Source of the DNA: Stegostoma tigrinum
Lineage: Eukaryota
NCBI RefSeq assembly: GCF_030684315.1
Contig: NC_081396.1
Location: 2,170,001-2,234,000 of the forward strand
DNA: 64,000 bases
Reading direction: 5' to 3'
Of the stretch, positions 1 through 64,000 are shown piece by piece (positions within the stretch are counted from its first letter, which is position 1; each line of letters starts with the position of its first letter). Position numbers and translations under genes: made by a program. Under the pieces are notes generated by a model. That model was not told the DNA's origin. It saw only the letters and a program-made list of their open reading frames with translations, and did no database searches.

Positions 1-163
1 CTCCTGACTCCTTGCTTAAGCTTATTTTGACTTGCCTTGTCTTCCAAACTTGCTTCATGTGTTCCCAGCCTCCAAGCCTTCATAAATCCTTCAGAACTGA
101 CGCAAGTGAAATTTTTTGGGTGTTATTCTGTACTGAGTGGTCGAGCAGAGCACAAAAGAAGGT

Positions 164-560
164 CGTGAAAGTTAGAAGGCGAAGGAGATCAAAGGAGGCT
201 GAGAACATTTGGATCAGAGATACGGAAAGTTGGTAACAGCAGAAAAGAACATACAAACATGGAGTGCTACCTATGTGTGTGTGTAAGGATGGTTCCAGGC
301 ATAGAGCGGGGGAACCACAACAGAAAGAAAGAGAATTCCAGCAGTGCACAACTTGATGGTCGACAGAAGTTCAGGTGTGAAATGGAAATTGACCGTAGTT
401 CGGGATAAAATATTCCTGACAATGTAAGGGCCTGTGGAAACATAAGCTGGCAGGCTAGTAGTATGTGGGAACGAAATTAGCAGCGATGCAAACCTCATTT
501 CGGTAAAATCACGAGAATAAATATTGAAATGCGAAAGAGAGATGAAACACAAACATCATT
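164..560 (-). mobile_element. Highly decayed L2-like LINE RT fragment, copy-A-specific
   Basis: Minus strand tgtggttcccccgctctatgcctggaacc resembles the CGVPQGSxLGP motif, followed by a degenerate YADDTQL-like stretch. Absent at the homologous site in copy B. Confidence 0.35.
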
Positions 561-1558
561 AAAAACATAGTAAATTAGATAAAGACAATTAAACAGACGC
601 CCCCATTGTGAGCTTGCCATGTTTCAGCACGGTGGTGACGAAGTGAATCTCTTCCCACAGTCCGTGGTGACAAAGTGATTCTCTTCCCACAATCCGTGCA
701 GGTGAAGAGTGCCTTCCTGGGTTGACAGTACCAATGCTATTTCTGCAACAATTTGATTGAATTGAATTGAGTTCATTCCTACATACTTCAACATTTCTCC
801 ACGTTAAGACTGTGTTTCTGTTTCGACAGATCAATCATTTGACTGAAGACTTGTTGAAACAAGAAACGAATGGGCAGTTTCTCACAAATTTGAACGGGGC
901 TTTGTCCTCCCGTGTTCCAAAACAGATGACTTCCAAATAATGATATAATAGGCGACTTCACCTGATCCTGTTGGAACGTTTCGTCAATTTTCAATCGATC
1001 CGTCAATTTCCGATCTTCCCCTTCTTATTAACTGTGAAAATCATTTTAAACAGAAGATCAAAACTTCTGATGTTTTAATATATTTTGCTAGAAGCAACCA
1101 GGAAGTTCTGAACAAAAATAAATTGGCTTTCAACGTTTACACTGCTTTGTCTGATCAGAGGTTGCCAGATCTATTGCGTTTCATATCTCTATTTTTTTCT
1201 GTTTGTTTTATTTTATGAAAATGGGATATTAATACCGATGATGTAGACAGAGGTGAGTAGTGCGCAGAATAGTAAAGCTGGCGCAAAAGAGAGCAATTAA
1301 ATAAAATGAGGCGGGTAAACTGTTGTTGATAGCGATTCAGGGAAGGAAATAAGCTGTTTCGATGAATTGGGGCTACGAATGGCTGAAAATGATCTGGCTC
1401 GATGCTCTGGTGTTTGCCTAAAGCCTTGTCCAGACACACAACGCATGTACAGTTTCGCCCCGCTGAGCATGGTGCTTTTTTCGTCCATTTTCAAAACTGA
1501 TCACATTCCATGAGCGATTCATTGAACAACTCCATCGGTCATAAATCCTAAATCTCTG

Positions 1559-2052
1559 TGTCAAGTTCGTTTTTGGAGACCCTCACGGATTTGCTGCAAT
1601 AACAAGACACTGACCTGTTTAGAAAAACACGAATCATTTTATTACAGAGCAAGTACAAGCTGTGGAGAATCACTGGACTGAACCCGGCACAGAGTGCAGA
1701 GTTTCGCAGGTAATTCTCCTCGAGCAGCGGATAAGTCCCCACTTTTCATACTTTACAAAAGACGTGATACATAAATCGATTTGACAATTTACAATGACAT
1801 GATGCATAAAACAATTACGACAATAGACAAAAACAGGATACCAAGCAATTATTACATCAACAACATAAAAGACCAGGATGCAGTATCGATTGCTCGTGAA
1901 GTAGCTGCCAATGCGAGGAGGCGATTTTGAGTTGTTGTCCGGGACAGGTTGTGATTTCAAGTTGCCAGTGTGTCTGGCTAGTTCAAAGTCAGTGCCCTGG
2001 CCCCTTTGTCAGCGACAGAAGTTACATGCTTTGCAGGTTTCAAACCTTTACA
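1559..2052 (-). repeat. ERV 3' LTR (copy A)
   Basis: Minus strand reads TGTAAAGG...CTTGACA. AATAAA at 1638-1643 (minus). Direct repeat of 6939-7350, 39841-40333 and 45840-46300. The U3-side boundary is uncertain. Confidence 0.88.
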
Positions 2053-3062
2053 AATTGTCGTCATTGTGCTGTTTCCCAGGGCGCAGAGTCCACATATAAG
2101 GTAATTCCGATTTTTTTTTGGGGCCACCACCCCAGGGGAGCCTCCCAAGCTGACAGTTCCCAGGAAGTCGTATTCTCAAGGAAAAGCCCAAGGCAATCGG
2201 GTTCCGCCATGCAGAGCAAGACTCCCATCTCAGGAAGCATGTGACAATTCGCCGTTGAGTTCGTGCTTGTTGGGGACAAGGGACTGTGAGGGGCCCAATG
2301 GTCCCAGCACCAAACGGTGCTGGCAGATTTGGATTAGCATTTGTGAAGGTCCCGTTAAGGAGGAAAACGAATCCCTTTTTTAGCCTAGTAGCAGGTAACA
2401 GACTCACGTATTTCTTGATAGCTCCTCCAGGAGGATTGGCTCTTATATGGATGGAAGCTTGCGGAGTTAAATGGAAATTACCCGTTGTCCTTTTTTTATA
2501 TTGTTGCTATTGCAATCCTCACAAGTCCACTGTATGCCCGGGGTCACAGTTATTGGCTTAGTTTCCAAGCAGGGGTAGTTCAACAATCCTCCTCTCGTGG
2601 TGCAATTTCTGTTTGTGCACCGATGGGGCCAGGAAACATTTTGGGGGTGATTAGTAACTCGAGCATGCACACAACAAGTACCAGATCCATTAAAGCAAAA
2701 CGGATAGCTGTTGGGACTTGAACAGTTAGCCCCGTCCTTCTCATGCCCAGGTCTCGTGTCCCCACAACCAGAGAGACCACTAACGACCAGTTTCACACAT
2801 GTACCCTGCACACCCCTCGTCCAAGTTCCCCTCTCCCTTCTGCAAGGCTTACTGGAATACTCTCCTTCATAAAACTGACTAGAGTTCCAGGCAGGTGTTG
2901 CAACAAATACCACTTCTACGGACGTGCTATTGGGTAATATGCTGTCCGATTCCCGTGCAGCTGGACGTGTGTTCTATAAAACAGATTGTTCTGCTGGCCA
3001 TGCATGGGCAGAATAACATTCAGTCCAAAGGTTAACCGCACGCTGATGAGGAAATCCATCAT
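2053..3062 (-). pseudogene. env: ERV env remnant (signal peptide + SU, TM missing), frameshifted
   Basis: Cys-rich frames with N-glycosylation sequons (NSS, NCS, NVS, NCT, NGT) between integrase and the 3' LTR; basic RTQRR furin-like site near 2250-2265. Confidence 0.7.
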
Positions 3063-3098
3063 TTACAGTCACTTAGGCGGATCTAGCTATTCTGTCCG

Positions 3099-4700
3099 TC
3101 ATCTTGAAGAGCGGTTGGAGTCTGAAGAAGCACATTGGGACAGTCCTTTCCACCTTGGTCCAAGCTTGGAACGACCCCAGTCCCAGACAAGTACAAAATC
3201 TCCGATCTGCGGCCACAAAGATTGATCCTGAATCTCGAGGTATTGTTCCGGTGTCTGTGGAGGTGGTCTGAAGGTGCATTTCACCTGCGAATGGAGAAAC
3301 TTTAAAGATGATGTTAGTTGTCGGAAGTATCTTTGCACTTCTTCTCCCATCACATTGAGGTTAATTTGGGTGGGTGGGCTGACATTGGCCTCCCATGGTG
3401 TTCTGCTGGGTCGGCCATAGACTATTTCCGCTGCTGAGAACCCGGTAGTAGAGTGGTGTGCTATTCGCATGTGATACAAGGCTCGTGGAAAATCCTTTAA
3501 CCAATTCAGGCCGGTTTCTGATGTCGACGAGGTCAGTTTAGTTTTAATTGTTCCATTAGCTCTTTCCACTATCCCTGCTGCCCGAGGGTGGGAGGCACAG
3601 TCGAATTGTTGTTGGATGAGTAATGTATCACATAGTTCCTGATTAATTTTTCCGACAAAGTGAGGGCCGTTGTCCCAACTAATTTGTTGCGGTACTCCAA
3701 ACCTTGCTATTACTTCGGTAAACAACAGTTTTACAACTGTTGAGGCTTTGTTGTTTGTCATTGGTAAAGCCTCTGTCCATCTCCTGAATACATCTGCAAG
3801 GACAAGACAATATTTATAACAGTTTACGCGCGGCAGTTCAATAAAATCTAGCTGAATGCATTCAAAAGGTTCACCTGCAAGGGTGATTTTCAACGTGAGG
3901 ATCTCACCCCCTGACCCACATTGTTTTGCTGGCATGTGGGACAAGATACTCTCCGAGATTGTGCTGCCTCAGTCAGTCTGGGGTTCCAGCAGTACGGAGC
4001 ATAATACCACTCATTCCATCCTAGACAAGGTGGGTGTCAGAATGCAGACAGTCAACAAGCATAGGTAATAAAGTATCAGATACACACACTTGGCCGACTG
4101 GGGTAACCCAAACGCCAGCGGACGCAAAATGCAAATATCCATGCGCCTTCCAAATATTCTTTTCAGAAGCAGGGGCATCCCCCTGTAAGTGCCAAACAGT
4201 GACCATATCTGACATGACCGTCTTGTCTGAAGTCGTGTGATGTACCACCAGCTTATTCATAGAGAATATAATAAAGGTTTGGTCTGCAGCAGACTGTTTA
4301 GTAGCCCGATCTGCGCGAGCGTTGCCCCAAGTGACTCTAGAATCAACAAAGGCATGGGCCGTGCATTTGATCATAGCCAATTGTTTCGGGAGGAGGATTG
4401 CCTGAAGGTTTTTAACAGACAGGGAATTGTGGATGGGTGTACCTGACGACGTTACAAATCCACACTGGGTCCGGAGAGGGGAGTGGGGCATCAGAAAGGT
4501 CCGGGCAGGGAGAGGTCAGGAATTGGTTCCTCAGCAGGCAGTCATGTGGACGTTCGCTCAGAAATGCTGCTGGGTTAATAGTGGAGCAGGAAGCGATAAG
4601 GAACAAATCGCCGGGAGAATCTGGGAACAAGGAGGATAATGCCTGAGCTACAGTGTCTAGACGAGTGGAGTATTCGGCAACTAGTTGTTATAATTCAAGT
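3099..4700 (-). pseudogene. pol: ERV pol remnant: connection/RNase H + integrase
   Basis: VAEYSTRLDTVAQ; GFVTSSGTPI...IKCTAH...GNARAD (RNase H); HSDTH; QLDF...SWDNG-...-GIVE with exact D-X35-E spacing in the 281-codon frame 3099-3944. Confidence 0.92.
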
Positions 4701-5311
4701 TTAAAGGGCCTATTGTCACCCTATCAGTGTCGGTATGATGTCTGTGCGTGTGTAAGTGATGGGAGGACCACAAGGTGTAGGACAGCCTCAATACCCACTC
4801 CACAAGATGATTGCTATCAGATAGGAGTAAGGGCAACAGGGTGAGTACACAGGAGGAACCTCTGCTCTGTGTCGTGTCTCATTTGCACAGTGTCACAATA
4901 TCCCATTTACCAAACTGAACCAGGGAGGCAGTATGGGCACTAACATTGCAATGGTGTCCGGAACGTAGAGAGACAGGGGCAGGAGGGGAAGAAAACTCTC
5001 GTTTGTTGAAAAAATTACCAAGCAAGAGTTGGATTTATACATGCCCAAAATAAATTAACCAAATTTACCATACACAAAAATCAGAAATTCTTGGGTAAAA
5101 AAATTAATTAATGTTGCAGGTGGGCCCTAGGACCCAGCGGAGCCACAGCTGTCGGAGAAACCTCAAGTTTCAGGACGTATCGATAACCTGGAGATGTGGT
5201 TGTGAATTTCAAAACAGTCGCGTGTGCCATTGATAGAACGGCGCTATCCTGCCTTAAAGCACGGGCGGGGGGCAGAATTTCATGGTGCTGCAGATCTCGA
5301 ATGGTTTCTGG

Positions 5312-6204
5312 TACAGTAAACAGGTGTTGGTGGGTCGAGTAGGCTGGAACCGAGACTTATGTTTTCCCGGGCTTCTCTTATGGGTTTTAAAAGGATCCTG
5401 TCGTCCCTCTTTTTGTTCACGACCGGTCTGGTCTGCGTCATGTTTGTCTGTTCAGTTTTGGATCGGGTACGACAGGAGATAGGGTCTGCACAAGTTTGTC
5501 GGGGGATTCATGTGGGCTGACTACTGAAGGGCTTGGGGATTCTATAGGAGGTTTGGTTTGGTCAGCGTACGGCGGCGGTTGCTGGGACTGATGGCAGTGT
5601 TGGGGTGCCTGCAGATGTAGATTGGCCAAGGGCGGTTAGGATTGTGGAGGGTGTAGTGGTCCCGATGGGAAAGAGGGGTCCTTCCTCAGGCGTCCTCGTC
5701 TTGTTCATCTGTGTCATAAATTTGGAACAAGATCGGCATGCCAGATATGTCAGGAGGTACCTCCATTTTTATTTTGTTTTCTGCCTACCGCTCTAGCCCC
5801 CGTTCTTTGTCTCGTTGTTCTTTCTCCTGCCTTTCTTGGGTAACACTTTCCCTTTCATTATCTCATGATCCTCACACTGCAGTTTTAAAGTTTCCCCTCA
5901 TCATCACAGGCACTGATCCCTCTCCAAATGGCCAGTTTTGATTTGTCAGTCAGCTCCTCAGCTCTCTTTCCCAAAAATGACATTAACCCTTTCCATCTCC
6001 TCCCTGTATGGCATGTCCATCGTGCTTCTTCTGCTTTAGTACATAAATCTATATCCCACGTTGCCCCCATTGGCCAATTATCATTTCCCAATTTTTTGTA
6101 TAAGCATGCTGACAGACGTCTGTACTCTACTTCATTTTTGGGGTCATCCTGGCATAACCGATGTAAAGGACTGCCGACACACTACTTATCCAGTGTTTGT
6201 CCAA
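5312..6204 (-). pseudogene. gag: ERV gag 5' remnant (MA and Pro-rich region), copy A
   Basis: NWPMGATWDIDLC resembles the class I MA WPxxGTFD motif; a Pro-rich segment follows; CA is removed by a ~700-bp deletion relative to copy B. Confidence 0.75.
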
Positions 6205-6479
6205 TTTTTGCCTTTTGCTGTTCTTTTTTATTTCTTAGCACTTTCACTTTTTACTATCTCTATATACTGCAGCAGAGTCCTTAGTCTCAACACCCACTTC
6301 AGTGTCCTGACCTACACGTGGAGTATTTGTCCTCTTAACAACTGGTCTAAGCCAGGGTGGTTGAAACAGACAGACACTGTAACTACTCTATACCTCCGTC
6401 TTCTACTAACCCCACTCCCTTTTCCCTCTTGCCCGACACAGGGTTTCACCACCCCCCCACCCCCCGACCCCGGTCACCA

Positions 6480-6715
6480 GGGGAAATCTATCCTCCGGGA
6501 TTTTAAAAATTACCAGTTATCTGACGTGAGGACTCTAACCCCGGCCACCGGGGGATTCTAACCTCCCGGATTTATTTACTCAGTTATCTGCCCTGGGGGC
6601 TCTAACCCCGGCCACTCGGAGACTCTAACCTCCCGGATTTCTTGAAACAGTTCCACCGGGGTCTCGAACCTCCCGGATTTCTTTACTCACCTGGGGACTC
6701 GAACTTCCAGGCTTT
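6480..6715 (-). repeat. Degenerate tandem repeats in the ERV 5' leader
   Basis: Repeated ctc(t/g)aacc(t/c)cccggattt / ccggccac units; minus-strand splice donor aggtgagtaaa near 6682-6692. Confidence 0.75.
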
Positions 6716-6918
6716 ACTGATTTAGCAGTCATCCAAGACCATGAGTTGTCTCGGGTTCCATCAGTACAGAGCCACGCAGGGGCAAGGAGTCGCACGGGTG
6801 GCAGGTTAGTGAGAGAGACCAAGGTGAATCGTACCTTGCGGGCCCATCCGTCTCACTGCACCGACACGCGAACGATCACTTACTCAGCCCTCCACCTGAT
6901 ACTGCAGGACATGTTGGA

Positions 6919-6936
6919 ACCCTGCTCGTTGCGCCA
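6919..6936 (-). promoter_or_regulatory. Primer-binding site complementary to tRNA-Ser(UGA)
   Basis: Plus strand accctgctcgttgcgcca matches the vertebrate tRNA-Ser(TGA) 3' end ACCCTGCTCGCTGCGCCA at 17/18 and lies 2 nt from the LTR CA end. Confidence 0.88.
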
Positions 6937-6938
6937 AA

Positions 6939-7350
6939 TGTCAAGTTCGTTTTCGGAGACCCTCATGGACTTGCTGCAAAAACAAGACACTGACCTGTTT
7001 AGAAAAAAACACAAATCATTTTATTACCAAGCAAGTACCAGCTGTGGAGAATCACTGTACTTCACCCGGCACAGGGTGCAGAGTCTCGCAAATAATTCTC
7101 CCTGACTAGCGGACAGTCCCCGCTTTTCATACTTTACAAAAGACATGATACATAAAACAATCACGACAACAGACAAAAACAGGATACCAAACAATTATTA
7201 CATCAACAACATAAAAGACCAGGATACAGTATCGATTGCTCATGAAGTAGCTGCTAATGGCAGGAGGCGATTTCGAGTTGTTGTCGGGGACAGATTGTGA
7301 TTTCAAGTTGCCAGTGTGTCTGGCTAGTACAAAGTCAGTGCCCTGTCCCC
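6939..7350 (-). repeat. ERV 5' LTR (copy A), truncated by a deletion
   Basis: Homologous to 45840-46252; the junction at 7350/7351 jumps to the equivalent of 47576. Confidence 0.88.
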
Positions 7351-8319
7351 AATGATATTGAACTGTTGGCGAAATTCAGCATGAATCTGTAGAACACCTT
7401 TCAAAGGACAGTCATTGGAATTGGAACATTTCATGTTTCTGTCTTTATTATCCTGCCATTGTCGTTGTTCTCTCCAACATCTCTTGGTTTAATAAACGTC
7501 TGGAATGATTCCTGGTTATTTATATGATAGAAACTAAGCGCAGCCGAATCTTTCTGCTATGGATTGGGATTACCTTTAAAACACTTAAAATCACAAGGAT
7601 TTCATTATTATAACCAGAACAAGTTTTAGCAGGGGTTTAACGAGAACATTAAGAAAGACTAAGCAAAGTTACAAATTGTAAAGAAAAAAAACAGACATGA
7701 GGGCATTCACATTAGATCAAATACCATTAATTAGTGATAAAGAGAGGAATGAGGCTCCTTCAGAATGAACAGCGACTGCCACAATCATTGGTCCCGACTG
7801 CAGAGGTGGAGAGCAATGATGTTTCACTGGACTGACCGTTGGACTGGTCGGATTGTCCCGAGGGAGGTCACGGGCTCTACTCTCTGCAGTTTAAAAAAGC
7901 GGGGAATGAACGCATCACACAGAGAAATTCTCTCTCGGGTTCAACTGAAACAATCGTCAGAAAAGGCTGTTGCAGAAATTCTTTCTTTATCTCTGTGAGA
8001 AATTTTGTTTGTCATCTAAGTATTCTCACTGGACTATATCATCTTTTAATCCAGTCCTCAGTTCCAAGACTGAATGAAGCCACCAGGTCAGCTGTTCATT
8101 TTTCTTGATCAGACGTTTGACCAAGTTCCCACGAGCTGCTCAGCAGTAAGTCATCACCAGCAAGTTTGAAGTAACGTAAGGATGGGGCATGGCAGGAGAA
8201 AGAGAAAGTGGTTGTGGGGATCGTGGATTCAGAGAGGTTGGTATCGGTTATTCTAGCATGACAGATCCACATTCTTTGTGAAACGAATTTCTCAAATAGA
8301 ATCGCTTAAGGATGGCTGC

Positions 8320-8605
8320 AGGGATCACTGACAGAACACGTCGCCATCTTCAGCCCCATTGCTGCGTATTGGGAAAATGTGGGAGTGGTTTGCAAAACCA
8401 GCTGACAGAGCTGGTGAAATGACATACCACTGCAAAAACCTGAACATGGAGGGGTTTACTGCAAACTGATTGAGCTCTTCAAATACCTCAGCATCGTGGA
8501 ATTGCTGAGTGTGACACCGAGCACAGAAGGATTTGAAAATAAAACTGAGCGGAATGGGAATGAAAACCACAGTGACTAGGAGTACGTATATGTTATGCAA
8601 AAAGC
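8320..8605 (+). pseudogene. Decayed Ig/TCR V-like segment with RSS (copy A)
   Basis: Fragments SLT..SPSS..LRIG/ENVGVVCKTS, EGFTA..SSSNT and tga-gcg-gaa-tgg (C>stop, A, E, W); then cacagtg (8568-8574), 22 nt, gcaaaaagc (8597-8605). Confidence 0.5.
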
Positions 8606-9109
8606 TGACCATCCTGAGGATTACATACACAGTGATACAGAGCACAGAGAAGGAGCTAAACGAAATCATAGTTTCAGACGTTTGTCGAGCTTGACTCTGA
8701 GCCCAAGGTTGGGGTGGGATAAGAAGGATGATTTGTCGCCATGATCTGCTCAATTAAATGGTATTTATAAATTTTATCAATGCAGACCTTATGGAGGAAA
8801 TATGTTGTTCACTGGAAGAATCCTAGTCATCACATAACCCAGCGTTTGTGTAACCTGCTGCATCGTTGCACACTGTCCCTGGAAAATCAATCAGTCAAGG
8901 AGATCGCATGCTTTATTTGGCACAAAAGGTGGATTCATCAATAACTTGTGTCTTCTAATACGACAAGTATTGTAAGAGGGAAAGTGTGTGTTTGGACTAT
9001 AGCAAACCGCAAGGGTCAGGGACTGATTAATTTCCACATTCATTGGGGTCAGGGAGGTCGTGGACATGCAAAGTGAATAACATGCCTCAGTGTTGTATGT
9101 GCATGTACA

Positions 9110-10885
9110 ATATACAAAAGTACAAAACAGAATGGGCCTTTCGGCCCACGACGTTGCATCAAACATAACTCAAAATGAAACATTCATTTCTCCCGACCAC
9201 TGGTCGACATCGCTCCATTCAATGCATGTTCAAATGCTAATCAAACAAAATCCCCTGGTTGTCATTACATTATCTGTCTCATCTACCACCCCTGGTATTG
9301 TGTTCCAGACTCCTATAACCCTCAAAGAAAATGCCTCTCGCATCTGCATTGAACTCTCTCCTCTCATCTCAATGCCTCCCGGTGTTATATATTTTAACTC
9401 TGAGAAATAGATTCTGGTCTTCAACCTGATCTATGCATCTCATAATTTTGAAGACTTTTATCGAGTCGCCCCTCAAGATTCTGCACTCAAGAGAAATCAA
9501 GCCCAGTTTGCTCTAGCTTCTCCTTATTACTCATTCTCTCTCATGCAATAGCATCATGGTGAGCCTCTTCTGCACTCTCTGCAAAGCATGCACACCCGGT
9601 CTGCAATGTGAACACGAGAATAGAATGCAATAAGCGCCCAAAACAATGCCTTACAAAGTTGCAACATGTCATCCTGACTCTTGGATCAATTTCCCAGACC
9701 AATAAAGGCAAGCATGCCACGTACCTTCTTTACCACCATATCTATTTGCGTGGCCACTTTTCGCAGGCGAGAAACTTGAAATCCAAGTTCGTTCTGTAGA
9801 CAAACGTTGTTCAGAGTCCTGCCACTAACTGTGTACTATTCCTCAACATTTGTTCTTACAAACTACAAAACTTCACATCCACCAGATAAAACTCCATTTG
9901 CCATTTCCCTTCCCAAATCTGCAAATGATATATATTCTGCTGAATCCTTTGACAAATTCTACACTGTACACAATTCCAACGGTCTTTGTATTACGTGCAA
10001 ACTGACGAACCCACACCCACCATTAGTTTCGTCTCAGTTCGTTAGCTAATACATTTATGTACATAATATATAACTCATACAATACATCTACATTTAAATC
10101 TAAGTCATTTAAATATATTACAAACAGCAGATGTCCCACTGTGGATCACCACACAATACTAATCGTCACTGGCCTCCAAACTGAAAAATATTCTTCCAAA
10201 TCTACACTGCCCTGACAATGGGCAAGCCTATTGCGAATTCAAGTGAACGTTCATCTGAATTTCCTTTACAACAACTGCATGAGTGACCTTTTTGATAGAC
10301 TTAACAAAATCCATGCTCCATCCACTGCTCTAACTTTATCGATCACCTTTGTCACCTCTTCGAAAAAATCACTTCAGATGTGACCTGCCCTGCCCAAAGT
10401 CATGCTGATTGCCCCTAATTCCACCATTTTTTTTTTGCCAAATGTGTTTAAGCCCTATCCGTTAGAATTTTCTCCAATATCTTTTCAACCACCAATGTGA
10501 GACACTCTGGTCTGCAGTTTCCGGGATTATCTTTCAACCATTCTATGACAGAGAACCAATATTAGCTCATCTCCAGTAATATGGGGCCTCTCCATTGGCT
10601 ATCAAGTATACACCGATCGTAGTTTAGGTCCCTGAAATCTGTTTTTGCCTCTTTAACAGTCTGCAGCAGATATTGTTGGACCCTGGGGACTTAACTAACT
10701 TACAGCTCTTCAAGATAATCAACACCACATCTTTCTTGATCACAAAATGTCCTGGCATAGGAGTATGTTTCACACTCTCAATGTCCTTCTCCTGGATGAA
10801 TACGGATGCAAAGCACATATTTATGATCTCACCCAAATTCTCTGTCTCCGTACGCAACTTCCGTCTTTTATCCTTGAGTGGTGTT
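9110..10885 (-). mobile_element. CR1/HER1-like LINE, 5'-truncated and decayed
   Basis: 3' tail gggcctttcggcccac; minus-strand FSLRVIGVWNTIPGVV, LVKSPG and CFASVF motifs of CR1 ORF2. Confidence 0.85.
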
Positions 10886-13316
10886 AGATTCTCTGACTGT
10901 GTCTATGGGATAAATTCGGATTATTTTTAACACGACTTATCAACACGAAATCTTGATTTTAATTTTTGTTTCTAGTCTTTTCTTTAAGAAAGGTAAATCC
11001 AAACAAATATTCCAACATCAATGACACATCTGGTTTTCGAATCCGTATTTCAAAATGTGGTCCATGTGCATTCTATCACTGGTCCAGGAAGCTCCAGGCC
11101 CAGTTAATTCTGAACTTTATATTACACTCAATCTTCTGAACATGCACAAACAATTTGCTGATTTTGACAGCACCAATATTTATATGTCACATATAATCCT
11201 GCATTCCTTGCTCAATCCTGTTGTTTGCCTGTTCGACCCACTTCAGGTGTCAGTGGTTCTCTTCTGTTGAAATGTAATTGGTATATAATTATATTTCTCT
11301 TAAAATATCCGCCTATTCGTTTAGTAATAATTGACGTGGAGACACTCATAAGTAAGTTTTTTTTTAATTCATTGCACTTAAGCTATACATCATTTAAAAT
11401 ATTTTTATTCAATCACTTCCTGGTTCTGCATATTCAGAGAAGAGAGTTCCAAACTGTTCAGACGCTTTCAGGATACTAATGTTTGCTGGAAACTCTTTCA
11501 GCCACAGCCTACACCATCGTAGATCATGTATGATCATGTAAAAATTGGAAGCTCCGAAGGACATTCTGCCCCCAAGCCGGCTCTGCCATTGTGTATAATG
11601 GTGCCTGATACTCCCATTGCTGATTGAATATACCGATTTGCCCGGGTGAGGAACTGTTCAAAAATGCACAAGTAATTCGATATCTTCTAGAAAATCGGGC
11701 AGATTGTTACGCAATGAATCTAGAAACGTTCACTCTCTGCATAATAGATACTCAATAGCAGAAGTATGGACCGTCTACAGGATGCACTGCGTAAACATAT
11801 AAAACTGGAACACGGCTGAAAATCTCCGAGCATATGAACAAATTTTGTTTGTTGTAGGAACAAACGATAATTATTTGAATAGCAGAAGGGGTTCCGTTTT
11901 AGTAAGTTACCAGTCTGTTTGATACTTTGCTTATGCGTGTCACCTTGATACATGATTACATCTGTGCCTCCAATAGTGTTTTCCCAGGTAAGTGCTACTT
12001 TACAAACAGTATCTCCTTCGCTGCGAAGTTTTCTTATTTGAGCTAAATATAATGTCAGCTTTAGCACTTTGAATGGGGCCCGATCCCGTACTCTATCTAA
12101 CTTCTTATGCATATAACTGCGCTTTTTCTCTTAATGTTTCACCAGTACATGATTCCCACTGGTCGAGTCGGTGCCCCCTGAAACAACACAATGATCACGC
12201 AATTAATAAATGATCAAGATCCTATTCATGTCTGCATAACAATTGATTCTGATTGCACTGATTGCCGAATCTGATCCTGTCTCTGTGTGCATTATACCTT
12301 GTGGATTTCTGCAGTTATAACTGAATTTAGAACTATTTATTTCATGAGACTGGACACTGAACCAGCTGGCACGATGACAGCTGTGTCATTGGTTGTGCTG
12401 AACTTCGCTTCACCAATTGTGTCTTTTTCTTTTTGTTGATATTACGTACACTCTGTCTCTGTTAACAATAAGCCACAACATGTCTCTGCTTCTTTTGAAC
12501 CAGAATACATCTGAGTTGTTGTTTCTCTCGGCTGTGTCAATGGCATTAATTGTTACTGAAATGTTACAGACCTCTTTTGACGTTTCGCAAATTGTGTCCT
12601 TGTGCACATTCCAGATGATTTTATCCCATTTGCTACTGCACCAGATGATGAATATTTCTGCAATACATGAAACATGCTTATGTTGCAGTATTAAATATTG
12701 ACACCGGTCAACTGTTCCTGCTACAGAAGCTCTGAACAGAAGCTTCACCACTTGCATGGCCTTCCTGCACTTCCGATTGATCTCATCAATTGAAGGATAT
12801 TTTTCAGGCTCACATTGGTCAAAGTTTGCACTTGAGAGTCACCTCCACGTTCAACTGAAATTTTATGGAATTGTTTGAGCAGTTTCTTCGCATTTGGCAC
12901 TGGAACATAAATTAATAAACACAAAGGATGAAGCACATTGACGCTGAAAATAGAGATTAAACTGAGAAATAAGATAAATGAGAATTGGGGAAGAAAAAGT
13001 TCTTATGATGGGGACCCTGTTCAATGTTTTCCATTGGTGGATTTAATTGACAAAGACTGAAAGTCATGTTCTGGGAAGTTGGACGAACAAAGAAATTACA
13101 ACGAGATTGCCAAAAACATGAAATATAATCATTTATTTTCGTGGAAGGCAAGAAGTAGTGAATTAATCTGCTTGTGCAGCGAAATGTCAGTAAGAAGCTT
13201 GTTGTGTCTTAATTGTCCCTCAAGAGATTATCGCTCAAAATAATTGAGGGCCCATTTGAAAGTGCCACAGAGGAAACTTCCACAGCAACAACAGCTCCTA
13301 CAGTTTATGAAAGACG

Positions 13317-15607
13317 ATGCACGAACCAGTCATTGCCCCCTTCTTTGTCATTTGTTGTTTAATTCTCGCTGTGTTTGGTGCCCCTGGTAACGCACTCATG
13401 CTTCAGAAAATTATTTTTGTAATTGTGTATTTCCAGAAATATATTCTTTCCCTTTCAGGATTTGGCAGAATTTTTGCAACATGCAGCATTTCCAGTTTAA
13501 GGGAATCCAACTGGTCTCCAGTGTGTATAATAGTTTATGGGACACTATCTGAGCTGTGGCAATTCATCGTGTATTACTGAAAATTTGATTTTTATGAAAG
13601 CCAATGCGTTCTTGAATGTCAAATGTTCTGTGCTTACAAAAAAAATAGTCTCTTATACGCTGAATGACGAATTGTGATGATTGAGCATGCATGATTATTA
13701 AGCTGCACTATTGCCATATCCCAAATTGCATTCCAATTGAGCAAAATGAAACTTGGCGTTGTAGTCCATTGTAGGATTAATAGTTTATCAGAATGCAGCA
13801 AAATCTCGTTCTGACCATGTATCATATCTGGAGTTCCCAATAATCGTGGCATTGTTCATGTCATTTTCGGAATAACTTAGATGTTCGTTTAAAAGTGTGA
13901 ATATGCAAAATTTTCAAGCTCTCATTAATTGGCTCCTCTATTACAAGGTCCCCCATATTTGACATAATTATATTTTTGAAATACAATTACCCAGAAAAAA
14001 TTGCTTCAGAATTATTCGGAGCAGCAATTGCACATCCTATCACAGCATGTCACTTTATGTTGCAAATATCACAGGAAAATTAGTGAACAAGTTTAATCCG
14101 AAGACGAATGAGATATTGCGAAACAAAAGTTCTAAAAGGGACTTCTGAAAGAAGGGGACAGAAGTAGAACCGCTGAGTGGAGAACTCCAGTGATTTGGGC
14201 TTTACTAGTTAATCTGTTCCTGACAGAGTTGAAAGTATCAATGAGAGCGATGCACGGGAGACATCAGCACAGTTAAGAATAGAATTCAGGCAGTTGTATG
14301 ATGGTGCAGGAACATATGTGGAGAGAATCTGGAGCATGTGAAAACTCAAAGGACCAGATTGGTCATCGCTAATGAGGATGCAACGTTCATGAAGGTTTGT
14401 GGGTGACAGTATATCTGGGGCTTCAAATAAATAGGTTCATGAGCACCACATTATTCCATTCATTCTAAGGTAAGAAGTTGGTTCAGGAAATTTTCTAAGT
14501 GATGAAACAGCGATGTCAATTCTTGTGACTTATTGCATTGATAGAGTTTTGACGCTACATTGGATGTCAATCACTTGTCAGTTTTTCCACAACAGGCAGA
14601 GACTTGAAGTGGCAGGGGGTTGGTTGAAAATTGTTTCATAAAAGATTGTATGAAGGATGTTTGGAACCAGTTCCACAATGTCTTTCTCTTTTGATCTCTC
14701 ACAGCCAACTTGCTTGCTGTCATAATCCTATCTCGAGGACGATGCGGTCTTTCCCAATGCATCACTTTCTACCTGGTGGCGATTGCAGTCACTGATTTTC
14801 TTGTCATCATCACTGCAGTAATCTTCAACCGAATCAGCCGCATGTACTTCCGAGAAAGTGTTTTGTCCACCACTCCTGCGTGCACTTTCAGCGTTTTGCT
14901 GGCCTATATCATTCGGGATTGCTCAGTCTGGCTGACTGTCGCCTTTACCATTGACCGTTCAGTGGCCATCTGCTTCCAGAATTTGAAGACCAGATACTGG
15001 ACAGAGAAAACTGCATCTTTGGTCATCGGAATAATCTCTGCCCTGTGTTGCATCAAGAACATCCCATTCTACTTTATCTATGAACCCTTATACATCTTCG
15101 ATGAGGTGTCCTGGTTTTGCAATGTAAAAGCCATCTTCTATATTTGGCCAGCTTGGCAGGCTTATGATTGGTTCTTCCAGATCTAAACTACTTTTCTCCC
15201 ATTCTTTGTCATTCTGATGCTTAATACCCTGACGATGAAACAAATCCTAGCAGCCAACAGAGCTCGCAGGAGACTCCAAGGTGCAGAGATGCAACAAGAC
15301 CCAAAGATGGCCAACCGCAGGAGGTCTATTACTCTTCTGTTCACCATCTCTCTCAGCTTCCTCCTACTGTGGGCACCTCTTGTCGGGCATTTCATTTTTA
15401 CACAGCTTAAAGCGAAGAGCTACTTTGGTGGTCTGAATTTTAGTGATCCGCAGTATATCTTCCAAGAGATGACCAACGCTTCTTCAGTTACTAAGTTCCT
15501 GCAACAACGTCTTTATTTATGCAATCTCTCAGAATACGTTTCGACAGGAGCTAAAGATCATTCTGATATACCCCTTTGTCATCCTCATCAATTGTTTTAA
15601 GCAGTGA
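13317..15607 (+). pseudogene. GPR139/GPR142-like class A GPCR pseudogene (exons 13317-13386 and 14705-15607)
   Basis: Same exon structure as 53541-55833, but TAC>TAA at 15184-15186 and a +1 frameshift near 15478. Confidence 0.9.
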
Positions 15608-15889
15608 GAGGAGAAATTGCAATAGAGAGAGTGCATGAAGCTGAACGTAGATAAAGACCAAAGTACGCTATCAGAAGCTGATAAGATGCCACTGACTGAT
15701 GCGAAACCAACACAGGCGATTGTTTAATACGAGATGATTGGCACTAATGCAGAAAACTACCAGAAGATAGAGATGCACAGCCAGAGACATACACAGAAAC
15801 CCGGGCTCCACGGTATACCCTAAGTGGGCAGATACAGTTCTATTTCATCACATAGACTGTTCGAGGATTCTTTCAGCATTACATTGACA

Positions 15890-17385
15890 GTTTAAAACCA
15901 TAATCGTCAGAAAGCACGTATTTATGTCTGTGCATTGACGTGATTACACTGATTTTTCTGAGAACTTTACCAGCCGCTCGGAGGACAACCAATATGTTGT
16001 CATTATTTAATGATGGTGAGAGGGATAAACAATAAATTTGCAGACCAGTCTCTCTAAGTTCAGTGGTGGGGAAAATTCCGGAATCAATTCTGAGAGATAG
16101 AAATAATGTGCACTTGCAGAAGTACAGATTAACTAAGAACAGAGAGCAGGGTTTTGTGAAGGGGAGGTCACAGCTGACCCACTTGATTGCATTATTCGAA
16201 GCGGTGACTAAGTGTGTAGAGGAGAGCATTGCATTTGGTAGGGACTACTTGGACTTCAGTAACGAGTTTGATCAGTTCCCCATAGGAGACTCATAAACAA
16301 GGTAAGAATCCGTGGAATTTAAGGACGTTTCGCTGTTTTGATGCAGAAATGAGTGAGGGACAGAAACCAGTGTGTGTGCTTCAGTGTGCCCTTGAGACGG
16401 CTAGCCTGTTTTCAGTGGGTTCTGCAGGGATTAATGTTGGAAAGCATCTGACTGCAGCTTATATAAACGTTTTAAACATGAGTGTTCCGGGTGTTGATCA
16501 GTGATTTCTTGAATGATTTGGAAATTTGTGACATGAAAAATGGCGGGAAAGATAGTCTCAGATTTCAGGAGGAGATTGATGGGAGTGTCAGATCGACTGA
16601 CCAGAGGCAAATGAAATTCGAACTTCATAAATGTGAGATAATGCACGGGGACAGGGAAAAAAAACAAGGCAAGTGAACACATGAGGACACATAGGACATT
16701 GGGAAGTACTAAATACCAGTGAAATATTTGCATGCATGCCCATTGATCCTTTTATGTGATGGGGTAGTTACAAAAGTAAATGGGATACTTGCTTTTATTA
16801 ACAGAATTGTAGAGCTTAGAGTAGTGAGGTCATAACGAAATTGCATTATGATAGGCCACAGGTAAATTATTGGTTTCAGTTTTTGAATCCTTAACAGAGA
16901 TGGAATTGATTTGCTCTAGAGAATGTGCAGAGGAGATTTGGTACCTGTTGACTGGGCTGGGGGTTATAGATATAAAGAAAGTATGGATTTCCTTTGGAGT
17001 ATAGAGGACTGGGGCATAAAGGTCGGCATATATGAAATTATAAGGGTTGTGGGTCGAAAGGACAGGCATGGATGTTTCCGATTGTTTGACATTTCAATGC
17101 ATGAATGTCAGGTAAAACGGAACAGGTACAGAAAAAATGCGAAGAAATTTTTCAGCCAGAGGATTTTCAGAACCCAAATTGTCTTGGAGGGTGTCAAGCC
17201 AAAAGTCTTGATAATATTCGATAAATGTTTCCACATGCACCTCTGATCGAAAGTCATTCAAGGCAATTGAAAAAACTGTTCAAACGTGAGATTGGAATAG
17301 TTCAATGCTCCTCATTGAACAGTACAGTTTTGATGGTGCAAAAGACGTTTTGCTGTGCTGTAAACGGCTTTGACTGTATGACTCT
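15890..17385 (+). mobile_element. CR1-like LINE RT remnant
   Basis: RPVSLSSVVGKIPESILRD, QGFVKGRSQLTHLI, YLDFSNEFDQ, plus a 3' tail. Confidence 0.88.
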
Positions 17386-17420
17386 GTATATCAATATGCG
17401 TGTGCCTGTGTCTAAACGTC

Positions 17421-17615
17421 NNNNNNNNNNNNNNNNNNNNNNNNNNNNNNNNNNNNNNNNNNNNNNNNNNNNNNNNNNNNNNNNNNNNNNNNNNNNNNNN
17501 NNNNNNNNNNNNNNNNNNNNNNNNNNNNNNNNNNNNNNNNNNNNNNNNNNNNNNNGTGAGAGAGCAAAATAGAGAGAGAGAGAGGGGGGAGAGAGATGGG
17601 TAGATAAATAGAGAT

Positions 17616-17646
<31 letters not shown>

Positions 17647-17660
17647 GACAGTCTCTCTCA
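17421..17660. repeat. Assembly gap (17421-17555) adjoining a (GA)n microsatellite
   Basis: 135 N followed by a GA-rich simple repeat; homologous gap at 57671-57809. Confidence 0.95.
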
Positions 17661-18595
17661 GAGTTGGCTGAGATAAAAGTTACAACGGTTGGAAAGCTTC
17701 ATCTGGGGTGGCTGTCGATAGATCAATCAGGCCACAGTTTATTTCCTGATTATATCACCTTATATATTTTGTGGTCCAGTGCCAGACTCTGGCATATTTT
17801 AGCTGCTACACTGGCACAACTTGGCACAAAAAGGCCAGCAAAATATAGGGCCATACAGTGCGTATTTATTATGCTCCTGAAGCTCCTCCGTGAAATAAAT
17901 TTTAGAAAATTCCATCTTCATCCCTGACACTTGTGGAGAATTCCATTAATGTAAATGTGGGCTGCATGTCTGGGGGCTGTATGTATCAGTGTAATATGCA
18001 ACATCTCTATGTTGTCTCAGAGGAGCAGGTCATCGATGCCACTGTCACTTCTGTTCCAAAGTTTTTGAGCAGAGCGATGATTCACAGAGTCTCCGTTACT
18101 TGGATCTGAAACAATTGAGAATTTATGCTTCTTTTTTTTTCTCTCATATATAAGAACACTGGGTTCATGGAATGCCCAAGTTTGGTGCTTTTATAGAGAA
18201 CTCAGAGTCACGTTAACATCACGTACTTGTCAGAAACCCGCCATAAATAAACCAAATGATGAGTATTTGCAATGTGAAATGACTGATGGGTGTTGGGAGG
18301 TGATAATTCTAAATTGCACACACACAAATTGTTCAGATATCTGCGCATGTGCTCAGTTGAACTTCCTGTGTTGCAATTGGTTCGGTGAGACAGCAGTTGG
18401 ACCTCAGTGGATGGAAACAGCTTGAGATAGATTGCAGGCAGATCCCTTACACCCGACATCCAACTCAAATTTTCTCCCTCACAATACAAACACAGAACTC
18501 ATTGGGAACAACAAATGTTAAAGTTTTCCCACTGAATTAATCTCACACCTAAATATCTCAACTGCCTGCTCACTCACATCCACGCTCACAAGCAA

Positions 18596-19122
18596 GGGCA
18601 GTGTGGTGACTTTGAGGTTCGCACTGTTGCCCCACAGTGCTTAGAACACAGGACACAGAACAATACAGCACAGAACAGGCCCTTCACCCCTCAATGTTAC
18701 CCACTCTGTGAACTAATCCATGCCCCTCCCCCTACACCATCCCATCATCATCCATATGCTTATCCAAGGACTGTTTAAATGCCCCTGATGTGGCTGAGTT
18801 AACTACATTTGCAGGCAGGGCGTTCCACGTACCACTACGCATTTTCAATATCCACGTGAGGGAGCTGTATGATGTTTGCACATTCTTCTCATGTTTTTGT
18901 GGGTTTCCACCGGGTGTCCCAGTTTCAACCCACAGTCCTCAGCTTTGCAGGGTAAGTAAATAAGCAATGCTAAATTCTCTGTAGTGGCCATGAAAAAGTA
19001 GGCAAGGGGAATTAGCAATGGGAAATGCAGAGATAGGGTAAGGGGGATGGATCTAGGTGGGAAGCTCTTCATAGAGTTGGCGTGGATTTTTTGGGCTCAA
19101 TGGCTTTTTTGTACACTGTACG
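18596..19122 (+). mobile_element. HE1-type V-SINE interrupted by a CR1 3' fragment (~18650-18840, minus)
   Basis: tRNA-like head, V-domain gtttgcacattcttc...gtgggtttccaccgggtgtccc, and a CR1-derived tail. Confidence 0.75.
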
Positions 19123-19599
19123 CAGTCTCCAGTGAATGGATCAGCAGCTCGTGGCGTCACACAGCACACAACTGCTTCGAAACAGACAACTGTCAAAACC
19201 CAAAATGAAAGCAAAGTGCCGGGAAAAGGACAATAAAGTTGCGTTAAAAGACGTTTCCACTACTTTTGAAGAACGACCAAAAATGCTAAAATGTTTGCAC
19301 AATCAAATCAGCCTCATTGAACGCAACGGATACATATAACTGAAAAAAGGAAACAGTTCCAGAAACCAGAAAAAGCTTCTGATAACAGAATGACGCCTCA
19401 GTAAAGTAAAGTGCTTGTTTTGAGGCCTCACCAAACTAGTAGGGCTTGAATGAAATCTTTCTGGGATGAAATACATGAGATACAATAACCTCACAGTTCA
19501 GTTTCTGAGAAAAGCAAGGTCTTTGCAGATTTGAATGGAGACATTTCAACAGTGCAACCACATCTCAAAGTTCGGTTCCATGCAAAATTCAGAAGTAGA

Positions 19600-19878
19600 A
19601 TCCGTGCAGTGTTGGGACAGGCCCTTCAGCCGAACTAGTCAACAACTGCCCTCAAAGCCTCTCATCCAGACACATGCCCCGATTCTACGCATCTCTACCC
19701 CCTATATCCTATTTAGAATGGCCAATTCAACTCGCTTAATCAGCTATGGACAGCGGGACGAAATCCATACAGACACACGGTGAAGTGCAAACTCCACACA
19801 GACAGTCGCCCAAGTTGGGACTGAACCCGGATGTGTACTTTTGTGAGACAGTGCTTACCGCTGGGCTACTGTACTGCA
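19600..19878 (-). mobile_element. HE1-type V-SINE
   Basis: Minus strand ...gggcgactgtctgtgtggagtttgcac... V-SINE core with a tRNA-derived head. Confidence 0.82.
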
Positions 19879-19879
19879 C

Positions 19880-19951
19880 AGAAAGGACAGGATTTGATCC
19901 TGCCACTTCACACGTACAAAGCAAGCTCTCGGTAATTTGAGCTAATTCCCT
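19880..19951 (-). pseudogene. tRNA-Ala-like pseudogene
   Basis: Minus strand gggaattagctcaaatt..gagagcttgctttgtacgtgtgaagtggcaggatcaaatcctg aligns to vertebrate tRNA-Ala; the anticodon and T-loop are degenerate. Confidence 0.72.
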
Positions 19952-20303
19952 TAACCTTGCAGCTGATTGCAACTGAGCTGTTTACTTTTACCAGTCACGT
20001 CTAACTCAAATGAATGATTTAACTTTGCAAGTTTGACACAGATTGATGACTGCTGCTGGAAATGATAGATTGCATGTAAAAAAGAAATCAGTTGCCCAGA
20101 CTTCATTCTCTTCATGACGATTGGATAATCTAGTGTTCTGCCTCCTGCAGGTCCATTTTTCCATCAAAAAATCACAACCTTCCCCACCCAGATGAATGTG
20201 TCAAATGAGAGATAATGGGAACTGCAGATGCTGGTGAATCCAAGACAACAAAATGTGAGGCTGGATGAACACAATAGGCCAAGCAGCATCTCAGGAGCAC
20301 AAA

Positions 20304-20337
20304 AGCTGACGTTTCGGGCCTAGACCCTTCATCAGAG
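20304..20337 (-). ncRNA. Minimal hammerhead ribozyme core in PLE pLTR (1)
   Basis: Minus strand CTGATGA-a-gggtc-ta-ggccc-GAAAC-GTC-ag: conserved core, stem II and GUC cleavage triplet. Confidence 0.75.
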
Positions 20338-20678
20338 AGGGGGATGGGGTGAGGGTTCTGGAATAAATAGGTAGAGAGGAGAAGGCGGACCAAAGATAGA
20401 GAGAAAAGAAGATCGGTTTAGAGAGTACAGGCGGGGAGGTAGGGAGGGGAGACGTCAGTCCAGGGAAGACGGACAGGTCAAGGAGGTGGGTTGAGGTTAG
20501 TAGGTAGGAGATGGGGGTGCGGCATGGGGTAGGAGGAAGGGATGGGTGAGAGGAAGAACAGGTTAGGGAGGCAGAGAGAGCTTGGACTGGTTTTGGGATG
20601 CAGTGGGTGGAGGGGAAGAGCTGGGCTGGTTGTGTGGTGCAGTGGGGGGAGGGGACGAACTGGGCTGGTTTAGGGATG

Positions 20679-22773
20679 CCAAGATAATAAAATGTGAGGC
20701 TGGATGAACACAGCAGGCCAAGCAGCATCTCAGGAGCACAAAAGCTGACGTTTCGGGCCTAGACCCTTCATCAGACAGGGGGATGGGGAGAGGGAACTGG
20801 AATAAATAGGGAGAGAGGGGGAGGCGGACCGAAGATGGAGAGTAAAGAAGATAGGTGGAGAGAGTATAGGTGGGGAGGTAGGGAGGGGATAGGTCAGTCC
20901 AGGGAAGACGGACAGGTCAAGGAGGTGGGATGAGGTTAGTAGGTAGCTGGGGGTGCGGCTTGGGGTGGGAGGAAGGGATGGGTGAGAGGAAGAGCCAGTT
21001 AGGGAGGCAGAGACAGGTTGGACTGGTTTTGGGATGCAGTGTGTGGCGGGGAAGAGCTGGGCCGGTTGTGTGGTGCAGTGGGGGGAGGGGACGAACTAGG
21101 CTGGTTTAGGGATGCAGTAGGGGAAGGGGAGATTTTGAAACTGGTGAAGTCCACATTGATACCATGTGGCTGCAGGGTTCCCAGGCGGAATATGAGTTGC
21201 TGTTCCTGCAACCTTCGGGTGGCATCATTGTGGCACTGCAGGAGGCCATGATGGAAATGTAATCTAAAGAATTAGAGGGAGCGTGAAAATGGTTTGCGAC
21301 TGGGAGGTGCAGTTGTTTGTTGCGAACAAAGCGGAGGTGTTCTGCAAAGCGGTCCCCAAGCATCAGCTTGGTTTCCCCAATGTAGAGGAGGGCTCAACGG
21401 GTACAGTGGATGCAGTATACCACATTGGCAGATGTGCAGGTGAACCTCTGCTTAATGTGGTAAGTCATCTTGGGGCCTGGGTTAGGGGTGAGGGAGGAGG
21501 TGTGGGGGTAAGTGTAGCATTTCCTGCGGTTGCAGGGGAAGGTGCCGGGTGTGGTGGGGTTGGAGGGCAATGTGGAGCGAACAAGGGAGTCACGGAGAGA
21601 GAGGTCTCTCTGGAAAGCAGACAGGGGTGGGGATGGAAAAATGTCTTGGGTGGTGGGGTCGGACCTCTACACCCAGAATATTCAGACCATTCAGAAGTGT
21701 TTCTCCCTGCGAGTCCTGAAACAGACACTCGCAGCCATGCGCCGGCACCTCCACAGACTGCAATCCAGCCTGCCGCAGCTCAGAGCCTCCCTCTCCCAGA
21801 CCTGCAAAGGGCCTCTGCTGTTTTTTATTGTCCGCAGGATCCACAGACTGAACACCCAGTTTTACTCAGCTTTACTGGACACCAAAAATCTTCAGTACAA
21901 AAAACTCACTGGCCCCTGCCACACACAAGAGGATTCCTGCGCCTGCCAAATCCCGAGTCTGTCCTTGCCCCTCGCCCACCATGCACCCGCCGCCCTTGAC
22001 CATGAGGACACGGCCGGAGTCCCCACCGATGACGTCTCATCCGCATCCGCCGGCCAACTGCTTCCGGGACCGCTGCTGCAGTCACCACCTCCACTTCCAG
22101 TCACAACACCTCACACACCAGCCTCACCGTAGCTGCTGCCGCTGACCCCGATACTCCAACCGCCGACGGAACCCCGCCCACGGCCGACGCCGACGGAACC
22201 CCGCCCACGGCCGACGCCAACAGAACCCTGCGCACGGCCGACGCCAACGGAACCCCGCCCACGACTGACGACCTCATTGCTCCGCCCACAACCTCCACAG
22301 CCAGCAAGCCTCGAGGAGACAGCCACACTGAACCCTGCCGCATCTTCACCATGCCCCCAGACCTCCCACTGACTAAGGACGAACGGTCAGTCCTTAGTAA
22401 GGGGCTCACCTTTGCCCCCCTACAACCACACATCAACGAATCCCAGTCACGATTGGACATAGAGCAGTTTTTCCGCCACCTTCGCCTCCACGCCTATTTC
22501 TTCAACCGGGAGCCTAACCCTCCCTCCACTGACCCCTTCACCCGCTTCCAAGACAAGTCCTCCTCCTGGACACCACCCCCAGGCCTCCTACTTTCCCTCG
22601 ACCTCTTCATCTCCAACTGCCATCGAGACATTAACCGCCTCAACCTCTCCACCCCTCTCACCCACTCCAACCTCTCCCCTGCGGAACGGGCAGCCCTCCC
22701 CTTCCTCCGCTCCAACCCCAACCTCACCATCAAACCCCAGACAATGGTGGCGCAGTGGTAGTTTGGCACACTG
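20679..22773. repeat. Left arm of a ~2.1-kb inverted repeat (partner 23919-26014)
   Basis: Reverse-complement match throughout, including the internal 3'/5' inversion junction ggggtcggacctctacacc and the 27-bp ADGTPPTAD repeats (22162-22263 vs 24428-24532). Confidence 0.93.
20743..20776 (-). ncRNA. Minimal hammerhead ribozyme core in PLE pLTR (2)
   Basis: Same core in the tandem pLTR copy. Confidence 0.75.
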
Positions 22774-25030
22774 GGGGATTCTCTAAGGGCGTTTGTGGCA
22801 GGGGCGGGGTGTGAGGGATGTGTTGCGGGTAATATGGAAGACGCGGTCAAGGGCGTTGTCGATCACTGTGGGGGGAAAGTTGCGGTTCTTGAAGAACTTG
22901 GATATCTGGGATGTGCGGGAGTGGAATGTCTTATCGTGGGAGAGGATGCGGCGGAGGCGGAGGAATTGGGAATAGGGGATGGAATTTTTGCAGGAGGGTG
23001 GGTGGGAGGAGGTGTATTCTAGGTAGCTGTGGGAGTCAGTGGGCTTGAAATGGACATCGATTACAAGCTGGTTTCCTGAGATGGAGACTGAGAGATCAGG
23101 AAGGTGAGGGATGTGCTGGAGATGGCCCAGGTGAACTGAAGGTTGGGGTGGAAGGTGTTGGTGAAGTGGATGAATTGTTCGAGCTCCTCTGGGGAGCAAG
23201 AGGCGGCGCCGATACAGTCATCAAATGTACCGGAGGAAGAGGTGGGGTTTGGGACCTGTGTAGGTGCAGAAGAGGGACTGTTCCACGTTACCTACAAAGA
23301 GGCAGGCATAGCTGGGGCCCATGCGGGTGCCCATGGCCACCCCCTTACTCTGTAGGAAGTGGGAGGAGTCAAAACAGAAGTTGCTGAGGGTGAGGACGAG
23401 TTCGGCTAGGTGGATGAGGGTGTCGGTAGCGGGGGACTAGTCGGGCCTGCGGGACAGGAAGAAGCGGAGGGGCTTGAGGCCATCTGCATGTGGAATGCAG
23501 GTGTATAGGGACTGGACGTTCATGGTGAAGATGAGGTGATGGGGGCCAGGGAATTGGAAGTCCTGGAGGAGGTGGAGGGCGTGGGTGGCGTCACGGACGT
23601 AGGTAGGGAGTTCGTGGATCAAAGGGGAGAAAATGGAGTCCAGATAGGTGGAGATGAGTTCGGTGGGGCAGGAGCAGGCTGAGACGATGGTTCGACCAGG
23701 TCAGGCACGGTTGTGGATTTTGGGAAGGAGATAGAAACGGGCCGTGCTGGGTTGGGGAACAAAGAGGTTGGAGGCTGTGGGTGGGAGGTCCCCTGAGGTG
23801 ATGAGGTCATGAATGGTGTTGGAGATGATGGTTTTGTGCTCGGGTGTGGGGTCATGATCGAGGGGGCGGTAGGATGTGGTGTTGGAGAGTTGGCGTCTGG
23901 CCTCGGCGATGTAGAGGTCAGTGCGCCATACTACCACAGTGTCACCATTGTCTGGGGGTTTGATGGTGAGGTAGGGGTTTGAGCGGAGGGAGGGGAGGGC
24001 TGCCCGTTCTGCAGGGGAGAGGTTGGAGTGGGTGAGAGGGGTGGAGAGATTGAGGCGGTTATTGTGTCAACGGAAGTTGGAGATTCAGAGGTCGAGGGAA
24101 GGTAGGAGGCCAGGGTGTGGTGTCCAGGAGGAGGACTTGTCTTGGAAGCGGGTGACGGGGTCAGTGGAGGGAGGGTTAGGATCCCGGTTGAAGAAGTAGG
24201 CGTGGAGGCGAAGGTGGCGGAAAAACTGCTCTATGTCCAATCGTGACTGGCATTCATTGATGTGTGGTTGTAGGGGGACAAAGGTGAGCCCCTTACCAAG
24301 GACTGACCGTTCGTCCTCAGTCAGTGGGAGGTCTGGGGGCATGGTGAAAATGCGGCAGGGTTCAGTGCGGCTGTCTCCTCTGGGGTTGCTGGCTGTGGAG
24401 GTTGTGGGCGGAGCAATGAGGTCGACGGCCGTGGGCGGGGTTCCGTTGGCGTCGGCCGTGGGCAGCGTTCCGTTGGCGTCGGCCGTGGGCGGGGTTCCGT
24501 CGGCGTCGGCCGTGGGCTGGGTTCCGTCGGCGGTTGGAGTATCGTGGTGGGCGGCAGCAGCTGCGGTGAGGCTGGTGTGTGAGGTATTGTAACTGGAAGA
24601 CGAAGTGGTGACTGCAGCAACAGTCCCGGAAGTGGTGTGGCCGGCGGATGCGGATGTGACGTCATCGGTGGGGTCTCCGGCCGTGTCCTCATGGTCAATG
24701 GCGGCGGGTGCATGGTCGGGGAGGGGCAAGGACAGACTCGGGATTTGGGAGGCGCAGGAATCCTCTTGTGGGTGGCAGGGGCCACTGAGTTTGTTGTACT
24801 GAAGATTTTTGGTGTCCAGTAAAGCTGAGTAAAACTGGGTGTTCAGTCTGTGGATCCTGCGGACAATAAAAAACAGCAGAGACCCTTTGCAGGTCTGGGA
24901 GAGGGAGGCTCTGAGCTGCGGCAGGCTGGATTGCAGTCTGTGGAGGTGCCGGCGCATGGCTGCGAGTGTCTGTTTCAGGACTCGCAGGGAGAAACTCTTC
25001 TGAACGGTCTGAATATTCTGGGTGTAGAGG
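22774..25030 (-). pseudogene. Penelope-like ORF (N-terminal region + RT), frameshifted
   Basis: ERSVLGKGLTFVP, FYLLPKIH, IFTMNVQSLYTCIP, GVAMGTRMGPSYA, RYI/DDCIG (1-nt insertion), YLEYTSSHP..CKNSIPYSQFLRLRRI. Confidence 0.92.
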
Positions 25031-25034
25031 TCCG

Positions 25035-25570
25035 ACCCCACCACACAAGACATTTTTCCATCCCCACCCCTGTCTGCTTTCCAGAGAGAACTCTCTCTCT
25101 GTGACTCCCTTGTTCGCTCCACACTGCCCTCCAACCCCACCACAACCTGCACCTTCCCTGCAACTGCGGGAAATGCTACACTTGCCCCCACACCTCCTCC
25201 CTCACCCGAACCCAGGCCCCAAGATAACTTTCCACATTAAGCAGAGGTTCACCTGCACATCTGCCAATGTGGTATACTGCATCCACTGTACCCGTTGTGG
25301 CCTCCTCTACATTGGGGAAACCAAGCTGATGCTTGGGGACCGCTTTGCAGAACACCTCCGCTTGGTTCGCAACAAACAACTGCACCTCCCAGTCGCAAAC
25401 CATTTCCACTCCCCCTCCCATTCTTTAGATGACATGTCCATCATGGGCCTCCTGCAGTGCCACATTGATGCCACCCGAAGGTTGCAGGAACAGCAACTCA
25501 TATTCCGCTTGGGAACCCTGCAGCCTAATGGTATCAATGTGGACTTCACCAGCTTCAAAATCTCCGTTTC
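25035..25570 (+). pseudogene. Penelope GIY-YIG endonuclease domain, inverted relative to RT (second copy ~21130-21660, minus)
   Basis: FTCTSANVVYCIHCTRCGLLYIGET...RFAEH...LPVANHF...EQQLIFRLGTLQPNGIN. Confidence 0.92.
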
Positions 25571-25918
25571 CCCCACCGCATCCCTAAACCAGCCCAGTTC
25601 GTCCCCTCCCCCCACTGCACCAAACAACCAGCCCAGCTCTTCCCCTCCACCCACTGCATCCCAAAACCAGTCCAAGCTGTCTCTGCCTCCCTAACCTGTT
25701 CTTCCTCTCACCATCCCTTCCTCCTACCCCAAGCCGCACCCCCATCTCCTACCTACTAACCTCATCCCACCTCCTTGACCTGCCCGAATTCCCTGGACTG
25801 ACCTCTCCCCTCCCTACCTCCCCGCCTGTACTCTCTCCACCGATCTTCTTTTCTCTCCATCTTTGGTCCGCCTCCCCCTCTCTCCCTATTTATTCCAGAA
25901 CCCTCACCCCATCCCCCT

Positions 25919-25952
25919 CTCTGATGAAGGGTCTAGGCCCGAAACGTCAGCT
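25919..25952 (+). ncRNA. Minimal hammerhead ribozyme core in PLE pLTR (3)
   Basis: ctgatga (25921-25927), gggtc/ggccc stem II, gaaac, gtc (25946-25948). Confidence 0.75.
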
Positions 25953-26688
25953 TTTGTGCTCCTGAGATGCTGCTTGGACTGCGGTGTTCATCCAGCCTCA
26001 CATTTTGTTGTCTTGAATGTGTCATATAACCAGTCCAAAGGAGCCCCGAACATCCTGCCAAGCCAAATGCTTTGCACACCCTGCACGATCTGTCAGCACC
26101 AAGAATCGTGCCCCACCAAGGCCCTGCACGATATCCCACTCTTCTCCATTATGTTGATCAAGAATTGCTCTTCCACATGTTCTTATGAAAGAACGTAAGG
26201 TTAAAAAAAAAATAAGAGCATGTGAAATATGAGCCGGAATCGACGCTTCCAGTGTGCCCCATTGAGATTAATTCACTGCGCAGATTACAGCATCCGGCTA
26301 AATTCACTTGGTCCACAGCAGGGCACACGGTGATCACGAAATTCAGATCATGAACCATTTTTTCTGCAAACAGTGACAGTCTGAGGATACGAAATGGGTG
26401 GAATACTCCAATTCGAGACGATCACACAACATAACGCCAGCTGTTTGAACTCCTCCAGTTCCAAGTCTGACTAATGCTGACCAATGTTTTTGTTTCTGTT
26501 CAAGGTTTTCAGACTGAAACGAAAAGCTTTACCCAACAGTTGTCAACTCCTTGATCACAAGTCTGTTTTGTTTGATAAACCCGACTGCATTTCCTAGCGT
26601 TCATGTTGTTCCCCACTAACACTTCCACATGATTAATTGTCTTACCTTCCTTGTTTTCACTTGCTGTGTGCTTGCCGCTACCTTTCAG

Positions 26689-27044
26689 AGATGAGTAATA
26701 GAGACTCAGTACCCCAGGCAAAGCAAAGAGTCCAAGCACAAGCAGATGAAACTTCCGCAATCGTTTGCTGTTACCCTGTGTCTAATTCAGCTGCGCTGTA
26801 TGAAATGCTGTGGTATGGTCAGAACCCATAATAAGCATGTCAGTATCAGCTCACATTCAGCTGTTATGGATGGAATAAAAAGATTCCCTGCTCTGATCAT
26901 TGCAGTCGGAATCTCAATCCGACTGCAGCGAATTTTCAACTGCCAGTTAATGATAATTAATTTTCAACTGATTCATTTTCAAATGAATTATTATGCTCTG
27001 ATATCAACAGTCTATTCGGAACACTTAAATCTTATACAAAAACA
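26689..27044 (+). pseudogene. TCR alpha/delta-type V pseudogene with 23-RSS (copy A)
   Basis: Acceptor ctttcag; DSVPQ..VQAQADETSAIVCCY..MLWYGQNP*; TDS..NYYAL; aacagtc (27006-27012), 23 nt, acaaaaaca. Confidence 0.82.
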
Positions 27045-28095
27045 GAACACCTATTAAAATCAACGATGAGCTCAAGTAAATGCAAGTCATTGCTTGCTTG
27101 ACAATCTATGCAGGCAATCATAAACACACATGCACAGAGGGGCAAGCGTAGTCACTTCATGCACAGTCATTCAGTAAGGTCATAATTGACCTGGTCACGT
27201 TTTCTACTCACCTCATCATTAATATTTCTCTTTCTGGGTTATCAAGGCTCAGGCCACTTCAACAAGAAAAATATGATCTGACTCTGCTTTGACTTACTCT
27301 TGGCGAAGAATAAAACTACAAACACTCACAATTATCCTTAATTTAAAACGAAGAGTCAACAGCATTGCCTATTTCTGGAGCCACATTTAATCCGAACCAG
27401 GTAATTCAGCATTATTATTTTTCTAAAGGATTTTATTCACTGTTATTATTTCACACCAATCGATGAACATTTTACTGTAGGAAGCTAATTGCAGATGGTT
27501 TACGAACTGAATTTACATTATAACAGCCGGTCTGCATGCAGAAAATTACTCTGAGCCCCCTGATCGCCAGTGCACCAAATAACCACGAAACCAGCATCTG
27601 CTGTTGCAATCTATATTGTCTTATGTTGATTTGTTAAAACTTCTTTCTTCATTCACGCTGTGGACATTAAGATTATTAATACATTTTTCCAGATCTAAAA
27701 TCAAATGACACGGATTTCGTTTACAGTTCCGCAAATTAAAAGATAAAATAATAACGTCCGTCTGTGGAACAGAAAAAGCAGATCACTTGAAAATTATCGT
27801 GATTGCTGCTCTCTCCACGTTGCACCTTCAAGCATCCCCAATCCCAGCGGACGGAATGACCCTGATACCAGAAACGTTTCTCCCTCAGTTTAAACTTCTG
27901 TTCAGATAAAGTTAAAATACACTGTCATAATTACTGTAAACATGTAGCAATGGAATGTCATACGTAATACCTGTGGTGTTTTGAGACCAGGTCACAGATT
28001 GTAAATGCAACCATTACTTTTTTCAAAATATCAGCTGATTGCAGCTCAGAGTCACCACGCTGATGTCAAATTTAGATACTGCAGAACCCCCGTAC

Positions 28096-28281
28096 NNNNN
28101 NNNNNNNNNNNNNNNNNNNNNNNNNNNNNNNNNNNNNNNNNNNNNNNNNNNNNNNNNNNNNNNNNNNNNNNNNNNNNNNNNNNNNNNNNNNNNNNNNNNN
28201 NNNNNNNNNNNNNNNNNNNNNNNNNNNNNNNNNNNNNNNNNNNNNNNNNNNNNNNNNNNNNNNNNNNNNNNNNNNNNNNNN
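28096..28281. other. Assembly gap (186 N)
   Basis: The homologous copy-B interval 62577-62703 is a CT/GA microsatellite. Confidence 0.95.
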
Positions 28282-28515
28282 ACTTGTTGACTTGATTTGA
28301 TCAACATCATAATTGTTCAGCGATCTACTTTTCTGCTGAGCCAGAGGATTGGCTGCACGACAGAACGATACAACCAGGAACAATGGGAGAATGTCTCAAA
28401 CCGTTGCTTGGCATTGTTTCTATTCTCACTTAATATCTCATATTGGAAAAAGATTATTTTTCACTTAAAATTTGCTCCTAATTTAACAGTAACAGTGACG
28501 ATAATGTTGACAAAT

Positions 28516-28900
28516 ATGAGGCTGGTGTTGGCTGTTGTTTCTTTCTTACTGCATTTTATGCTTGATTGGAGACAGCAGAACCCATTGGAACAACCATTTG
28601 TTGAAATAACTGTAGAGGAGGCAAACAAAAGTCACACTAAGTTGTATTTTGTATTCAAACACGAAAGCATACTGGTACATTCAACGTCCCAGGCAGCCTC
28701 CACAGTTACCATTGAGGCCATTTGAGTGCAGTGTGTCCACAGAAAACTGCCTTACAGATCTACTTTCTTCTTTGCTTTATAAAATTGACAAGATCACCGA
28801 ACTAACAATCAGCACAATTTCCTCCTCCAAAAGTGTTATGTATCACTGTGCCCTGCAACCTACACCGATGCAGACATATCATGCATTCCACACAAGAGCC
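28516..28900 (+). pseudogene. TCR alpha/delta-type V pseudogene (copy A)
   Basis: LEQPFVEITVEE / (+1 frameshift) VTLSC..AYWYIQRPRQPPQL..TELTIS..VMYHCALQP; degenerate RSS tacaccg-24-acaagagcc. Confidence 0.85.
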
Positions 28901-29379
28901 TACCGTGAGACTGTCCATTAGAGTTCATCGGAGGGCACCATCACATCAACAAACAGAATTCACTCTGAACAATGAGACAACCATAAAACTTGTCAAAAGG
29001 TTATGATGCACATAACGCTAAAGAAGAGCAGTCAAGCCTCGCCTGCTTAATTAATCACAGTTAATTCTGTTCTTACAACCGATTTGCTTTGTAAATCGTC
29101 CTAAAATATGTACTGCTATTCGATTCCAATCCTTCTCCAATTGAATCTATCAATCTTCTCTCCGTGCTGCACACAACATTGTAAAATCCTCCAGGTGAGT
29201 GGAGAGTACTCTCATACTTTTATGAGCTCTGTGCTGCAGACGGTGACAGGCTTCAAGGAGACAAGATGTGAGATACTCGCTAATTCCTATCTTCTCAACT
29301 GCTGGTATAATCACACTTATGTGGCTGCTCCAGTGTCTGCGGAAAGGGTACCCCCAGGATGTAGAAAGGGCTCTTTCAG

Positions 29380-29700
29380 AGAGGCAGTGGTATAGCAGTT
29401 CAGCAAGAAGTGTTGAGCTGTCTTTTGTTGAAGACGGTAATGTAAACGTTGCTTTAAACTATTCGAGGCGGGTTTGAACAGTATTCAGGCCTTGCTGCAT
29501 TTGCACACAATATCTGCTCAATATTGTACAAACATCAGCAAACAGGCGGACCTCTTAGAACCCAGGTCATAACAATATAGTCAGTTCCCAAGAAAGGCTG
29601 CAAGCTCTCGAAAGCTCACAGGGTCTGAGAGCAGGGCTTCTCTGCTGGCATGAGCCCTGTCAAGGAGCTCCACTGAGGTCTGTACTTTCAGTCCCTGGCC
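29380..29700 (+). pseudogene. Very decayed V-like segment (partial copy at 63802-64000)
   Basis: Acceptor ctttcag; GSGIAVQQ / LSFVEDGNVNVALNYS / LYKHQQTGGP / GLYF fragments; upstream caggtgagt donor near 29194; no RSS recognisable. Confidence 0.35.
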
Positions 29701-30382
29701 AAAGTAGGAGAGAGTCTCATTGATGAAGTAAGTGAAAATAATGGGTTCATAACACTCGTTCGAGTAACCCCTGCAAAGGCATCCTTGGAAAGAGATGACA
29801 GACCGCCAACAAACACTAACTATTTCATCTGTTCGAGATATGATTTCAAATAGCTGAAATGTTAACCAATTTTATTTGACACATTGTACAAGGTCAGGTC
29901 TCACGAACAAAGATATATCCTGTAGTCCCAGATGTCAGTTGCGACACAGTTAAAATGACAGTTCTGCAAATTGTGGTCACAGAAAATGTGCTGCAGTACT
30001 ATGTCATGCGATGCTGTCTTTTAAACATTGACTTTAAGTTTCTTCACAAATATTGTGGAATGATTTTGGCTGGATTATTTGTCTATCAGAAAATTCTCAT
30101 TCATAATTCCAGCCTGAATTCGGCAAATCACAAGTAGTACATATTTTGCTGCTTGAGGTTGTGTTCCTCAGCAATGTTACTTTTAAAAACACTGATCATC
30201 AACTGATTATCGAACACAACGAAAACAGGATAGGCGCTGAGAAAATTTCCGATTGAAATTATGTGACAGGTGCCGTCAGGTGCACCAGAGGAATGATATG
30301 AAACAAATCTCCGTCCACAATCCCTCTTTCCCAATGTCATGGTGCGCCATATAAGAACAGAATACATTCTCCTGTACTGTTC

Positions 30383-30690
30383 CATGGAATCCCTACAGTA
30401 TGGAAACAGGACCTTGAGTCCAACAAGTCCACGCCAACACTCAGAACGTCCCACCCAGTTCAATCCCCATAAAACCCACCTGTCCTACACATTCCTGAAA
30501 ACTTTGGAAAATTTAGCATCGCCAATCCACCCAGGCAGCTCATCATTGGACTGTGGCAGGATAAAAGAGCACCCACGCAGACAAGGAGAGAAAGTGCAAA
30601 CTTCACTCAGACAGTCGCCCAAGCTTGGAATCGAACCCGGGTTCCTGGCGCTGGCAGTAGTGTTAAACAATGAGCCACTGGAATTGCCCC
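30383..30690 (-). mobile_element. HE1-type V-SINE
   Basis: Minus-strand B box gggttcgattcc, V-core and CR1-type tail ctgtagggattc. Confidence 0.82.
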
Positions 30691-31116
30691 CGTTCCAAAC
30701 AAAATGTCATGTCATGGAATATACTGCAGGAAGCAGCTACATGATAAATTTCCTCTCGACTGAGGCTGAGTCTGGACAAAACATGCAGGGAATGAATATG
30801 AATGTAAGTATGGTCCAAGTGGGCTTTCTCTCCCTCTGACTAATCCCCGCAGTGTTGGAAATTTGCCATTTGGTGGTGAATTAAAACAAGATCAAATTAA
30901 GACATCTCCACACCGGTAGCAAAAGAACAACAGCATTGTGTAATGACTTACATGAAACATGAAACAACCTGAGCGGCTTTGACACCGCAGATTTTACGAG
31001 GATGTTTCCACTTCTTGGAGAATCTAAAACTTTCGGACAAGTTTCAAGACATCACCAACCTCAGTGACCCCAGGTAACTGATTTGAGCGAGGTCGTACCG
31101 TGTCCTGAATCCAACA

Positions 31117-31392
31117 GTGATTGGTTGGCTGTTAAGATACGAAGTGAGAAATCAACCAATCACATCATGGTGGGACGTCCCTCTGTTTCCAAAGAAGTGA
31201 AGGTTATCCGTGGTCTGAGCTCAATGTCTTAGATGAGACGAAAACTGTCGGAGTCTTTCGGTGTACTGGTGTTGTCATAACTCACAGCCAGAAGGTTCTG
31301 CGTTTGAGTCACGTACAATAGGTGTAAGATAAGATTTCTAAACAGATTAAACAGAAAATATTAAGACAAAGTTCCATCTTTTTTGTTTTTAG
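31117..31392 (+). promoter_or_regulatory. Putative V-gene promoter and 5'-UTR intron
   Basis: Inverted CCAAT pair (31117-31127 / 31153-31163); TGAGTCA at 31305-31311; gtaaga (31324) to polypyrimidine-ag (31392). Confidence 0.45.
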
Positions 31393-31416
31393 TTTGGTCA
31401 GATGAAAACTGATGTC

Positions 31417-31852
31417 ATGGGTACCCTGAGAACATTACTGATAATCGTTACTATTCTGCATGGTGAGGCTGAACTAAAGCCAGCACTAAGTATTCTTTTA
31501 GTTACATTTACTGACATGCTTTTAACAACTTTTTCAAATTTGTTACAGGAACGAGTAGTCAAGATTCAGTTTCGCAGAGCCCACCTCATTTATCGGCAGA
31601 GGAAGGACAAATGGTCATGTTGAACTGTAGTTACGAATCGTCGGGTGCTCCTACTCTCTTCTGGTACGTCCAGTATCCTGGGGAAGCTCCGAGATATTTA
31701 CTGAAGAGGTACAAGAATGAAGACGGGGACAGCTCACCAGATTTCCGTGACCGGTTTTCTGCCAATTTGGACAAAGTCAATAAAGTGGTTCCTTTGAGAA
31801 TTAATGAAACCCGTCTGTCTGACTCAGCCATCTATCTCTGTGCTATGAGTAA
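31417..31852 (+). CDS. Intact TCR alpha/delta variable gene segment (L exon 31417-31462, alternative ATG 31402; V exon 31549-31852)
   Basis: MGTLRTLLIIVTILH|G, phase-1 GT-AG intron, then TSSQDSVSQSP..EEGQMVMLNCSY..TLFWYVQYPGEAPRYLL..DRFSANLD..VPLRI..RLSDSAIYLCAMS. Both Cys and the Trp are present; no stops. Confidence 0.95.
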
Positions 31853-31891
31853 CACTCTGAGACAGAGACACAGACAGCCCGAACAAAAACC
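31853..31891 (+). other. 23-spacer recombination signal sequence
   Basis: cactctg + 23 nt (31860-31882) + consensus nonamer acaaaaacc. Confidence 0.93.
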
Positions 31892-32169
31892 TGAAAGACT
31901 CTCTTACCTCCCTTGTCTGTATCAGATCTATAACTTTTACTACGAATTGTTAATATGATCAAAACCACAGTACAAAGAGCACATCACATTTTGGAACTCT
32001 TTCGATTGTGCAGAATGCAGGTCATTCAACATAAACTGCCTGCTTCAAGCAGCTGCGAGTTTTATTCATGGTCAGCGAGCAACTCGTTTAATAGAAAGTT
32101 GTGGGAGTGTTACCATAACAGTTTACCATTACCCATCAGTAACTGAAATCAATGATAAGCTGCATTGAA

Positions 32170-32420
32170 AGAAAACACCCGATGGACACTTCTATTTTGC
32201 ACAGAGCGTTCGTGTGTGGAATGAATTGCCAGCAAATGTGGGTGCAGTAACAGTGTTTAAAAGACATTTGTTTAAACACTTGGATGATGAAAAAAAAGTG
32301 AATAGTGATATAGGACAAGCACCGTCAGGTGGTAAAAGTTTAGTTTCGGATTACGCTCGATGTAGACAGTTTTAAACGCAGGTTCTGTTTTCGAGCCATG
32401 TCAGTCGGTTACTCTAATTG
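32170..32420 (+). mobile_element. CR1 3'-end fragment
   Basis: cacagagcgttcgtgtgtggaatgaattgccag (VRVWNELP), tttaaaagacatttg, and tail. Confidence 0.75.
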
Positions 32421-32820
32421 AATACAATAGCAGTTTCACTATCATTAACTGCTCCAAAGCCGCTTCGTTGTTCAGTCAAGTTAATTTCATTCCAAAATTG
32501 ATAGATCAATGGATGCTAAAGGAAACAATTGTCGTAAAGCTGTCAAGTTTGTGAGAGTTGTACAAACTTCACTGAGTGGAACGGCAAGTTCAGTGAACTA
32601 AATGACCTTCTGCAGCTCAAGTTTTCAACGTTGTATTGACAATAGATCTGACGTAATGGACTGGAGAACAAAGCAACTGTGAGATGATCGGAGGCACATT
32701 TGCGAATCTGTCAGAAATATCCATCTGGCAGGGAGACAAGATATGACTCAATGTCAGCTCTGAGATGAGCCAATTCAGCTTCATCTCGCTCTCTGCATTT
32801 CTGCCATCAGTTCTGCAAAC

Positions 32821-33352
32821 TTGTCAACCCTTATTTTTTCCTCATCCCTCACTGCTGTAGCCCTTTTAACTGGTAAGATCTTAAGTTGAAAAATGCAAAC
32901 CTTTCATCGACACTCGTCTTATCAGCATTTCTCTCTATTTTCAACAAATTCCCTGGCCTTGATGATATTAATTAGAATAAAACACAAATGCGGGCCTTTA
33001 TATAAAAATTCCTTCTTTTTTATGTAGATGTTAAATGTGCAGACTCTGTATCACAGAAGCAGATTAAAATGATACAGTTTGAAGGAGACTTAGTGACGAT
33101 TAATCTCAGCTGTTCTGCCTGAGCTGAAAAATGTTGCTTCCAATTGTATCGTCAGGATATTGGTAAATCTCCTACATTCCTTCACTACATCCATACTTGT
33201 GGCGATGTTTCTAGGTCAAAATGGCGTTGGGCTTAGGTTTTCTGCTTTTCTGGACATTTCGGAAACTGAGGAGAATTTCACCATTGGTGAGCTGTGGCTG
33301 TCTGACTGCAGTCCATGACTGTGGGCGGAAAAACACTGCAGAGACAAAAACC
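32821..33352 (+). pseudogene. TCR alpha-type V pseudogene (leader 32821-32872 with TTG start; V 33028-33333)
   Basis: gtaag donor and tgtag acceptor; ADSVSQ..FEGDLVTIN..*..LYRQDIGKSPTFL..RFSAFLD..NFTI..LSD; heptamer cactgca only 3 nt from a perfect acaaaaacc; upstream TGACGTAA (32649) and TGACTCA (32744). Confidence 0.85.
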
Positions 33353-36300
33353 AAAATGAACTTTGTATTAAAACATTATTGCAACGGTCAGAAAGTAAGA
33401 AAACTCTGGACAAACTTCAGTTTTATAAATATTACCAAAATGAACTGAATTCATATCAATCTAGATCGTTGGTAAGCCAAGAGCCACAGATGCAACATTG
33501 AGTAAAGTGGCTTCTGATCTCTTAAGATAGCATACATTCCAAATACAAATTGAAAGTTGTGATTAGAGAATGTGCTCCATTTTGTAAATTAGATGTATGA
33601 GAAAAGCAATTCTCCCCGAATTATCTGACATGGTGAATCAGCAGTTCACAACGGGACACTAAACAAAGTTCAGTTGGTTGTACGAATGATGTAGGATGAA
33701 AAATGATCTCAAAACTACCATTTGAATTCAGAAACCAGCTAAAGCCACAGTGCAGGTCTGGCTTTCTCAGCTTTTCCCGGAACCTGAGGTTTGGTGACCG
33801 CCAGGAGAACCAACACCAGTAGTGTCTCGAAGTAAAGTAGACCTCTGTGGTTCTCCAGGACTGTGCACTTTTATTTACATATTTGGTAAATGGAGAAGGA
33901 AATGAAAAGTATCATGGAATGCTCTGGACAAGGAGAACAAAGAGTTTGCTTTTATATGGACTTGTATTTAATGGTTTCAGATAACTCAAAGGGGTTCTAT
34001 TATTTTGTCGCAAACATGAGCATCAAGTTTTCACTTTCGATTTGCTATACAGTTGGCTACTTGATAATCTGTTTCGGAACCCTGAACACACCACAGATAT
34101 CCCAATTCAATGTTTTTTTTTCTATACCTCCGTGGTCACCAGTCCCTTATGCTACTTTGGAGTATCCCCTTTCCCCACTTTCGATCATGAACCCATACAT
34201 CTTGATGTCTGCAGGTGCCTTTAACATTGAACGGTATTCAATCAGATTATTTTAATGATGCAGATATTACCCAAATGGCAAGCTGCTCAATGCTGACATT
34301 TCAAACTAAAACATATTTACAACTTTGTTGTGAATTTCACTTTCGAAACAACGATAAATTGTATGGCTGCGTCCAGAACAGTTGTGAAAATTCTCAGAAA
34401 TTCCCAAGAAAAACGCTGTCATTTCATTCCCTGGAAAGTTGATACAATTATCAAAACCAGTGTTCGATGTGAACGATTTCACATCTTGTTGATTTGGATT
34501 GTGCTTGGTCTTCGCATGCACATCTAAGTGTCTCACCTGCTGTTGCAAAGACGTCCGAATAGACAGCAGCTGTGACCCAGAAACTTTCAGTAGTTATTGC
34601 AGAAGGGTTTATTTTTAGTTTTCTCTCTCTCGTTTTCGAGGCTAATTTGGACAATAATAGATCGCGGTATCAGACAGCTGCAACTCCGAGATGGTTAATT
34701 GGTGCAACTTGTCTGCTAGCTCAACTGTGTCAGAAAACCTGGTCTGAGGGAAATATGCTTTAAATGAGTCTCCGTCGCTTGTGCTCCTCCAGAGTATGAA
34801 CTCTGGCAGTCTTCCTGGGTTTGATATAGTGAGTAATAGCTTTGGCAGTTTAGGTGCAGTTTAAAGCCAAGTATTTTACCTCTGCCTGTGTGAGCAAGGA
34901 ATCCCACAGTGTAAAGAGTTTCCATTGCTCAGATGTGAAACGTGTGATTTAAAAAAATGTTAGATTAAATATTGAAGTGATGATGAGAGTTCACAGTCAC
35001 CCATCCAGAAAACAAACAAAAAAAGTTTGCAATTGGAGCCCCAAGAAAATCGCTTTAGGCCACCTGGCCCATTTGTGTGTGTGTCAGCCTTCCCCACTTA
35101 CAGTCATACGAAAAGCAAACCCTTCCATCTACTTTGTTCTCCTGGGCATATCGAGATTACATTTAAACGTCTCATTGCAGTTCTCCTCAACTCCTCGTTA
35201 TGCCGCTCAAGCAATATTTGATGAAAACTGTGGCTGAAGATGTTTCTTCTAAATTCCTTATTTGATCTATTCGGGAACAAAAATCTGAAACCTCCTTCAG
35301 GGAAGCATCCTCTCAAAGTCTACCCTGTCATCATGTTTTTTTCGTCATTTAAACACGTATTCCAGATAACTCACTTGTCTTCTCATTAACAGAAAAACAA
35401 AGAATGGGGTATAAGCACGGATTCCGAGTTGATGTTATTTTCAATGCTGATTGATCGCTGGAAATAGCTTTATAGGTGTCACAATAGTCCTTCTGTAAGA
35501 ACCTGCTCACAATATCTCAAGTACATCCAAAAACAGGCCAATCTACGTTTCATACGAATACTTTGATTTTGTTTCAAATTTGTTCACAGAGAAAGTAAAT
35601 CCGAATGAAAGCACTAAACTTCTTACCGACAATGAAGTTCACGTATATCAGAGTGGGAATGAAGAGTTGCATCACTCTGGGATTCGAGAGGCCTTCATGT
35701 ACCTTGGTAACTGATAGACCATAGAGCAACAAAAACTGCAAGAATTGGCTGAGATTCTTCTGATGTCACGTACTGAAGAAAATGCAATGTAATGAGCTTA
35801 GATCATTGCACCAGATTTGTCTGATCCCAATTCGGTAACCACAAAGCCTGTGTTTATTTTGGAGAACTGTGATATTGCGAATACATTTCACTGACCAGAG
35901 AGAAAGCCGAGTAAATGTAGATAGATTGTTTCTATCTGAGTTGAAAAACAGTGAGATCTCTAACTGAGATATAGCTAGCTCACAAACTGACTGGAGCGAC
36001 ATTTCACTCTCGAATTGACAATAAAGATGTTGGATCTCCAGTTAATGAGAGAGACAGATTGCTCCCTCTACTTTAGAGATATATTGTTCTTTTATAGAAC
36101 TGACAGGCATTTTGATGTCTTACTGCCCAAACTGCTTTTACGTGTAGGAATTTCGGTCGTCCAAGAAACAAGATAAAATGAATTGATTTGGAAAAATAAT
36201 ACAGCTTTTTTTAAATGATTTGGATCTTATTATACTGTATAAATCTCAATATCGGGGACAATGGAAGTACAATCAGTGTTAACTTTCAGAAAAAAAACGA

Positions 36301-36749
36301 TATTCATATAATGCAAATTATCTGCCAAATTGCAGAATGTGAGAAAAAGCTATGTGAATGTATCTGATTACCACACTCTTTCAGAGAGCAGGCATAATAA
36401 AACGTTAGAATGGCCTCAATCTCTATTAAATTTGACTCTGATTCTTGGTTATTTATCCCTTCTCGAACTATTTGCTACTCAGTGACTCTGACACGAAGGG
36501 AACACGTCGGCCACAGCTGTCTCAAAATCCATTCGCCTCGGATATAGCTGAAGTGCATTACAAACTTTCTGTTCTCATAGAGAGCAGCAATTTCATTCAG
36601 GGCCATGTCTGTTGCAGTCTTGCATTCAGTTCCGTTTATTGCTTTCACTCTGGCCCACTATCTCTGCTTTGTATTACTTGGGAGATTGTTGCAACGATCA
36701 CTATTTGTTATTCAGTGGAGCCATGATGTGCTAGTGTTGGGCTGAGGTG

Positions 36750-37670
36750 GACAAGTTTAAAATATATAACACCAGGTGACAGTCCAAATGGCTTTTTTGA
36801 AATCACAAGCGTTCTTAGCGCTGCTTCTTCATCAGTTGTAGTGAAGAGAAGTACACAGGCACAGAGTAATCAAAATATCTCACGAAAGGAGTGAGTGGAG
36901 TGTTGGCAGACTGGATAAGTCTCTGCAGGTGATAAAAAAAGTCAGTCGGTGTGAATAAAGTAGCAACGGCTGAAAAAAATGTGAACGGTTAAAGTATAAT
37001 CCGATTAATTGGGACAGAAAGATTGCTTCAAACAATATTAGAATTATGTGGTGCTGAAGACCAATGAAATGAGTGGAATAACATGATAGGTACGAAGGTC
37101 ACATGTCGAGAGTCTAACCAAAGTAACAAGTAATCTAAAATTGTGAAAATTAATTAAGATAGTGATCATAACAAGTCGTCGAGATGATGGCGTCAGAACG
37201 GAGCAGTAAGGAAGATTTTGCAGATATGGAACAGTATGGTATGATTACATGAAGTGTGGCATGATCTCAAAATCACGGTTGAGGCTGTCTTTACGTGTAC
37301 AAAACTTTGCTGTGAGTTTCTGCTCAGCAATACAGCATTGTCAGGTATCTCAAAAGCGACCTTGGATGAGGCTTATTAGAAGATCAGATGCTAATAGTCA
37401 TTGGCCATTGACGTATCCCCTGACTGGTGGATGGAGTTGGGAGGTCGGTTGGGGGGGTGGCATTCCAGTCTGTTGATTGATCTGCAGTGCCCATTCATCC
37501 GTTGGCAGAAAGTCTGCATGCTGTTGCCAATATACAATTCTTCAGGGCGTCTTTGCATGCAGCGTCTGTTTTATTAGACAACATTGACCAAACCACATGA
37601 GTGTCTGTCGTGCATGTGATGGCTGCTGTTGCCATGTGTGACAGCCGAATCCATTTCGACTATCTCTGAA
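36750..37670 (-). mobile_element. Old Penelope-like 3' remnant of a different family
   Basis: Minus-strand degenerate GIY-YIG (NVV..YIG..QRMNGH..IAEQKL..F..SLNRD) and a decayed ctgatgaag..gaacg hammerhead near 36805-36835. Confidence 0.75.
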
Positions 37671-38109
37671 ATAATTTTGAAAAATGGAGACACAACATTG
37701 TTTGTCGACATTTCTCCTGTAACACTGAACTATCTGTCCTAAAAGCCTATCGTCCAGATCAGTGAGTTTCTATACACCGACAGACAGTTCACTCCCTCCC
37801 AGCCTCCGAGCACGACTGGTGACACAAGGCCGTGAAGTAAGACCACTTCGACTCTTGCACTCCACAATTCCTGGCGTTGTTGTTTAAGGGTTTTGAGGAA
37901 AGAGCTTTGCCCTTAGTTAATTTGATTTGATTTGGTTTCACTGGAGGGAGCGATCACCAGCAGTGTCATTTGAAGGTCAGTGGCTGGACATTGAAGTGCA
38001 GGTGAGGGACAAAGAAAAATCAACAAAAAGAGCTAGAAATCTCTAATTCACTGTTTTTAAGGATGGTAGAACCTGAAAACCACTTTTGTTTGCGAATTAA
38101 GTACATGTG

Positions 38110-38985
38110 TCTCACTAACGTAGTAGAGCCAAGTGAAGATGATGATCGATGAGTTTGGGGCAGTGAGTATTGTCTACATGGACTTCAGAAAGGCCTTTGA
38201 CAAAATCCATGGAGATAAAATCCACTGCTGCACCCTTATCGATCTTCTTCTTCACTTGGCTCGACCAAGTTGGTGAGACACGACCTCGTCTTCACAAAAC
38301 CATACTGCCTCTCGCTAATATGCCCACTGATCTGCAGTTGGGAGTAAATCCTGCCTTGAAGAATACTCTCCAATAATTTGCCGGCCATTGAAGTAAGGCT
38401 CACACGCTCGTAATTAGATGAATTAACTCTGTCACCCTTCTAAAACGAAGAAACAACTTTGGTTATTCGCCAGTCCTCTGCGATCTCCCCTGTAGCCAGT
38501 GAGAAGACAACTATTTCCCTCAAAGTCCCAAAAATTTCCTCCCTTGCTTCTCTCGGTATTCTGTTGTGTATCCCGCCAGGCCCTGGGGACTTGTCTCCCT
38601 TCAAGTTTTACAATATCCCCAGATACCTCCTCACTTTTGCTCTCACAATGACCTCAACTTCAGACCCTTCCCCAGACTCATCATCCACCACGTCCTTCTC
38701 TGTGATGAATACTGACGTAATGTACTAATTTAATATCTCGCTGACTCTCTTTGGATCCACACTTAAATTCCCTTTCCAAGCCTGGACTGAGCCAATCCTC
38801 TGCCTGGGTACCTTATTGCACTTTATGTACGGATGAAAATCCTTGGTATGTTCTTTATTGCTTTTGGCAAAAGTCTTGTTATCCTTTTAGCTCTCCTGAC
38901 TCCTTGCTTAAGCTTATTTTGACTTGCCTTGTCTTCCAAACTTGCTTCATTTGTTCCCAGCCTCCAAGCCTTCATAAATCCTTCA
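38110..38985 (-). mobile_element. CR1-like LINE fragment with a short inverted (+) portion at 38110-38200; its last ~90 bp are shared with 1-93
   Basis: Plus-strand VYMDFRKAFDK, then minus-strand CR1 ORF2 (ccaggccctggggacttgtc = DKSPGPG). Confidence 0.8.
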
Positions 38986-40333
38986 GAACTGACGCAATTG
39001 AAATTTTTTGGGTGTTATTCTGTACTGAATGGTCGAGCAGAGCACAAAAGAAGGTTTGGAAAAGAAAACATGCCAGATTTTCACTGAATCGTGACTGTTT
39101 CACAAAAAGAAATCGAGGAAGGGGATTTGTCAGCCAGTCTGAATCGAAACAGCAGCCGAGCCTCTATCACACCAGCCTAGCCTCCATCACACCAGAGAGA
39201 GATGGGAGAGACAAATAGAAAACGAGAGGCGTTTTATATTTCTGCAACGGCACCTGGAAGAAGCAAGTCAGCAGATGTCACACCTTTCCTTTCAACTTAC
39301 ATACTCCACTGTCCTGTCCAATTTTCAGTTCCGGAGTGGCAAAAACTTCTGATGTTTTAACATATTTTGCTAGAAGCAACCAGGAAGTTCTGAACAAAAA
39401 TAACTTGGCTTTAAACGTTTACACTGCTTTGTCTGATCAGAGGTTGCCAGATCTATTGAGTTTCATATCTCTATTTTTTTTTGTTTGTTTTATTTTATGA
39501 AAATGGGATATTAATACCGATGATGTAGACAGAGGTGAGTAGTGCGCAGAATGGTAAAGCTGGCGCAAAAGAGAGCAATTAAATAAAATGAGGCGGGTAA
39601 ACTGTTGTTGATAGCGATTCAGGGAAGGAAATAAGCTATTTCGATGAATTGGGGCTACGAATGGCTGAAAATGATCTGGCTCGATGCTCTGGTGTTTGGC
39701 TAAAGCCTTGTCCAGACACACAACGCATGTACAGTTTCGCCCCGCTGAGCATGGTGCTTTTTTCGTCCATTTTCAAAACTGATCACATTCCATGAGCGAT
39801 TCATTGAACAACTCCATCGGTCATAAATCCTAATTCTCTGTGTCAAGTTCGTTTTCGGAGACGCTCACGGATTTGCTGCAATAACAAGACACTGACCTGT
39901 TTAGAAAAACACAAATCATTTTATTACAGAGCAAGTACAAGCTGTGGAGAATCACTGTACTTAACCGGGCACAGAGTGCAGAGTTTCGCAGGTAATTCTC
40001 CTCGAGCAGCGGATAGTCCCCACTTTTCATACTTTACAAAAGACGTGATACATAAATCGATTTGACAATTTACAATGACATGATGCGTAAAACAATTACG
40101 ACAATAGACAAAAACAGCATACCAAGCAATTATTACATCAACAACATAAAAGACCAGGATGCAGTATCGATTGTTCGTGAAGTAGCTGCCAATGGGAGGA
40201 GGCGATTTTGAGTTGTTGCCCGGGACAGGTTGTGATTTCAAGTTGCCAGTGTGTCTGGCTAGTACAAAGTCAGTGCCCTGGCCCCTTTGTCAGCGACAGA
40301 AGTTACATGCTTTGCAGGTTTCACACCTTTACA

Positions 40334-41341
40334 AATTGTCGTCATTGTGCTGTTTCCCAGGGCGCAGAGTCCACAAATAAGGTAATTCCGATTTTTTGCG
40401 GCCACCACCCCAGGGGAGCCTCCCAAGCTGACAGTTCCCAGGAAGTCGTATTCTCAAGGAAAAGTCCAAGGCAATCGGGTTCCGCCATGCAGAGCAAGAC
40501 TCCCATCTCAGGAAGCATGTGACAATTCGCCGTTGAGTTCGTGCTTGTTGGGGACAAGGGACCGTGAGGGGCCCAATGGTCCCAGCAGCAAACAGTGCTG
40601 GCAGATTTGGATTAGCATTTGTGAAGGTCCCGTTAAGGAGGAAAACGAATCCCTTTTTTAGCCCAGTAGCAGGTAACAGACTCACGTATTTCTTGATAGC
40701 TCCTCCAGGAGGATTGGCTCTTATATGGATGGAAGCTTGCGGAGTTAAATGGAAGTGACCCGTAGTCCGTTTTTTATATTGTTGCTATTGCAATCCCCAC
40801 AAGTCCACTGTATGCCCGTGGTCACAGTTATTGGCTTAGTTTCCAAGCAGGGGTAGTTCAACAATCCTCCTCTCGTGGTGCAATTTCTGTTTGTGCACCG
40901 ATGGGGCCAGGAAACATTTTGGGGGTGATTAGTAACTCGAGCATGCACACAACAAGTACCAGATCCATGAAAGCAAAACGGATAGCTGTTGGGACTTGTA
41001 CAGTTAGGCCCGTCCTTCTCATGCCCAGGTCTCGTGTCCCCACAACCAGAGAGACCACTAACTACCAGTTTCATACATGTACCCTGCACACCCCTCGTCC
41101 AAGTTCCCCTCTCCCTTCTGCATGGCTTACCGGAATACTCTACTTCATAAAACTGACTAGAGTTCCAGGCAGGTGTTGCAACAAATACCACTTCTACGGA
41201 CCGTGCTAGTGGGTAATATGCTGTCCGATTCCCGTGCAGCTGGACGTGTGTTCTATAAAACAGATTGTTCTGCTGGCCATGCATGGGCAGAATAACATTC
41301 AGTCCAAAGGTTAACCGCACGCTGATGAGGAAATCCATCAT
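40334..41341 (-). pseudogene. env: ERV env remnant; first 198 codons open (40745-41341)
   Basis: MMDFLISVRLTFGLNVILP signal-like start, NNLFY, Cys-rich, sequons NRT/NSS/NCT/NVS; continues in another frame to RTQRR. Confidence 0.72.
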
Positions 41342-41377
41342 TTACAGTCACTTAGGTGGATCCAGCTATTCTGTCCG

Positions 41378-42980
41378 TCATCTTGAAGAGCGGTCGGAGT
41401 CTGAAGAAGCACATTGGGACAGTCCTTTCCACCTTGGTCCAAGCTTGGGACGACACCAGTCCCAGACAAGTACAAAATCTCCGATCTGCGGCCACAAAGA
41501 TTGATGCTGAATCTCGAGGTATTGTTCCAGTGTCTGTGGAGGTGGTCTGAAGGAGCACTTCACCTGCGAATGGAGAAACTTTAAAGATGATGTTAGTTGT
41601 CGGAAGTATCTTTGCACTTCTTCTCCCATCACATTGAGGTTAATTTGGGTGGGTGGGCTGGCATTGGCCTCCCATGGTGTTCTGCTGGGTCGGCCATAGA
41701 CTATTTCCGCTGCTGAGAACCCGGTAGTAGAGTGATGTGCTATTCGCATGTGATACAAGGCTCGTGGAAAATCCTTCAACCAATTAAGTCCGGTTTCTGA
41801 TGTCGACTTGGTCAGTTTAGTTTTAAGTGTCCCATTAGCTCTTTCCACTATCCCTGCTGCCCGAGGGTGGGAGGCACAGTCGAATTGTTGTTGGATGAGT
41901 AATGTATCACATAGTTCCTTATTAATTTTCCCTACAAAGTGAGGGCCGTTGTCCCAACTAATTTGTTGCGGTACTCCAAACCTTGCTATTACTTCGGTAA
42001 ACAACAGTTTTACTAGTGTTGAGGCTTTGTTGTTTGTCGTTGGTAAAGCCTCTGTCCATCTATTGAATACATCTGCAAGGACAAGACAATATTTATAACA
42101 GTGTACGCGCAGCAGTTCAATAAAATCTAGCTGAATGCATTCAAACGGTCCACCTGCAAGAGTGTTTTTCCTCGTGAGGATCTCACCCCCTGACCCACAT
42201 TGTTTTGCTGGCATGTGGGACAAGATACTCTCCGAGACTGGGCTGCCTCAGTCAGTCTGGGGTTCCAGCAGTACGGAGCATAATACCACTCATTCCATCC
42301 TTGACAAGTTGGGTGTCAGAATGCAGACAGTCAACAAGCATAGGTAATAAAGTATCAGATACACACACTTGGCCGACTGGGGTAACCCAAAGGCCAGCGG
42401 ACACAAAATGCAAATATCCATGCGCCTTCCAAATATTCTTTTCAGAAGCAGGGGCGTCCCCCTGTCAGTGCCGAACAGTGACCATATCTGACATGACCGT
42501 CTTGTCTGAAGTCGTGTGATGTACCACCAGCTTATTCATAGAGAATATAATAAAGGTTTGGTCTGCAGCAGACTGTTTAGTAGCCCGATCAGCCCGAGCG
42601 TTGCCCCATGTAACTCTAGAATCAACAAAGGCATGGGCCGTGCATTTGATCTTAGCCAATTGTTTAGGGAGGAGGATTGCCTGAAGGTTTTTAACAGACA
42701 GGGAATTGTGGATGGGTGTACCTGACGACGTTACAAATCCACACTGGGTCCAGAGAGGGGAGTGGGGCATCAGTAAGGTCCGGGCAGGGAGAGGTCAGGA
42801 ATTGGTTCCTCAGCAGGCAGTCATGTGGGCGTTCGCTCAGAAATGGTGCTGGGTTAATCGTGGAGCAGGAAGCGATAAGGAACAAATCGCCGGGAGAATC
42901 TGGGAACAAGGAGGATAATGCCTGAGCTACAGTGTCCAGACGAGTGGAGTATTCGGCAACTAGTCGTTATAATTCAAGTT
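41378..42980 (-). pseudogene. pol: ERV pol remnant: RNase H + integrase
   Basis: Same motifs as copy A; 281-codon integrase frame 41378-42223 with D,D35E. Confidence 0.92.
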
Positions 42981-43399
42981 TAAAGGGCCTATTGTCAACC
43001 TATCAGTGTCGGTATGATGTCTATGCGTGTGTAAGTGATGGGAGGACCACAAGGTGTAGGACAGCCTCAATACCCACTCCACATGATGATTGCTATCACT
43101 TCGGACGAAGGGCAACAGGGTGAGTACACAGGAGGAACCTCTGCTCTGTGTCATGTCCCATTTGCACAGTGTCACAATATCCCATTTACCAAACTGAACC
43201 AGGGAGGCAGTATGGGCACTAACATTGCAATGGTGTCCTGAACGTAGAGAGACAGGGGCAGGCAGGGAAGAAAGCTCTAGTTTATTGAAAAAATTACGAA
43301 GCAAGAGTTGGATTTATACATGCTCAAAATAAATTAACCAAATTTACCATACACAAAAATCAAAAATTCTTGGGAAAAAAATTAATTAATTTTGCAGGT

Positions 43400-43940
43400 G
43401 GGCCCTAGGACCCAGCGGAGCCATAGCTGTCGGAGAAACCAGAGGTTTCAGGAGGTATCGATTACCTGGAGAAATGTTTGTGAATTTCAAAACAATGGCG
43501 TGTGCCATTGATGGAAAGGTGCTCTCCTGCCTTAAAGCACGGGCGGGGAGCGGAATTTCACGCTGCTGCAGATCTCGAATGGTTTCTGGGCTATCCTGGT
43601 TCGGCAGGAGGGCCATTAAAAATTTGCATTTACTTTTAAAGGACATCAGTACACATGGAGTTGTCTTGCCACAGGGTTTCCATAATAGCCCCAGCAATTT
43701 CCAGCAGTGTATAGCAGACTGTCTAAAAGATTTCAGTGAGCCACACAGGCTTGTACGGTATGTGGATGACATCCTGTCGTTCACAGGCAATAGTGAGGAA
43801 CATGGCCCCCTAGTTAGTGAGTTGTTACAAATCCCGTGCAAGAGCGGGTTGAAGGTAAACCCTAAGAAGGCACAGAGAGGGTTGAGGGAGGTCAAGTTCC
43901 TGGGACTGGCCCCGAGGACTCGCGAGCGCAGCATGGATGC
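43400..43940 (+). pseudogene. Retroviral-type reverse transcriptase core, antisense to the surrounding provirus
   Basis: LLQISNGFW, KFAFTFKGHQYTW, LPQGFHNSP, YVDDIL, GLKVNPKKAQ and VKFLG, all on the + strand. The left boundary is approximate. Confidence 0.9.
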
Positions 43941-45192
43941 AGCACAGGCGAAAGAGAGCTTGGAGGGTGGCTTGGTACATTTGAATAGCGCCCAGGATGT
44001 AATCTATAAAATCTTCTGGGTTAGTCTTTCGATCAGAGGCCCTTGACATAATTAAACACATCGTTTGTGGCTTCCAAGGGGTAGAGACTTGCATTGTATT
44101 TAGACCCACTTGTGTTGGGTTCAGGTGAGGGACCGTGCGATTAGGGAATTGCCAGTGATTTTTCTTACAGGGGTCCTTCTCGAGGGGATGGGTATTCGAG
44201 GGTCTCTACCAAACTCTGTCCTCACATTCACTATCCTTTGCCTGTGAATTCGGGCTATCATATTGTTCGTGACTTGTGGAGTCGCTAGGAAACAATAAAC
44301 AGGTGTTGGAACGTCCAGTAGGCTGCACCCGGGACTTTATTTTTCCCCGGCTTCTCTTATGGGTTTTGAAAGGATCCTGTTGTCCCTCCTTTTGTTCACG
44401 AACGGTCTGGTCTGCGTCCTGTTTGTCTGTTCAGTTTTAGATCGGGTACGACAGGAGATAGGGTCTGCACAAGCTGTGGGTTTGTTGGGGGATTCATGTG
44501 GGCTGATTACTGAAGGGCTTGGGGATTCTACAGGAGGTTTGGTTTGGTCAGTGTACGGTGCCGGTTGCTGGGACTGATGGCAGTGTTGGGGTGCCTGCAG
44601 ATGTAGATTGGCCACAGACGGTTAGGATTGTGGAGGGGGTAGTGGTCCCGATGGGGCAGGGGGTGCCTTCCCCAGTCCTCCTCGTCTTGTTCATCTGTGT
44701 CATAAATTTGGAACAACATCGGCATGCCAGATATGTCAGGAGGTACCTCCTTTTTTTTTTTTGTTTTCTGCCTACCGCTCTCGCCTCCGTTCTTTGTCTC
44801 GTTGTACTTTCTCCTGCCTTTCTTGGGTAACTCTTTCCCTTTCATTATCTCATGATCCTCACACTGCAGTTTTAAAGTTTCCCCTCATCATCACAGGCAC
44901 TGATCCCTCTCCAAATGGCCAGTTTTGATTTGTCAGTCAGCTCCTCAGCTCTCTTTCCCAAAAATGACATTAACCCTTTCCATCTCCTCCCTGCATGGCA
45001 TGTCCATCGTGCTCCTTCTGCTTTAGTACATAAATCTATATCCCACGTTCCCCCCATTGGCAAATTCTCATTTCCCAATTTTTTGTTTAAGCATGCTGAC
45101 AGACGTCTGTACTCTACTTCATTTTTGGGGTTATCCCAGCATAACCGATGTAAAGGACAGCCGACACACAACTTATCCAGTGTTTGTCCCAA
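43940..45192 (-). pseudogene. gag: ERV gag remnant (MA to CA N-terminus)
   Basis: (TTG)GQTLDK start with Gly2, LPMGGTWD, Pro-rich region, CA-like TPWKPQ..PEDFIDYI..MYQAT. Confidence 0.8.
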
Positions 45193-45819
45193 TTTTGCCT
45201 TTTGCTGTTTTTTTTATTTATTAGCACTTTCACTTTTTACTATCTCTATATACTACAGCAGTGTCTTTAGTCTCAACACCCACTTCAGTGTCCTGACCTT
45301 CACGTGGGGGATTTGTCCTCTTAACAACTGGTCTCAGGCAGGGTGGTTGAAACAGACAGACACTCTAACTACTCAATACTTCGGTCTTATACTAACGCCG
45401 CTCCCTTTTCACTCTTGCCCGACACAGGGTTTCAACCCCGGTCACCAGGGGAAATCTATCCTCCTGGATTTTAAAAATTACCAGTTATCTGACGTGGGGA
45501 CTCTAACCCCGGCCACCGGGGGACTCTAACCTCCCGGATTTCTTTAAACAGTTCCACCGGGGTCTCGAACCTCCCGGATTTCTTTACTCACCTGGGGACT
45601 CGAACCTCCAGGCTTTACTGATTTAGCAGTCATCCAAGACCATGAGCTGTCTCGGGTTCCATCAGTACAGAGCCATGCAGGGGCAAGGGGTCGCACGGGT
45701 GGCAGGTTAGTGAGAGAGACCAAGGTGAATCGTACCTTGCGGGCCCATCCGTCTCACTGCACCGACACGCGAACGATCACTTACTCAGCCCTCCACCTGA
45801 TACTGCAGGACATGTTGGA

Positions 45820-45837
45820 ACCCTGCTCGTTGCGCCA
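45820..45837 (-). promoter_or_regulatory. tRNA-Ser(UGA) primer-binding site (copy B)
   Basis: Identical to 6919-6936. Confidence 0.88.
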
Positions 45838-46895
45838 AATGTCAAGCTCGTTTTCGGAGACCCTCATGGACTTGCTGCAATAACAAGACACTGACCTGTT
45901 TAGAAAAAAAACACAAATCCTTTTATTACCAAGCAAGTACCAGCTGTGGAGAATCACTGTACTTCACCCGGCACAGGGTGCAGAGACTTGCAATTAATTC
46001 TCCCTGACCAGCGGACAGTCCCCGCTTTTCATACTTTACAAAAGACATGATACATAAAACAATTACGACAATAGACAAAAACAGGATACCAAACAATTAT
46101 TACATCAACAACATAAAAGACCAGGATGCAGTATCAATTGCTCATGAAGTAGCTGCTAATGGCAGGAGGCGATTTCGAGTTGTTGTCCGGGAGAGATTGT
46201 GATTTCAACTTGCCAGTGTGTCTGGCTAGTACAAAGTCAGTCCCCTGTCCCCTTTGTCAGCAACAGAAGTTACATGTTTTAAAGGTTTCACGCCTTTACA
46301 AATTTTCCCCACCTAACCAGTTTGATTCTAATTTTAGTTCAGTCAGGAAGCTTAAGACAGTGTCTGCGAACTGATGTGTGAGAAGATAAGGAGTTACAAA
46401 AGCTTTACACTGAATTCCTAGCTGGGCAGGAAGCTTCACGGCAGTGCCTGCATACCGATGTGTAGGCAGATAAGACTTTACTTCTATAAATTAAAGTCTC
46501 TGCATCGGAATCAAATGCAGATAAAAGACTTTAATTTATCGAAGTAAACAAATCAATGGAATGTTATCGCATTAAAATCTCGTCTGAACAGGAAGCAAAT
46601 CTAACAGCAACAACGCCTAACTCTAACCAGTAGACCTCCAGTGAAGACAGGAGAGCGCACGCCGTTTCTCAATGATATTTTTGCTTAATCCTTTTACAAT
46701 TTTACAGCATGCTAACCAGAGAGAATCTTCACCGACAAAACTATTGTATCATCGATTTTTTTTTTGTTTGTTTCCAGCACGGAAAGAACCCTTCAGCGCA
46801 GAGTCAATGTTTGTGATCCAGTCGTCCCTCTTCAGAATTGTGTGTGAACATACAATGGCAGACAAATCACTTTCATCACATGGTCTTGTCTGCAG

Positions 46896-47274
46896 GCTCC
46901 AGACAGAACGCATGTCCTTTGTATAATAAAAAAAACTCGACTACAGTGAAAAAAGGACGTTTTCCACTGGTCTCCTGACCGTTTTACTCCCCCATTTCTT
47001 ACTCATCACTTTGCAATTTTTACTGCTTCAACTCGTTCTTCAGCAAGCGTGTTGTTACATCATCTTAACAACCAGGATAATATGTGGATCCAGAGTTTCG
47101 TAGCTCTGTAAGAATACAGCCAGTGGATCATCACCTGATCCAGAGAACAGGGATAATACAATGGATTCAGAGCTCATTTCCTCTCAGCTCTGTTGTGATA
47201 ATCTGTCTCTTGTGGTCTACAATAGTGCAGCCTATTACACACCGTCAGTGATCAGAAATCACTGAACAACAACC
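46896..47274 (+). pseudogene. Decayed V pseudogene (deleted in copy A)
   Basis: Acceptor tgcag; TTVKKG..LVS*(C); GFRAHF; NSAAYY (47221-47238); caccgtc-19-acaacaacc. Confidence 0.5.
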
Positions 47275-48561
47275 TGAAGAATAGAGTATAAGAATACGTT
47301 TCAGAGTTTCACAAGAACGTAATGGCATATCACATTACATGACGAAAAACTTGGCCAAAGCAATCGGTTACAATGAGTGTTTTCAAGGATGGAAATAAAA
47401 CAAATCAGTTTTAAAATATTTCCAGAAGAAATTCTGGATTTTAGGGTCCAGATAGCTGAAGGCACGATCACCCACGGTAGGATGTTAAATATCGGGGATG
47501 ACGGATGTCTGGAAATGGAGCTCGATGCACAAGGCTCAATAGTATAAAGTGCTGCTGATACATGAGATTTGAAATAATGATATTGAACTGTTGGAGAAAT
47601 TCAGCATGAATCTGTAGAACACCTTTCAAAGGAGAGTCATTGGAATTGGAACATTTAATGTTTCTGTCTTTATTATCCTGCCAGTGTCGTTGTTCTCTCC
47701 AACACCTCTTGGTTTAATAAACGTCTGGAATGATTCCTGGTTATTTATATGATAGAAACTAAGCGCAGCCGCATCTTTCTTCTATGAATTGGGATTACCT
47801 TTAAGACACTTAAAATCACAAGGATTTCATCATTATAACCAGAACAAGTTTTAGCAGTGATTTAGCGAGAAAATTAAGAAGGAGTAAGCAAAGTTACAAA
47901 TTGTAAAAAAAAAACCAGACGCGAGGGCATTCACATTAGATCACATACCATTAATTAGTGATAAAGAGAGGAATGAGGCTCCTTCAGAATGAACAGCGAC
48001 TGCCACAATCATTGGTCCCGACTGCAGAGGTGGAGAGCAATGATGATTCACTGGACTGACCGTTGGACTGGTCGGATTGTCCCGAGGGATGTCTCGGGCT
48101 GCACTCTCTGCAGTTTAAAAAGCGGGGAATGAACGCATCAAACGTAGAAATTCTCTCTCGGGTTCAACTGAAACAACTGTCAGAAAAGGCTGTTGCAGAA
48201 ATTCTTTCTTTATTTCTGTGAGAAATTTTGTTTGTCATCTAAACAATATATGTTCACCACAGCATTCAAACGAGACTATATCATCTTTTAATCCAGTCCT
48301 CAGTTCCAAGACTGAATGAAGCCACCAGGTCAGCTGTTCATTTTTCTTGATCAGACGTTTGACCAAGTTCCCACGAGCTGCTCAGCAGTAAGTAATCACC
48401 AGCAAGTTTGAAGTAACGTAAGGATGGGGCATGGAAGGAGGAAGAGGAAGTGGTAGTGGGGATCGTGGATTCAGGGAGGTTGTTATCGGTTATCCTAGCA
48501 TTACAGATCCACATTCTTTGTGAAACGAATTTCTCAAATAGAATCACTTAAGGATGGCTGC

Positions 48562-48847
48562 AGGGATCACTGACAGAACACGTCGCCATCTTCAGCCCCA
48601 TTGCTGCGTATTGGGAAAATGTGGGAGTGGTTTGCAAAACCAGCTGGCAGAGCTGGTGAAATGACATAACACAGCAAAAACCTGAACATGGAGGGGTTTA
48701 TTGCAAACAGATTGAGCTCTTCAAATACCTGAACATCGTGGAATTGCTGAGTGTGACAGCGAGCATAGAAGGATGTGAAAATAAAACTGAGCGTAATGCG
48801 AATTCAAACCACAGTGACTAGGAGTACGTATATGGTATGCAAAAAGC
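48562..48847 (+). pseudogene. Decayed Ig/TCR V-like segment with RSS (copy B)
   Basis: Paralog of 8320-8605; cacagtg 48810-48816, 22 nt, gcaaaaagc. Confidence 0.5.
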
Positions 48848-49349
48848 TGACCACCCTGACGATTACATACACAGTGACACAGAGCACGGAGAAGGAGCTA
48901 AACGAAATCATAGTTTCAGACGTTTGTAGAGCTTGACTCTGAGCCCAAGGTTGGGGTGGGATAAGCAGGATGATATGTCGCCATGATCTGCTCAATTAAA
49001 TGGTATTTATAAATTTTATCAATGCAGACCTTATGGAGGAAATATGTTGTTCACTGGAAGAATCCTAGTCATCACATAACCCAGCGTTTGTGTAGCCTGC
49101 TGCATCGTTGCACACTGTCAATGGAAAATCAGTCAGTCAAGGAGATCGCATGCTTTATTTGGCACAAAAGGTGGATTCATCAATAACTTGTGTCTTCTAA
49201 TTGGAGACGTATTGTAGGAGGGAAAGTGTGTGTTTGGACTACAGCAAACAGCAAGGGTCAGGGACTGAATAATTTCCACATTCATTGGGGTCAGGGAGGT
49301 GTTGGACATGCAAAGTGAATAACATTCCTCAGTGTTGTATGTACATGTA

Positions 49350-51120
49350 CAATATACAAAAGTACACAACAAAACGGGTTTTTAGGCCCACGATGTTGTG
49401 TCAAACATAACTCAAAATGAAACATTATTTTCTCCCGGCCACTGGTCGACATCCCTCCATTCAATGCATATTCATATGCTAATCAAACAAAATCCACTGG
49501 TTGTCATTATATTATCTGTCTCATCTACCACCCCTGGTATTGTGTTCCAAGCTCCTATAACCCTCATAGAAAATGCCTCTCGCATCTGCATTGAACTCTC
49601 TCCTCTCATCTTAATGTCTCCCAGTGTTATATATTTTAAATCTGAGAAGTAAATTCTGGCCTTCCAACCGATCTATGCATCTCATAATTTTGAAGACTTT
49701 TATCGAGTCGCCCCTCAAGATTCTGCACTCAAGAGAAAACAAGCCCAGTTTGCCCTAGCTTCTCCTTATTACTCATTCTCTCTCATGCAATAGCATCATG
49801 GTGAGCCTCTTCTGCACTCTCTGCAAAGCCTGCACACCCTGTCTGCAATGTGAACACGAGAACAGAATGCAATAAGCGCCCAAAACAATGTCTTACAAAG
49901 TTGCAAGATGACATTCTGACTCTTGGATCAATTTCCCAGAACAGGAAAAGCAATCATGCCACGTACCTTCTTTACCACCATATCTATTTGCGTGGCCACT
50001 TTTAGCATGCTGTAAACTTGAAATCCAAGTTCGTTCTGGAGACAAATGTTGTTCAGAGTCCTGCCACTAACTGTGTACTATTCCTTTACATTTGTTCTTA
50101 CAAACTACAAAACTTCACATCTACCAGATAAAACTCCATTTGCCATTTCCCTTCTGCAACTGATATATATTCTGCTGAATCCTTTGACAAATTCTACACT
50201 GTACACAATTCCAACGATCTTTGTATTACATGCAAACTGACGAACCCACACCCACCAGTAGTTTCGTCTCAGTCCTTCAACTAATACACTAATTTACTTA
50301 ATATATAACTCATACATTACATCTACATTTATATCTAAGTCATTTAAATATATCACAAACAGCAGATGTCCCACTGTAGATCACCACACAATACTATTCG
50401 TCACTGGCCTCCAAACTGAAAAATATTCTTCCAAAACTACACTGCCCTTTCAATGGGCAAGCCTATTGCGGATTCAAGTGAACGTGCATCTGAATTTCCT
50501 TTACAAGACTGCATGAGTGACCTTTTTGAAAGCCTTAACAAAATCCATGCTCCATCCACTGCTCGAACTTTATCGATCACCTTTGTCACCTCCTCGAAAA
50601 AAACACTTCAGATGTGACCTGCCCTGCTCCAAGTCATGCTGATTGCCCCTAATTCGACCATTTTTTTCCAAATGTGTTTAAGCCCTATCCGTTAGAATTT
50701 TCTCCAATATCTTTTCAACTACCAATGTGAGACACTCTGGTCTACAGTTTCCTGGATTATCTTTCTTTCCATTCTTTGACAGAGAACCAATATTAGCTAA
50801 TCTCCAGTAATATGGGGCCTCTCCATTGGCAATCAAGTATACAACGATCGTAGTTTAGGTCCCTGAAATCTCATTTTGCCTCTTTAACAGTCTGCGGCAG
50901 ATATTGTCGGGCCCTGGGGACTTATCTGACTTACTCCTCTTCAAGATAATCAACACCGCATCTTTCTTGATCACGAAATGTCATAGCATATGCTTATGTT
51001 TCACACTCTCAATGTCCTTCTCCTGGATGAATACGGATGCAAAGCACATATTTATGATCTCACCCAAATTCTCTGTCTCCGTACACAACTTCCGTCTTTT
51101 ATCCTTGAGTGGTGTTAGAT
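49350..51120 (-). mobile_element. CR1/HER1-like LINE (copy B)
   Basis: Paralog of 9110-10885. Confidence 0.85.
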
Positions 51121-53540
51121 TCTCTGACTGTGTCTCTTGGATGAATTCGGATTATTTTTAACACGACTTATCAACACGAAATCTTGATTTTAATTGTTGT
51201 TTCTAGTCTTTTCTTTAAGAAAGATAAATCCAAACAAATATTCCAACATCAGTGACACATCTGGTTTTCGAATCCATATTTCCAAATGTGGTCCATGTGC
51301 ATTCTATCACTGGTCCAGGAAGCTCCGAGCCCAGCTAATTCTGAACTTTATATTACACTCAATCTTCTGAACATGCACAAACAATTTGCTGATTTTGACA
51401 GCACCAATATTTATATGTCACATATAATCCTGCATTCCTTGCTCAATCCTGTTGTTTGCCTGTTCTACCCACTTCTGGTGTCAGTGGTTCTCTTCTGTTG
51501 AAATGTATTTTATATATAATTATAGTTGTCGAAAAATATCCGCCTATTCGTTTCGTAATAATTGACGTGGAGTCACTCATAAGTATGATTTTATTTTAAT
51601 TCATTGCACTTCAACAATACATCATTTAAAATATTTTCATTCAATCACTTCCTGGTTCTGCATTTTCTGGAGAAGAGAGTTCCAAACTGTTCAGACACTT
51701 TCAGGATACTAATGTTAGCTGGAAACTTTTTCAGCCACAGCCTACACCATCGTTGATCATGTATGATCATGTAAAAATTGGAAACTCCGAAGGACATTCG
51801 GCCCCCAAGCCGGCTCTGCCATTGTGTATAATAGTGCCTGATACTCCCATTGCTGATTGAATATACCGATTTGCCCGGGTGAGGAACTGTTCAAAAATGC
51901 ACAAGTAATTCGATTTCTTCTAGAAAATCGGGCAGATTGTTCCGCAATGAATCTAGAAACGTTCACTCTCTGCATAACAGATACTCAATAGCAGAATTAT
52001 GCACCGTCTACAGGATGCACTGTGCAAACATATAAAATTGGAACACGGCTGAAATTCTTCGATCATATGAACAAATTTTGCTTATTGTAGGAACAAACGA
52101 TAATTATTTGAATAGTAGAAGTGGCTCCGTGTTAGTAAGTTACCAGTCTTTTTGATACTTTGCTTATGCGTGTCACCTTGATACATGATTACAGCTGTTC
52201 CTCCAGTTCTGTTTCCCAGGTAAGTGCTACTTTACAAGCAGTATCTCCTTCGCGGTGAAGTTTTCTTATTGGAGCTAACTATAATGTCAGCTTTAGCACT
52301 TTGAATGGGGCCCGGTCTCGTGCTCTATCTAGCTTCTATTGCATATAACTGCTCTGTTTCTCTTAATGTTTTACCAGCACATGATTCCCACTGGTCGAGT
52401 CAGTGCCCCTTTAATGAACACAATGAACCCACAATTAATAAATGCACAAGATCCTATTAATTGCGGCATAACATTTGATTCTAATTGCAATGAGTGCCGA
52501 ATTTGATCCTGCCTCTGTGTGCATTGTGGATTTCGGCAGTTATAACTGAATTTAGAACTATTTATTTCATGAGACTGGAGGCTGAGCCAGCTGGCACGAT
52601 GAAACTGTGTCACTGGTTGTGCTAAACTTCGCTTCACCAATTGAGTCTTTTTCTTTTTGTTCAGATTACGTACGCTCTGTCTCTGTTAACAATAAGCCAC
52701 AACATGTCTCTGTTTCTTTTGAACCAGAATATATCTGAGTTGTTGTTTCTCTAGGCTGTGTCAATAGCATTAATTGTTGATGAAATGTTACAGACCTCTT
52801 TTGACGTTTTGCAGATTCGGTCCTTGTGCACATTCCAGATGATTTTATCCCATTTGCTACTGTACCAGATGATGAACATTTCTGTAATACATTAAACAAG
52901 CCTATCTTGCAATATTAAATATTGACACTGGTCAACTGTTCCTGCTACAGAAGCTCTGAACAGGAGCTTCACCACTTGCATGGCCTTCCTGCACTTCCGA
53001 TTGATCTAATCAAATGAAGGATATTTTTCAGATTCACATTGGTCAAAGTTTGCACTTGAGAGTCACCGCAACATTCAACTGAAATTTTATGGAATTGTTT
53101 GAGCAGTTTCTTCGCATTTGGCACTGGAACATAAAATAATAAAGGCAAAGGATGAAGCACATGGACGCTGAAAATAGAGATGAAACTGAGAAATAAGATA
53201 AATAAGAAGTGGGGAAGAAAAAGGTCTCATGATGGGGACCCTGTTCACTGCTTTCCATAAGTGGATTTAATTGAGAAAGACTGAAAGTCATGGTCTGGGA
53301 AGTTGGACGAACAAAGAAATTACAACGAGGTTGCCAAAAAAATGAAACTTAATCATTTATTTTCGTGGAAGGCAAAAAGTAGTGAGTTAATCTGCTTGTG
53401 CAGCAAAATGTCAGTAAGAAGCTTGTTGTGTCTCAATTGTCCCTCAAGAGATTATCGCTCAAAATAAAAGAGGGCCCATTTGAAAGTGCCACAGAGGAAA
53501 CTTCCACAGCAACAACAGCTCCTACAGTTTATGAAAGACG

Positions 53541-55833
53541 ATGCACGAACCAGTCATTGCCCCCTTCTTTGTCATTTGTTATTTAATTCTCGCTGTGTTT
53601 GGTGCCCCTGGTAAGGCTCTCATGCTTCAGAAAATTATTTTTGTAATTGTGTATTTCCAGAAATATATTCTTTCCCTTTCAGGATTCGGCAGAGTTTTTG
53701 CAACATGCAGCACTTCCAGTTTAAGGGAATCCAACTGGTCTCCAGTGGGTCTCATACTTTATGCGATACTATCTGAGTTGTGGCAATTCATCGTTTATTA
53801 CTGAAAATTTGATTTTTATGAAAGCCAATGTGTTCTTGAATATCAGATGTTCTGTGCTTAAAGCAAAATAGTCTCTGAAACGCTGAACGACGAATTGTGA
53901 TGCTTGACAATGCATGACTATTAAGCTGCACTATTGCCGTATCCCAAATTGCATTCCAATTAAGCAAAGTGAAACTTGGCGTTTTAGTCCATTGTAGGAT
54001 TAATAGTCTATCAGAATGTAGCAAAATCTCGTTCTGGACTTGTATCATATGTGGAGTTCCGAATAATTGTGATATTGTTCATGTCGTTTTAGGAATGACT
54101 TACATGTTCGTTTAAAAGTGTGAATATGCAAAATTTTTAAGCTCTCATTAATTGGATCCTCTATTGCAAGGTCTCCCATATTTTACATAATTATATTTCA
54201 GAAATACAATTTCCCAGAAAAAATGCTTCAGAATTATTCGGAGCAGCAATTGCACATCATCTCACAGCATGTCACTTTATGTTGCAAATATCACAGGAAC
54301 ATTAGTGAACAAGTTTAATCCGAAGACGAATGAGATATTGCGAAACAAAAGTTCTAAAAGGGACTTCTGAAAGAAGGGGACAGAAGTAGAACCGCTGAGT
54401 GGAGAACTCCAGTGATTTGGGCTTTACTAGTTAATCTGTTCCTGACAGAGTTGAAAGTATCAATGAGAGCGATGCACGGGAGACATCAGCACAGTTAAGA
54501 ATAGAATTCAGGCAGTTGTATGATGGTGCAGGAACATATGTGGAGAGAATCTGGAGCATGTGAAAACTCAAAGGACCAGATTGGTCATCGCTAATGAGGA
54601 TGCAACGTTCATGAACGTTTGTGGGTGACAGTATATCTGGGGCTTCAAATGAATAGGTTCATGAGCACCACATTATTCCATTCATTCTAAGGTAAGAAGG
54701 TTGCTCCGGAAATTTTCTAAGTGATGAAAGAGTAATGTTAATGTTAATGTTGGGACTTATCGCATGGATGGAGTTTTGATGCTGCATTGGAAGTCAATCA
54801 CTTGTCAGTTTTTCCACTACAGGCAGAGACTTGAAGTGGCAAGGGGTTGGTTGAAAATTTTTTCATAAAAGATTGTATGAAGAATGTTTGGAACCAGTTC
54901 CACAATGTCTTTCTCTTTTGATCTCTCACAGCCAACTTGCTTGCTGTCATAATCCTATCTCGAGGACGATGCGGTCTTTCCCGATGCATCACTTTCTACC
55001 TGGTGGCGATTGCAGTCACTGATTTTCTTGTCATCATCACTGCGGTAATCTTCAACCGAATCAGCCGCATCTACTTCCGACAAAGTGTTTTGTCGACCAC
55101 TCCTGCGTGCACTTTCAGCGTTTTGCTGGCCTATATCATTCGGGATTGCTCAGTCTGGCTGACAGTCGCCTTTACCATTGACCGTTCAGTGGCCATCTGC
55201 TTCCAGAATTTGAAGACCAGATACTGTACAGAGAAAACTGCATCTTTGGTCATCGGAATACTCTCTGCCCTGTGTTGCATCAAGAACATCCCATTCTACT
55301 TTATCTATGAACCCTTATACATCTTAGATGGGGTATCCTGGTTTTGCATTGTTAAAGCCAACTTCTACATTTGGCCAGCTTGGCAGGCTTATGATTGGTT
55401 CTTCCAGATCTACACTCCTTTTCTCCCATTCTTTGTCATTCTGATGCTTAATGCCCTGACAATAAAACAGATCCTAGCAGCCAACAGAGCGCGCAGGAGA
55501 CTCCGAGGTGCAGAGAAGCAACAAGACCCAAAGATGGCCAACCGCCGGAGGTCTATTATTCTTCTGTTCACCATCTCTCTCAGCTTCTTCCTACTGTGGG
55601 CACCTCTTGTCGGGCATTTCATTTATACACAGCTTAAAGCGAAGAGCTACTTTGGTGGTCTGAATTTCAGTGATCCGCAGTATATCTTCCAAGAGATGTC
55701 CAACATTCTTCAGTTACTAAGTTCCTGCAACAACGTCTTTATTTATGCAATATCTCAGAATACTTTTCGCCAGGAGCTAAAGATCATTCTGATATACCCC
55801 TTTGTCATCCTCATCAATTGTTTTAAGCAGTGA
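53541..55833 (+). CDS. Intact GPR139/GPR142-like class A GPCR, 323 aa (exons 53541-53610 and 54932-55833)
   Basis: GT-AG phase-1 intron gives FGAP|ANLLAVIILSRGRCGLSRCITFYLVAIAVTD; seven hydrophobic segments; SVWLTVAFTIDRSVAIC, NIPFY, WFC, PFLPFFVILMLN, LLWAP, LLSSCNNVFIY; 70+902 nt = 324 codons including the stop. Confidence 0.93.
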
Positions 55834-56119
55834 GAGGAGAGATTGCAATAGAGAGAGTGCATGAAGCTGAACGTAGATAAAGACCAAAGTACGCTATCAG
55901 AAGCTGATAAGATGCCACTGACTGCTCCGAAACCAACATAAGCGATTGTTTAATACGAGATGATTGGCACTAATACAGAAAACAACCAGAAGATAGAGAT
56001 GCACAGCCAGAGACATACACAGAAAACTGGGCCCCACGGTGTACCCGAACTGGGTAGATGCAGTTCAATTTCATCACATGGGCTGTTCGAGGATTCATTC
56101 AGCATTACGTTGACAGCTT

Positions 56120-57635
56120 AAAACCAGCATCGTCAGAAAGCACGTATTTATGTCTGTGCATTGACACGATTACACTGATTTTTCTGAGAACTTTACCAGC
56201 CTCTTGGAGGACAACCAATATGTTGTCATTATTTAATGACGGTGAGAGAGGGACAAACAACAAATTTGCAGACCAGTCTCTCTAAGTTCAGTGGTGGGGA
56301 AAATTCCGGAATCAATTCTGAGAGATAGAAAAAATGTGCACTTGTAGAAGTAGAGATTAACTAAGAACAGAGAGCAGGGTTTTGTGAAGGGGAGGTCACA
56401 GCTGAGCCATTTGATTGCATTATTCGAAGAGGTGACTAGGTGTGTAGAGGAGAGCATTGCATTTGATAGGGACTACTTGGACTTCAGTAAGGAGTGTGAT
56501 CAGTTCCCCCAGAGGAGGCTGATAGCCAAGGTACAAATCCGTGGAATTTAAGGAAGTTTCGCTGTTTTGATGCAGAATTGAGTGAGGGACAGAAACCAGT
56601 GTGTGATGCTTCAGCGTGCCCTTGAGACTGCGAGCCTGTTTTCAATCGGGTTCTGAAGGGATTTGTGTTGGAAAGCGTCTGACTGCAGCTTGTATCAGTG
56701 TTTAAAACATGAATGTTCGAGGTGTTGATCAGTGCTTTCTTGAATGATTTGGAAATTTGTGACGAGACAAATGGCGGGAAAGGTAGTCTCAGATTTCAGG
56801 AGGAGATTGATGGGACTGTCAGATCGACTGACCAGAGGCTAAAGAAATTCAAACTTCATAAATGTGACATAATGCAGGGGGACCAGAAAATCTAAAACAA
56901 GAGAAATGAACACATGAGGAATCATAGGACATTTGGAAGCACTAAATACCAGTGAAATATTTGCGTGCATGCCCACTGATCCTTTTATGTGATGGGGTAG
57001 TTACAAAAGTAAATGGGATACTTGCTTTTATTAACCGAATTGTAGAGCTTAGAGTAGTGAGGTCATAACGAAATTGCATTATGATAGGCCACAGGTAAAT
57101 TATTGGTTTCAGTTTTTGAATCCTTAATAGAGAAGGAATTGAATTGCTCTCGAGAATGTGCAGAAGAGATTTGGTATCTGTTGACTGGGCTGGGTGGTTT
57201 AGCGATAAAGAGAGTATGGATAAACTTGACCTATTTCCTTTGGAGTAGAGAGGACTGAGGCATAAAGATCGGCATATATGAAATTATAAGGGTTATGGGT
57301 CGAAAGGACAGGAATGAATGTTTCCGATTGTTTGAGATAAACAATGCATGAATTTCAGGTAAAACGGCACAGGTACAGACAAAATGTGAAGATTTTGTTT
57401 CAGCCAGAGGATTTTCGAAATCCAAAGTGTCTTGGCGGGTGTAGAGCCAAAATTCCTGTTAATATTCGATAAATATTTCCACACACACTTCTGATGCAAA
57501 GTCAGTCAAGGCAATTGAAAAAACTGTTCAAACGTGAGATTGGAATAGCTAAATGCTCCTCATTGAAAAATACAGTTTTGATGGTGCAAAAGATATTTTC
57601 CTGTGCTGCAAACGGCTTTGACTGTATGACGCTGT
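56120..57635 (+). mobile_element. CR1-like LINE RT remnant (copy B)
   Basis: Paralog of 15890-17385. Confidence 0.88.
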
Positions 57636-57670
57636 ATATCAATGTCGGTGTGCCTGTGTCCAAACGTCTG

Positions 57671-57920
57671 NNNNNNNNNNNNNNNNNNNNNNNNNNNNNN
57701 NNNNNNNNNNNNNNNNNNNNNNNNNNNNNNNNNNNNNNNNNNNNNNNNNNNNNNNNNNNNNNNNNNNNNNNNNNNNNNNNNNNNNNNNNNNNNNNNNNNN
57801 NNNNNNNNNGCAAAATAGAGAGAGAGTGATTGGGGAGAGAGATGGGTAGATAAATAGAGATAGAGAGAGGGAGAGAGACAGACAGACAGAGAGACAGAGA
57901 GAAAGAGAGAGACAGTCTCT
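57671..57920. repeat. Assembly gap (57671-57809) and (GA)n microsatellite
   Basis: 139 N followed by GA/GACA repeats. Confidence 0.95.
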
Positions 57921-58909
57921 CTCAGAGTCGGCTGAGATAAAAGTTACAAAGGTTAGAAAGCTTCATCTGGGGTGGCTGTCTATGGATCAATCAGGCCACA
58001 GTTTATTTCCTGATTATATCACCTTACATATTATGTGATCCAGTGCCAGACTCTGGCGTATTTTAGCTGCTACACTCGCACAACTTGGCACAAAGAGGCC
58101 AGCAATATATAGGACCATACATTGCAAATATATTATGCTCCTGAAGCTCCTCTGTGAAATAAATTTTAGAAAATTCCTTCTTCATCCCCGACACTTGCAG
58201 AGGATTCCTATAATGTAAATGTGGGCTGCGTGTCTGGGGGCTGTATGTATCAGTGTAATATGCACTATGTCTATGTTGTCTCAAAGGAGCAGGTCAATGC
58301 TGCCACTGTCACTTCTGTTCCAAAGTTTTTGAGCAGAGCGATGATTCACAGAGTCTCCGTTACTTGGATCTGAAATAATTGAGAATTTATGCTTCTTTTT
58401 TTTCTCTAATAAATAAGAACAGTTGCCTCAGGGAATGCCCAGGTTTGGTTGATTTATAGAGAAATCAGAATCACCAGAACATCACGTACCTGTCAGAAAC
58501 CCACCACAAATAAAACAAATGATGAGTATTTGCAATGTGAAATGACTGATGGGTGTTGGGAGGTGATGATTCTAAATTTCACACTCACAAATTGCTGAGA
58601 TCTCTGCGCATGTGTTCAGTTGACCTTCCTGTGTTGCCATTGGTTTGGTGAGACAGAAAGACAGCAGTTGGACCTCAATGGATGGAAACAGCTTGAGATA
58701 GATTGCAGGCAGATCCCTTACAGACAGTGTCGCTCCAAACATATAGAATTACTGCTGAAGCTATGACCCGACATCCAACTCAACTATCTCCCTCTCAAGA
58801 CAAGCACAGAACTCATTGGGAACAACAAATGTAAAAGTTTTCCCACTGAATTAAACTCACACCTAAATATCTCAACTGCCTGCTCACTCACATCCACGCT
58901 CACAAACAA

Positions 58910-59426
58910 GGGCATTGTGGTGACTTGGTGGTTCGCACTGTTGCCCCACAGTGCATAGAAAATAGAACAATACAGCGCAGAACAGGCCCTTCACCCCTCA
59001 TTGTTGCTCCGAACTTTGAACTAATCCATGCTCCTCCCCCTACACTATCCCATCATCATCCATATGCTTACCCAAGGACTGTTTAAATGCCCCTAATGTG
59101 GCTGAGTTAACTACATTGGCAGGCAGGGCGTTCCACGTACCACTACGCATTTTCAATATCCACGTGAGGTGACTGTATGATGTTTGCACATTCTTCACAT
59201 GTTTTTGTGGGTCTCCACCGGGTGTCCCGGTTTCGTCCCACAGTCCACAGATATGCAGGTTAGGTAAATAAGCTATGATAAATTCTCTGTAGTGGCCATG
59301 AAAAAGTAAGCAAGGGGAATTAGCAATGGGAAATGCAGAGATAGGGTCTGGGGTTGAATCTGGGTGGGAAGCTCTTCAGAGAGTTGGTGTGAATTGTTTG
59401 GGCTCAATGGCCTTTTTGTACACTGT
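58910..59426 (+). mobile_element. HE1-type V-SINE with nested CR1 fragment (copy B)
   Basis: Paralog of 18596-19122. Confidence 0.75.
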
Positions 59427-59904
59427 CAAGAGTCTCCACTCAATGGATCAGCAGCTCGTGGCGTCACACAGCACACAACTGCTTCCACACAGACAACCGT
59501 CAAAACCCAAAATGAAAGCAAAGTGCCTGGAAAATGAGAATAAAGTTGCGTTAAAAGATGTTTCTGTTACTTTTGAGGAACGACCAAAAATGCAAAAATG
59601 TTTTGCACAATCAAATCAGCCTCATTGAACGCAACGGATAAATGTAACTGAAAAGAGGTAACAGTTCCAGAAACCAGAAAAATCTTCTGATAACAGAATG
59701 ACGCCTCAGTAAAGTAATGTGCTTGTTTTGAGGCCTGACCAAACACGTAGGACTTCAATAAACTCTCACTGGGTTGAAATACGTGAGATACAATAATCTC
59801 ACAGTACAGTTTCTGAAAAAAGCAAGGTCTTTGCAGATTTGAATGGAGACATTTCAACAGTGCAACCACATCTCAAAGTTCACTTCCATGCAAAATTCAC
59901 AAGT

Positions 59905-60184
59905 AGAATCCCTGCAGTGGTGGGACAGGGCTTCAGACGAACAAGTCAACAACTGCCCTCAAACGCTCTCAGCCAGACACATCCCCCTATTCTAGGCATT
60001 CCTGCCCCCATACCACATTGAGTATGGCCATTTCACCTCGCTTAATCATCTCTGGACAGCGGGACGAAATCCATACAGACACACGGTGAAGTGCAAACTC
60101 CACACAGACAGTCGCCCAAGTTGGGACTGAACCCGGATGTGTCATTTTGCGAGACAGTGCTAACCGCTGGGCCACCATACCGCA
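59905..60184 (-). mobile_element. HE1-type V-SINE (copy B)
   Basis: Minus-strand head gcggtatggtggcccagcggttagcactg and V-core. Confidence 0.82.
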
Positions 60185-60185
60185 C

Positions 60186-60257
60186 AGAAAGCATAGGCTT
60201 TGATCCTGCCAACTCACACATACAAAGCAAGCTCTTGCTAATTTGAGCTAATTCCCT
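60186..60257 (-). pseudogene. tRNA-Ala-like pseudogene (copy B)
   Basis: Paralog of 19880-19951. Confidence 0.72.
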
Positions 60258-61166
60258 GAACCTTGCAGCTGATTGCAACTGAGCTGTTTACTTTTACCAA
60301 TCACGTCTAAATCAAATGAATGATTTAACTTTGCAAGTTTGACACAGATTGATGACTGCTGCTGGAAATGATAGTTTGAATTTAAAAAACAAATCCGTTG
60401 CTCAGACTTCGTTCTCTTCATGACGATTGAATAATCTATTGTTCTGTCTCCTGCAGCTCCATTTTTTCATCAACAAATGACACACTTCTCCACCCAGAAG
60501 AATGTGTCCACTAACCAGTGCAAAGAAGTCCCCAACATCCTGCCAAGCCAATTGCTTTGCACACCCTGCACGATCTGTCAGCACCAAGAATCGTGCCCCA
60601 CCAAGGCCCAGCACGATATCCCACTCTTCTCCATTATGTTGTTCAAGAATTGCTCTTCCACATGTTCATATGAAAGAACGTAAGGGAAAAAAAGAGCATG
60701 TGAAATATGAGCAGGAATCGACGCTTCCAGTGTGCCCCATTGAGATTAATTCACTGCGCTGATTACAGCATCTGGCTAAGTTCACTTGGTCCACAGCAGG
60801 GCACGCGGTGATCACGAAATTCAGATCATGAACCTTTTTTTCTGCAAACAGTGTCAGTCTGAGGATATGAAATGGGTGGAATACTCCAATTCGAGTCCAT
60901 CACATAACATAACGCCTGCTGTTTCAACTTCTCCAGTTCCAGACCTGACTAATGCTGACCAATGTTTTTGTTTCTGTTCAAGGTTTTGAGACTGAAACAA
61001 TAAGCTATATCCAACTGTTGTCAACTCCTTGATCACAAGTCTGTTTTATTTGATACACCCTACTGCATTTCCTAGCGTTCATATTGTTTCCCACTCACAC
61101 TTCCACGTGATGAATTGTCTTACCTTCCTTGTTTTCACTTGCTGTGTGCTTGCCGCTACCTTTCAG

Positions 61167-61522
61167 AGATGAGTAATAGAGACTCAATCCCCCAGGCAAA
61201 GCAAAGAGTCCAAGCACAAGCAGATGAAACTTCAGCAATCGTTTGCGGTCACCCTGCATCGAATTCAGCTGCGCTGTATGAAGTGTTCTGGCACGGTCAG
61301 AACCCATAATAAGCATGTCAGTATCAGCTCACAGTCACCCGTTATGGATAGAATAAAAAGATTCCCTGCTTTGAACGTTACAGTCGGAATCTGAATCCGA
61401 CTGTAGGGAATTTTCAACTTCCAGTTGATGATAATTAATTTTCAACTGATTCATTTTCAAATGAATTACTACGCTCTGATATCAACAGTCTATTCGGAAC
61501 ACTCCAATCTCATACAAAAAAA
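61167..61522 (+). pseudogene. TCR alpha/delta-type V pseudogene (copy B)
   Basis: Paralog of 26689-27044; aacagtc (61484-61490), 23 nt, acaaaaaaa. Confidence 0.8.
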
Positions 61523-62591
61523 AACAGAACGCCTGTTAAAATCAACGATGAACTCAAGGAAATGCAAGTCATTGCTTGTTTGACAATCTATGCAGGGAAT
61601 CATAAATACACCTGTACAGAGGGACAAGTGTAGTCACTTCATGCACAGTCATTCAGTAAGTTCATAGTTGACCTGGTCACGTTTTCTACTCACCTAATCG
61701 TTAATATTTTTCTCTCTTGGTTATCAAGGCTCAGGCCACTTCAACAAGAAAAATATGATCTGACTCTGCTTTGACTTACTCTTGGCGAAGAATAACACTA
61801 CAAACACTCACAATTATCCTTAATTTAAAACGAAGAGTCAACAGCATTGCTTATTTCTGGAGCCACATTTAATCCGAACAAGGGAACTTCAGCATCATTA
61901 CATATATGAAGGGTTTTATTTACTATTATTATTTTACACCAATCGATGAACATTTTACTATAGGAAGCTAATTGCTGATGGTTTATAAACTGAATTTACA
62001 TTACACCAGCCGGTCTGCCTGCAGAAAATTACTCTGAGCCCCCTGATCGCCAGTGCACCAAATAACCATGAAACCAGCATCTGCCGTTGAAAACTATATT
62101 GTCTTATGTTGATTTGTTAAAACTTCTTTCTTCATTCACGCTATGGACATTAAGATTATCAATACATTTTTCCAGATCTAAAATCAAATGACACGGATTT
62201 CGTTTACAGTTCCGCAAATTAAAAGATAAAATAATAACATCCGTCTGTGAAACAGAAAAAGCAGATCAGTTGAAAATTATCGTGATTGCTGCTCTCTCCC
62301 CGATGCCCCTTAAAGCATCCCCAATCCCGGCGGACGGAATGACCTTGATACCAGAAACGTTTTTTCCTCAGTCTAAACTTCCGTTCAGATATAGTTAAAA
62401 TACACTGTCACTATTACTGTAAACATATAGCAAAGGAATGTCATACGTAATACCTGTGGTGTTTTGAGACCAGGTCACAGATTGTAAATGCAACCATTAC
62501 TTTTTTCAAAATATCAGCTGATCGCAGCTCAGAGTCACCACGCAGATGTCAAATTTAGAGACTGCAGAACACCCCGTGCACACCTTCTGAT

Positions 62592-62594
62592 TCC

Positions 62595-62633
<39 letters not shown>

Positions 62634-62688
62634 CACGCACATACGGAGAGAGAAAGAGAGAGAAAGGGAGGGAGGGAGAGAGAGAGAT
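62592..62688. repeat. (CT)n ... (GA)n compound microsatellite
   Basis: Seen directly in the sequence. Confidence 0.95.
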
Positions 62689-62937
62689 TGATGCAACTTC
62701 CCACTTGTTGACGTTGATTTGATCAACATCATAATTGTTCAGCGATCTACTTTTCTGCTGAGCCAGAGGATTGGCTGCACGACAGAGCGAGACAACCGGG
62801 AACAATGGGAGAATGTCTCAAACCGTTCCTTGGCATTGTTTCTATTCTCACTTAATATCTCATTTTCGAAAAAGTTTATTTTTCACTTAAAATTTGTTGC
62901 TAAGATAACAGTAACGGTGACGATAATGTTGACAAAT

Positions 62938-63323
62938 ATGAGGCTGATGTTGGCTGTTACTTCTTTCTTACTGTATTTTATGCTCGATTGGAGACAGCAG
63001 GACCCAGTGGAACAACCATTTGTTGAAATTACTGTTGAGGAAGCAAAACAAAAGTCACACTAAATTGTATTTTGAATTTAAACACGAATGCATACTGGTA
63101 CATTCAACGTCCCAGGCAGCCTCCACAGTTACCGTTGAGGCCTTTTGAGAGCAGTGTGTTCACAGACAACTGCCTTAGAGATCTACTTCCTTCTTTGCTT
63201 TATAAAACTGACAAGATCACCGAACTAACAATCAGCATAATTTCCTTCTCCGAAAGTGTCATGTATCACTGTGCCCTGCAACCTACACAAATGCAGACAT
63301 ATCACGGATTCCACACAAGAGCC
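62938..63323 (+). pseudogene. TCR alpha/delta-type V pseudogene (copy B)
   Basis: Paralog of 28516-28900; +2 frameshift in the A-run before VTLNC; AYWYIQRP..SESVMYHCALQP. Confidence 0.85.
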
Positions 63324-64000
63324 TACCGTGAGAGTGTCCATTAGTGTTCATTGGAGGGCGCCCTCACATCAACAAAGAGAATTCACTCTGAACAATGAGA
63401 CAACAATAAAACTTGTTAACAGGTTATGATGCACATAACGCTGAAGAAGAGCAGCCGAGCCTCGCCTGCATAATTAGTCACAGTTAATTCTGTTCATACT
63501 ACCAATTTGCTTTGTAAGTCGTCTTATGATATTTACTGCTATTCGATTCCAATCCTTCTCCAATTCAATCTATCAATCTTCTCTCCGTGCTGCGCACAAA
63601 ATTGTAAAATCTTCCAGGTGAGTGGAGAGTCCTCTCATACTTTTATGAGCTCTGTGCTGCAGACGGTGACAGGCTTCAAGAAGACAAGATGTGAGTTACT
63701 TGCTAATTCCTCTGTTTTGAACTGCTGGTGTAATCACACTTATGTGGCTGCTCCAGTGTCTATGCAAAGCCAACCCCCAGGATGTAGAAAGGGCTCTTTC
63801 AGAGAGGCAGTGGTGTTGCTATTCAGCAAGAATAGTTGGGCTGTCTTTTGTTGAAGACGGTAATGTAAACGTTGCTTCAAACTATTCGAGGCGGGTTTGA
63901 ATAGTATTCAGGCCTTGCTGCATTTGCACACAATATCTGCTAAATATGTACAAACATCATCAAACAGGCGGACTTCTTAGAACCCAGGTCATAACAACAT

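Follow-up and report, generated by a model that had tools for sequence, protein, structure and literature searches.

A class A GPCR gene duplicated together with TCR alpha-type V segments, probably as a passenger, in a likely shark

Results and Discussion

We have analysed a window of 64 kb (the whole stretch of DNA considered here) that holds two partial copies of one 38-40-kb duplication, detected by self-BLAST, in which a two-exon class A GPCR gene lies among V segments of the TCR alpha type. The best explanation is, we believe with reasonable confidence, the passive co-duplication of a passenger GPCR among these segments. The receptor would have been copied with the V segments in the 38-40-kb duplication, as a passive passenger of birth-and-death V expansion, likely at the TRA/TRD locus of a shark. 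The window would form part of a multi-megabase elasmobranch alpha/delta V region and the receptor would work from its own promoter, in some tissue that has nothing to do with which V is used. Whether a T cell deletes it, flips it or leaves it where it is would depend on geometry alone, as with the olfactory receptor (OR) and trypsinogen passengers of mammals. A preliminary description of this DNA had proposed a more ambitious reading, discussed below, and had kept hitch-hiking as its null model; this null model fits everything seen. The arrangement adds a non-olfactory GPCR, duplicated with TRA-type V segments in a likely shark, to the passengers of antigen-receptor loci.

The duplicated unit

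The visible part of the first copy (unit A) covers 1060..29578 and the second (unit B) covers 39342..64000, where it runs off the window end, both on the plus strand. The duplicated blocks are offset by 38.3-40.3 kb, or by ca. 34.4 kb past a 5.8-kb insertion of unit A, and the two units differ by 3.3-8.3% substitutions, retroelement and spacer DNA included. The divergence of the receptor gene between units (4.9%) falls inside the range of the surrounding blocks, which indicates that the whole unit was copied. The duplication is real, but where the preliminary description spoke of every ~39-kb unit there are only two units in the window, and neither is complete.

Both units carry the same degenerate LTR retroelement on the minus strand, at 1559..7350 in unit A (integrase rve E 2e-14; terminal repeats 8.5% apart) and at 39841..46307 in unit B (rve E 6e-13; terminal repeats 9% apart), the latter with a reverse transcriptase fragment on the opposite strand (Pfam, E 2e-16). 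Its left flank is common to the two units, so it was inserted before the duplication. Private to unit A is the GC-rich 5.8-kb insertion (20203..26014, unstranded), an inverted pair that self-BLAST detects as a 2.1-kb inverted repeat. It has no counterpart in unit B and gave no Pfam match for the two ORFs tested; it may be Penelope-like.

The receptor gene

The intact receptor (copy B, 53541..55833, plus strand) consists of exon 1 at 53541-53610 and exon 2 at 54932-55833, joined by GT-AG splice sites around a phase-1 intron that lies inside TM1, and encodes 323 aa in a stop-free open frame. Its exon-2 ORF matches Pfam 7tm_1 (E 5.7e-19, profile positions 2-260) and retains the class A landmarks in altered form (DRS in TM3, WAP in TM6, NVFIY in TM7); profile and landmark residues together place it among the class A (rhodopsin-type) GPCRs. 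Hydropathy exceeds 1.5 in six regions, with TM7 below the cut-off. The paralogue in unit A (copy A, 13317..15607, plus strand; exon 1 at 13317-13386 and exon 2 at 14705-15607) is disrupted by a TAA at 15184-15186, which reads TAC in copy B, and by a 1-nt insertion near 15478, with both halves still matching 7tm_1. Frames, splice sites and lesions therefore bear out the preliminary description of two-exon 7TM copies, one intact and the other disrupted. Exon 1 and the 1 kb upstream of it are retained in both copies, this upstream part being 6.2% diverged. Copy B is flanked by V-like segments, at 34.6-34.9 kb on one side, where the intact V also lies at 31.4 kb, and at 61.2 kb on the other, that is, a gene that is neither Ig nor TCR has V segments on both sides.

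This is not an olfactory receptor by the usual marks, as it has two coding exons and Pfam returned 7tm_1 and a sub-threshold Srx match only. The preliminary description had called it GPR139-like. Two exons are also found in GPR139, a trait that is not diagnostic alone, and the position of the TM1 intron, the very short N-terminus and the non-NPxxY TM7 probably resemble that receptor too. Class A membership and two exons are shared with GPR139; in contrast to the conserved GPR139, the gene in the window is a duplicating and decaying paralogue with DRS in TM3. PMC7318219 describes GPR139 as a two-exon gene for a highly conserved brain receptor (human-zebrafish identity 70%), and GPR139 and GPR142 as receptors activated by L-Trp and L-Phe that signal through Gq. 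GPR210 forms a related fish clade (PMC6504862, in part). For an expansion of GPR139-like genes in cartilaginous fish, which the preliminary description had taken as known, we found no support in the literature searched.

Comparing just the two receptor copies, we obtained dN 0.027 and dS 0.066 (Fisher p 0.02) with a dN/dS of 0.41, not near the value of 1 that the preliminary description had held against its own proposal. Nonsynonymous differences amount to 20 in 745 sites, compared to 76 in 1316 for the intron (p 0.001). There is purifying selection on the receptor in at least one lineage. The gene is accordingly selected and hence not junk, although the ratio gives no pointer to lymphocytes.

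The V segments

Seven V-like segments were identified in the window, one of them intact with a canonical RSS. This TCR alpha/delta-type V (31417..31852, plus strand; V-set E 2.7e-17) has a leader at 31417-31462, an intron and a V exon at 31549-31852, and reads through 116 aa without stops, with the Cys-Trp-Cys residues in place. A 23-bp-spacer RSS (31853..31891, plus strand) directly abuts the V exon, with two mismatches in the heptamer and a perfect nonamer; the window has a single instance of the 23-RSS pattern, which 2 of 200 shuffles also contained. From the end of this RSS to the ATG of copy B there are 21,649 bp, in agreement with the 21.6 kb that the preliminary description had placed between a functional-looking V with its 23-RSS and the intact receptor downstream.

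The V is identical at 83 of 100 residues to that of P0010, a V-J-C chain that in its constant part shares 68% identity with zebra shark TCR alpha. Leader and V together are identical at 94 of 116 residues to those of a rearranged chain. Identity to mammalian TRAV is 41-45%, and most of the PDB matches listed are with TCR alpha chains. The segment thus combines a split leader, a V-set exon, an open frame and a 23-RSS with TRA V segments as nearest relatives. Judged from its sequence, it is a genuine TCR-alpha-type segment, and the same comparison places it in a family whose members join J-C alpha in a shark.

The remaining six (6/7) are pseudogenes in which no frame is free of stops and the best RSS matches carry 3-6 mismatches. 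Those of unit A lie at 26690..27030 (plus strand; tblastn and six-frame reading, stops in all frames, degenerate 23-RSS with 3 mismatches) and 28517..28900 (plus strand; frameshifted, V-set E 1.9e-4, degenerate RSS), and their unit B counterparts, both found by tblastn and six-frame reading on the plus strand, at 61168..61508 and 62938..63325 respectively. The same approach revealed another on the plus strand at 33012..33355, with stops, a frameshift and a degenerate RSS, while the sixth, at about 34645..34920, is inverted on the minus strand (tblastn E 4e-8; the shark alpha chains P0014, P0016 and P0017 also match). The statement that the V segments share the orientation of the receptor consequently holds for most of them but not for the one at ~34645-34920, and the term RSS-bearing suits the near-canonical 23-RSS at 31853-31891 but not the six others, which are degenerate (3-6 mismatches). 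Decay of receptors and V segments is unlinked, the dead receptor being in the same unit as the intact V. Apparent RSSs at 8568 and 48810 (22-bp spacer) are chance matches that no V exon precedes; a minus-strand ORF that overlaps them has a sub-threshold DUF2418 match only.

Joining geometry and the fate of the receptor

Neither tblastn with the J and C sequences of P0010, nor a scan for a 12-RSS plus FGxG, nor a motif scan revealed a credible J or C segment in the 64-kb window. This, and the fact that six of the seven V segments are dead, could suggest an orphon array, in which the V segments lie away from TRA/TRD, or beyond C in an unproductive orientation, and never rearrange, leaving the receptor unaffected. 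A precedent of sorts is the great white shark, where alpha/delta V segments at 8.4-17.1 Mb, on both strands, lie past a C-alpha model that occupies 8.20-8.35 Mb on the plus strand (PMC12227049 table S1). We consider this unlikely, as the V at 31417, amid decayed neighbours, has kept its leader and V exon open, along with its splice sites and an RSS close to canonical, and matches a rearranged chain at 94 of the 116 residues.

By textbook mechanics, with a J to the right and in the same orientation, a join made by the V at 31417 deletes the intact receptor, and the preliminary description was correct on this conditional point, namely that deletional joining would excise copy B if J lay downstream in the same orientation. 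Were J-C instead to the left and on the other strand, which is the arrangement of most of the listed epaulette shark V segments, joining would be by inversion and copy B would stay untouched. In sharks and rays, alpha/delta V segments of either orientation are dispersed across megabases, and entire IgM clusters lie between them (PMC12227049, in part). Of the V models listed, 15 of 25 for the epaulette shark and 5 of 9 for the stingray point away from C-alpha (PMC12227049 table S1). Deletion of the receptor is therefore not to be assumed; going by the 15/25 epaulette shark segments, an inversion that spares it would be about as likely.

The preliminary description saw in this arrangement an undescribed coupling of a receptor repertoire to V(D)J recombination. 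V-J deletion would remove the downstream copies, the alpha enhancer would switch on the nearest upstream copy and selection would maintain the linkage; copy B, ca. 10 kb upstream of the V predicted in unit B, would be one example, and T-cell clones would both carry and express different members of a large family of orphan GPCRs, depending on their V-alpha. If such V-dependent expression were true, RAG would shape a repertoire of non-immunoglobulin receptors, a second clonal repertoire, which would surprise specialists. Receptor and intact V do have the same orientation, 21.6 kb apart, rearrangement of this V family is seen in a shark, and the dN/dS of 0.41 is compatible with a maintained receptor. 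In unit B, the V that corresponds to the intact one is predicted near 65,800, past the window end, and if intact it would, being ca. 10 kb downstream of copy B, provide a geometry in which an enhancer might reach the receptor. Nevertheless, with the only intact V of the window, deletion would retain the dead copy A and move that one towards the enhancer. Rearrangement of TRA usually involves both alleles and is repeated, so that any code from V to receptor would be blurred. The proportions of V segments facing away from C-alpha (15/25 in the epaulette shark, 5/9 in the stingray) also argue against coupling, and so does the presence of the same anatomy in mammals (PMC4574546, in part), where we found no literature linking OR10G2 with MAIT. 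Given the mammalian precedents, the mixed V orientation and the dead upstream copy, we find the coupling unsupported and very improbable.

A less demanding alternative is an incidental read-out, in which a retained copy would be weakly transcribed in T cells through the open V region or a nearby enhancer, without function and with the linkage unselected. Copy B and the V predicted in unit B have a geometry that permits it, and exon 1 with the upstream 1 kb was kept in both receptor copies. On the other hand, a weak motif scan detected no V-promoter-like CRE/AP-1 motif in the 500 bp that precede each receptor copy, compared to one ca. 110 bp upstream of the intact V, and we regard such a read-out as quite improbable too.

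Known passengers of antigen-receptor loci

Passive co-duplication, the explanation that we favour, has described parallels, and the preliminary description was right that ORs at TRAV and trypsinogens at TRB are such passengers (PMC4574546, PMC8945572, both in part). In humans, OR10G2 lies between TRAV1-1 and TRAV1-2 and OR4E2 between TRAV1-2 and TRAV2, and in the mouse Olfr1507-1509 lie between TRAV1 and TRAV2 (PMC4574546, in part). Like the receptor described here, these are class A GPCRs in a TRA/TRD V array that would be deleted if upstream V segments join. They differ in that the receptor in the window has two exons, an intron in TM1, a 7tm_1 match and no olfactory family among its Pfam matches, that it shares a duplicated unit with V segments whereas the ORs are at the 5' end of the locus, and in the lineage, likely a shark. 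Trypsinogens T4-T8 are found between TRBV29-1 and TRBD1 (PMC8945572, in part), and further passengers are ADAM6 in IGH and ZNF280A/B and PRAME in IGL (PMC8945572, PMC2685407, both in part). These are also functional non-immune genes duplicating in an antigen-receptor locus, between V and D/J, but they represent other gene families and other loci.

Another close system is the elasmobranch alpha/delta region (PMC12227049, in part), with V segments and pseudo-V segments in mixed orientation, spaced by tens of kb and with unrelated genes between them. The same paper describes a panel of 20 nurse shark tissues, thymus, spleen, olfactory epithelium and brain among them. A term search of its text and supplements (GPR, G protein, GPCR) found no GPCR named; its table is limited to Ig, TCR, PSMB5 and VSIG1 models, so that this silence is no evidence of absence. 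The available parts of PMC12208981, PMC10620051 and PMC6795676 hold nothing on a shark GPCR-V arrangement, and a GPCR duplicating with TRA-type V segments in a shark was not found in the literature searched. That both sharks and mammals should have GPCRs of different families among their alpha/delta V segments would be a mild curiosity, perhaps telling of where birth-and-death families settle.

Read contigs and the reality of the two units

A read search on 53500-56000 gave four runs from one study, possibly the source of the assembly itself, with no RNA run among those listed, which speaks neither for nor against expression. Over 53300-64000 these runs give cover in 30 of 30 bins, receptor intron included, and none of the joints listed (15 of 21) is the exon 1-exon 2 joint of the receptor, so the four runs behave as DNA. 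Their contigs match unit B (0-2 differences), unit A and, at three places in the pseudo-V region, a third and more diverged version, which would fit a small, ageing duplication family. The unit A-type contig at 56376-56813 has 37 differences and 3 gaps, exactly the difference between A and B. It could be argued that the tandem is an assembly artefact, two haplotypes of one locus set side by side, and indeed none of the listed contigs spans the whole of 53300-64000 and the unit boundary lies outside that stretch. The two units are nevertheless 3-8% apart with large private insertions, and the contigs contain unit A, unit B and a third version (in one study, maybe the source of the assembly), which makes an artefact extremely improbable. 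In run X3 the summed contig depth at receptor exon 2 is ca. 4-5 times that of a single contig, a depth that is not a copy number. A letter at 53579 that creates a stop in exon 1 appears in run X1 only, and run X4 has two contigs that fall between A and B in sequence (55589-56006 and 56548-57006); they could be chimeric unitigs or represent one more copy, and were set aside.

Results and Discussion

The two copies of a two-exon class A GPCR gene found here, one intact (copy B, 53541-55833) and one disrupted (copy A, 13317-15607), are probably best explained as a functional passenger gene that was passively co-duplicated with V segments. The analysis drew on the 64-kb window, on proteins related to the V segment, on four sets of read contigs and on the literature. 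Self-BLAST of the window gave collinear blocks at ca. 1-29.6 kb and 38.9-64 kb (units A and B), differing by 3.3-8.3% substitutions per block. The stretch at 29.6-38.9 kb, including the only intact V segment, is without counterpart inside the window; judging from the offset, its copy would begin at 64 kb, with its V near 65.8 kb. The coordinates of the preliminary description were exact and its observation was largely right, the duplication itself being seen, but its "every ~39-kb unit" rests on two units, both partial, since the unit B counterpart of this stretch falls outside the window.

A degenerate LTR retroelement, with the same left flank in each, is present in both units (1559-7350 in unit A, 39841-46307 in unit B). 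Its terminal repeats are 8.5-9% apart, slightly more than the units are, and it therefore likely predates the duplication. Between units it diverges by 3.3-4.6%, against 5.8-8.3% for the rest outside the receptor gene, a lower value that may reflect gene conversion. A ca. 700-bp piece of it (about 43590-44291) is present in unit B and missing from unit A; this piece overlaps an RT-like ORF whose strand is opposite to that of the integrase. Only unit A carries a 5.8-kb GC-rich insertion (20203-26014), an inverted pair with 2.1-kb arms (93.7% alike) and 440-bp terminal repeats; two of its ORFs were tested and gave no Pfam match, and presumably it resembles a Penelope-type retroelement. Both units also have a stop-to-stop frame of 142 codons with a hydrophobic stretch (8325-8753 and about 48570-48995, minus strand), whose sole Pfam match was a sub-threshold one to DUF2418; the unit A frame is open, the unit B one interrupted by a single stop. 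It is overlapped on the plus strand by a motif resembling an RSS with 22-bp spacer (8568, 48810), upstream of which there was no V exon. Very high-copy interspersed repeats lie at 58955-59400 and about 60100-60400, summed contig depth reaching 60,000 to >400,000 in bins at 58.7-59.4 kb.

The identity of the receptor rests on Pfam and local analysis, "GPR139-like" being the name used in the preliminary description. Copy B has two exons, encodes 323 aa with a phase-1 intron within TM1, and matches Pfam 7tm_1 (E 5.7e-19), while the reading frame of copy A is disrupted at codon 184 by a stop and near codon 281 by a 1-nt insertion. They are separated by 14 synonymous and 20 nonsynonymous changes (dS 0.066, dN 0.027, ratio 0.41, Fisher p 0.02). 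Synonymous divergence equals that of the intron (p 0.76), and nonsynonymous divergence is below the intron value (p 0.001). The receptor has therefore been functional, in a tissue on which this test is silent. In this pairwise comparison, the nonsynonymous rate would fit free drift of one copy and constraint on the other (p 0.75 when set against half the neutral rate).

Contigs from four DNA-like read runs of one study, possibly the source of the assembly, were compared with 53300-64000. Some matched unit B (0-2 differences), and others matched unit A, with exactly the A-B difference at 56376-56813 (37 differences and 3 gaps) and 61434-61850 (24 differences and 4 gaps). Among 40 variant letters listed, with 1,107 more beyond these, 32 were those of copy A. 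A third version appeared at three places, 61325-61860 (53 differences vs. 38 for unit A), 62743-63123 (41 vs. 26) and 60091-60556 (53 differences, spanning the point where unit A carries the insertion), so that a third unit likely exists for the pseudo-V region. In the receptor, new letters were few and confined to exon 1 and the intron; they may be allelic.

Only one of the seven V-like segments in the window (31417-31852, plus strand) combines an open frame with a canonical 23-RSS; in the remaining six, all frames contain stops and the RSSs are degenerate. A CRE/AP-1-like motif, a putative V promoter element, is found at 31305-31311, about 110 bp upstream of the start codon of the intact V. 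This V shares 83% identity with that of P0010, a shark-type V-J-C alpha chain, and 41-45% with mammalian TRAV proteins. The constant part of P0010 in turn matches TCR alpha of zebra shark at 68% and of epaulette shark at 48% identity. By these matches to P0010 and its TCR alpha relatives, the V segments are likely of shark TRA/TRD origin. No J or C segment was found within the 64-kb window. An inverted pseudo-V (34645-34920, minus strand) resembles other shark alpha V families (46% to P0014 over 57 residues) more closely than it does the intact V, and the unit thus mixes several V families in both orientations. Recent V duplication is normal in nurse shark, where >93% identity is shared by 12 of the 17 germline alpha/delta Vs obtained from BACs (PMC5931798).

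Passenger genes are familiar from antigen-receptor loci. As in the window, GPCR genes sit among Vs in mammals, where OR10G2 and OR4E2 (human) and Olfr1507-1509 (mouse) are flanked by TRAV genes (PMC4574546). Trypsinogens lie between TRBV29-1 and TRBD1, ADAM6 inside IGH, and ZNF280A/B and PRAME inside IGL (PMC8945572); TRB trypsinogen genes number five in cattle, eight in human and 20 in mouse (PMC2685407). These layouts already imply that passenger genes, among them GPCRs, are lost depending on the V used. Our literature search, largely of freely available papers, found no description of a receptor of the present type among shark Vs.

The preliminary description went further, proposing that V-J joining would delete receptor copies if D/J segments lie downstream, so that V choice would set the GPCR content of a T-cell clone. 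We regard such functional coupling as very improbable. It would require J segments that lie right of the V on its own strand, and elasmobranch Vs occur on both strands. Among the automated gene models of PMC12227049 (table S1), epaulette shark has 25 V-type models beyond the C-alpha model, two Ig-type and two pseudo models among them; 10 share the strand of C-alpha and 15 do not. In stingray the strand is opposite for five of nine "TCRad V" models, and IgM clusters separate the Vs from C. Great white shark Vs are spread along about 9 Mb, with both strands represented. By analogy, deletional joining of the intact V would be roughly an even bet. With J-C on the left, inversion would leave copy B outside the inverted segment. 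Deletion, on the other hand, would remove copy B and retain, 15.8 kb upstream, the pseudogene copy A. The geometry most favourable to coupling would instead pair copy B with the V predicted for unit B, some 10 kb further downstream.
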